DNA of 63,971 bases, filler included, from Reclinomonas americana ATCC 50394 (lineage: Eukaryota): assembly GCA_048213135.1 (NCBI GenBank). It is 9 parts of 9 records of this genome, joined end to end, with 100 filler letters (N's around TTAATTAATTAA, not from the genome) between each part and the next. Parts side by side here need not be neighbours in the genome. Positions count along the whole stretch, not along the records: positions 1 to 7,897 come from AFZH01018427.1; positions 7,998 to 13,563 come from AFZH01018429.1; positions 13,664 to 17,688 come from AFZH01018430.1; positions 17,789 to 23,927 come from AFZH01018431.1; positions 24,028 to 44,459 come from AFZH01018432.1; positions 44,560 to 46,462 come from AFZH01018433.1; positions 46,563 to 48,734 come from AFZH01018434.1; positions 48,835 to 60,083 come from AFZH01018435.1; 1 more part is not named here. One strand, written 5' to 3'. How positions within the stretch are numbered: position 1 is the stretch's first letter; every line of letters starts with the position of its first letter. The notes beneath the pieces are model-generated. The model was given only the letters and a program-made list of their open reading frames with translations, was not told the origin of the DNA and did not search any database. This document shows positions 1 through 63,971 of the stretch, one piece after another. Made by a program: the position numbers and the translations under genes.

Positions 1-78
1 GCAAAAAAACAGAGTCTTGTTATTAAAGCAGAGCGGGATCTCCTCTCGCCAATCTTTTTCTTTTCTCCCTCCCCCCCT

Positions 79-1751
79 TTACACGACCAAGACGACATTG
101 TTCGGCGGTGATTCCGGCCGCACTGCGATTTCCCGCAGCGACAAGTGGCGCACGGGGCAGCCACACTGGATGGCCACGTAGAGCGCCTGCACACCATTTG
201 CGCCGACAGGATTCTCTGTGGCACCGAAAAAAATGAGGCACATACGAACGAGCAGGCGAGTGAATTCACCGCGTGCGCGCAACTCGACAGGCTCAGTTGT
301 CGCAATTCGCGGTGTTGTACCAAGGACGCCGAGAAGGCGCAGGTCGCCACATCGTTCAGACCGCAGTCTGCAAGGCGGAGTGTGGGTGAGAGAGAGAATA
401 CATACGACTTGCGAGGTGCGTGCGAGAGTGTACCTTCCAGGAGCAACACAGCGAGTCTTGGTGCCTGGTGCAGCACCATCTTCATTGCATCGGCAGTCTG
501 GAGTGGATTACCTGGCGAACGAGAGACGGCGGGAGTGTGAGCGCACTGACAGAGACGGAAAAAACGCCACATCCCTTACTCACCGCTCACGTCGAGATAC
601 TCCAGAGCCTTACATGACACCGTCTGTGCGAATAGTGCGAGGCCAGCATTGGAGATACCATTGTCTGCACAGTGGCGTGGAGTGAGTCACACCGCTCTCC
701 ACCCAGCACTGTGATTTCGCACGCAACTCGCGACATTCAAGTACGACAATGGCTGATGGCCGGCAAGTGCCACTGCCAGCACGTACATGCCAATGTCGGT
801 CAGACCTGTGCTGGCAAGATCAAGTCGCGCCAGGTATGGCGTCGCTTTCAGCAGCGGCTGCACAAACTGCGCAATGTCGGTCCCCAGTGGATTTTCTGCA
901 CAGACGCATGGTCAGATGCCAACAGGAAGCGCGCGCACACACAGCGCCGGAAGTCACGCAACGAGCCAACGAAAGGTTCTCCAGCGGACAAGCAGCACCA
1001 CTGAGCCCGGTGGCGAAATGTACAAGACCAGCCGCCGTCAAATCGTTCTGCGATAGGTCGAGCGATCGCAGAGTGCGATTGCACCGAATGGCCGTGGTGA
1101 GGTGCCGTAGACCGAGCTCGCCGATCTGATTGAAGGGAATGTACAACGACGACAGCGAGGTGGTGGTCAACAGCAATCGGCTCACAGCACGCCAGCCGGT
1201 GGGACCTGCTTCAGCATCTGTGGAGCAGCACGTTGAGCACGCTTGTCGTCACTCGCTCCAACACGACAGCGTCCGCAACTGCGTAAAAGCAGGCTCTGCA
1301 CGCCCGGGTGCAACTGAACGGCGGCACACAGCGAGTGCACGCCGTCGTGTCCAATGGGACCGGCGACACGCACGGTCGACAGCCCAGAGTACATCAGGAG
1401 ACGAGCGAAATCCGGAACCAGTCCGCCCTCACAGATTTGCTCAAACGAGACCACACTCCTGCATACGTGCATGCGCATCAGTGGCACTGACTCTCTTTTC
1501 ATCTTGCTCTCTGACACACACGTACCGCTCCAGCAGGTCACGGAACCACATGGACACGGCCCACAGGGTGCTCGCATCATCAAACGACAAGAAGGATCCC
1601 ACGAGGCGCCACAGTGGGTCCGGTAACCTGGTCGACAGCAGCGGCCGCCCACGAGTTGACTCTGCTGCCCTCTGCGCACAGAAGAATAGGAGTGAGACGT
1701 GGTGCACTTGGGCGTCGGCACGCTCGTCCACTCGGCACGAACCGTGAGCAT
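79..1751 (-). CDS. F-box + RNI-like leucine-rich repeat protein (about 8 exons; start codon tentative)
   Basis: F-box-like LPDPLWRLVGSFLSFDDASTLWAVSMWFRDL, then LRRs (LSSLYIPFNQIGELGLRHL, LRSLDLSQNDLTAAG, LARLDLASTGLTDIG, LEYLDVSGNPL). GT-AG introns restore frame. Ends VVLVV-TAA at 79. Confidence 0.72.
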
Positions 1752-3330
1752 CAACGGGAACGCGGAAGACAGTGGTGGAACTGCGCGCAAGCAAAAACCA
1801 CTGCCGTGAGTCGTTCTGCTCATACAAGACAGCAGGGAAAATGAGGCACGCAACTCTCGCGGATGCGAGCGACTGCTTTCACGCTCGACGAGGCACGCGC
1901 TGGCGCACTGTCGGGTGATGCACGCGGCAGCGGTGGAGAAAAGGCGAGTTGCGCGGTGCCGGACGACTGCATCGACGCAGGAGTGCGGGGGCTTGCCGTT
2001 GGCGGTCGCGCGAGCCCACCCACGGTGGTCGACGGCAACGCCGACGAGAATTTCATACCGGGCGACGGTCGGGTGGAGGTGGATCGCGACGCTGTCGGTG
2101 ACATGAAACTCTGGCCGAGCGACTTTTCCGCTCCTCCATCCTGCGATGAGTCAGTCAGTCAGTGCGTGTGCGAATGTGTGTGTGGCGCTTCCTCCCCGAG
2201 GTCGACGAGCGCACCGAAGAGTGATCGTCATCAGCCGACAGATTCAGAGCCTCCACCGAGACACCGGCGAGCTTCAGCAACTCCATGTCGTCACCACGCT
2301 CCAGCCGCCTGCGCAGCGTGGAGTTCCATCGATTCTTCACCGCATTCGCCGTGCGCCCGTCCAACTCCTTGGCCATACTGCATGAGAAATGAAGTGTCAA
2401 TAAAACACAGAAGAGAGAGACGCGCTGAAAGGAAACAACGCAACGCTGCCCAGCGATTGCCCATTGAGGCACGCATCCGCACAATAGCCGCGTCCTCCTC
2501 CACCGACCACTCGCCACGCTTCACTCCCGGATCCAACTGGTTGCACCAGCGCTCCCGAATCGACTTGCCCGAGCGGCCTTGACCCATGAGCTGCGCAATC
2601 ACTGATGCCACGCCCCATGAACACACACACAGGAGACGAAGAGAGGGTGAGACAAAAGGCACAGTCGCTCACCCTTCCATCGCTTCGCGCCATGCGTGCT
2701 GACCAACGATCGCAGCAGCTCATCGTCGGCCTCTGTCCACATGGTGTGCGCTGTGCAGCAATGACAGAGGGAGGGTAAAAGAGTGAGTGAAAGGTGAGCT
2801 CGCATCTCTTTCTCTCCCTCTAACACTTTCTAACTCACCTCTACTCTTTTCCTTCCTCCCTTCTACATCTCTCTCTCTCTTTCTCTCTGTCTCTCTCTCT
2901 ACCTCCCTTCCCTCTACACCTCTCTCTCTCTCTCTCTTATACACTCTCCTCACCTCGTCGCTGCTGTTGCTTCCTCGCCGAGTCTGTTCCACTGTCGGAG
3001 GAGGAGCAGGCACTGCGACCGGGAGTCGCGTCCTCCTCTTCCTCCTCCTCCTCCTCGTCCTCCTCACTGGTGGTCACGCGAGGCAAGCGTCGTGGCGCAG
3101 GCGAGTGCATCGTCACACTCGACTCCTCCTCCGCCTATGAGAGAGCGCGCGAGAGTGAGAGTTTGCGCGGGAAATGCAGCACCTGCGGTGCATTTCGCAG
3201 GTGCGTGCATATCTCTCTCTTCTCTTGTGTGAGAGGCACAGACATGCATGCACAGGTGTGTCTGTCTGTCTGTGAGAGTGAGAGGGGGAGAGAGTGACGC
3301 AACTGCGGTGACTCGCTGCGCGTCTGCCAT
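1751..3330 (-). CDS. R2R3-type Myb transcription factor (3' end either 1820 or about 1751)
   Basis: Spliced repeats WTEADDELLRSLVSTHGAKRWKVIAQLMGQGRSGKSIRERWCNQLDPGVKRGEWSVEEDAAIVRMRASMGNRWAAMAKELDGRTANAVKNRWNSTLRR, followed by an S/P-rich tail. Confidence 0.88.
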
Positions 3331-3567
3331 GTCCTTTGGTGACACTCGTGGACGCGCGCAGGCACAGACTCTGCTCTCTCACTCAATTACTCGCACACAC
3401 TCTTTCACACAAACAGACACTGCAACGAAGCCACACACGCCGACACAATCAACAATTAATCTTCCGCTTGATTGCTAACTAACTGACACCGGGACGTTTG
3501 CTGATTGCACCACACTTCATGTTGGTTTTCCTCTGTGTGCCTGCTCGTGCGTGACTTCTTATTGTTT

Positions 3568-5648
3568 TCAGCCACGTGGCATCCACAGCTTGACCAGACC
3601 ATCCGCTGAGGCGCTGGCCAGCAACGGCTCACCCGGGTGGAAGTCGACCGAGTACACAATATCAGTGTGACCGTCGAGAGCTTGCAGGATGCGGCCGTGG
3701 CCCTGCAATGGAAGAAAAAGATGCTGAGATGAGTATGTCGGGGTTGCGCTGCTTGCTTGTTGCGTACCTGTCGTCCGCCAACGTCGTACACGTAGACTTT
3801 CTTGTTGGTGCTGCCCGAGGCCAGCAGCATGGTGCGGTTGAGATCGACGAGGAATGCACTGCGTTGCGAAGAAAAAACACCGACAATCAGCACTGTGGCA
3901 GGAGCAGCACATCTAGCAGACCACTAACACCAGACCTCTCGTCGTCGGCCGCCGAGGAACCGCCACCAGCTGCGCCATCGTCGTCTGTGGCGTCGGAACT
4001 GCCACTGCCAGTGAACTGTGAGCCGACAAAGAATGACGAGCGAATGGGCCAGTTGCGGCTCTTGGCGCCGTAGAACTCGTGCAGCAGTGAGATGCGCAGG
4101 CTGGCCTGCTTCTTCATGAGCGCACCGCGGTCAAACACGCGAGTAACATTGTCAAAACTGTTGACGGCCATGAACCGGCAATTGTCGCTCTGTAGAGGAG
4201 AAACGGAGGGAAACATGCACGTAAGTAGCTGCCTGCCATGCATGTCAACCGTCAGTCGCCAACAGTGTACCTCAGCTGTCGGGCGCGACAGCGTCACACA
4301 CGACACCGGTAGTCTCTGCTCGCCAATCTCCATGCTCTCCACAGCCTCGCCCGTTCGCATGTCCCACGTCTTCAGAACGCCCCGCTGATCCGACGACAGA
4401 ACCACCTGGCGACCCATGGCACACGAACTGCAAACATACAAGCGCGCCAATCAGCGTCGACCGCGGCGCCGTCGCGAAATATTTGAAGTGAACGCAACAT
4501 GCACGTCACTGGGTCTTGGTTGACCAGCCGTATCACCGGCTGCGCCGACGACAAGCGGTCGTCGTGGCCGTGAATGGTGCCACTTGTGTCACCGTACATG
4601 CACAAATGTGGACCTGTCGGGGATGTGAATGAGAGAGAGAGAGCAAAGAGAAAGACGGCCCAGCTTCTCTCGCATTCTCTTGCTCTCTCTGCATTCTCAT
4701 TTGCTCTCCCTCTCCCTTCCCTTCTCTCGCTTCCCTCCTCCTTTCCCATCCCTTCCCCTCTCCTTCCCCCTCTCCCTCCGGAGCAACGCACTGTGGTTGG
4801 TGGCCCACTGCACAGTCTGAATGAGTCCGGTGGCCTCCAACGCTGTGACGCAGCGGCTCGTTGCCACGTCCCACAATCGAAGCGTGCGATCAAAGGAACC
4901 CGACAAGAGTGCGTTGCTGCACACAGACATAGCAAACATGAGCATTCGTCACTCCGTTTCCCTTCTCATCTGGCAGCGGTGTGTAACCTGTCGGGTGACC
5001 ACGCCAGATCCGCCACATTGCTCGTGTGCTCAGCCAGACACGAGATCTCCCGCGGCGCATCAGAATCGAAAGCCCACAACCGCACACTGCCATCAAACGA
5101 ACCCGTGGCCAGCTGCTCACCATACGGACTGAACCGCACACAATACACAGCTCCCGTGTGCCTGCCCAAACAAACACACAAACGCAGAGGTCAGCGCCAG
5201 TTGGTGTGGATTCAAGGATACTGCCAGTAGCAACAACAACAACAACAAACCCACGCAAGTCCGCACGGAAGGAGAAGAGCGACGTGACCTCTGTCGATCG
5301 CTGCAGCGGGCGTAACCTGCTCCCCGTGCCGCGCGCATTCGACTGCGTCGGTTCCCCGCCCTCAAACGCCGACACGGGCGGCGACAGCACCGCAGTCGAC
5401 GGCGTCACCGGCGTCGTCGCAATCGTCGGCGTGGTGGCCGCACTGCCACTGCCGCCGGCACCCGCCACCGGTGGCGCTCCGGCCTGCGGCACAAACACCA
5501 CTGGCGTCGCCGGGTATCCATTCAGAATCGCCATCATGGGACTCACAGCTCCACTGGTGCCAAACGCCGCCGCCCCCTGTGCTGCAGCCGGCGTACCACT
5601 CCCAACAAACGACGCCGGTGCACCTGTCTGCACGCGCAAAGGCTGTTG

Positions 5649-5685
<37 letters not shown>

Positions 5686-6307
5686 TGAGCCAGCTGCTGC
5701 GACAACTGCTGCAGCTGTTGCTGCTGGTCTGCTGCAGTCTCCTCGGCCGACTGCGGGTCCACAATGCTAAAGGGCGCCACGGCGGATTTGCCGCGCTGCT
5801 GCAGCACCTGATTGAATCTGTGTGCGAAGAAACGACATTGATCATCATCATCTCATTCTGCTTACATACGTGTCTTTCTTTCTCTTGTTACCTGACATTC
5901 AAGTCGTACAGACTCTTCTGCAACTGCTGCTTCTCACGCTCCAGTCGCTCCACCTTGTTCTTCAGCTGCTTGTTCTCATTGTTGACTCGTTCAAATTCCT
6001 GCACAAAGTGAGCATCAGTGTGTGAGAGAGAGAGAGAGAGAGAGGGAGAGGCGCAGGAGAAAGCACCTGTTTGTAGAAAGAGTCAGCAGAGTGATACATT
6101 ATCCCTTGAGAGAGCCTTGGGGTTACAGTGAGGCGTCCAGCGCGGAAATTGCCTCGACACGTAACCCTCAATCACTCGCTCGAAAAATGGACGATGCTGA
6201 CGCCGCGGCTTCTCCACCTCTTGCTCCAGCAGCAGTAGTGGAAACTCGCAGTGGCGGCGCGATGAGCAAGGGAAGAACGCAAGTTGCGTCTCTTTCTTCC
6301 CGAACAT
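3568..6307 (-). CDS. Coiled-coil + polyQ + WD40-repeat protein
   Basis: N-terminal EFERVNNENKQLKNKVERLEREK coiled coil. WD repeats GHTGAVYCVRFSPYGEQLATGSFDGSVRLW, LLSGSFDRTLRLWD and GHTDIVYSVDFHPGEPLLASASADGLVKLW. Stop at 3568. Confidence 0.82.
5643..5725 (-). repeat. CAG/CAA trinucleotide tract encoding polyglutamine
   Basis: (ctg/ttg)n on the + strand, in frame in the WD40 gene. Confidence 0.9.
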
Positions 6308-6424
6308 GACACACAGATCGCTCTCTCTCTCGCTCGCTCTCTTGCGCCCGAGCGTGTGCGCCATCGTGCACTGTCTCACACTCCCCACTCTCCACACACG
6401 CACACACGAGTCATTGTGTGCAAC

Positions 6425-7574
6425 ATGCACATCGGATGTCTTAAAACGCCTCTCACTCTCTCTCTCACTGTCATTTCAGACACCCGCCGACGACCACGAC
6501 CGCGTGTCGCTCTCCTCCTCCTCGACCGCCGCCTCCTCCTCACTGCGACGCACTGCCGCCACCCAGCGAAGGAAAGAGGTGATTCTCGCCTCATGCGGGC
6601 CCTGTAGCACTCCATGTCATTGTCCTGAATTCCCTCTCTCTCTCTCTCGTGCGTAGGCATCGCCACCGCAGTCGCCCTCGCTGACGGTGACGTCACCGGC
6701 GGCGTCTGTGCGCTCGGATCCGGGTCCTGTGGCGGGCAATGGCCATACGCGACGTCGAACCGTCGTTCGTGTGGTCGATGATCCTTCTTCGTCGACGGCC
6801 GTGACGCCCAGTGGGACTCTGGCGGGTCGGCGACGCACTTCGCTGCAGTTCTTGGCGGTGCCGACGCGCGGATCGCCTTCGTCTGCATCTGCGTCGGAGG
6901 AGGACGGGGAGGGATCGTCGTCAATGGATCGCGATCGGAGGGAACGAGTGGAGAGGTTTTTGACACGGCGACGAGGTGCGTTCTGCTTTGCTCATGCGTG
7001 CGTACGTGCGCGCGTGGAGACTCATGTACGTATGCGTGCAGTGAGTATTGTCAAGCACGACGACACGCCGATGTGGGTGCACGACACGTGAGTGCGCGAT
7101 CGATTTCTCCTCGCTTTCCGCCCTCCTCTCACTCTTTCCCTTGTGCCTTGCAGCGAGTGGCAGCTGACGCCGATCCAGACGACCGTGGACGAGAATGGGG
7201 AGGTCAAGGTCGATGTATCGCCGCGGCCGGCGCTGTCGACGGCGATGCTGGAGGCCATGAACCGCCTGACGCCGCGTGGGATCTACACCAGTGTGTGTGG
7301 CTCGCAAAAGGGCGATGATGACGATCGGACCTCGCGTCGATCAACGTCGAGTGCGCGCACGCGGTTGCGGCGGGCCGTGAAGCGCGACACGGGCCTGACG
7401 GCGTGGGAATCGCTTCGCATACTCAAGTATCACCGCACGGTGGGATTGCCGCAGAAACGCGAGCGACTCGACAAGCTGCAGCGTCTGTGGCACTGGCGTG
7501 ACTCGAGGATACCGCAGCATCTGCAAGGCGATGGGATCGACAAGCATGTGGCCAGTGTTATCTGTCGGCCATGA
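6425..7574 (+). CDS. Hypothetical S/R-rich protein (multi-exon; start uncertain)
   Basis: Exons of about 6480-6578, 6657-6976, 7042-7087 and 7154-7574 flanked by AG/GT. No recognisable domain. Confidence 0.5.
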
Positions 7575-7658
7575 TGGGTGGATGTACAGCAACGGGCTTC
7601 TCTTTATACTTCGTCAATAGACTGCTGAATTATGATGGAGGAGAAGGAGGAGGATTGA

Positions 7659-7897
7659 CTACTTTGATTTCTTGGCCCTCCAGTCCATCAGCGCCGCCAG
7701 CGGATCGTCACCCATGTCGTCGTCATCGTCGTCGTCGGCCACCATGTTCACGTCAAACGTGCTGGCATGTAATCGTCTGTCGAGAGAGGAGAGGTTAACA
7801 AAGGGAGAAGAGCAATCAGCAGGTAATGCGCTCCACAACTTTTGGTGTCGCGCCTGCTGGAGATGCGTGGTCCGATCGAGTGCCTCGCGTGTCTTGG
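7659..7897 (-). CDS. 3' fragment of a ZNF830/CCDC16-like protein (5' part lost in the gap)
   Basis: Ends DDDDDDDMGDDPLAALMDWRAKKSK-TAG. An acidic tail plus a terminal DWRAK motif is characteristic of the ZNF830 family. Confidence 0.5.
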
Positions 7898-7997
7898 NNN
7901 NNNNNNNNNNNNNNNNNNNNNNNNNNNNNNNNNNNNNNNNNTTAATTAATTAANNNNNNNNNNNNNNNNNNNNNNNNNNNNNNNNNNNNNNNNNNNN
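7898..7997. other. Assembly gap spacer N44-TTAATTAATTAA-N44 (identical spacers at 13564-13663, 17689-17788, 23928-24027, 44460-44559, 46463-46562, 48735-48834, 60084-60183)
   Basis: The same 100-nt block, with a six-frame stop linker, occurs eight times. Confidence 0.98.
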
Positions 7998-10138
7998 GTG
8001 TGTGTGTGTGCGTCCCTCCACGAAACTGGTAATAATTACTGTAGTTTGGACTGACGTGGGTGATGAATTCGACAACGACGGCCGTGGGGTGCAACAGGGC
8101 AATGTTGGCCAGATTCGAGCCGTGCTCACCGACAAACACGGCCGCCTCGCAGTACACCATGCGCCACTGCATAAACACCTCGGTGCTGCGGCAAACAAGC
8201 ATGAGACGATGTGCCGACGATTTTTCGTCTGCTAAAAGTCCACGCAACTGTGCGCCCGACAACGGAACCAGTGCAGCTCCGATTGACAACGCGTGCAGGC
8301 GCAGAGCTTCGTACATTTCTTGTGAGTTGGCTCCGACTCGCGAGAAGCGCGTGGTGAACACCACGTAGCGCTGAAAGTTGTCGGCACTGCGGCGTGGAGA
8401 GAGCGAGTGAGCAGTCAGAACGGCGAGCTCCACATGCATCATCTCCCGCAACTATGTCGGACAGCGAGGGAATGTGGGCGGGGCGACTCGTGACGGCACC
8501 TGCGCCGCAGCTGCGCGCATGAACAGCCAGCTGTGACACCGGCGGTGAGTAGTGTGCATCAGAACAAGGAGCACTCTCCATAGCTGTGCTCACCGCACGG
8601 CAGCAATCTGCCAGGTAGTAGGCTCGCCGAGGTACTCGTTGCGACGCTGCCAGTAGCCAGCACTGACAATGGGTACGTACAGAACCTCACGAACACGTGT
8701 GAACTGCGGATCCGCTGTCGCGCTATCCGCTGCGTGTCGGCACACGGTGAGCCACTGACGCAAGCAAGCAAGCAAGCATGCATGCACATGAACACCCACC
8801 GATACCCAGCAGCGGACGCAGCCACACAGCCGTGTCATGCGGCACGCCGTGCAGCTTTAGGGTTGGGTGCGCGGCCAGGAGTGGCAGGGCGGCGACCACA
8901 CGCGGCACCAGCTCCAACAGCATGTGCCAGTAGACGTTGTGGAACGGGTTGCTGACAGAGATGGCATTGGCGACACTGGAGCGCGGCAAGGCATCCTGCG
9001 AGCGGCACACCATCTTGTGCACACTGGCCATCTCGTGCTCCTTGTACGTCGATTGCTGCACAAAGACGGCGGCCTCACGCGACGAATCACGTGGCAGCAC
9101 GGCAATCGTGTCGGACATGGTGACCACAATGTCGGCGTCGAGGGCGGTGGCATTCAGACTCAACACCACCTGTGACACAGTTGTCGGTGCTTCCATTGAG
9201 AGAGAGAGAGAAAGAGAGCGATGACGACGATGCTCACCGTGTGACCCCAGTAACTCGAGTGGCGAAACGAGGACGACAGCGGCGCAGCGCAGCCGGTCTC
9301 ACACAACTCCTGCGTGATAAAGTTGGGCCGATCGATGTACCCGCGCAGGAGAGCGCGGTGGACCTTGGGAAACGACTGCGTCGGGTGAGCAACAGCTTTC
9401 ATCGCACCGCACAACAAGCCGTCATTCGCAACGTTGCGCCTCGCATCCTCCATGTCGTGCCACAGCTGCCACTGCGATGCGAGGAGCGGACACTGCTCCA
9501 CAGGCCTCACCGACCGCGGCGGCGGCCATCGCCACACCGAGGCCTTGGCCGGGTGATCAGAGCATCGCGAAAACATGTACTCGGCGCGCGCCATGGGCGA
9601 CACCACCATGTCTCCATAGACACGATAACCGGTGCGCTCCGCCCCTCGCACATCCTCACACGACACCACATACGAGTTGCCGTGCATCGACACGCGTTCC
9701 AGGCTCCGCTGTTGCTCTTGCCACTGCGCACACATTCGATTGATCACTCTCTCCCACTCTCTCATGCACACGCGACGCGCATCACGACACCTCCTGCGCA
9801 CTGCGTCGACTCTCCTCCGATACTGCCGCCTCCAGCTCGCCCACACACCACGCCCACTGCTCATCACTCGCACTCCACGGCTGCTCATCATCGTCTTCTC
9901 CCTGCTCTTCCTGCAACAATCGTCGTGTGGCGTTTCTCCACAGCGCATCCAGGTCGCGTCGCTGCCACGTGAGCGTCCACGCATGCTGGATTCCCGCACG
10001 CGCGACCTCACCATCACTCCTGCTGTCACTGCTGCTGTTGTCACCATGCCGAGTGCGCACAACAACCACGATCGTGATGACAACAGCAACAATGATCGTT
10101 GCCACTGTCAACCATCGCGATCGTGCGCTCAGAGACAT
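7998..10138 (-). CDS. Type II membrane glycosyltransferase, family 61 (DUF563)-like; 3' end truncated by the gap
   Basis: N-terminal anchor WLTVATIIVAVVITIVVVV. NVYWHMLLELVPR and AAVFVGEHGSNLANIALLHPTAVVVEF match GT61 motifs (NYxHxxxE; HGAxLxN). Confidence 0.72.
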
Positions 10139-10197
10139 GCAGCACGCAGTGAGAAGGAGAAAGGTGAAAATGAAATCGCCTTGTTGCCCTTCATTGA

Positions 10198-10772
10198 CTA
10201 CTTGGTCGGTGTCTCGGTGCTGTCGCTGTTCTTTTGCCGCTTCTGTGGCTGCTCCTCCTCCTCCGCCTCTGCCTCCGCCTCTGCCTCAGACTTGTGCGCT
10301 GCATCGTCGTCATCACTCGCAGCAGCAGCAGCCGCCGTTGCGTCATCACTCTGCTTGCCGCTCTTCTTGACCTCCTTCAGCTGCAGCGCAGGGTGCTCTG
10401 AGCACACACACTCACACACACACACACACTCTCTGTTCGCGCACGTCTCTCTCTGCGTGTGTGCTTGTCACCTTTTGCTTGTGTCGCTGACGCTTTGCGC
10501 GTTTCTTGGCCGTGCGCTCCTCATCCATCGACTTGAACTGCTCCATCTTTTGCCGGAACGCCTCGTCCTTCTCCTTCTGCTCGGCCTCGCGGTCCATGCG
10601 CTCCAGTCGTTGAATCTCTTGTCGTCGCAAGTGTCGGTACGTGTGGAACTCACCAGAGCCCGCACCTGAGTCACAGTCAGCATGCAGAGTGAGCAGGCGA
10701 CAGTGTCTCTCTCCTACCGGCAGTGGAGCCCGACACGTTCTTGACCTTGAAGTCGCCCAGATCGCTTTGCAT
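10198..10772 (-). CDS. PRKRIP1: PRKR-interacting protein 1 (DUF1168) homolog
   Basis: VKNVSGSTAG|AGSGEFHTYRHLRRQEIQRL...ERTAKKRAKRQRHKQK across three exons. Confidence 0.88.
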
Positions 10773-10836
10773 TGTCGCGCACACACTTGACTGTCTACAC
10801 TGAGAGGACAGACTTCGCCGGCGCCGATCTTTTTCG
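10773..10836. promoter_or_regulatory. 64-bp bidirectional promoter (PRKRIP1 / sirtuin) containing ACTGAGAGGACA
   Basis: Head-to-head ATGs at 10772 and 10837. The 12-mer at 10799-10810 recurs at 26337-26348 in reverse complement. Confidence 0.6.
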
Positions 10837-12310
10837 ATGGACAAGTGGGTGACAGCCGTGGCCGCGGCCGTGCGACGTGCACGCTCAGTGGTGTGTCTCA
10901 CCGGGTACGTGCTGGCTCCTTTGTTTCTCACTCTCTCCTCGCTCTGATCGTTTCTGCAGTGCTGGTCTGTCGGCCGAGTCGGGCATTCCGACGTTTCGTG
11001 GCGCCGATGGCTACTGGTGAGCGCGTGTCTCTCGCTGTGTCTCTCGTGAGAGGCACTCATGCATCACGCGCAGGGTCAAGGGCAAGAACTATAAGCCACA
11101 AGAGATGGTTGGTATGTTGATCTTCTCGTCGCTATTGATTGCTCACGGTGGGAGGTGTGCAGGCCACATTTGCGTTCTTTGAGCGTGGTGCGTTGCTATC
11201 GACCAGTGTGGTATGCGGGGGAGTGTGAGGCACTGATGTGTGTGCTCTTGTGCAGACCCGGAGGAGTTCTGGGAGTGGTACCAGTACCGCCATCGGGTGA
11301 TCAGCGAGGCTGAGCCAAATGCGGGACACCATGCGCTGGTTCCGTACGCTTTCCCCTGTTGTGGTGGTGAGCGAGGGTGCTGATGTTAGTTAGGCGTGCA
11401 GGTGGCACTCGAGCAGTGGTGTGCCGACAGCGGCAAGAGCTTTCAGCAGATCTCTCAAAACGTGGACAACTTGGCGCGACGTGCCGGGTGTCGGAACATT
11501 TACGAGATCCACGGTTCGTGCGTTGGCGTGTGCGTGCTTGTGTTTCCACGCTGACGGTTTCTCTGCGTTCACAGGCAACCTCAGTTTCATTCGGCACGTC
11601 GCGTCCACTCCTGCCTGCGCGCTTCCTGCACTGACTCTCGATCGCCCGCCTGATGCAGGTGCATGAGCGCGGCGACGGGCAGGGAGGAGCTGTTTCCGTG
11701 GCCGGAGGGCTCGTCCGGTGGTATTCCACCGACTCCAGCCGGTGCGCGTGGCATCCCACGACCGCACGTGCTGCTCTTTGACGAGTGCTACTACGGTGCG
11801 TCTGCTCGAGAGTGCTCTTTTTTCCTGGTGTTTGTGCACTGACTTGAAGGGCGTCACAGAGGCCATGTTCCGCAGTGAGAGTGGTACGTCAACAACTGCA
11901 CACATATATAAACAGTCGCATGACACAGTGCTGAGCAGCCATGGCGGCCGCGGAGGAGTGCGACGTGCTGATGGTCATTGGCACGATGCTGGAGACGGTG
12001 CGTGTTAGATCATCATCTCCCAGTGCGTGTCCGCACCAACTCATACGTGCCTACGCAGAGCCTTCCAGCTCAGATCGTTCTGTGTGCTCCGCCATCATCG
12101 ATAGAAGAAGCAACAAAACCTCACTCTCTCTTCCCCCCACAGGCCTGGTGCTGCTCGAACCGCGACTGGACCTTTGTGTGCGACATTAACATTTCGCACG
12201 ACCACGTCTCCGAGGGCTACATGAACGCGCCGCTGCAAGTACAGGCCAAGAGCGGTGAATTCCTGCCCCTGCTGGTGGAGGAGTTGCGTCGTCCGCCCGC
12301 CGCAGAGTGA
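10837..12310 (+). CDS. NAD-dependent deacylase, sirtuin (CobB-like), about 11 exons
   Basis: VVCLTG|AGLSAESGIPTFRGADGYW, PEEFWEWYQYR...AEPNAGHHAL, SQNVDNL...EIHG|N, RPHVLLFDE, DVLMVIGT, DINI. Confidence 0.92.
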
Positions 12311-12483
12311 ACACATGACACGAGGAATGCAAATGTTCACTCGGCAACTGTGGGAGAGTGGAGGGATGAAAAAACAAATGGAATGTATGGTGGATGGCGT
12401 GTGGTCTGTCTGTCTGTGCGTGAGAGAGCGAACGAGCAGAGCAACACCACGAGATGCGGTGCTCGCCGAGAGTGTGCTCTCGA

Positions 12484-13563
12484 TTACTGAGAGCCACTGC
12501 CGCTGGCAGCGGAGTTATCCGGCGGCAGCGTGTTTCGCACACGGTTGATGAAATCGGTGATTTGCGACGGCATGGCCTTGTCGACCATCCACTGGAAGAT
12601 ACGACCCCTCGGATCCGTGCACAGCGCTGCGCACAATACACCACCCGATCAGCACGTGTGCGTGTTGGAGAGAAGGGGAAACAAGTGGAAAATGAACACG
12701 CAACAGTAGCGAGCGACAAGACCACCATCCGCGTGCGGCTCCACCACCAGACCACCGGACTCCAAATGACCTCGCACCGCATCGCCGTGTTGTGGGTACG
12801 TGCTGCACGCCGGTCGATCAGCACGCAAGCAATGCACAGCTCTGACAGCAAGTCCTCCAAATTGCAAACGTAACTACTCCTCGTCGGAGAGCGAGCGTGC
12901 ATGTGTGAACCAGCGATCGCCTTCGTGACGGTTGCCCAACTGCACACGCGGGCGTGTCAACAACCACATGTGTCGTGGAATGAGGGCGCCGGAAAAAGGC
13001 ATAATTACCTGGGTCATGAGGAATTCGCGCGCAGAGATGATGCCGCCTGAGTGGAGTAGACAAAGATGCCCCGCCGGCCAACATTTATACACACGTGAGT
13101 GGTGAATGCGAGGAGAAGCGCACACACAGAGAAGAAGAACAGCAACAGCAAGTGCATTGGCGGGAGAATAGAAGCACACTCACCCATGGCGCCCTTGACA
13201 CGCTGATAAATGATTTGCGAAATGCCATGCTCCGGGTGCTTCAACTCGCCCAGCAGCTCCGCCTGCGCCAGATCGTCGTTCCACGCGCTCTTCGTCTCAA
13301 ACATCGGATCCGATGTGTACATGATGACTCGCTCCGCGTCAATGTGCTCCGGGAAGTGCAACTGAGGAAAGCACACAAAGAGAGAGAGAGAGAGAGTGAG
13401 TATGTGAGTTGTGAGTTTGTGAGAGAGCAAGCAGTCTGGCCACTCACCACTCCCATGTGCTGCGTAATGCCCGAATCGTGCTTTCGTTGAAACAGACGCA
13501 CACCGTCCTTGAGACTGTGCGCGCTCACATGAGCAATTCTTTCTCTTGCTCTCTCTCTCTCTC
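12484..13563 (-). CDS. START-domain lipid-transfer protein (5' end possibly in the gap)
   Basis: KSAWNDDL, GGIISAREFL, AVRGHLESGGLVVEP and TDPRGRIFQWMVDKAMPS resemble STARD4/5/6-type motifs. Confidence 0.7.
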
Positions 13564-13663
13564 NNNNNNNNNNNNNNNNNNNNNNNNNNNNNNNNNNNNN
13601 NNNNNNNTTAATTAATTAANNNNNNNNNNNNNNNNNNNNNNNNNNNNNNNNNNNNNNNNNNNN

Positions 13664-14205
13664 GCACCTCGCCGCGCAAGGACCACCGCCACCACCGCAG
13701 ATGAAGCCGACGACGTTTGTCAACACACCGGCATCGGTGTCGTCGGCCGCCGCCGCCTCGAACAGCAGTGTGCGCGCCAGCTCGGGTGGCGCAGGATCCA
13801 ACATCTCGCCAATGGAAATCATTGAGCGTGTGACGGTGTACTGGCGCTCCAGTGGCGAGCGCGTGCAGATGGACCCGTGTGTGTCGTGCACTTCACCGGC
13901 CAATTCATTCGCCAGCGGTGCGGGCGGCAGTGGCAACGCACTGGGCGGTGCCAAGCCGTACTATCCCATTGGTTCAGCCGGCTCTGGTGGCGCCGCTTCG
14001 GCTGCGCAAACTTGCCGTCACCCGACTCGCCGTCGCAAGCGTTGCATGGCCGCCGTGTACAAGGCCGGCTTGTGCCGCGTGCACTATGACATTGTCAAGG
14101 TGTGTGTTTGTACGCTCTCTTGCATACCGTCGTCACTCCTTGTGTGCTCACCCCATGCCTTTCATTCTGCAGAACGAGCTCTTCCCCGAGCTGCGCAAGT
14201 CGTGA
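13664..14205 (+). CDS. 3' part of a hypothetical protein with a C-terminal C-x9-C-x8-C-x2-H putative zinc knuckle
   Basis: TCRHPTRRRKRCMAAVYKAGLCRVHYDIVK|NELFPELRKS-stop. Confidence 0.5.
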
Positions 14206-14810
14206 ACACACGCGTCGGCGCTTGTACTTCCCTCCCTTTTCCCGCTGCCTCCTTTGCCGTACATATATTTTTCTCGTGCCCTGTTGTGTTGTTGTATGCG
14301 TCTCTTCCTGGTCTTTGAGTGGACGTGCGTGTGTGCACTTTTAGCAGCACCATGCGTCTGTCTTGTTGCGTCCACTCTTTGTGCTTCCTCTGCGTGCTGC
14401 AGTCGGGAGCGCGGCCATGGGGCGCCCTCCGTATCGTGTGTATATGTGCACCCACACGTGTGTGCATACTCTCTTCTCTCTATCTCGCTCGCTGTTTGCC
14501 CCTACACTCGACATGTGCCAGTGCGCCGTGTTCCTTCCTCTCCCCCTCCTCTCCCTCTCTCCCCCTGTTGTGCGCGGTTTCGTTATATGCGCGACGGGAT
14601 GACCAAGAAAAAACGCCTCTCCTGAAAAGAAAAAAGAAAGAAAAAAACGCGAGGATAGAAACCACAAAGAAGTAAAAAGATTGTCTTGCTGGGTTTTATG
14701 TTGTGCCACGTGCTGCGGTCTCTCCGGACGTCGACAGCAGGCGACAAAAACAAGCTGACACGATTTCGATATCTCGCGCCAATTGCAAACCGATTTCTCC
14801 GTCATACACA

Positions 14811-15404
14811 ATGCTGAGCTCAAGTCGTTGCGTGACTCTCTCTGTCTCTCACTCACTCGTCTCACAGTCTCACACACTCCCTCCCTCACTCTCTCAGCCA
14901 CTCGCGCCTCCATGCACTCCAAAGAACAACGCACTGGCGCGCTGGATGTGCGCATGCACCGCGGCACACACGGCAACGCGGTGCTCATCCTGTGGCAGGG
15001 CGTTCTCAATGCCGTCGAGTACCGCGTGTCCACACGAATGCGTGGCTCGAGTGTGTGGCAGAGTTTGCCGGTTGATTCCAGCCAGCTGGCGGTATGTGTG
15101 TGTGTGTATTCCCTCCATGCTCTCCCTCCATTCTCTCACTCACTTGCACATGCGCTCCATGACAGGCGGAGATCGTCAACGACAATCCCGACGTGGACCA
15201 GCACTACCTGATCATGGTGCAGGCGGTGGACTATGATGAGCATGTGATTGCGGAGCAATGCGTGGAGGCGGATATCGGTTCGTGTGTATGTGTACGCCTT
15301 GAGACTTGGTGAGTTACCACCGTGCCTGATAGACGCATACGCGCACAGCACGCCCGATTGTTTGCTCGCCCACTCGCCGAGCTCAGCATCATCATCACCA
15401 GTGA
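14811..15404 (+). CDS. Small hypothetical protein, possibly a single FN3-like domain
   Basis: AVLILWQGVLNAVEYRVSTR...W and YLIMVQAVDYDEHVI follow an FN3-like W/Y pattern. GT-AG exons. Confidence 0.4.
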
Positions 15405-15459
15405 TTGCGTGCGACCTGTCGAGAGTCGTATTGCTTGTATTTCTTAGTGTACCACCAGA

Positions 15460-17688
15460 TCATGTTGGATGCGCGTCGTGGAAACACAGATCGGCCACCT
15501 ATCTCACAAGCAGCGGAGGAGTGAGTGTGTGTGTGTGTGTGTGTGCGTGAACGGGAGATGAGAGGGGGGGCAACAGCACGCAACCACAGGAATATGATCC
15601 GAGGGAAACGAGGCATTTGGTCCACCCTCCTCGCCGTTCGGACAGAAGTCGTGCGCCTTGAGACCACTCAGCACGGCACTGCACACCAACCGATCGACGT
15701 CGTAGAAAATGTAGTCGAGACAGCCGAGCCAGTTCTCACGATAGTTGGTGAATTCGGGTTCGTCGCCTGGCACGACACGTGAGAACGAGGAGAAGAGATC
15801 CGACGCCACACTACCAGTTGTTGTGAAAAGCACACTCACCGAGAACCTCCAGCATGGCACTGGCCATATTCAGTGTGTGTGGCCGGACGCACCTTGGCAA
15901 CGCCTGCGAAAGCAAGTGAAAGTCCTCGTGGCCGACACCCTGCAGGGGCCGGAAACGTGAGTGGCAACACCGAGGCAACTCTCTGTGCGCACACAACACT
16001 CGCACCTGAAAATGCTTGCCATTCGCCATGTACTGGTGCACACTCATGCTGGGCAGGCTGTTGAAATCGCCGGCAAACACCAGCGCCGGGTGCGTGTTGG
16101 TGCGGTGTGTGAAATTGGCCAGCGATTGTTGCACAAACTGCATGAGTTTGACGGCCTGGTAGAGCTTCACGTCGGCCAGCGAGGCATTGGAGACGAGATG
16201 TGTGTTGCATACACACAGTACTGCACGGGCACAGAAGAGAGAGAGAGAGAGAGAGAGAGTGAGAATCACGAAGAGAAGAATGTGCTTTTCTTCTACGCCA
16301 ACGCCAACCTCGTGAGGGCGGTGGGCGACGCACGTCGCTGGCACGCCACGGCGACTCGTGTGGTGGATCGGAGAGCGGATCTCGCAGGAACGTACGCAAA
16401 TCGCTCATATCAAACAACCGATCGTCCATCGGTGGGCCCATCTCCAGCACGCCCTGCGTGCGCGACGGTTGCGGTCGAGTGCTGCTCATGACATTGCCGA
16501 GTGCAGCCAAGAATCGCTGTTCTGCCACGTCGCCCACCAACGCATCAATCTGCATGGTGAACCACACGCACACACACAGACGGATTGAGTCACGCGTGTG
16601 GGTGTGAGCGTGTGAGGGATGGGGCGAACCGGCTCGAGGTACACAATGTTGGCGACGTTGTGCTTGAGAAAGCGACTGAGAAGGGCGGAGCGCTCGCCAA
16701 TGTCCGGATCGTTGCGCGCCATGTCGGCGAAACTGACATCAACATGCTGCAGCAGACGGAACCTGTGGTTGCGTGAGATCACGATGCCTCAAGCATGCAC
16801 ATGCATCCGCTGCCAGCGCACCTGCTCACGCGATAAAAGACGGCACAACCGTCCATGGTGGAGTCATCTGGGTGCTCGTTGCCGGCGTCGGTCGTGCGTG
16901 CCTTGAAGACGCCAGCATAGCCGCGTCTGTTCAGAGCGTCACCCAGAAGCCCGTTGTACAGGTCCGTGCCCAACTCCTGCTCCACCAGCGTTGAGTGGCA
17001 GTGCCGCAGGAGGGCAGGCAGGCACGAACACACACAGATACTCACCTGGAAGCATGCAATGTCGGGATTGATCACGGCCAGGTCCTCGAGAATGAGCGTC
17101 AGGCGGTAGTCCACGTTGGAGAAGTCGACACGATCCACCGACTGCGCCGACACGTAGCGCGGTGCCAGCAGATTGTAACTGCACACACGAATGTGGTCAT
17201 CGCCTGCACGCAGGGGCGGCGCGCCAGTGAGCGCCACATAGACGGAGAAGAAGAACAAGGAGAAGAAGACAACACACCACGCGTGACGCGCAGCGAGTCT
17301 CTCCGCAGCGCTCTGTTCTGCACAAACGAGCGCACTCCGGGAGCCCGCCGCGGCTTATGCACAATGGTCTTGAGCGGCAACGTGGCCAACGGCTGCGCAT
17401 TGGCATGCAAGTCGCCCACCGGCCACAACTGCACCACAATCACCTTGCCGACGTCCTCCACCTGCGGTCGATACACCCTACTCTCGCACAGCATGAGGCA
17501 CTGCGCATACACACACAGAGACAAGCACGCACGCAACAGTCCACGACAGATGAGCTTCATGGGCGCGTCGGGATCGGCATTCTCTCGTCGCCACCACAGA
17601 CACTCAATGCGCATCTCGGCCTCGGCCGCGCTCAGGAAGCGCTCGCCCACCGCCGCTGTGGACAAGCACACACACACATGGGCACACT
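15460..17688 (-). CDS. CCR4/PDE12-like EEP-family nuclease/deadenylase (5' end truncated by the gap)
   Basis: RVCSYNLLA, DIACFQ|E, DGCAVFY, VCNTHL, AGDFNS, FTNY...LDYIFY and FPSDHIPV|VADL. The N-terminal YRPQVEDVG segment resembles CCR4/PDE12. Confidence 0.88.
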
Positions 17689-17820
17689 NNNNNNNNNNNN
17701 NNNNNNNNNNNNNNNNNNNNNNNNNNNNNNNNTTAATTAATTAANNNNNNNNNNNNNNNNNNNNNNNNNNNNNNNNNNNNNNNNNNNNTCAGTCAAGTGA
17801 CATTCTGCATGTGACCTCAG

Positions 17821-20282
17821 GTGTCGTGGCACAACCCGAGTGGGAAGCTGAAGGAGAAGGTGCCGGAGGGATCGCGCAATCCGCGTTTCCATTGCAACTC
17901 ATGCGGCGACTATGTGGGCGAGGATGCCACGCGACCGCTGGGTGTGATGGCGTTGCCGATTGGGCGGTGTGCGAGTGGCCAGGTGCCGGATGCGTACCGG
18001 CCCAACATGCACATCTTTTACGGCTCGCGTGCGCCTGGAGTGGAGGTGGCCGATGCGTTGCCCAAGTGGGAGACCCTGCCGGATGGAATCATGGCAGAGA
18101 AGGGACATGCGCGTCGCGAGGAGGCCGGAGCCGGGCACGATCCGTACAGCGGGCGACTGGCCAAGGATGTGCAGTCCATGTCGCCGTCGCGTGCACCGGA
18201 GCCGCGGGAGCATGTGTTCCCCGAGTACGAGCCGGCGCCCAATCATTTCACCAAGGTACCGCCGAGCATGGTGGAGCAGCGTGTGGCGCACAAGTATTAC
18301 CCGTCGCCGGGTCCCTTTGTGCACCCGGCCAAGTCCAAGTACAAGGCGATCATTGTCGGCGGTGGCCACAATGGCCTGGTGTCGGCCGCCTACTTGGCCA
18401 AGGCCGGCGTCGACACTCTGGTGCTCGAGCGCCGTCATGTGGTCGGCGGTGCGGCTGTGACGGAGGAGATTGTGCCGGGTTTCAAGTTCTCTCGTGCTTC
18501 CTACTTGGCCGGTCTGTTGCGTCCGGTCATCATCAAGGATCTGGAGCTGGAGCGGCACGGCCTCGAGTACCTTGTGGTTGCGTCGCAGTTCGCGAACGGT
18601 GATGTGTCAGATGTGTGCCGCTGACCTTGGTGTGCAGCGCGATCCCGCCAGTTTCACCCCGACGCTCGTGAATGGACCGCTCAAGGGCAAGTACCTGATG
18701 CTGGGCTCGAACGAGGAGAACGACGTGCGCTCGATCGCCCAGTTCAGCCAGCGTGACGCCGAGGCGTATCCCAAGTACGAGGAGTTCCTCGGCAAGGTGC
18801 GCGAGCTGGTGCAGCCGCTGCTCGACGGACCGCCACCGGATCCGCGACAGGGTGGCTGGCGCGAGCGCAGTCGTGCCGTGAAGCAGGTCAGCGAGCTGAT
18901 TCGCATCGGCTTCAAGAACCGCGAGGTTGTGGTACCGTTCTACGAGCTGTTCACGGCGCCGGCCAACCACTTGCTGGACCGGTGGTTCGAGAGCGACATT
19001 CTCAAGGCCACGTTGGCCACCGACGCCGTCATTGGTGCCATGGCTGCGCCGTCGATTCCCGGCAGTGCCTACGTGCTGCTGCATCACGTCTTTGGTGGTT
19101 CGTCTTATTCGCACGATTTGTTTGTTTGGTTTGGCACACACGTTTACCATTGTCATCCACAGAGGCTGCCGGTCGCAAGGGTGTGTGGGCGTACGTTCGC
19201 GGTGGCATGGGCGCCATCAGCAACTCGATTGCGTCGGCCGCACGCGAGGCAGGTGCCGAGATCGCCACCAACGCCACCGTGCGTCGCATCCTTTACGAGG
19301 GCAAGCGCGTCACGGGAGTGGAGATGGTCGACGGCACCAAGTTGTACGCCGACATTGTGCTGAGCGGTGCAAGCCCATACCACACGTTCCTCGAGCTGCT
19401 GCCGGGCCTGGCACAGGACTCGCGCGCCCTGCCGGCCGACGCCACCAGTCCACTGCCAGACGACTTTGTGCACCACATTCGCTTTGCGAATTACGCCTCC
19501 GGCGTGTTCAAGATCAACTGCGCCGTGGACAAGCTGCCGAACTTTGAGTGCTACCCCAGCACTCCCGACGGCAAGCCCGGCCCACAGCATCGCGGCACGG
19601 TGCACTTTGAGAGTCGTGTCGATGAGCTGGAGCAGGCGTACCGCGAGGCCAACATGGGAATGCCCTCTCGCCGACCGATCATTGAGATGACCATTCCGAG
19701 CGCTCTGGACGACACCCTGGCCCCGCCCGGCAAGCACGTGGTGCAGCTCTTTGTGCAGTTTGCGCCGTACGACGTCGATCCCAAGGTGTGCATGAGCGCG
19801 GCCAGTCCCCTCTTTTATCCTCTGTTCTCGTCTCATTGCTGTTGGTGTGTGCTGGTGTGCAGATTGGCAGCTGGGCCGACCCCGCCTTCAAGGAGTCCTT
19901 CGTGCAACGAGTGTTCTCCATCATCGACGAGTACGCTCCTGGCTTCTCGTCGTCGGTGATTGGAGTGGATGCGCTGTCGCCGCTGGACTTGGAGCGCGTC
20001 TTTGGCCTGCACAAGGGCAATATTTTCCACGGCTCGCTGGCCTTGCACCAGCTCGGTTACACGCGTCCTGCCTTTGGCTACGCGCACCATCGCATGCCAT
20101 TGGACGGTCTCTACCTGTGCGGCAGTGGCGCGCATCCAGGAGGTGTGTCTGTGTGCCCCAGTCGAGTGTGCTCGGGTTTTCGCTCACACACCCGCGCTTT
20201 TTATTCTCTCGCAGGCGGTGTGATGGGCAGTCCCGGTCGCAACTGCGCACTGGCGGTGCTGTCGGATCTCGGCAAGGCGTAA
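17821..20282 (+). CDS. PYROXD2: PYROXD2-like FAD oxidoreductase (phytoene desaturase family) with an N-terminal GFA/CENP-V-like domain; 5' end truncated
   Basis: [85 protein letters not shown] and [16 protein letters not shown]. Four GT-AG introns. Confidence 0.92.
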
Positions 20283-20418
20283 GACAATCAATGGAGCAAT
20301 CCGCAGAGAATCCAGTGTTCCGCATAATAAAACAAGTGGCATTACAACAAACACCGCCGCGTGCGACTCAATTGAAGAGCGAGTGAAAGCTTAGGTAGCT
20401 GCTAAAGAGGCGCACGTG

Positions 20419-21651
20419 TCACCTCGGAGTGGCCCCTGTAGCACGTTTTGCCAACGCAGTGAGAATCGAGAGACGGCGAGAGAGAGAGAGGCTGGAGAGC
20501 GACGAGGCACACCTGACTTGCGGGCCGACATACCCCCGTCGCCATGTAATTCCACCGCCAGCTCCGGTCGCCCAGCCGAGGTCTGCCCTCGGTAGCCGTC
20601 GGCCGACTCGAACCCCGCCGCCGCCACTGCCACAGGTGTCAGTGACTCACACGGGAAACGAACAAACAAACAAACAGACACGAACCGACATCCGTGTCCG
20701 TATCTACGCGACCCGCACTACGTGCCAGGTACTCCATCATTCTGCGCCATGCGGGGATCAGTTCACCGTCGCCGACACTAGTGGGTGAGAAGCGCACGCA
20801 ACTCCTTCTCCGCCTGATCGCCTTCGTCGTCCAATTCCTCGTCAGTGGACTGCACACAGCGATCGCAACAATCAGACTGCCTCGCTCAACCTTCTGTAGC
20901 TGGGGACGAGCTACACACACACACACAGACACACATACACACCCTGGCAGTGCGCCGAGCCGAGGCCCCGGCCGACGAAGATCCTTTCGAAGACTTGCCC
21001 GAACGCGCACGCCCGGTCGAGGCGCTACCACCATACAGCTGTGAGGTCGACCGTCGATGCGCCTTGGCTGCGGCCAGACGCTGCCTCTTCTCCTCCTCCT
21101 GCAGTAGCTCTGTTCGTCGTCGCGAGATGCGTTGCTGGTGTGTCGACACACAGATCAGGCCCGGAGAGAGAGAGAGAGAGAGAAGAGAAAGGAGAGAGCG
21201 AGGTCACCTGCAGATCGTGTTCCTCCAGCAACCGGCGAAACTCCTCACGCTCTGCATTGGTGAACTCCTGCTCAATGATGCTCAGCTTGCTCTTGTTCCG
21301 ATCCAGGTCCAGGATGCGACCATCGGCGTCGATCTGTGCGTGTGCGCGTCATCAAACACACACACACACGCTCTCTCTCTCACACACACTCTCTCACTCA
21401 CCAGTCCGTGCTTGTAGAGAACGGTTTGCACATTGCGACTCTCAAAGAAGCTGCGCAGGTGACCATCGGTCAGCGCGTTGTACGTTGGCAATCGAGCTCG
21501 TGCCATTCCGTCCAGTGAGAAGCCGGCCTCGCGCTGACGCATTCGCTCGGCCTCAACTGCTTTTCTGTGAAACGAGTGGTGCTCGTGTGAGAACTCACTG
21601 AAACGAGCGTGAGTGCGTGGGAGAGAGAGCAAGGTGTGACCTTCTCGACAT
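20419..21651 (-). CDS. Coiled-coil protein with an ERICH3-N-like motif (possibly ciliary)
   Basis: LPTYNALTDGHLRSFFESRNVQTVLYKHGL|IDADGRIL resembles the YNSLxDxHL..F......L...GLI...G.I motif of the ERICH3 N-terminus. Confidence 0.5.
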
Positions 21652-22185
21652 GAGCGTTGAAATCTGCGTCCTATATGACAGTCATCAACGTCGACTGATA
21701 TGAAGACCTTCCGAGTCTCGAGCTTCACACAACTTGGAATGGTTCTTTTCATTTTCAAGCAGCCAAAAAAGCAAGGTACGGAACGAAAGACAGACAGACA
21801 GACGAGGGGACACGCGGAGAGACTAACACACACGGTCAAGAAAAACCTATGGACACGGAAGAGAAGCAACAGACATCGATGCGCAGCTGGTAGCACACAC
21901 CGAGGCACCGCGCCAGCGTCAAGAATGAGAGAGAGGAAAACCAAAAAAAGGGGGAAAATGCAAAACAAAAACAAAACACACATTGAGACAACACCGGCGC
22001 AACACCACACACACACCCACCCACCACACTTGACAAAAAAACCAGCAGACCAAGAGGGAGAAGACACAGGGAGGATAGACACACAGACACACACACGCTC
22101 TTTTGAGGCTACTTTTTGTTTCTTTTTTCTTTTGTTTTTCCTTTCTGGTAACCACCTTCTTCTCCAACCAGTCACACCAGTCACC

Positions 22186-23927
22186 TCAAGGCATGGATTG
22201 GTCTACTGAAGACGGCGACGGAGGCGCGCCGCCAGCCTTTTCTCCCACTGGCAGTGGTGCCCTGAGAACAACAACATCATCATCAGTAACCGGTAAAGAG
22301 GCACTTCGGCAAATCGTAGCACACACAAACCTCATTGTTAGCGAGGCTTGCTGATAGATGTCGTCATTGTGAGCACACGGATCGGGGGCCATTGCACCGA
22401 GACCAGATCCGCCGCCCAATTGGTGGTCGCCAGCATACGAGCTCATGAATGAGAACGGGCCGCTGCCGACCACCAACTTTTGGGACCTTGCAGCCGGCTT
22501 GGCCGCGCTTGGTGGTGTGAACAAGTAGCCACCAAGTGCGGGACGCTGCGGGGGGATGAAAGAGAGGTGAGTGAGTGACTGACAAGCTTTCTCGCAACTC
22601 CACACACAGGAGTTGGTCTCACCGCCGCCAAAATGTCCTCATCCATGTATGGCAAACCGCCGCCGCGGGTGGGAGTTGAAAAACCACCGCTACTTGCCGC
22701 GCTGCCACCGCCATGACCAATGTGCCCAGGTCCACCAGACACTTGCAGAACTGAAATGGCCGTAGTTGTTGATGACGACGATGACGAGGAAGCTGACGAT
22801 GCCGAGTTCGGACCGCCATTGGCTGGTCGTCGATTCTCGGCTTCGCTCGCTCCGTCGTTCATATTCAAGCGCCGCTTGCTGGTGCGCATCGGTGACCTGC
22901 AGTGCAACAACGTCAGCGGGCAACCAAAAATGAGGCGATGGCAAATCAAATCAAACAACAAGGTACAAACCGTCCAGGAGTGCCAGAGGAGGCGCCGGGT
23001 GTGAAAAACGACGTCGGCGAGAAGATACTCGGCATGAGGTCGTGGCTCAAGTGCAGCGCAGTGGGCGTGTTGCTTCCGGCAACAGCTGACAGGCTGGTCT
23101 CATGATGGTGATGGTGGTGGTGGTGATGACTGGCCTGTGTGGGAAACTGCACACTCGATGTGTGTCTCGATTTCTGCGCGCACAATCTTGTGTTAGTCTC
23201 CAATTGAAAACAAACTGAAAGCAGAGTCAATCGCAGCAACGCACAATTGGCGGCGAGAACAGCGTATCGATCGCGGGTGCGGATTCCCTCTGGCGCTTGT
23301 GAGCCAGAATGGATGGTGGTGGAGAGCCTGTGGTGAACTTGCCGAGTGACGGTGACCGACCGTATGGACTCCACGTTGAGCCGGATCGAACTGGCGAGGG
23401 AGCACCGAATTGCGGGAAGCTGCACGGGGGGAGGGTGAGTGACACGGTGAGGAGTATGAAACAAGACAGAGGAAAACTCACCCAGGTGGGTGTCGCGGAC
23501 TCGAGTTGAACAGCACGGACGGGTCACCAAACGACTCGCCACCGACATGCACGGGTTCAGGATTAACGTACGGACCCGCTGTGAGCACGCAACGAGAATG
23601 AGCTAGAGGTGCGAGGCAATCACAGTGCACACAACAGTCAAGCGGTCGTACCGGAAATGTCAAGTGCCACATTGGTCAAGTCCTCCATGATGCGACTGGC
23701 AATTGTCGGCGCAGCAGGTGCTGCTTCACACAAGACACACGCACACGTTTTAGTGGCAACCAGACGCTATCTAGCCTCGTGAGAGAACAGCTGAGACGAA
23801 ACTCGGCGACATCTCAGACGAGACATTCGGCACTGTCGACATGCTCATGGGCGGCAATGGCGGCGGCGCAATGACGCCGACCATCGACGAATCCTCGTGT
23901 CCATGCGGCAATGGCGGCATCATTGGA
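22186..23927 (-). CDS. 3' part of a low-complexity S/P/H-rich protein (possible transcription-regulator tail)
   Basis: Several spliceable low-complexity ORFs with poly-His, FSPTSFFTP and SPMRTSKRRLN. No catalytic domain is visible; the N-terminus lies in the gap. Confidence 0.42.
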
Positions 23928-24225
23928 NNNNNNNNNNNNNNNNNNNNNNNNNNNNNNNNNNNNNNNNNNNNTTAATTAATTAANNNNNNNNNNNNNNNNN
24001 NNNNNNNNNNNNNNNNNNNNNNNNNNNAGATTGTCCCCTCCAAGGTCTTTGTCGTCTTATGGCTGGCCTTGCTCGACGTAATAAAACGCCAGTCCACTCG
24101 TTGGCCCTCCCGCTCGCGGGTGGGGAACGGGGGCCGGCGATCCGCTGGCTGGAAGGGCGATGGCGATCGCAGAAAACTTCGAGTCGCGATCGCTTGCAGG
24201 AGGAGGCGAGACGATCGCGTTCAGT

Positions 24226-26320
24226 TCAGTCGTCGATCCAGTCGGCGTCGTCGTGGCCGTTCTGTCGTACGCACAGCCACCAAAAAAGAAAACGTCGAAG
24301 GGCATCGCATGAATTGAGCATCAATCGAACGACGCCGATTTGGCGAAAATCATGCACTCTCACCGATCCATCGGACTCGTCGACCACGGCAGCGAGTGGC
24401 GGCGACCACACCAGGATCTGGTGATCGCGTCCGGTCGTGTAAATCTCCTGCGGCGATCATCGATGCTGAGCGTCAGACAAGTGCGCAGATGCACCACATT
24501 CGAATTCTCCGCAGACCTCACGAGTCGGATGTTGCACGCAGGCCGACACCTCGTCGGCGTGCGCCCGGAGTCGCCTGTGGCACCGACCTCCGAGAATGCT
24601 ATACATGTGGACCGAGTCGCTGTGTGTGCATGCACACACCGAGAGGTACATGAGCAACAACAAGGAGCGATCGGTGAGAAGTGGTGAGGCTTCTTTTCGA
24701 CGCACCCCACCGGCACGAGAACGTGCTGACCGTCGTTGCACACATCCATGCGCAAAGTCAGCGTGTACACATTGTCGGTGCCAGGATAGTTGATCTGCTC
24801 GCACACCGCACGGTGAGCAGCGGGGAGCTGTCGAACGCGAGGAGAGTCCACGAACCATGGTGTCGGCTCCACTGGCAAAATCCCAACAATGCAAGCGCGA
24901 ATCGCGTCCATACGACAGCAAATAGCGTGCGTCGCGACTGAAGCACAGCGCATTGACGCAGTCGTCGTGTGCACGCACTCCATCGTCGGCAATGTCTGCC
25001 GCTGTGCCTCGGTTGTTACACAAGTGCTGGCCAGAGTTTTTCCCCTCCGCATATGGACGACCCCTCACCATTCAGTGGCCGCCTTTTGCCGTCGCCGTGC
25101 TTTGGCTTCTCGTAGGGCAACTTGGCGAGTGCACCCGCTCGGCGCACATCCCACACCAGGATCACGCCATCCTCGGCACCACTGCAAAGAGGGGTACCGT
25201 CAGATCGCTGCGCTGTGCTGTCACGACTCACGCCACCATCAGCAACTGGTACCTCACGAGAAGGAACTCATCCACCGGGCTCCACGCCACCGACCAGGTG
25301 GGAGCCTGATGACCCAAAAACGAATGCGTGAATGCTCCTGTGCGATAGTCGCCGAGGCGGACCTTGTTGTCATTCGCAGCCGCTGCAGCGTGGCGCACAG
25401 TCGGCAATGGTGTGGAGAGCATAGACAGCACAACACGACACACATACACACACACACCGGCGATCATACTGTGACGAGCGGCCACTGGCGAAAAGCACAC
25501 TTGATGCACATGTGTTTGAAACTGGAACTCCACCACACTCTGCGTCGTCACCGTCGTCGTCATCGTGCAAACGGGGGACGCGACACACACAGGATAACGG
25601 GTACGCAACCTGCATCGCATTCGTATCCCACAACTTGCAGGTATAATCGAAACTCGACGTGACGAACATGCCCGTGTCAAATGGAAACCAGGCCACACTC
25701 GACACCGCCTTGGAGTGGCCTCGCTTCCTGCACATCTCATTCAACAAGGTGGTCCTCGCTGTAAGACAAAAACCAACGTGCTCCACATGCCTGTCAATGA
25801 CCTCCAGCGGTGTAATCGATCGCGGCGGGGTGCTGCGCGACGAATCGGCCAGCTTCTCTTCGACATCGTACAGGCAGATGCGTGCATCGCCTCCGGCCGT
25901 CAGCAGACTGCACCGCTCCTCGCTCACGTAAGCCTCCCCCAGCAAGACAGCACATAACATACAGAGAGAACTCAACTATCGGTGCTCGGCGGCATCGACA
26001 TCCAACCAATTCACGCCTGCGGCATGCACGCTGCTCACCGCGCGCTCCATCGACAAGTCCACACGCGCATACTTGTGCATGCGCATCAGCATGCACGCTG
26101 GGTCCTCGCGTCCCCAGTTCACGCGCTGCGGAGTCAGCGAGCAGCGCGCGCACGCCAGACCATTCTCCCGCGCCACCAGCAGTCGCGCCACGGACACGTT
26201 GCAGAGTGGACGATCGCCGCGTCGTGTGTTGGCGCGCACTGGTGGCACAGTGCTGGCAGAGGCCACTTGTGCTGCGCGAGTGGAGGTGCACAGGGCAGAG
26301 CGCACGAGCTCCGCGTCCAT
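24226..26320 (-). CDS. ERCC8: DNA excision repair protein ERCC-8 / CSA (WD40)
   Basis: HAAGVNWLDVDAAEHRYLLTAGGD, GHSKAVSSVAWFPFDTGMFVTSSFDYTCKLWDTN, GAFTHSFLGH...VAWSP, VWDVRRA, AHDDCVN and a terminal DADWIDD. Confidence 0.88.
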
Positions 26321-26386
26321 GAATGCCCCGAAGCAATGTCCTCTCAGTCTGTGTCCTCAGTCTGTGCTCTGTGTGCGTGAGAGAGA
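26321..26386. promoter_or_regulatory. 66-bp bidirectional promoter (ERCC8 / DIS3L) containing TGTCCTCTCAGT
   Basis: Head-to-head ATGs at 26320 and 26387. The motif is shared with 10799-10810. Confidence 0.6.
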
Positions 26387-29300
26387 ATGCTGAAGCAGCT
26401 GAAGCTAGCGCGCAAGAACAAGCGCGGTGGCGTGTCGCAGCTGCTGCGTGAGCACTACTTTCGCGATGACATTGCGTGCGACAGCGCCTTGTGCCCAGCA
26501 GGGCGGTGAGACATCCGCTCTCTCTGTCTCTCCCCCCGTGCATTCGACCTCACACTCGCGTTTGTCTGGTGTAGTTGCGAGTTCAATCGGCGACTGCTGG
26601 AGAGTGAGGCTTCGCACTATGCCATGCCCGACGTTGATCTGGTGGTGCATTTTCTCGAGTTGTTCGAGCACCCGCGCGTCGCGAATGTCGTGTTCCTGGA
26701 GACGGCTGCTCTGGCTGTTGCGCGCGCGTGTTCCACTGCTTCTCCCCGTCTCTTGCCTTTGTTTGACACGGTGCGATGCAGCTGAAGGATTTGCGAACGC
26801 AACGCAAGTACATGCGCATGAGGTGTGCATGTTTCCTTGGCTTCCGCACAACTCGTGCGTGTTTTTTCTTCTGATCGCCCTGCGCAGAGCTGTGGTCTCT
26901 CATGCCAATCGACACTGCTCGGTGTTCTGCAACGAGCACTTTGAGGCCACGCATGTGCATCGGCAGGTCGGCGAGTCGGAGACGGCGCGTGACTGGCGAG
27001 GTTCGTGAGTGTGCAAGACAGAGAGAGTGCGAGCGTGTGTTGTCGTGTCTCACTCTGGTGATCGGGGGAGCACAGCGGTGCATCGGGCGGCAGTGTGGAT
27101 GTCGGAACACTTGCAGCGACGCATGCCGATTGTGATTGTCACTCGCACGCCCGAGGTGTACTCGTCGTCGCCGGTGCCTGGCGTGACTGTCATGAGTGTG
27201 GGCGACTGGGTGGCGGCCTTTTACGAGAGCATGTCCGTGGAGTTGTCGGCGTTGTATCAGTCGCTGCTGTTGACGCTCGAGTCGAGTCCGGCCGCAGCCG
27301 ATTTTCTGTTTGGCGAACATCTGCCCGAGTCCGTCATTGTTGATGGCGTTCGCGCCGGTCGTTTCCTCTCTGGCGTGATCCACGTCAACCAGTTTCGCCC
27401 GGAAGAGGCATACTTCAAGTCGAACAGCAAGGATCTCGGCGGTGGCGTCGGCAGTGTCGCCGTCGAGGACAAGTCAGTCACCAGCAGCTTGGATCTGTGC
27501 GTGCTGTCGCTCGCCCACTCATCCACCCTCTCACTCGCTCCCTCACTCACTTGTTCGTGTGGCCATAGTGCGCGTGCTGCCAGTGAGGCCGGTAGCGAAG
27601 TGGAGTTTGAGGGCGACGAGGCACCGTCAGTGGCCGTCACTGGCGCCGCCGCTGCCCCAGCAGCCAGCGCGGCTGGTCTCGGCAGGAGCGCAGATTTGGT
27701 CATCCGAGGCGAAGCCAATCGGTCTGTGAGTTGCTTCTCCTCTTAATCGCGATCCACTGACTCACCATCTATTGCCGCCGCCGCCGCCGCTGCTGATCAG
27801 CAATCGTGCCATCCACGGCGATCGAGTGGCAGTGGAGGTCATCGAGGGCGAGAACGGACGGGAGGCACGAGTGGTTGCCATCATGCAGCGCAACTGGAGA
27901 GAATATCCTTGCCACCGTTTCTCGTCTTCCCTTGAAGCTGTTGCCTGTGGAGTGTGTGCACCTTGACTCGGTTCGTTGTCCGAGCCACGTATGTGTGTAC
28001 CATGCAGTTGGACGACCGGATCGACCCACTCGCTGGTGCAGCCGAACCGTTGGTGGAGGCGGTGGAGTCGGTGTCGGCGGCAAACCGGGTGACAGAGGAG
28101 ACAGTCGCGGCATCTGCAACAGAAGCATCGTCGGTGCCGGCAGCCGGGGCCACGTATACGGTGCTGTGTGTGCCGATGGACATGAGAATACCGAAGATCC
28201 GCATTCGCACTCGCCAGGTGCGTGATCTACTCGACCAGCGACTGGTGCTGCGTATTGCGAACTGGTCCAAAGACAGTCGGTGAGCGCGCTCGTTTGTCTT
28301 CGTCGTCATGCACCTTGGTGTGTCACTGAAGCGACGCTACACTCCGCAGGTATCCCGACGGTTTCTACGTGCGAGCGCTGGGGCCCATCGGCAACATCGA
28401 CGTGGAGACGGAGGCGTTGTTGATTGAGCACCAGTTGCGGTCGAATGCTTTGCCGTTCCCGGCTGCGGCGTTGCAGTCGCTCCCGAACCCAGAAACATGG
28501 CGTGTCACCGCTGAGGTGAGGATTTTTCGCTTGACACGCGCTGCGCATCGGCACCGTCACTCATGCAAGGCGCAGGACTTGTCGGAGCGACTGGACATTC
28601 GTGACTCGCACGTGGTGATGAGCATCGATCCAGTTGGCTGTGTCGACATTGACGATGCCATGTCGGTCCGGGTACTGCCGTCGGGAAACATCGAGATTGG
28701 CGTCCGTGCGTTTTTCTTCCGAACGTGCATGCCTCTCACTGTCGATCGGCGACTTATCCCCCTGTCTTTTGCAGACATTGCTGATGTGGCGCACTTTGTG
28801 AAAGAGGGTTCGCCGCTGGATGTGGAGGCGTCGCAGCGCGGTACCACGGTGTACCTCATCGATCGACGACTCGACATGCTGCCAGGAGTGCTCTCATCAG
28901 ATATGTGGCCACACGTCGTCCGACTTGTTGTTGTTGTCGTTGTTGTTGTGCTGCTAACATTTCCAGTGATTGGCATGATTACGTCTGTGCAGCTTGCACT
29001 CGGGCTGCGACCGCTTTGCGGTCAGTGTGTTCTGTGAGTACGACCCCAGCGGACGCAAGTTGCTGTCCACACAATATGCACGAACGGTCCTTCGCAACAG
29101 GTTTTTGTCACCGAGTGCGCTCATGCTGACTGACCCACCTGCTTCGCCGTTGCTGAAAAAAGTGTTGCGCATGCTTGCAGCTACACGCTGGCCTACGAAG
29201 AGGCACACACAGTGGTGTTTTCGCGTTCGCACAAAGATTTCTGCAAGACACCGGCTGGTGCGTTCTCTCCTCTCCCTCTCTCCCTGTTCCATTGCAACTC

Positions 29301-31835
29301 ATTTTCGATGGCGTAGCGGTGGAGGCCACCGGCAAACCGTACGTGCCAAGTGTGTACTCGGCCACCGGTCGCACCAATGTGCTGTCGGAGTTCGTCGCCG
29401 ACGTGGCCAAGTACAACAAAGTGAAGACGGCGATCGAGCACCTGTTCAACATCGGACGACGCATGAGGGCGGATCGCGTCGACCGCGGAGCCATTGAGCT
29501 GGAGAGTCTGCAAGAGATCAAGTTCAAGGTCGAAGGCACTCACGTCACCAACGCTGGCACGTCATTGTGTCTGTCTCGTGGCTGTCCCTCTATCTCTCTT
29601 CTCTCACATCTTTGTCGCCCAGAAATCGAAACCGAGGTGGAGATGCATGAGACGGTGGCCGAGTGGATGATTTTTGCCAATCATGTTGCGTTTGTTTCGT
29701 TGCCTGCCACACTCTCCCAGCTGCTCTGCTCATCGAGTGTGTGGCGCTCGGGATAGGTGGTGGCGGCCCGTTTGTACGACTATTTCCCTGCCAGCGCGCT
29801 GTTGCGTCGACTGGCGAGTCCCGATGAGTCGAACTTTGCCACGCTAGTGGCCACTGCCAAATCTCGCGGGTACGTGCTTATACGCGACACCGTTCTGGTG
29901 CTCGTTGCTGAACAGCTCCGCTCCCTCCACCAGGTTCCACATTCACACACACTCGAGTCGGGCCCTGGCCGAGAGCCTGTCCAAGGTCCATGACGAAACC
30001 GATCCCTACATTCACTTCCTGCTCAAGTCGGTGGCTGCGCGCGCGATGAACGAGGCCGAGTGCGTCGCCTGTCAGCCAGCTAAAAGCCTGTTGTCTGTGT
30101 GGTCTGTTCACGGTGCGATCGCAGGTATATTTCGTCCGGCACTTGTGCACCGTCGGAGTTCTACCATTATGCGCTCGCCCTCAACTTTTACACGCATTTC
30201 ACGTTGCGTTGGGCACGAGAGAGGGAGAGAGAGAGATGCAGAGATGCATGCCAGGCTGACTGACTGACAACGCACGAACGTGTGTAGGTCACCGATTCGT
30301 CGGTACGCCGATGTCATTGTTCACCGCCAGCTGCTGGCGTCCATGGCTGTTGACAAGGCCCGCAGCGAGGCTGAGGTGCACTGCACATTTCAATATTTCG
30401 CACATCTTGTCGGCTCCTTTTACGCGCTGACTTGTCATGTGTAGCTGTCGCCGTTGTGTCGCGACACTCGACTGGTGTCGTCTCACGCGCAACACATCAA
30501 CATTATGAACCGCGCTTCCAAGAACATTCAACGCGACGCCTCCGACTGGTTCAAGTTGCGTGCTTTTTACGTTGCTTGTTTGTTTCACTCTCAGCCGCCA
30601 TCTCATCCAATTGTATTTCTCTTGTTCGCAATGCAGAGCACTGTACTATGCAGGCAAGGAGATTTCCACGCTGGCGATTATCACCGGCATTGGGTCGCAG
30701 GGCACATTCTCCACATTCCTTCCCAAGTGCGTTATCATTCCCTGCTGACGATGCACTGCCAGCTACTGACACATGCGTCACTGCCGTATTCGCAGATCGC
30801 GCGTGCGCGCTCCATTGAGGGTTCTTGATCGCGATGGTAACCTGCCGGACGAAACGCACTTGCCGGCGCGGCAGCCGCGCACCACGCCGACTGTTGAATT
30901 CGATCCAGAGAACGCGACCTCCTGGGTTAGTCTATACACAGTGATTCGGGGAGCGTCCACGTACTTGAGTCTCACGTCCGTATGTGTCGCAGACACTTGC
31001 ATTCGACAATGGTAAGCGGTTCACGTACCGCCTGTTTGACAAGATCTGCGTGCGAGTGCGGTTGAACGAGTCGCGATATCGGAGGTGGGTTGGCACGCAG
31101 CGTCACATGTTCTCACGATTCGCGCGTGCTCATGTCACTCATCCCACATAGGCCATCTGTGGCTCTGCAACTGGCGACGCTGATGAAGAACGCCGACTGC
31201 CAGTCATTTGTGGACGATGCGGGTGTGGAGGATTCACGCGCATTCCTTCCGCAGCGCGCGGTGCAGGAGGCACAAGCACCGACTGTCGATGGACGGAGTG
31301 CCTCCAGCGATGGCGACAGTGTTGCGTGTGTTGCGTTGCGCCCGAGTGGACGACGAGTTACTCACTGTTGGCGATGCAGTCGAACACGGTGTCGTCGACA
31401 TCAGCAGCAGCAGCCGCCGGCGGAGGCAGTGGACGAAAACAAAAAGGCGCGACCGAATCCCCGTACCAGCTGCTGCTTGCACTGTTGACAGAGAGTTGCG
31501 TTACAAAGGCCACAACTGATGCCGTCATTCGTCGCCGCTCATCCGCATATCGCCTCGCAGTGCGTCCCGGATGGCTCATTGACAAGACGCTCCTGCGCGT
31601 ACACGATATGCCACGACAGCGACTGTGCAGTGGATTCTATGCGGAACGACATCGAGAGAAGCTGCGGAAGTGGATTCGCGTGGCTTCACTCTTGATCGAA
31701 CGCATTCGCGGCGGCACGCTGTCGTTGCACAGCATACCCGACTGGCAGCTGTGTCTGGTGGCCAACGAGCCAGTGCTGCGCGCCCGTCTGGCGCGTTGTG
31801 CCGCAGCCCGCACCGTCGGTGGTAGCGGAGACTGA
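26387..31835 (+). CDS. DIS3L: DIS3-like exosome 3'-5' exoribonuclease (RNase II family), about 23 exons
   Basis: REHYFRDDIAC, PIN-like HYAMPD..LE, NRAIHGDRVAVE, PMDMRIPKIRI, SIDPVGCVDIDDAMS, IGVHIADV, RGTTVYL and HFTSPIRRYADVIVHRQL. The PIN residues and the C-terminal SPYQLL look more like DIS3L than DIS3. Confidence 0.88.
27903..27988 (+). other. U12-type (minor spliceosome) AT-AC intron in DIS3L
   Basis: 5' ATATCCTT, branch CCTTGAC at 27961-27967, 3' CAC. Removal gives NWRE-YVCTMQL in frame. Confidence 0.88.
28901..28982 (+). other. Second AT-AC intron in DIS3L with U2-like signals
   Basis: CAG|ATATGT...TGCTAAC...TTAC|GT. Removal restores the conserved MLPGVLSSGLCSL. Confidence 0.7.
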
Positions 31836-31860
31836 CTGGTAAACAGAAACAGCACGTGCG

Positions 31861-33940
31861 CTACGGTGGGTCGGCGAACATTTTCGTAATCTCCGCCGTC
31901 AGTGCCAGCAGCTTCTTGCAGTCCTGATCGACAAACGACGCTGCCTCGTCAGTGATGCGACGAGCCCAGCGCAGCAGGAAGCCACGAGTCGGCTCCACCA
32001 GGTACTTGGTGCCGACCTGCTCACAGCACACCTGCGATGTGAGAGAGGGAGAGACAGAAAGAGACGCACAGATATCAAGTGGCGCACCGTACGAATGCGA
32101 CCAAAGATCAGTGTGGAGACTTGCTGCGGTGGGTCGTAATCGTTGATCCACTCGCGCAGTGCGCGCACCGAGAAGCCATGCTCCGACCACACAGCGCTCT
32201 CCAACTCGTCCAGATCGACCGTGTCCTGCTCCCCCACAACCAACCAACAACAATGAGACACACGGCGCACGCAGCGCGCTCATGAGTGACAACAAAGTGC
32301 GTCACCATATCGAGGTCGGCCATGCCGAGGACCACACGATAGAAACGCTCCAGATAGCCGTACACCAGGTAGCGACAGTACACGCGTCGCACATTCTCCG
32401 GATCGCGCACGCACTCCACCACCAGCCACACCACCGCGCGTGCGCACTTCATCGACTCCACCGCCTCCTCAAAGGTTGCGTCGTCCCAATTGAGAAGCCG
32501 ACGCTGTGCGTGCGATTGAGAAGACAACGAAAGAGGGAGGGAGGAAAGAAAGAGAAAGGGCGCCACGCACCCGATTGATGGCATGCTGCACAATGTCGGC
32601 ATCGGTGGCACGAACGACGTGCGGATTGAAAGAGTCGCAAAGGAGGATTTCCACGCTGTTGTGCGCCGGCTTGTTGATAATGACGGCCACCCAGTGTGCA
32701 TACACGCCAATCATGAGAGCGATGCGGCCAGTGGGGCGGTCGTGCAGCTCACGCAGTGCCGTGTACAGGCGATCCAAGCTGAACAGCTCGACATCACCAC
32801 GCTGACCCCCCCTCTGTAAGCACGCCAATCACCAAGTTGTCTCTCGTCGCAAGCATATCACGCACCTTGAGGCTGAATGGTGAGAACTCCGAGAAAGCTT
32901 GGATGCAGTGTCGCAGGGACGGATGCAGACCGGTGAGTGCACGAACGGCCGAGTCGCCCCGCTCGTCGACGAGGAAATCCACATACGGCCGCTCCATTGT
33001 GCCGTCCTCCACGTCTTGCACGCGCCACTATGCTCACATTGCATGAGAGCGGTGTTTCCCTGCACTGATCAGATGTATGGCACGCACGCACCGGGTTCCC
33101 GTGGTCGCCCTGTCGTTGACACTCGGCACGCAGCTCACCGTGGATGCGATTGAATTCACGCCAGAACTCGCCTCGCATGCGCCACGGTGCACGATCCCCA
33201 TAATGCCGAATGCAGTCACGCAACTGCCCAAAGTGCGGTTCCCCGCTGGCGTCGACAAACATGCCTGCGTTGGTGTGGAGTGGATGAGTGAGGTTGGTCC
33301 GGATCAATGCGTCCAGAACACACACATACGCACGCACCCTCCTCCATGAAACACAAGCAATTGTGCAGTGCATAGTACCCACAATGCCGATTCCGCCGCT
33401 GCCGAAACACCAGCGGTTCCATCAGCAGGAGCGACGAAAGATGCGGACCGGGCTCCAGCTGAATCTCTGCAGACGAACAACACGGAATCAATCTCTCACT
33501 CAGTTCTCTCCTCCTCTCTCTCGCCCTCTCACACACTCACCGGCGACCAACGTGCCCGGCTCAGGCCACAGCATGGATCCATCAGCAATCACCACTGTCG
33601 ATTCTTCGTCGGCATCGCGCGCAATCGCCACTCCCACGAGTTGTTCCAACAAGTGCGCCGCCCACGGTTCCAGTCCATCGGCTGCTGCCGAAGGCCCTGC
33701 CTCCCGCAGGCACTCACCATCGTCGCCATCGCCAGCCTCGACGGCCGCCGCGAAGGAGAAGGTCATGAGCGCGGCCGGCTGCACGAGAATCACTCAGTGA
33801 GATGTGAAACACAGCGTGCGCGCGCTTGTGTGTGCGTGCGTGCACGCAACAGTCATGGCGTACTCCTCCAGCACGGCTGAGCCGCTGACGGTGCGTCGCA
33901 TGGCGTTCGCTTTTGCTTTTGATACCGAACGATGATGCAT
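31861..33940 (-). CDS. Putative papain-fold cysteine protease (Josephin-like C-H-D order); start uncertain
   Basis: FRQRRNRHCGYYALHN (Gln/Cys) followed by AHWVAVIINK...ILLCDSFN (His/Asp). Confidence 0.55.
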
Positions 33941-34059
33941 GCTGCCTGACAAGACAACTCGTCGCACACGACGACATTGAGACGACAAAGCAAAACACGG
34001 CACAGCCACGCACACTGTGAGTTCTTTTTTTGGAGTCATCTGCGGAGAGAGTAGAGCTC

Positions 34060-37000
34060 ATGGACGACGATGACGAGGCTGAGTGGCAACTTCACGGCCA
34101 TTGTGTCGAAGTCGGCGAAGGTCCCGGTCTTGACGTGCATCGCTGCTTCGTATCGTGGAGTGGCCGCCGCTTGCAGGTGCCGGTCTTTGTACGCTGACGC
34201 AAGCCTTCGCTGCCTGGCTGACTGGTTGAGCAGATCTTGCAGTGTGACCTGCTGCAGCATGCAGTGGACGTCGTGGTGAACCCCACCAATGCAAATCTGC
34301 GCTTCGTGAGAGGGAGGCAGGCCACTGTTTCCTCGGCGCTGGCAGAAGCCGGTGGCACGGAGCTCGTCGACAATGCCAAGGCCACGATGCGCAGGGTGCT
34401 GAAAGAGACGGGCCAGAAGCAGCTGCAGCCGGGAGCGGTGCGTCATCGTCGTCGTCGTTGTCTTGTCAGATGCACGTGTGCATCACTGTCGCCACGTGTC
34501 TGTGCGTACAGGCACTGATCGCTCTCGGCGGTGAAACACTGGCCACTCGATGCGGCATCCGCTTCGTCATTCATGCCAGTTGCATACTCTCTCTGCGTGT
34601 CGAAGATAATCAGTGCCTGTGATATTCACGTCGTGTCATCGCTTGGCAGTGGGTCCGTGTTCGGACGCCGACGGAGAGTACGGCGACATTCACCGCACGG
34701 AGGCAGTGTTGGGCATTTGTGTAGCGCGCTGCCTCGACCTGGCCGATCGCAACAGCTGCGGCTCGATCGCATTTCCTGCCATCGGAACTGGATTTGCCAG
34801 TGCGTCGCTCCACACTCTCACTGCTACTTGTATGCCTTCCGTGCTGATGTGTGCGTGTGTGGCGCAGAGTTATCACGCTCTTCTGCGGCCACGGTCATGC
34901 TGCGAACGGTGGCCAAGTTCATCGCACGTTTGCCGGCAACGTCCACGCTCTCCGACATTCGCATCGTGCTGCGCGACGAGGAGGCGACCAGCGTGTTCGT
35001 GCGAGAGGTATGAGTGGTGTGTGCGCACTGCGTGAGCTCGTTGTCGACGCATGCGATGCACATGTTGCTGTGCACACAGTTTGACCGCATCATGACCGTC
35101 CACGCGGTTCCGCATCGACCGCAACCGCCGCCAGTGCCTCGCCTGGACGACCGACGCTCGGAGGTGGAGTGCTTCCGCCGTCTGGCGGGCGACGAGCAAA
35201 CTTCACAGCTGGTGCGCGACATCAACGTGTGGATGCAGAGCCGGCAGCGTGCAGCTTGCATGATGAAGGCCTGTGACTTGATCATGTACTTGCACGCTGA
35301 TGGACATGTTGCGTTTCTGTCTCTGTGGTGCTACTGCGTCGATGTGCATCGATTACCGACGTGCGCTTGCCGTCGCAGTTTAACCAAGCACCGTTGCGCA
35401 ACCGCGCCAGCTTGGCTGCGCCGGCGGTGTCGGAACTCCTGGAGATGGCGAACGAGGCGGCGGCGAGTGCAGACGATGCGCGACGACTACTCGATCGAGA
35501 GGTGTCACTGAACGGCGAAGACAGTGGCGAGGGCAGCTCCGGCGGGCCACGTCAGCGACTCACCGCTGCTGTTCGTGAACTGGGTCAGCGTCGGGCAGCA
35601 TCGTGTCGCCAACTCGTGCAGCGTGGTGAGCAGCTGGATGCCGAGATTACACGTGACAAGGAGCGGATCGAGCGCTGGCGGCTACAAATCGAAGAAGTGC
35701 TTCGTTTGTTCGACGATGCGTTTGGCTTTACTTTTGCTCCTCAACGACTGGCACACAATGGTGGCGACGTTGCAAGTTTCCGTTGATGTTTTCCGCGTGA
35801 TTTCCTCTTCCCTCGCCAACACACTCATCGGCTTCAATCTGCACAGGAGCGTATGCAGTTGCCGATGCCTGGTGTGGTGCACACTTGTCGCGCATCCGCA
35901 AAGTCAGTGAAGATACTCAGTGGCTACTGCCGCGTGCTGGTGTTCAACAGTGGAGCGCTGCCGTCGCCGACGAGAGCGCAGTGTTATCGGCGGTCAGTTC
36001 GCATCCGCAGCGCCTGTGTGCTTTTTTTGTTCCTGCTCACACTGCTCTCTCCCTCTCTCTTCTCCTGCACAGTCCCTTGCGGATACCGCACAAGTCGAGT
36101 GCATCTATGCAGCACTGCATGCAGTGATCACTGAGGTCTGTGGCACCCGTACTGTTCGCTGCTCATGCCAATTGCTAATGTTGCCGTGATTGGGTCTTGT
36201 GTGTGTATGTGTGTAGATTGCCGCCACCATGGCACAGCTGGAAGAGCTGCGCCAAGAGAACCACGACAAGCTCGAGCAGCACCGCCGAGTGCTGCAGGTC
36301 CGGCAACAGTTTGCGGAGCGAGATCTCCAGATTGACATGTTGCTGGCGCAGCGGCGTCGCCTGATGACATCAGAAGTGAGTTCTTGTCGCATGCTGCACT
36401 ATTCCAGCGCCGATCACTTCGTTACGCTTTCCTTTTTTAACCTCAAATGCAGGACTCTGACGACGCTTCGGTGGCAGAGCTAACGCGCCAGATTGATGAA
36501 CTGCGGCAACTGTCGGCAGAAGCCAAGCAGGCTGCCACGGAACCAGACTTGCAGCACGCCGATCATTTGCTGGTACTGCACGTAATGGGGAAAAGATGAC
36601 TTTGCTGGCGTGAGGCTCACGATTGTGGTGCGTTTGTCGTCGCAGTTGTCGCATCGACTGTTGGAGTTGCTGCCGGCGCATCAGACCTACAGCAGTCTCT
36701 TTCCGAATATCGTCTTGCTCGCCGACCTGCAGCTGGTGCGTGTGCTTGTGTGTGTGCGTGCAGAGGAGGAGTGAGTGTCCCTGCTTGTTAACGGTGCGTA
36801 CAAAGCAGCAAGAACACTTGCGGTCGTCTGACACTCTTCGCCACTCTCGTTCTGCGGCGTTTGTGTGTCCGGAGAGTGCGGCCTTGTCGCCGCCTGTAGC
36901 ACTCTTCAGAAGCAACGTATGTGCCGCCATGGAAGGCGTTGGCGACGTGTGCAACCTGTGTCACTTGGTCGACAATCTGCTGCGCGATCTGCCACCAGGC

Positions 37001-40000
37001 ATGTGTGTAACGTGCACGGTGGACGATTTCTGGCAAGAGTTGCTGGTGAGATTGCACACGTTCTCGTGTTATTGTTCTTTTCCGGCATCAAGATCAAGAC
37101 ACACACACACACGCGCACGCACTGATGTACGATGAGCATAGGCTTTTGAGCGTGTGAACTTCCCTGCCGACGGTTCCCGCTCGTTGACACACGACGCGTT
37201 CACAATCTGGGTGACCGACAGGCGATGCGTTCGCGTCATCAGTGCCACCACCGAGTTTCTGGAGCAATCGGTTCTCAAGCAAAGCGCTCTGCAGCTGCTA
37301 TCCTCTCGTGCGACGCCACCCTGTTGGCAAGTGAGCAGCTGTGCTGGCGTATCTTCGGCAGCCGCTAGCGCAGCAGCGGCGGCGGAGTCTGCCAACAGCA
37401 GTCCTCGAAGTAGCCTCGATGGTGCATACGAGAGCCCGGATCCGGAACGCTCATTGGTGATCGCGGCGCTCGGTATCTGCAACACTCAACAGTTTCGTGT
37501 GACTGACTTGCTCTTGTTACTCGTCAACACTGGGCGCTGAATGGTGGTCGACAACAACAGATCGGCCGTGCTCAATTTCTTGTTTGGAACCAACTTTTCC
37601 GAGTCCACTGATCACACTCTGATGACTGGCACCTTCATGTCCACCGGCACGTGCACGGCGCCAGGACCGCTGAGTGCTCCCCGTGATGTCGTCGTGCTGT
37701 CGGCACCATCTGTGGACGTGGAGTTGCGTGGATTGTGCGCAGGTATCAATGATTGTTCACTTTTTTCTCATGATCAGGTGCGAGCCAGAGAGGCAGTCGT
37801 TGTGGCAACTATGCTCTCGAGTGTGGCGAACATGCTTGTGCTACACGTGAACGAGTGTGCACACCTTCAACCACTCTGCGACATTACTGTGCAAGCCTTC
37901 CAGAAGGTAAGGCGTGCTGTGCTGCAGTCTCTCTCTGTGCACCACAAAAGGATGCTGAGCAATGGAGCGGGTCTCTTGCAGCTTCGCACTCGGGTAGCTC
38001 AGCCGCATCTTGTAGTGATCACGGGCACCGATGTATCTGCGAGCGATGTAGAGCGCGAGTTGGAGAGTGCAGCTCGTTTGCACAAGCTGATTGTCGACGA
38101 CCAGGACAGGCAGCTACTTGGAGGAGAGCATTTATTCCACGCCACGCTGTCCGCAGTTCGTGCTCTGCTTGCCCTAACGACCGAGAGTGTTTTCGCGCTT
38201 GTGCCCCTCACCTGTATGTGCCTCCGCAGCCTCTCGTCTCTGATGACGAAGCGTTGGTGCAATGCACCAGAGAGAGCCTCGTTCAGCTCGCGCTGATGAT
38301 TGGCAACTCGGCCGAGACACGACGCAGCGAGCTGCCCGTCAATGTTCCCGACTGGTCTGTAGATTCCACTCGCTGTTCACGCACTCGCAAGCTGACCACT
38401 GATTGTTGTACACACGCACATGCAGGGCTGCCCACGTCGATCGGCAATGGAAATTCTGGAACCGGGCAAAGCGTCTCCCACCGCCACAGTCGTCGCTGAA
38501 CCGAGAGGATGCTCATCACTTGGCATGCTTGCAGCGACGTGCAAAGGTAAGGAAACCCAATCGATGCGCGCAGGTGCACTTCGCCGATGTTTTGACTGGA
38601 CTGTCACCTGCATGATGTAGCACATCTCCCACCTCAAGCGCACAGTGCTCCTGTACCAGACAACTTGCGAACGAGTGCGTCCCAGTCTCTCATTATTTGT
38701 GAGCGCGTTGAAACTGCTCATGTCTTCTGTCTGCTTCTTGTGCTCTCTGTTGTGTGGCTTCAGTTTCTGGCTGAGCACGAAGCGCCCATGAGGCGAATCG
38801 TGGCCGCTCATCAGCCAGTGTTGGGTTCTCGACATATGCGCTTCATCCACTTTCTTGAGCTGTTCAAGGTTAGTCTCGGAGCCTGTTTCGTTGTGGTGGT
38901 ATGCCACAGACACTCACTGCGCGCGACAGGGCCACGTCCATGAGCACCGACGTCTGGCGGAGCGTCTCGGTGTCTTGCAGCAATTTGATTGCGAATCCAG
39001 TGACCTGGCGGATTGGACGCTGTTAAATCGTCGGCTTCCGTTGGGTCGCTTGCTCTCTGCGACGGCTGTTGAATTCGGGTGCGTTGTGTGACTTCGCGTG
39101 CTGCACTGTGGAGTGCTTCTTGTCACTCAACAATGCGCACCCTTGCAGCGCGAGGCTCGAAGATTGGGAGGTGTCCCATGATGACACAGATTGGGTGGAC
39201 GAGAGCGGACAAGTCAGCTTGCCGATCGTGCATGCCTCGTACCGACTGGCGGAGCGTGGTGCCGATGTTATTGGTACGCTCGATGTGGACCTTCTGAAGA
39301 AACCTCTTTCTCACACGCTATTGTAGAACTGCTGTCAAGCCTCGAGCGAGACGTGGCGGAGTTTGCCGCCGAGAGCGCACGCATTCCCGAGCTCCAAGCC
39401 ACTCGAGGTCTCCCCTCGCTTTGTCGATGGCTGACCGCACTGTGTGCTCACCTCTGTTGCCGCGCGCAGTTGCTCGCAACGCACAATTGCGCATGGCTTC
39501 CATGTGCAACGAGCTCGATGGTGTGCTGTCCTCCACTCCGGAAGATTTGCGCACCTTCCTGGTATGCTCGTCGTCGGCAGACACACTGTCCGATATACTC
39601 GACACGTCCACGGAAGTGCATCTGTGCCAAGACGCAAAGCTGTTGTGGACGCGGTACTGCGAGCATGCAGATTTGCACTTGGAGGACGTTCGCAGACTGC
39701 AGCAACTCTTCGGCATGCAGGTGCATTCGAGAGAGAAATGCATTGTTCAACAGTGCAGAAGCTGACTTGTGCGCGTCGTATCGCAAGGTGGTGCCACGCC
39801 GCAAGTTGCTACGCAGCAGTACGAGTGCGCGACCCACTCCGCTGAAAGTGAGCCACGGACAGCAAACCGAGATGGAGAATGTGTGGCTGGCGTTGTTTTC
39901 CGATGGTAATGACTCCCCGGACATCATGTTCGAGTGCGCGCTGCGGTACTTACCAAAAACATCTGTGCATGCGCAGTGTTTGTTCTGTACTTTGACGATG

Positions 40001-40367
40001 AGAAGAAGCACAAGCGTGTCGAGATTACACGGTCGGCAGTGCTTCGAGTGGAATCGGAGCACTCGGCGCCACCATCGCTGTCCCCCGATCGTTGCAGACT
40101 GCAATCTTGTTGTGTGCAACCAGCCACTGCCTGACCTTTGTTTCTGTTGTGGCAGAGTTCCACGGTTGCAACACGTACTGGTTCCGGGTTGTTGTTCAGG
40201 GCGATCGACGCGATCGCTTCATTTGCTCTCACAAGGAACATGAAGTTGTGTAAAGTCACTTGTAAGTCTGCATCGTCTGCGCATTATATTGCTAACTCCG
40301 TCGTTGCCACCAGCGCGACTCGTGGGTGCGACAACTGCGGAGGTGGCAAGGAAAGAGCGCAAAATAG
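34060..40367 (+). CDS. Large multidomain protein: Macro domain, coiled coil, degenerate GB1/RHD3-like G domain, C-terminal PH domain
   Basis: Macro: CDLLQHAVDVVVNPTN, FVIHAMGP, SIAFPAIGTG. G-like: VIAALGICNTQQSAVLNFLFGTNF. PH: RKLLRS..VWLALFSDVFVL..ERDSWVRQL. A continuous spliced model is possible, but a split into two genes is not excluded. Confidence 0.65.
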
Positions 40368-40410
40368 AGAGTACACAATGTCATTATCATTCATTATAAT
40401 TGCAATTTAC

Positions 40411-43400
40411 CTATTTCCGCGCCAGGGGGAACAGCTGCTGGCTCACCACGCACGGTATTAATTGGCTGGCCTCGTACACCTCTCCTCCGTCACCATCATC
40501 ACCATCATCATCATCATCATCGTCCACATCATCATTGGAATTATCATCGTCCATCACCTGCACCTCATTGTCTTCATCGGTGCCGTCCTTTCCATCCTCT
40601 TCTTCTTCGTCGTCATCGTCGTCGTCATCGTCATCAGCAACAGCATGGTCATAGGCATCATTCGCCACTTTGTGGTCGTTGCCAGTCCCACGTTTACGCG
40701 CGACCGATTTTACCTGTTCCTCCTGCGTATGCAACACCAAACTCGCGGCGGAGTCTGCAGATGCACCTGACGCTCTCTGCGCTTCGCGTTCGGTGCCGGT
40801 GGTCGATCCCACTTGCACCGCGAACGGGAATCCGACTACTGACACCTGTTGAGTGGTGAGCGAGCCGGCTCGGCAATTTGTGGAGCTGCCAAGCAAGTAA
40901 CACGCAACTGGGAGCGGGCCTGGACACACAGTCAGGCGGTACCGACCATCGACAGCAAAGGAACAATGGTGAAACTCGACTGCCAGTGGCGCCTGAGTTT
41001 CATCATCCTGCTCCACGAAAATGTCGATGTTCTCGTTGAAGTAGCACGTTCTCCACGACACTGATGAGCGAATTGTGATCTCACAGTCGGTGCGCGGCGG
41101 AGGCACACGGAAGTGACAGCTGACGAATGTCAGAGACGTTGGCACATCCTGCAACAGCTTGTCAAGTCAGTCCAAGTCTGTTCATCTTTCTCTCCTCCAT
41201 ACATGCAACGCACCGGAAAAGTGAACACGACACAGTTGGTAAAGTGCATCGGTGCAATGGCACCGTGATCAAGCACTGTCAGTTGTTCATCCAGCTGGCA
41301 CTCCAGGACCTCAATCGATGAGGTCGGGCGCAGAGCGTTCAGTACTGCGTACAGCGTACTCGTCTGCACTTCGCAGAACGTGGCCACATCAAGTGGAAAC
41401 GCGCCAAGTGGCACCAATGAACGACAGCTGCCGTTGACGATGAGATCGCTGACGGGATTGGCGATCTTGAAGCGCGACGACGAGTCCTCAAACATCAGCG
41501 AGTCGAGTGGACACGGATCCAGCGTAAAGTCAAACTCCGACTGCACCACCGTAAGCTGCGCAACAATGCACACACAAGCTAGATTAACAACCACTACCTC
41601 TTTCTGCTCTCTTTCATGACATTGAGCACCCACCGTCTCCAACGCCGGGCACGCGATGTGCGTCTCCTGCGCCTCTTTCATGGCAACAAACGTGACGCTC
41701 GTGACAACATCGGCCAGCAGTCGCCGCACACTGTGAGTGCGCAGTTTCACCGTGCGACATTGTGGCGCCCAGCGTCGCAGATCCATCTCTGGCTCCTCGG
41801 CCGGCAGTGCCACTGCGTATGACAGGTGAGACATCTCTCTCACACATACAAAGAAATCGGTGAGCATTCGTCACAACCAAAACTCACATTCGAGCTCGGT
41901 CAATGCCTGAAACACGCAGTGACTGCTGAGCATCCCGACAATGTTGTCCGCGGACTGCTGCACGCAGAGGTCCTGGAGTGCTTGGTTAGTGAGCTGGGGC
42001 ATCGTTGCATACATGAAGCACGCAGAACTTACTTGCAGCGATCTGGCAACCGACGGCAGAACGCCGAGCAGCCATCGCGACCAGTCTTTTGCGTCGGTCG
42101 GCAACGGCGGGTAGCCGGTGACGGCTAATGGCACCCGCAAATGCTTCAGGTCGTCCACCTCAAGGTCAGCTTGCGGAGAGATCTGCTTTCGCTTCTACGG
42201 TCATGACTCTGCATCGTGCACAAGAAATTGCGGGACGCACGACAAACCACTAAAACACGCTGCAGCTGTCGAGTGTGGACACACGAGTTGGCGGCCAGCA
42301 GGAGTGGCGTCACTCGTGGCGTCGATGTGCTGCTGACCATGGACACCGCGGTTCGGCGACACCTCAAAATCAGCAACTCGCTTGCAGCCTGTGCCACGAG
42401 CGCACATCAGATTGGACAGCCACCACCATGACACGCGAGCGGCACGACGCACAATAGCCTCCTCCTTCAGTACCAGCCGACGAAGTGCAGGCGCAATCAG
42501 CATCACCGACTGGGGCACCAGTCTGACATACATGGTGCCGCGTTCAGCGCGCGGCCTGGCACAACACGCAAGTCAGCATGAATGCGACAACACGGTGGCA
42601 AGGCACTCATGGCCACGCAACAAATTCAGATCCACGAGCGTGCACTTGCCGAGAAAGTCAATAGTAAACGACTCGAGGGTTGGACTCTCCAGCGCCAGTG
42701 AGCCGTGTCCACAAGTGAGAGCGAGGCGGCTCAGATGTGCCGCCACACCCGCCAACGAATTCTCGTGGATATGTCGCACTCGCATCTCGAGCTGGAAGCG
42801 TGGGGCGGGCTCCACACACTCCAGTGTTAAACTGCGTGCAATCACCTTCAACGAAGCGAGCTGATGGCGCGCTGTCAGCAACCAACAACGAGAGGGGAAA
42901 ACGCAAGACCGAGTGCAAGGCGCGGCCGCAACTTGTGGACACGCCAGCGACACTGTCACGTGCGATGCGGCACGCGAGAAAACCAACTTGAGCTGCTGTA
43001 GAAGCGGAAATGCGACATCAAACTCGCTAGCTGCACGCATACACACACACATATGTGAGCACAGTTTATACAGATAGAATATTACGCTGAACGCAAAACG
43101 CAAAAGGCGCACTATCAATGTCTTGCAGATTCAAACTCGTCAACCCGTGCAGCGGCTGCACCACCGACAACGGTGTTGTCTTCCATCCCGACAACGCCAC
43201 ACTGGTAAGCATCTTATGGCGTCCCTTTAGGAAACTGGCAAGATGCTCCACTGGTGGCGCTACCGTCTGCGATAAATCACGATGAGAAATCGACGTGACA
43301 GCACGTGCTCGCAAAGCGCTGTGACGCACATCAATCGCATTCAATGACCGCCCACGACGAAGCAGCTGCAGCGGTAACGGAAGCGATCTGCTCAAGTCAG

Positions 43401-44459
43401 TGTCGGTCTCTATGGTTAGTGCTGCAATGCTTCGCGGAATCTGTGAGGCAGAGGTGTGAGCACACACACACGCCTGTCCAGGAGTGACACACACGCCAGA
43501 CCTTCATGGGCCGCGGTAACGGTAATGGTTCTGCGTTGGAGGAGGGGTTCTCGTATGCCACCGACACCTCGATCTCGTACGGCGCAGCACGGAACGCCGA
43601 CAGAAACGGACCGAAGCGCTCCAACGAAACCGCATTGAGCAGTCGCAGCTTCACAGGGCTGATTTCGCGCAGCAGCAGCGGCAACATGGTGTCCGTGTAG
43701 AACTCGGTCTGGGAGAAGGTGTCGGGTGAACACTCCAGGTGCAACTCGGTGATGTTCGGCAGCGTCTGTGCGTCCACGCAGAGCAGCGTGAGTCGGTCCG
43801 TGGGAACGCAGCGACAACAGGGAAAATTCTGCACCTCGTTGATGACGCGCATCACGCGATCGCACGGGCACTGATCGACGCGCGACGGCCACTGCACCGA
43901 CAAGTGCAACGACTTGACAAACTCGCCGATCTTGCGCGTGAGGCGACGCCGATGCAGCCATCCCCATCGAATCGTCGTCACTCCGACCACAAGCGAGCAC
44001 TCCACAGACTGCCTGCAAATGCACATGCCAGTGAGCGCGCATACAGACAGGTGCCACATTCAGTAGCACGCACCAAAACGGCCGCGCAAACACCGCCTGT
44101 CGCACATGCTTGCACACCATGCCAATCGACGAGAAGATCTCCTTGCGTGGCAAGAACTGCAACAGATGCACCAGCACATCCATCGGCAGCGACTCGAAGA
44201 AGCTCTGCTGCGCCTGCTGCTCAATCTGCTTTCGCTGACATTCCGAGAAGGGGGGGTGTCAGCGAGCGATCCAGCGACACCAGCAAAGACGCATCGGAGT
44301 AAACGCAGACCAGCAGGCGAGCTCGCTTCTCGGCCTCCACGCCCATGGCCTCCCGCTGCTGAGCCTCTTCATAGGTCTCTTCGACGTCCACAGGCAGCGT
44401 GTGACGCACAACAGCGTTGGCGAAGGCCGAGGCCGATTCGTGATGCCTCCGATGCAGCA
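40411..44459 (-). CDS. F-box protein with divergent LRR-like repeats and an acidic tail (5' end at the gap)
   Basis: FFESLPMDVLVHLLQFLPRKEIFSSIGMVCKHVRQAVFARPFW, TLPNITELHLEC, LHGLTSLNLQ and a D-rich C-terminus. Confidence 0.72.
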
Positions 44460-44638
44460 NNNNNNNNNNNNNNNNNNNNNNNNNNNNNNNNNNNNNNNNN
44501 NNNTTAATTAATTAANNNNNNNNNNNNNNNNNNNNNNNNNNNNNNNNNNNNNNNNNNNNGGCCGCTGCGAGAAGACGTGCGCTTGCACGGCACGTGGTTT
44601 CCGCATGGAAAACCCCCCTGCTCCCGCACAAATTTCAA

Positions 44639-44947
44639 GCGCGAAATGTGCGTGCACGCAGCGCTGCGAGCGGCGACGACTAAAGCGAATCGGTTCAACC
44701 TTGCGTTAATGTTGTTGCTGCGAGTGCACATGTGCAGTGGCGCACAGAGAGGGAGGGAGGCTGGCATTCATTGCATTTTTGGCGCGAAGTCGAAATTGAG
44801 GCTCAAATTGCACATGCGTAGCTGCGCTGATCGCCGTGCAAGAATACACCCCCAGTCGCGCGAAAACGCATCCATCTGCCAAGTTACTGCTCATCTGGAT
44901 GCAGCGTGTTTTTGGTGCGTCGACGTCTGGTGACAGTTCGCGCCAAA
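44639..44947. promoter_or_regulatory. Cluster of four E2F-consensus (TTTSSCGC) sites
   Basis: GCGCGAAA at 44639 and 44858, TTTGGCGC at 44778, GCGCCAAA at 44940. Confidence 0.45.
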
Positions 44948-45010
44948 ATTGGAGTTTCAACCGTTTCGAATTCACTCTCTCGCTGTGTCATTGTGAGCGC
45001 GCATGGTAAA

Positions 45011-52136
<7,126 letters not shown>

Positions 52137-52209
52137 GTGAAATTGGTAATTTTGGCGCCAAAATTGGAGTTTCAACCGTTTCCGCGTTGTGTGAGTGCGT
52201 GCAAACCCA

Positions 52210-55200
52210 ATGCGTGTGTCTCACTCGCGCACACCCCGACTCGCTGTGGCACGCACACTCTTGTGTGTGACAGCGATCGTCCACTTGCTCATCCTCTCCA
52301 TCGCCGTCCCTGCGAGTTGCGTGTGAGGGGGGCAGTGTGGGCGCTTACGCTTGTATCTTATGCGCCGCTGTGTGTCTCGTTCGACTCTCACTCACGTATA
52401 ACACGCACACTCGACTCCTCTCTCCATGCGCGCCACAGACGCCCAGACAGTGACCACCGCCGTTGCCAGCAACATCACTGGCGCAACCGCCACTCTCAAT
52501 GCATGGGTCAATCCCAACAATGTCGCTGGCGGCACCACCAACTCTTTCGAGTGGTCTCTATACACCGCCGCCATTGGTGTCTCCTCGGCCACTGTCTCCA
52601 CCTTTGCGGGCACGGCGGGCACCTCGGGAACGACGGATGGCGTTGGAGCCAGCGCGTTGTTGAACACGCCAATGGTTTGTGCGCGAAAGGTGACCCTGCT
52701 GTGCACTTTCGCTGACACAATGCGTGTGTGCTCTCTCCACAGGGACTGGCCTTTGATGCGATGGGCAACATGTACGTGGGCGATTACGGGTTTGTCATGC
52801 ACGCACTACACTCACTTTTCCTGTTTGTCGATATTGTTGATTCGTCACTTCTTGCTCTCTCACTGCGCGATGATGATGGCAGCAACTGTCGCATTCGGCG
52901 AATCACGCCTGCAGCAACGGTGACCACGTTTGCGGGAAGCACGTGCGGCCTGCTTGATGGCACAGGAGTGGCTGCTCAGTTCAAAAAGTGCGCTCCTGCT
53001 CCTGCTCTCTCTCTCTCTCTCTCTCTCCCTCCCTCCTCCCTCCCTTTCCGCACTCACACACGCACACAGTGTTGCCGGTCTCGCCATCGACCAAACCACG
53101 GGAACCATGTATGTCGCCGACGTGAGTGTGTGGTGGCGTGCATGAATCACTCTTGATTGCCACACACAGTCTGCTGACTCTGACTCTCTGCGTCTCTCTC
53201 CCACAGTTGACGAACCACGCTGTGCGTGCCGTCACTGCGGGAGCAGCTGTCACCACACTGGCGGGAAACGGAGCGTCGGGGAGTGCCAATGCCTCGGGCG
53301 CAGCCGCCTCCTTCAATCAGCCTGTGGGAGTCGCGGTGGACTCCGCGAACCAAGTGGTGTATGTGGGCGACTGGCTCAACAACACTGTGCGGCGAGTGAC
53401 CTATGCTGGTGCGGTGACGACCTTTTGTGGCGCTGCGGGCATGAGTGGCACTGCCGATGGCGCGTGTGCTGGAGCGGCGCGGTTCGGTGGTCCGAACGGC
53501 GTGCTTCTCGTTGGAACCACGCTGTATGTTGGTGAGTGCTGTGTGAGAGGGAGGCACTGAGATGCCCTTCCTCTCTGCTCATCTGCGCCTTCTGCTTGGT
53601 TTTGGGTGAGTGCAGCCGACCGCGTGAATAACTCCATCCGAACCATCGACACGGTGGCGATGACGGTGACGACGGTGGCTGGTTCAACGAGCGGCACGTC
53701 AGGATCCACGGATGCCACCGGTGAGTTCATCATCATGTGCAACCCCATGTGATCCTTTTCATTCATGCTGAAAGATGACTCCAGGAACGGCCGCCCGCTT
53801 CAACACGCCCGTGGGTATGGCATACGACGCAGGAAACAATGTCATCTATGTTGCCGATGTTGAGTACCTCCGCACACTCTGAGCGTTTCGCTTCTTGACA
53901 TGACTGCCTGAACTCTCACACAGTCTTCCAACAACACTGTGCGGCAACTCCGAGTGTCAGACTCGTCAGTGTCGACGATTGGCGGCGCGGCGGGTGTGAG
54001 TGGTTCAGCCAACGGCAGTGCTCTGACCGTGGCACGCTTCAACTCGCCCGTGCACCTCGCCTTCGATGCATCGACGGCGTCTGTGTTGGTTGCTGATTAC
54101 ACCACGCACATCATCCGTCGCCTCTCGCTGGCGTCGCAATCAGTGTCGGCCACACCCGCCACCGCCACTGGCTCCCTCGCCACCTCCATCACCGCTTCAC
54201 TGACTGGATTGATGAGCAACTGGACGTACTACTATCGCGCCGTCGGTGTCACCTCCACACCCAGCACCGTCAATGGTGCCACGGTGTCATTCACCACCAC
54301 CACCAACGTGGCTCCGACCGACATTAGCTGCTCGTCGACGACATACGTTTCGCCGTCGGTGGCGAATCAAGTCGTGTGCGGGCTGCAGACGACGGACGCG
54401 AATGCTGGCCAGTCGTTCACATACACGATTGTCGGTGGCGCCAACAGCGCAGTGTTTTCGATCAGCGGACAATCGCTGGTGATAGTGGCGGCGGTGCAGG
54501 CTGGCAGCTCGCTGGCGGTGACGATCCGGTCAACAGACAATGGATCGCCGCCGCTATTCTTTGACAAGGCGTTTACCATCACCACAGGTGAGGCGATGTG
54601 ATACTGCAGTCTCTGTTTCTGTCACACTTTCGTTTTTTTGATTCTACTTCTTCTTCCCCCTCCTACTTCTCCTCCTTCTTCGCTTCCTTCCCTCATCTCA
54701 TGTTGAAATGTTCCTCACCCTTGTTTATGCATCACAGCCACCCAATCGCTGGCCACGCTTGCGGCCAGCAGTGTGACGACGTCGTCGGCGACATTGAATG
54801 CGGTGGTGGGCAACTCTGTGGCCGCCTCGACGATGAGCAATTCATTCGAGTGGGCGCCCTCGGCTGCTGCCTTCGGTGTGACGCCAGTAGTGTCGACATG
54901 GGTGGGCACGGCGGGCATGACTGGCTCAACAGATGGCACGGGTAGTGGTGCTCTGTTCAACAAACCGATTGTGAGTTTCTCGCCCCTCCCGTCCTCTCGT
55001 CGATAGCTGCTCTGCTCATTGTCGTGGCGACTGGCAGAGTATTGCGATCAACGCATCGGGTACTGCCTTTGTGTGCGATCAAGTTAACAACACAATTCGG
55101 CAAGTGACGAGTGGAGGCGTTGTGTCGACGTTTCTGGGTAGTGCAGGAGCGGTAGGCTTTGTAAATGGGATCGGCACTGCTGCGCGGTTTAGCTCCCCCA

Positions 55201-58200
55201 CTGGCTCATCGATCGACTTGACCACGGGGTATTTGTACATCACTGATGTTGCGTGGTGTCCTTTCGATACGTGTGTTGTCGAGTGTGATCGTCTGACTGG
55301 CACGCTTTCCAGCAAGGAAATAACGCGATCCGTGTAAGCACTCCTTCTGGCTCTGTATCAACTCTGGCTGGTAATGGGTCCTCTGGCACGGCGAATGGTA
55401 CCGGATCGAGCGCGAGATTCACCACACCGCACGGCATTGTGGTTGACTCGTCCAACAAAGTGATGTATATTGGTGACTGGCAGAACTACGCCATCAGAAA
55501 GGCGCGTATGTTCATTACTGCACTGCCTGTGTCAGTGAACTCACAGCCTGGTTTTCTAACTCCGCAGGTCACATTCGGTGGCGAAGTCACAACGTACTGT
55601 GGCACGATTGGGTCATACTCTTATGCCGACGGTGCATGCACACCAACAGCACGGTTTGGCGGACCATCTGGTGTGGCACTGGATTCAACAACCGATCGGC
55701 TGTACGTCGGTGCGTGTGTGTGTGTGTGTGTGTGCGTGTCTATGTGTGCGTTTCGGTTGATCCATTGACCAAGTGTGCTGACTTCTCTCGAGCAAACTGA
55801 GCAGCTGATCGAGATCGTAACAACATTCGTGTGGTCGACATGCTGGCGATGACGGTGTCGACTCTGGCCGGTTCGCTTACTGGAGCTGCAGGATCGACAG
55901 ATGCTACTGGCACTGCTGCTCTTTTCAGTGGACCGATTGGCATTCAGGTTGATCGAGGCCGAGGTGTTCTCTATGTTTCCGAAGTTGCGTTTCGCGATTA
56001 ATTGGCAGTTTTTCATTTGCATCGCCTTACCCCTCTATATGCATAGAGGACTGGTCACACAATTCGTCAAATTGTCATCAGCACAGGTGCGGTCACAAGA
56101 ATTGCCGGTACAGCTGGAGTCGCGGGCACAGCAGATGGTGATCCACTCCTTTCCGCCAAGTTCAATGGCCCGGTATGCCCTGCCCTGTGTTGTAACTTTT
56201 GCGATGGTGAGATTGCTCTCAACTCACGTGCTTTTTATGGGTGCAGATTTATATGTCGTACCACTCCGCGTCATCCACGCTGTACATCGCAGGTGCGAGG
56301 TCTCCATCAAGTTGTGCGTTGTGCGATCGTTGCTCTTTCGACGTCTCATCAGTCTGCTTGCAGATTACCTGAATCACACCATTCGCCGACTCACCATCGG
56401 CTCCGCCACCATCACGGCCACTCCGGCCGCCTCTGGCATCGCCTCCAGCACCGCTCTCACCGCGTCGCTGACATCACTTTCCGCCAACTGGGCGTACTAC
56501 TTCCGTGCCATCTCCACTTCCACCGTGCCGAGCACTCTCACCGGTTCCACTATGTCCTTCACCACCTCCAACTCGGCACCGACCGACATTGTCTGCTCAA
56601 CTACCACTTATGTCGCACCGTCAACTGCCAGCATGCCTGTATGCACGATGAGCACCAGCGCCGATAACGTGGGACTGTCTTTTACGTATACGGTTAACGG
56701 TGGAGCGAACGGCAGTGCGTTTTCGGTAAGCACCGGCGCACAGCTGCAGATCACAGCGGCGGGACAGTCGGGCAGTCCATTGGCCGTCACGATTCGCTCA
56801 TTCGACAATGGCACGCCGCCGATGTTCTTCGACAAGTCGTTCAGTGTGATGTCGGGTGAGTGATGTCGATTAAGAGTACTTTATCTTTTCGGTGTGGATG
56901 CTGAGTTCCTTTACATGCAGTGAACAATGCACCGACGGCGGTAACGCTGAGTGCTAGCTCGTACATTCCGCCCAGCACGGTGGGTCTGGCGATTGGCACG
57001 ATGAGCACGAGTGACGTGGACTCGCAGCAGTCGTTCACATATTCGGTGGTGGGAGGTGCCAGCAGCGCATTGGTGACGGTTGCATCTGGGAACCAGCTGC
57101 AGTTTGTGACTGCGAATGTTACAACGTCGCTGGTGGTGATTGTGCGCACGACCGACAATGGCAATCCTGCCATGTCATTCGATCAGACGCTCAACATTGC
57201 TGGTTGCGTGTTGTGTGTGAAGTTGTGATGCAACATGATGCTGAATTCCTCGCATGCAGCACCCACTGTTACTTCGCTGTCGGCCACGTTTGTGTGGGCA
57301 CTGGCTGGCCAGTTGATAACACTTACGGGTACTGGATTGCTGAACAACTCGGCTGATGCAGCCGCGTATGTGTTAGCCACTCCTCGATGTGGCGCCACGA
57401 CGCCGCCGACTGCCGTGGCCAGCACCAGCATCAGCAGCGCATTTGGAAGTGCGACCAGCATCACGTTGACGATTGGAGCGGCGGGTGCAGCTGGTGGCAC
57501 GTACGAGCTGTGCACTCGATGGTTGCCTGCCAAGGGATATGTGGCGGTGTCGGCATTCGCGATTGGTGAGGGGAGAGAGAGAGAGAGGGCAGAGAATTCG
57601 AGCTCTCTTTTTGCGTGTCGTCGTCTGAACAGCATGTGCAGGAAATGTGGCGCCGAGTGACATTCTCCTGTCGGGACCGCAAACGTACTCGAGTGCGACG
57701 GTGCCATTCACGGTGGGCACACTGAGCATGGTGGATCTCAACACTGGACAGACGCCGACATTCAGCATTGTGGGCGGTGTGCATGCGGCTCTGTTCAGCA
57801 TCGTGGGCGGCAATCAGCTGACGATCTCGGTGGCCCCGCCTCTGTATCGCCGACTGCAAGTGTTTGTGCAAGTGAGCGACGGGGCGTTGACGTACACCAA
57901 GCAGTTCACGATTGCGTATGGTGCGCGGGTAGGGAAGGAGGAGACGGGAAGGGGGAAGAGGGGAAGGGAAGCAGCAGATCTGTACGGTTACTGTCGCCCT
58001 CTTTTCTCCTGTGAAGCTGCACATCGGTGGGCGTCAGTGGTTGGTGCTGAGAATTGGTGGGTGCTTGTGCAGTTTGGGGCGCAGGTTGCACGACGGTGCA
58101 GAATGGGATGGTTGCTCGTTGCGTAGCTTGTCCATGAGATGTTGACGTGCGAGCCGTCATCAGTTGTCTCACTCTCCATCACATCGAGAGCAGCGGCGTT

Positions 58201-58854
58201 GGAAGTGTGCCAGTTCGAGGCAGTGGATCGACCTGGTGGCACGATCCTGGCTGTGATGCCGTCTATTGCAAGCGAGGTCGGATGCTGCGAAATGTGCGAT
58301 CTGTACTCACAGTGTCGATCGTGGACATTCCTGGATGCTGCTGCGGCATCGAACACATCTGGAGCAAGTGTGTGCACACTGAAGGCACGTTGTCGAGAGA
58401 GGAGGGAGATTGTGAGGGGAGTGATGGGCTCATCTTCTCGTCGCATGCAGAGCACCGTGCCAGCAGCAGCAGCCAATGCAGAGACCAGCAATGTGTGTGG
58501 CTCCCATTTCTGCTTGGTGTCGGGACGCAAGACGAGTGCGGCTGCGTACGACAGCAGCGGGTTCCAGACCAGCACGGGTAAGTTGCTGGAATGCTCTTCG
58601 CTCAGATGAAGGAGAATAGTAACTGATGTGGCTTGCTAAATGCAGACCGACCTGGCGGCGATCTCACGTGGGCCATCACCACCACGAGTGGACCACAAGC
58701 ATGCTCGCTGTGGTGCTCTCAGTTGACCGCCTGCGGATCATGGACATTCACGGCGTCGACAAGGCAGTGTGTGCCGAAGAGCGGCGTGGTGGCCACGTCG
58801 ACGGCGACTGCGTGTGCGATGAGTGGGGACTGCACGTCGGGGTTGAAGATATGA
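52210..58854 (+). CDS. Secreted NHL-propeller / FN3-like / cadherin-like / PAN-apple protein, copy 2
   Basis: Same architecture as copy 1, plus one extra cadherin-like exon at about 56921-57202. Ends CTSGLKI-TGA. Confidence 0.85.
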
Positions 58855-59376
58855 GTGAAGGTGCTTGCCGCGAACCGAAACCAACCATCGCAAAACTTAC
58901 AGCAGCAAAACAGATTTTGGTGCAGTGGCACAACTGTGTGAGACTACGCCCTCCACTCATCATGTTCTGGCAGGGATCTTTCGTCTCGGTACGATGACGA
59001 ACTCAAGCTTGGCAGCAGTTCACTAGTTGTCGAAGCTGCGAATGTCGATGCATCAGTAACCGCTGCTGTGGGCTTGTGTTGATCATGATGGTGTAACGTG
59101 GCACGCAAGCGCTACAACTGGCGATCGATATCGATTGCTACTCTATTATTTGCTTGGTCACTGAGATTGGTTTGTTGGTGTATGATTTTTTTGTACTTGG
59201 GACATTGCCAATATTTCGAGCGTGACTCATCGCCGAGAGCCGCTCCACTCTTAACCATCAACGCGCGCGCGCTCTCACTCTCTCCCCCCCACACACAAGC
59301 GCGTGCGAGTGCGTGTCTGTGCGCTCTCGTGTGTGTGTGTGTGTGTGCGTGACTGCGCGAGAGAGACAGAGAGATC

Positions 59377-59676
59377 ATGAGTCGCCCTGTGGTGGTCACC
59401 ACCAGCGCGCGCGCTCAGTCCTCTCTCGACAGTCACAAGTCGCGCGAGGACATGGCGCGTCCCAGCTCCGTGGCCAGCACACGCTCTGATGCAAGTGGAC
59501 TGTTAGGACGCCGCTCCTCGGCCGCCTTTATCAGTGCAGTGGATCCGCTTCTGTGGGACGTGCTGCGTCGCATGACGGGTGCCGAGGCCGAGATCACTGC
59601 CGAGGATCTGTTGACGCATCCGCTGTTGGGTGATGAGGCGGCGTTTGAGCGGGAACTGTGCGCGCAGTATGGGAAC

Positions 59677-59707
<31 letters not shown>

Positions 59708-59877
59708 GAGAAGGGGAGGAAAAGGCTAGTGGAGAGGGGGTTGGTGGAGAGGAGAAGCTGTCGATCAAGGACTCGTTGCGGAGGTCGTATGCGCTGGTGT
59801 TGCAGGAGTGGCAGCGGTTGATTGCGTGTGCGGATATGATTGCGGAGAAAATCGCAGAGTTTCCCGTGCAGACGCAG
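59377..59877 (+). CDS. First exon of a hypothetical protein (remainder in the gap)
   Basis: 167-codon ORF ending at a CAG|GTGAGT donor, with an acidic tract. Confidence 0.5.
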
Positions 59878-59925
59878 GTGAGTGAAGGAGGGGAGGGTGG
59901 AACAAGGAGAGGGAGGAAAGGGGAA

Positions 59926-59969
<44 letters not shown>

Positions 59970-60183
59970 GGTAAGAAAGAAGAAGAAGAGAGAAGAAGAA
60001 GAAGAAGAGCGAGAGAGACGAGGACGAGACGAGTGTGTGGGGGTGCGTGCGTGCGTGCGTGGTGTGTGTGTGTGTGTGTGTGTNNNNNNNNNNNNNNNNN
60101 NNNNNNNNNNNNNNNNNNNNNNNNNNNTTAATTAATTAANNNNNNNNNNNNNNNNNNNNNNNNNNNNNNNNNNNNNNNNNNNN

Positions 60184-60350
60184 TGAGGGGGAAGGGTGAG
60201 GGTGGGGGGAAGGGAGAGGGGGAAGGGAGAGGGGGAAGGGCGAGGGGAAAGGGTGAGGGGAAAGGGTGAGGGGGGAGGGTGAGGGGGGAGGGTGAGGGGG
60301 GAGGGTGAGGGGGAACGGTGAGGGGGAAGGGTGAGGGGGAAGGGTGAGGG
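60184..60350 (+). repeat. G-rich minisatellite (GGGGGAAGGGTGA)n, about 12-13 nt unit; second patch at about 61397-61445
   Basis: About 13 degenerate tandem units are visible. Confidence 0.85.
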
Positions 60351-60917
60351 AAGACATAGCGAGAAAGAGAAGGAAAGTGGGGAATGAACAGAAGGGACAA
60401 GACATGATTTCAGTGAACAAACGTGGAGGACTTGAAGCTGAGTGAGAGTGCAAGGTAGAGTGGAGAAGGCGATAAGAGAAAGAAAGGAGAAACATGGTGT
60501 GCGGTGAAAGAAGACAAGAGTCCGCAAGGTGCAAGCTCCTTGGTCGCCAACCAGTGGTGCAAACGCACGGGCACACTAAAGCGGACCGGTCACTTGCAAG
60601 TGACGGACAGCGTGCGGCCACAGCGACACGACTCAAAGGTGGAGGCGAGAAACGAAGATACGTTGAGGACTTCATGTCAGTCAGCGAGACTAGTTCACCG
60701 CACTACGAGAGGGGGGAGTTCGAGGACAGAAAAACAGAAAGAAAGCGAGAACGCAAGAACACGCGGTGCGACTCGGAAGCAGGGCTGGCAAGGAAGAGTG
60801 TTTGTGCCCGAACAAGAGGGAATGTAGAGAGGCATATAGAGAGAGAGAGAAAGGGTCCGCGATCGGCAGCAGAAATCGTGTTCGCACGAGTGCACGATGT
60901 GTGTGAACGGCGCTCAC

Positions 60918-63563
60918 CTGGCATGCCAGTCCGCGGCGAATCTTGACCACACCGGTGAACACGCGAGGATTGTTGTAGATTTCGGCCAGTGTGGCAATCG
61001 CCATCACCTGCGGGATGGCGCAGAACCTAAAGATGGCCGGATGGCGCAGCTTGGACAAGTACTCCATGCAGTGCGGAATGTGTCTCAGTGCGTCGGTGAC
61101 CAGTTCGTTCAGGCAGCCGATAGCCTGGTGGGAGGCACACACAGTAAGTGAGTTGCGAGAGTCTCCTTCACGATCTCTCTCTCTCACTCTCTCTCCCACT
61201 GCGAACCAGTGTGGCGTTCTCTGGCTTTGTAAAGTCCTTGATGTTGCGCGCGTACTTGGACCACACGTCGCGCGGCCAGAACATGCGTGTTTGTTGCACA
61301 TCCTCGAGGTAGTCGCGGATAATGTTGGTCTTTTGCAGGAAGAGGCCCATGGAGACGGAGATGTCGCGGGCGTGCTCGAAGGAGGCGTCTGCACACGGGG
61401 GAAGGGAGGGTGAGGGGGAAGGTGAGGGGGAAGGGTGAGGGGAATTTAGGGGAAGAAAAGGGGAAAGGGGAAGAGAAGGAGAAGAGAGGAAGTAAGGAGA
61501 AGACAGGGAGGGTATGGAGGAAGGGTAAGGGGGAAGATAAGGAGAAAGGGTAAGAGGAAGGCTGAGGGGAAGAGGAAGGGAGAGAGGGAGAGAAGGAGAA
61601 GAGAGGAAGGGGAGACAGAGAGAGAGAGGCTGAGCAGAATCGAAAGAAGAACGCCAAGGTGAGGCAGAGAGCATCAGGTAGACACCGTGACAACGAGACT
61701 GTGAGACGAATAAAGAAGAAATAAGAGAAGGAGAGATTGCGAGAGGTGCGTGTGAGACTGAGAGGGGGTGCGTGAGCGAGATACGGACAAAGAGAGATCG
61801 AGAATAAGAGAGAGAGAACAGACTGAGAGACAGTGAGAGAGATGCGCAGAGAGAGACTGAGTCCTCTCTTTTACACACTCTCGTTCTCTCCCATCACAGT
61901 CTCTCTCATTTCCGCCGTCACTTTGTCCGTAACACTCTTCGTTGTCTCATTGCGTGTTATAGAGTGAGGGGCTATTAAGGAGGGTGGGAAACTGCGGTAG
62001 AGAATGCGAGAGACAGTGAGAGAGTGCGAGTGAGGACGTGAGAGATGTGCATGCAGAAAGAAAGAGAGGTACTTAGTGAGAGAGAGTGAGACTGAGAGGC
62101 AGAGCGAGAGAGTGAGTGAGAGACTGAAGGGGAAGAGAGCATGGCGAAAGGAATCTCTACTCTCCTCCCCTCTCCTATTCCCTTCCCTATCTACGCAACG
62201 TTCCAATCCCGACGCCGCAAACATGCGCGACAGGCCGACACCGACCAGACCCGCCACATAGAAGCAGTAATCGTCCCAATCGCCAATCGTGTCCACCTCG
62301 CGCACCAAAAAGATGGCCATTCCCTCGCCCATCTCGCGGCAAATGTCGCGCACCACCGCCTGGTACTCCGGCTTCATGGAGTTGAAGACCTCGGAGACCT
62401 TGTCAAAGTTCTTCATCAGGTCGACGTACTCCTCCTTGTCGCCGTCTGTGGAAATAGAAGAAGGGGAAAGGGGATGTGGTGAGCGGAATGAAGGAGAAGG
62501 AGAACGAGACAAGAGCTGAGAGGTGAAGGAACTGTGGAGAGATAGTGCGGCACGAATAACAGGGAGACAGAGGAGAAGGAGACAGGGCGGCAGCAGAGCA
62601 AGGAGATGCAAGAAAGTGCAGGAGAAGGAGGCAGAGAGAAACATGAACATCACTCGGAAGAAGAAGAGGGAGAGAGCGCAAAATATCAGCCTCGAGTGCA
62701 AGAACATGTGCAAGTGACAGAGGGCAGAGAGATGCAACAGAAAAGATGCAGAGAGGTGAATATCAATCGAAAGAAGGAGAGGGAGAGTGAGACCTGGGCA
62801 TCAGCCTCGAGTGCAAGTCCCACAATGAACATCTGGGAGAGACGTAGCGGACATACACGATGCAAGAATGTGCAAGAGAAAGGGGTCAAGGACAACACGA
62901 ATATCACTCGGGAGAAGGAGTTAGGCCTGAGTATCTCCCTCGATTACAAGGAAGACCCCACAAAGAGCCTGCGCGGGCAGAGGAGAAGGAGAGAGAGAGG
63001 CAGATGCAAGACAAAAGCGAATGCAAGAGAAAGGGGTCAAGGGCAACACGAATATCACTCGGGAGAAGGAGCGAGACCCGAAATATCACCCTCAAGTGCA
63101 AGGAAGACCCCACAAAGAGTCTGTGCGAGTGACAGAGAGAAGGAGAGAGAGTGAGGCAGATGAAAAACAAGCGCAGGTGAAGGAGGCAGAGAGAAACATA
63201 GATATCAATCGGAAGAGGGAGAGGGAAAGTGAGACCTGGGCATCGCCCTCAAGTGCAAGGAAGACCATGCGCGGGAGGCAGAGTAAACAAGACCACGTGT
63301 TCCGAAACAGCAATCCGAACACACATACAAGCAGGCAAACTCACATGGAGGCAACGCCTGCTGCGACTCCAGCTTGGTATACAACGTCCGCAGCAGCGCA
63401 TCGCGATCCGCCGCCGGCACCGTTGTGTCGTCCTCTACGAAGAGAGAGAAAGTGAAACAAACTTGCGTCAGTCACACAGCCAGCGAGACGAGAGGAGAGG
63501 CAAGAGGGGAGGGCACGAACCAACAGTGTCCAGTGCGCGCAACACGAGGTAGAACACGCAAAT
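60918..63563 (-). CDS. FDFT1: Squalene synthase (farnesyl-diphosphate farnesyltransferase), internal exons; termini not located
   Basis: [57 protein letters not shown] and [22 protein letters not shown]. Confidence 0.95.
62600..63270 (+). repeat. Five degenerate 115-150 bp tandem units inside a squalene synthase intron
   Basis: Core AAyATCAmTCGrrAGAAG...CCTCrAGTGCAAG at about 62645, 62759, 62900, 63051 and 63201. Confidence 0.8.
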
Positions 63564-63971
63564 CTGTGGGCGGGCGTGAGTGAGTGAGAAGAGTGGACAT
63601 GATGATGCACACAAGCGCAAAACAAACGCAAAACAAAACAAACGCACACAACGCAGACACCCAAAGCACACACAAGCTCACACACTCTGCCACCAAACGC
63701 ACTCACTTTCTCACACTTTTCGCACACAATTGCACTCTTTCTGCCAAAACACATACTGTGCACACACTCTGACAAAGCAAACGCACACACAGCGCACAAA
63801 CACACAAGAGCACAAGCACTCTCGCACAAAACGCACTCACTTGCACACACTTTCACACACTTTTCGCACACACTTCGACAAATCACGGCACACACACACA
63901 TAAACACACGCGCGCGCACAGCCACGAGCACTCATGCACACAAAGCACACACAGAACGCACACAAAACGCA

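What the first reader, a model, noticed from the sequence alone, without database searches (positions are those of the whole stretch)
721..62199. A frequent second class of 5' splice sites, GTT-NN-GT (mostly GTTGCGT), shifted by one base
Seen: ordinary donors here are GTGCGT, GTGAGT, GTACGT and GTTCGT (G+5, T+6). By manual count 22 frame-supported introns instead start GTTGCGT. Donor G on the - strand: 727, 962, 2444, 4498, 12704, 15584, 17537, 20802, 25609, 33850, 62199. Donor G on the + strand: 18577, 29685, 30203, 30555, 31321, 35308, 45117, 52316, 55248, 55984, 57203. About 10 more are GTTGAGT (25976, 46743, 53859), GTTGTGT (40245, 48072), GTTCCGT (11339, 49295), GTTTCGT (37492, 45598) and GTTCTGT (12077). 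Each is a normal donor with one extra T at +3, so the conserved GT sits at +6/+7. Conserved motifs fix the cut site (DIS3L HFT|SPIRRY, Myb WAA|MAK, ERCC8 EHRY|LL, EEP SDHIPV|VA). Diverged paralogous introns keep the shifted register (48072 vs 55248; 49295 vs 55984), which suggests selection. Known: shifted or bulged U1 pairing is described for rare human GTTAAGT donors such as INPP4A and GTF2H1, where it is exceptional. Inference: roughly 15-20% of introns here (my estimate) use this register, implying a modified U1/U6 snRNA or spliceosome with two routine donor registers.
Basis: partly seen in the sequence, partly recalled or inferred. Interest (0 to 1): 0.9.

Follow-up and report, generated by a model that had tools for sequence, protein, structure and literature searches.

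The report
Second, one-base-shifted splice donor class
In this intron-rich microbial eukaryote about one intron in six starts with GTTGCGT instead of GTGCGT-like signals, apparently read one base out of step by the splicing machinery, a mode known only as a rarity in humans.

Summary
All 32 listed sites carry the stated motif. GTTGCGT occurs 45 times against 13.6 expected, while GTC/GTG/GTA+GCGT are not enriched. Donor-blind, homology-anchored spliced alignments and Pfam profile coordinates fix ten of these junctions. A self-trained gene model gives 40 GTT-NN-GT donors among 255 introns (16%), in 14 of 17 gene models; the homology-only sample gives 4 of 15.

GCGT starts at intron position +3 (24 introns) or +4 (27, always after T) and almost nowhere else, so there are two discrete registers.

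New here: the shifted class has lost the exon-end G (4/30 against 18/28 for GTGCGT, p=1e-4). This fits a whole-duplex shift of U1 (G+1 takes the place of G-1) better than a bulged T.

A textbook U1 arm is predicted to bind these donors weakly, so a changed U1 arm is a plausible but untested prediction.

No RNA run was listed, no genome is held and no snRNA gene lies in the window, so the mechanism is inferred. It is a new, high-frequency variant of the known human shifted register. My five literature searches found no description of it.

The parts
29685..29756 (+). DIS3L intron, donor GTTGCGT, 72 nt, phase 0
   Evidence: Donor-blind profile-to-genome alignment is gap-free across the junction (..IFANH|VVAARLYDYFP)
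30203..30287 (+). DIS3L intron, donor GTTGCGT, 85 nt, phase 2
   Evidence: tblastn of homologues: query residues 876/877 are contiguous (..YTHFT|SPIRRYAD); spliced alignment
30555..30636 (+). DIS3L intron, donor GTTGCGT, 82 nt, phase 2
   Evidence: Spliced alignment ..ASDWF/ALYYAG with no gap
18577..18637 (+). PYROXD2-like gene intron, donor GTTGCGT, 61 nt, phase 0
   Evidence: Spliced alignment score 2142..[16 protein letters not shown] against the profile with no gap
2378..2444 (-). Myb gene intron, donor GTTGCGT, 67 nt, phase 2
   Evidence: Upstream exon end matches Pfam Myb HMM 1-24. Residues 2-20 of the next exon match HMM 27-45. The split codon and residue 1 fill HMM 25-26
46743..46808 (+). 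NHL-repeat gene (copy A) intron, donor GTTGAGT
   Evidence: Exon ends at NHL HMM position 19; D-to-I/V spacing of 6 is kept across the junction
53859..53923 (+). NHL-repeat gene (copy B) intron, donor GTTGAGT; paralogue of 46743
   Evidence: intron interiors are 97% identical over 31 nt
48072..48134 (+). NHL-repeat gene (copy A) intron, donor GTTGTGT
   Evidence: Exon ends at NHL HMM position 19; repeat spacing kept
55248..55312 (+). NHL-repeat gene (copy B) intron, donor GTTGCGT; paralogue of 48072
   Evidence: Repeat spacing kept. A conservation-only model chose another GT 5 nt downstream, so this rests on the repeat spacing and the 3' signals
61380..62199 (-). Squalene synthase gene intron, donor GTTGCGT, about 820 nt, low complexity
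   Evidence: Pfam SQS_PSY HMM reaches position 135 at nt 62210 and resumes at 139 at nt 61377. The acceptor ..GTGTGCAG was read. Accurate to within one residue
665..727 (-). LRR gene intron, donor GTTGCGT
   Evidence: Gene model only; flanking exons match LRR_6
896..962 (-). LRR gene intron, donor GTTGCGT
   Evidence: Gene model; also chosen by the donor-blind run
1781..1854 (-).
   Evidence: Gene model
4428..4498 (-). WD-repeat gene intron, donor GTTGCGT
   Evidence: Gene model
8186..8248 (-).
   Evidence: Gene model
12627..12704 (-). Intron, donor GTTGCGT
   Evidence: Gene model
15499..15584 (-). EEP (CCR4-like) gene, last intron, donor GTTGCGT
   Evidence: Gene model; the Pfam Exo_endo_phos HMM ends 3 residues before the junction
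17478..17537 (-). EEP gene, first intron, donor GTTGCGT; could be read through in frame
   Evidence: Gene model
20742..20802 (-). Intron, donor GTTGCGT
   Evidence: Gene model
25540..25609 (-). WD40 (ERCC8-like) gene intron, donor GTTGCGT
   Evidence: Gene model; PDB and representative searches returned only generic WD40 hits
31321..31379 (+). DIS3L C-terminal intron, donor GTTGCGT (a second copy lies 9 nt downstream)
   Evidence: Gene model; outside the aligned part of the profile
31495..31560 (+).
   Evidence: Gene model; could be read through in frame
33779..33850 (-). Intron, donor GTTGCGT
   Evidence: Gene model
35308..35378 (+). Macro-domain gene intron, donor GTTGCGT
   Evidence: Gene model
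51391..51466 (+). PAN-domain exon upstream intron (copy A), donor GTTGCGT
   Evidence: Gene model; paralogue of 58118, 94% identical over 51 nt
58118..58193 (+). PAN-domain exon upstream intron (copy B), donor GTTGCGT
   Evidence: Gene model
55984..56048 (+). Copy B intron, donor GTTGCGT
   Evidence: Gene model; weak acceptor (..ATAGAG)
57203..57259 (+). Copy B intron before the TIG exon, donor GTTGCGT
   Evidence: Gene model; the next exon starts at TIG HMM position 1
37492..37560 (+). Intron, donor GTTTCGT
   Evidence: Gene model
45598..45674 (+). NHL gene (copy A) intron, donor GTTTCGT
   Evidence: Gene model
11339..11401 (+). Intron, donor GTTCCGT
   Evidence: Gene model
12077..12142 (+). 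Intron, donor GTTCTGT; could be read through in frame
   Evidence: Gene model
45117..45236 (+). Copy A candidate intron, donor GTTGCGT; 3' end uncertain
   Evidence: Chosen only by the paralogue-conservation model; the final model has a longer intron over it
52316..52438 (+). Copy B candidate intron, donor GTTGCGT; 3' end uncertain
   Evidence: not in the final model
2602..2672 (-). Comparison: Myb intron at the same repeat position with a normal donor, GTGAGC
   Evidence: Exon ends at Myb HMM 24 and the next exon starts at HMM 26
19098..19162 (+). Comparison: homology-fixed intron with T at +3 in the normal register (GTTCGT, G at -1)

Best explanation
These are ordinary short GT-AG spliceosomal introns (median about 70 nt, branch-like CTSAY 12-37 nt before a YAG). 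Their 5' splice sites fall into two discrete registers.

In the normal register the signal is (A)G|GUGCGU-like. In the second it is |GUUGCGU, the same U1-binding word displaced by one base.

Most likely a single U1 snRNP pairs with the word G-N-U-G-C-G-U in both cases. In the normal class its C9 pairs with the exon-end G and C8 with G+1. In the second class C9 pairs with G+1, C8 faces U+2 as a mismatch, and A7 pairs with U+3.

The cut is then set later and independently, at the first GU of the bound stretch, by U6, U5 and Prp8. It therefore falls one base upstream of where the U1 register alone would put it.

Shown: the motif, its excess, the cut sites of ten introns, the two discrete offsets, the T-specificity and the loss of G at -1. 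Inferred: every statement about U1, U6 and the order of events.
For: - Cut sites: donor-blind homology alignments and Pfam coordinates place ten GTT-NN-GT junctions exactly before the first G.
- Two registers only: among 218 higher-confidence predicted introns GCGT starts at +3 in 24 and at +4 in 27, and in 1-5 at each of the other positions where it occurs (+5 to +8, +10 to +13). With GCGT at +4 the base at +3 is T in 27 of 27.
- Model-free excess: only the T-inserted word is enriched, 45 vs 13.6 expected, while C, G and A insertions are flat.
- Exon side: G at -1 is 4/30 in GTTGCGT against 18/28 in GTGCGT (p=1e-4). Without the tandem paralogue gene it is 3/25 against 15/25 (p=9e-4). T at +3 alone does not cause this: GTTnGT donors have G at -1 in 17/21. 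My donor model scores exon positions the same way for all classes, so it cannot have created the contrast.
- Precedent: a shifted register in which all 5'ss/U1 base pairs move by one position is experimentally established for human sites (passages of PMC4856993 seen).
- The class is spread over 14 of 17 gene models and all three phases. 33 of 39 such introns must be removed to keep the frame open.
Against: - No RNA evidence: no RNA run was listed, so junctions rest on homology, frames and the GT-AG rule. A simultaneous one-base slide of both intron ends would usually leave the protein unchanged. At 29685 and 30203 even the mRNA would be the same.
- With the textbook U1 arm the shifted class is predicted to pair weakly (mean -1.7 kcal/mol) and in no consistent register: +1G pairs with C9 in 3, C8 in 6, another position in 9 and nothing in 16 of 34.
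- Exon positions -1 and -2 give no clean image of the normal -2 and -3.
- The near-fixed C at +5 (27:2) is not explained by a textbook U1, which carries pseudouridine opposite it.
- The 255-intron set comes from a self-trained model that learned its donor scores from the same window. Donor-blind versions were poor (3 of 11 verified DIS3L introns recovered).
Confidence: 0.55

Rival explanations
1. Bulged-U register. U1 pairs with G+1 and U+2 as usual, one of the two U's at +2/+3 is flipped out, and pairing resumes with GCGU.
For: One-nucleotide bulge registers, including a bulge at +3 (or +2), are validated for human sites (PMC4856993, passages). With an arm carrying G5 C6 the minimum-energy duplex is the bulge form for 7 of 34 donors. 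Two adjacent U's make the bulge position degenerate, which could explain the T-specificity.
Against: A bulge leaves exon-side pairing untouched and weakens the helix, so G at -1 should be at least as frequent as in normal donors. It is 4/30 against 18/28. Other bulged bases (GTC, GTG or GTA followed by GCGT) show no excess.
Confidence: 0.2
2. Two U1 snRNA variants. A second U1 gene has a 5' arm fully complementary to GUUGCGU and serves this intron class.
For: The class is almost one fixed heptamer (30 of 40 are GTTGCGT; C:A at +5 is 27:2). This is the information content expected for full base pairing. The textbook arm binds it poorly.
Against: A dedicated arm that continues with the usual CC would still favour G at -1, and G is depleted there. 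No snRNA gene is in the window and no genome is held, so nothing supports it directly.
Confidence: 0.1
3. The conserved word UGCGU is not read by U1. A protein or U6 reads it and tolerates one or two bases between it and the cleaved G.
For: UGCGU is common to both classes. Homology-fixed donors without G at +5 exist (GTGGCC, GTTTTT, GTGCAC), so U1 pairing cannot be very demanding here.
Against: The coupled change at -1 is hard to explain by an intron-side reader alone. U6 has little pairing potential with the 5' splice site (discussion passage of PMC4856993).
Confidence: 0.1
4. Artefact or chance. The junctions are misplaced, or the motif is compositional, or it marks a family of recently spread introner-like elements.
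For: Signal-only scans could not beat shuffled controls (300 vs 339). A conservation-only model chose other GTs at 48072 and 55248. The order-5 expectation already explains most of the count (45 vs 34.6).
Against: Ten junctions are fixed by homology or profile coordinates. GTTGCGT was the most frequent donor 7-mer in the two donor-blind runs where 7-mers were ranked, and it started 18 of 296 donors in a third. Intron interiors share no similarity apart from the tandem-paralogue pairs and low-complexity runs.
Confidence: 0.05

Closest known systems
Shifted-register 5' splice sites of human genes (Roca and Krainer 2009, as described in Tan et al. 2016, PMC4856993; the 2009 paper itself could not be opened)
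   Same: GU is still the cleaved dinucleotide. The rest of the site is the local donor consensus displaced by one base, and +3 is U here. All U1 base pairs are thought to move by one position while the cut stays at the GU.
   Different: In humans all validated noncanonical registers together are estimated at 1.5% of sites (3119 of 201,541), and shifted sites are a small part of that. Here one class makes up about 16% of predicted introns and 4 of 15 homology-fixed ones.
Bulge registers of human 5' splice sites (Roca et al. 2012, cited in PMC4856993 and PMC9311317; the paper itself is not held)
   Same: One extra nucleotide lies between the GU and the conserved G. A bulge at +3 (or +2) is one of the validated schemes.
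   Different: Exon-side pairing should be kept in a bulge register. Here G at -1 is lost and only T is tolerated as the extra base.
Two major classes of 5' splice site balanced between exon-side (AG|GU) and intron-side (GURAG) contacts
   Same: A class with a strong intron-side match and a weak exon-side match coexists with one that has G at -1.
   Different: Here the intron-side word is physically displaced by one base. Perfect normal donors (GTGCGT) keep G at -1 (18/28), so simple compensation does not explain the pattern.

Membership tests
U2-type GT-AG spliceosomal introns | GT at the 5' end, AG at the 3' end, branch-like motif upstream of the acceptor; removal restores the reading frame | tested here: met
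   Ten junctions are fixed by homology or profile coordinates. 33 of 39 shifted-class introns carry an in-frame stop or a frameshift if retained. CTSAY-like branch motifs were seen in the 11 verified DIS3L introns.
Shifted-register 5' splice sites | The site equals the local consensus displaced one base downstream, with the cut still at the GU | tested here: met
   GCGT starts at +3 (24) or +4 (27, all after T) and rarely elsewhere. Cut sites as above.
Shifted-register 5' splice sites | G+1 occupies the U1 position normally paired with the exon-end G, so G at -1 is no longer selected | tested here: met
   G at -1 is 4/30 against 18/28 and 4/22 against 9/12. This is my own derived expectation, not a published criterion that I read.
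Shifted-register 5' splice sites | Predicted pairing to the U1 5' arm is better in the shifted than in the canonical register | tested here: inconclusive
   With the textbook arm the mean is -1.7 kcal/mol with no consistent register. With the best of 16 arm variants (G5 C6), +1G pairs with C9 in 15, with C8 in 7 and is unpaired in 12 of 34. The organism's real U1 is unknown.
Shifted-register 5' splice sites | Rescue by compensatory (suppressor) U1 mutations in the shifted register only | not testable with these tools
   Needs experiments.
Bulge (+2/+3) register 5' splice sites | Exon-side and G+1/U+2 pairing unchanged, one nucleotide extruded | tested here: not met
   Loss of G at -1 and no excess for a C, G or A as the extra base. 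Both are indirect.
U12-type (minor spliceosome) introns | Extended ATCC-type donor box (motif recalled, not from a call) and a matching branch box | tested here: not met
   The donors read GTTGCGT and similar. No Rfam family of any kind, so no U11, U12 or U6atac, reached threshold in the window.
Introner-like elements | Introns share sequence along their length | tested here: not met
   All-against-all comparison of 218 intron interiors: the 25 best of 74 hit rows at E<1e-3 (the ones I inspected) are tandem-paralogue pairs and low-complexity runs.

The most novel reading that the evidence does not exclude
The organism's U1 snRNA has a changed 5' arm (G and C in place of the two pseudouridines at positions 5 and 6). 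The arm is then fully complementary to GUGCGU, and this one U1 routinely reads two registers. In about one intron in six it binds one base out of step, and the catalytic spliceosome still cuts at the GU. That would be a natural, genome-wide separation of the site U1 recognises from the site that is cleaved.
Probability: 0.3. Interest if true: 0.8.

Novelty: new variant of a known kind. Interest (0 to 1): 0.62.

Why it matters
Shifted U1 pairing is known from a handful of human splice sites, where it was shown by suppressor genetics. It is treated as an exception that confuses splice-site predictors.

A genome in which one fixed shifted word serves roughly every sixth intron would show that the spliceosome can use two registers as routine. 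It would supply thousands of natural test cases for how the cleavage site is fixed independently of U1.

There is also a practical consequence. Standard gene finders with a single donor matrix would mis-annotate many genes of this organism. My own donor-blind models failed on most verified introns.

The prediction about the U1 arm can be tested as soon as the assembly can be searched.

Tried and rejected
- RNA evidence: no RNA holder was listed for window 28100-38000.
- Whole genome: none is held. Rfam on the window gave 0 matches at gathering score.
- Earlier findings of the scan: nothing relevant.
- Gene finders with a neutral donor (only GT required). The single-strand version over-predicted (296 introns). 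The two-strand version gave 142 introns, of which 57 look motif-like, and recovered only 3 of 11 verified DIS3L introns. With a self-trained donor model but no branch model it recovered 4 of 11.
- Signal-only intron scan without a donor model: no better than shuffled sequence (300 vs 339 at threshold 8). After EM it found 180 against about 90-130 in controls.
- Paralogue-conservation (codon substitution) model: boundaries were too fuzzy because the duplicated introns are still similar.
- The search for homologous proteins with an EEP exon found nothing.
- The search of protein representatives with an ERCC8-like ORF returned only generic multi-WD40 proteins. PDB searches with two WD exons gave generic hits or none. 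The ERCC8 junctions therefore stay untested.
- Metagenome relatives of the PYROXD2-like gene: 80 loci fetched and 9 examined. They are intron-free or have other donors (GTCTGT, GTATGT and others), so there is no orthologous test of the shifted donors.
- Literature: Roca and Krainer 2009 and Roca et al. 2012 are not held. Searches for the heptamer with splicing words, for shifted or noncanonical registers and for protist donor consensus found no report of a frequent shifted class.
I dropped it as an argument.

Full report
WHAT THE WINDOW IS. The window is 63,971 bases at 55-60% G+C. It holds 16 masked N runs. It is densely packed with genes split by short introns. Pfam anchors on long open frames give the gene content and strands:
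- minus strand: LRR, Myb, WD40, GT61, DUF1168, F-box and squalene synthase genes;
- plus strand: a PYROXD2-like oxidoreductase, a DIS3-like exonuclease, a Macro-domain gene and a tandemly duplicated NHL/PAN/TIG gene.

The best database relatives of the DIS3L exon are only 46% identical (Naegleria, Willaertia, oomycetes, Balamuthia). The organism's own proteome therefore seems absent from the collections. No whole genome is held, no RNA run was listed, and no Rfam family reaches threshold in the window.

THE OBSERVATION. All 22 listed positions read GTTGCGT on the stated strand, and the ten further sites read the stated GTT-NN-GT variants. GTTGCGT occurs 45 times on both strands against 13.6 expected from an order-2 Markov model. 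The same word with C, G or A as the inserted base is at expectation: 14 vs 15.6, 22 vs 20.3 and 2 vs 3.0. Against an order-5 expectation the excess is modest (45 vs 34.6), because the overlapping hexamers are themselves enriched.

ARE THEY DONORS, AND WHERE IS THE CUT? I wrote a profile-to-genome spliced aligner that asks only for GT and AG and knows nothing of positions +3 to +9.

With a profile of 50 DIS3 homologues it reported 18 introns.
- I kept the 11 that lie in the gap-free, conserved RNB part (28280-30636).
- I dropped the six upstream ones (26506-27947), because the alignment there is weak and the predicted introns are 69-197 nt long.
- I dropped one inside the kept range (29212-29390, 179 nt), which spans a poorly aligned stretch.
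- Three of the 11 start GTTGCGT (29685, 30203, 30555).
- The other eight start GTGAGC, GTGAGG, GTGCGT (twice), GTGGCC, GTTTTT, GTACGT and GTGCAC.

With a profile of 40 PYROXD2-like homologues (up to 70% identical) the alignment scored 2142 and gave four introns with gap-free flanks. One starts GTTGCGT (18577). The others start GTTCGT, GTGTGC and GTGTGT. In the homology-only sample, therefore, 4 of 15 introns belong to the class.

Pfam coordinates add the Myb junction. The last 24 residues of the upstream exon match Myb HMM 1-24. Residues 2-20 of the downstream exon match HMM 27-45. The previous Myb repeat is split at the same profile position by an intron with a normal GTGAGC donor.

In the NHL repeats, the exons before donors 46743, 53859 and 48072 end at NHL HMM position 19. 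The spacing from that aspartate to the conserved I/V six residues later is the same across normal and shifted donors, 55248 included.

For squalene synthase the profile match runs to HMM 135 at nt 62210 and resumes at HMM 139 at nt 61377. This fits a donor at 62199 and the acceptor read, within one residue, and implies an intron of about 820 nt.

A caveat applies to all of these. Protein evidence cannot exclude a simultaneous one-base slide of both intron ends. The GT-AG rule decides that.

HOW FREQUENT? Donor-blind gene finders were weak. The two-strand version recovered 3 of the 11 verified DIS3L introns. Even so, GTTGCGT was the commonest 7-mer at predicted donors in the two runs where 7-mers were ranked, and it started many donors in a third:
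- 18 of 296 predicted donors;
- 13 of 142, the top 7-mer;
- 9 of 300 in a scan using 3' signals only, the top 7-mer, although that scan did not beat shuffled controls overall.

A combined model learned all its signals from the window: coding potential, branch and acceptor matrices, length, and a first-order donor model.
- It recovered 11 of 11 verified DIS3L introns and predicts 258 introns. The branch seed came from those 11, so this is not an independent test.
- It still makes errors. The ERCC8-like gene and the squalene synthase gene are partly wrong.
- Of 255 N-free donors, 30 start GTTGCGT and 10 more are GTT-NN-GT, together 16%.
- The class occurs in 14 of 17 gene models and in all three phases.
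- 33 of 39 such introns have an in-frame stop or would shift the frame if retained.

TWO DISCRETE REGISTERS. Among the 218 higher-confidence introns (45-135 nt, YAG), GCGT starts at intron position +3 in 24 and at +4 in 27. Where it starts at another position (+5 to +8 or +10 to +13) the count is 1 to 5. When it starts at +4 the base at +3 is T in 27 of 27. Among donors with T at +3, GT sits at +6/+7 in 40 of 90, against a GT frequency of 8.2% deeper in introns. That count comes from the self-trained model. The model-free k-mer test above and the homology-only set agree with it.

SHIFT OR BULGE? This is the new analysis. Normal donors are preceded by G:
- 18/28 for GTGCGT;
- 12/20 for GTGAGT;
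- 7/9 for GTTCGT.

GTTGCGT donors are not: 4/30, p=1e-4 against GTGCGT. Without the tandem-paralogue gene the figures are 3/25 against 15/25, p=9e-4.

T at +3 as such is not responsible, because GTTnGT donors keep G at -1 in 17/21. Compensation by a strong intron side is not responsible either, because perfect GTGCGT donors keep it.

Written side by side, G|GUGCGU and |GUUGCGU differ by one letter. The pattern is what one expects if U1 binds the same word in both, with the first G paired to the same U1 cytosine, and the cut falls at the first GU. A bulged T would leave exon-side pairing unchanged and should not remove the preference for G at -1.

I first thought that A at -1 mirrored the normal -2 position (16/40 in the model set). 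I do not use it as an argument.

WHAT READS THE WORD? The class is more constrained than the normal one. The base before the conserved G is C:A = 27:2, against 24:19 in normal donors (p=5e-4).

I took the textbook 11-base U1 arm as printed in a table of PMC4856993. ViennaRNA then predicts:
- a mean of -6.6 kcal/mol and the canonical register for 78 of 84 normal donors;
- only -1.7 kcal/mol and no consistent register for the 34 shifted donors.

Among the 16 possible dinucleotides at arm positions 5-6, G-C binds all three donor groups best: -9.0, -7.3 and -6.3 kcal/mol. With that arm the conserved G pairs with C4 in 33 of 34 shifted donors. G+1 pairs with C9 (shift) in 15, with C8 (bulge) in 7 and is unpaired in 12.

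This is a calculation on a hypothetical arm, not evidence about the real snRNA. It yields a sharp prediction.

RIVALS. Intron interiors share no similarity beyond the tandem-paralogue pairs and low-complexity runs, so an introner-like family is excluded. U12-type donors are excluded by sequence. A second U1 variant, or a non-U1 reader of UGCGU, cannot be excluded without the genome.

KNOWN OR NEW? The shifted register and the one-nucleotide bulge registers are established for human sites. All validated noncanonical registers together are estimated at 1.5% of human 5' splice sites (passages of PMC4856993; a summary passage of PMC9311317). The two primary papers could not be opened.

Five searches returned no description of an organism in which a shifted word is a routine donor. 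They covered the heptamer alone and with splicing words, shifted and noncanonical registers, and protist donor consensus. I saw listings and abstracts only, apart from passages in PMC10599564 and PMC13326754. Subscription journals and genome-paper supplements are not covered, so a description in this organism's own genome paper cannot be excluded.

VERDICT. The claim of altered snRNAs is untested. I rate it a new, high-frequency variant of a known kind.

Noticed in passing
window 7898-7997, 13564-13663, 17689-17788, 23928-24027, 44460-44559, 46463-46562, 48735-48834, 60084-60183: Sixteen N runs arranged as eight pairs of 44 N, 12 readable bases and 44 N. They look like masking rather than assembly gaps. 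Two of them fall inside predicted introns or exons of the NHL gene.
   Followed up: no
window 44937-52000 and 52152-58718: Tandem duplication of a roughly 7-kb NHL/PAN/TIG-domain gene, 73-88% identical at the DNA level, introns included. Copy B carries an extra exon block of about 300 nt.
   Followed up: partly
window 28905, 29101, 30376 (+): Homology-fixed DIS3L introns whose donors lack G at +5 altogether (GTGGCC, GTTTTT, GTGCAC). Donor recognition in this organism tolerates very weak matches.
   Followed up: partly
window 61380-62199 (-): The squalene synthase gene seems to hold an intron of about 820 nt of C/T-rich low-complexity sequence, ten times the median intron length. My gene model (400-nt limit) broke on it.
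   Followed up: partly
window 2378-2444 and 2602-2672 (-): Two successive Myb repeats are split at the same profile position and phase, once by a normal donor (GTGAGC) and once by GTTGCGT.
   Followed up: yes
window 45598, 45907, 46743, 48072, 53122, 53859, 55248 (+): NHL repeats carry an intron at or close to the end of the ..YVAD-type motif. Donors of both classes occur at these repeat positions, which suggests interconversion between the classes over time.
   Followed up: partly
window 31321-31336 (+): Two GTTGCGT copies 9 nt apart at the start of one intron (31321 and 31330), a possible tandem alternative donor pair.
   Followed up: no
window 48550-49020 (+): Long (GT)n and related microsatellite inside the copy A gene, matched by a short tract at 55710-55751 in copy B.
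   Followed up: no
window 17821-20282 (+); loci L001-L008, L053: The PYROXD2-like protein has unnamed relatives up to 70-72% identical in transcriptome-like and metagenome contigs. Many carry an N-terminal GFA domain (PF04828). Those I examined are intron-free or use other donors.
   Followed up: partly
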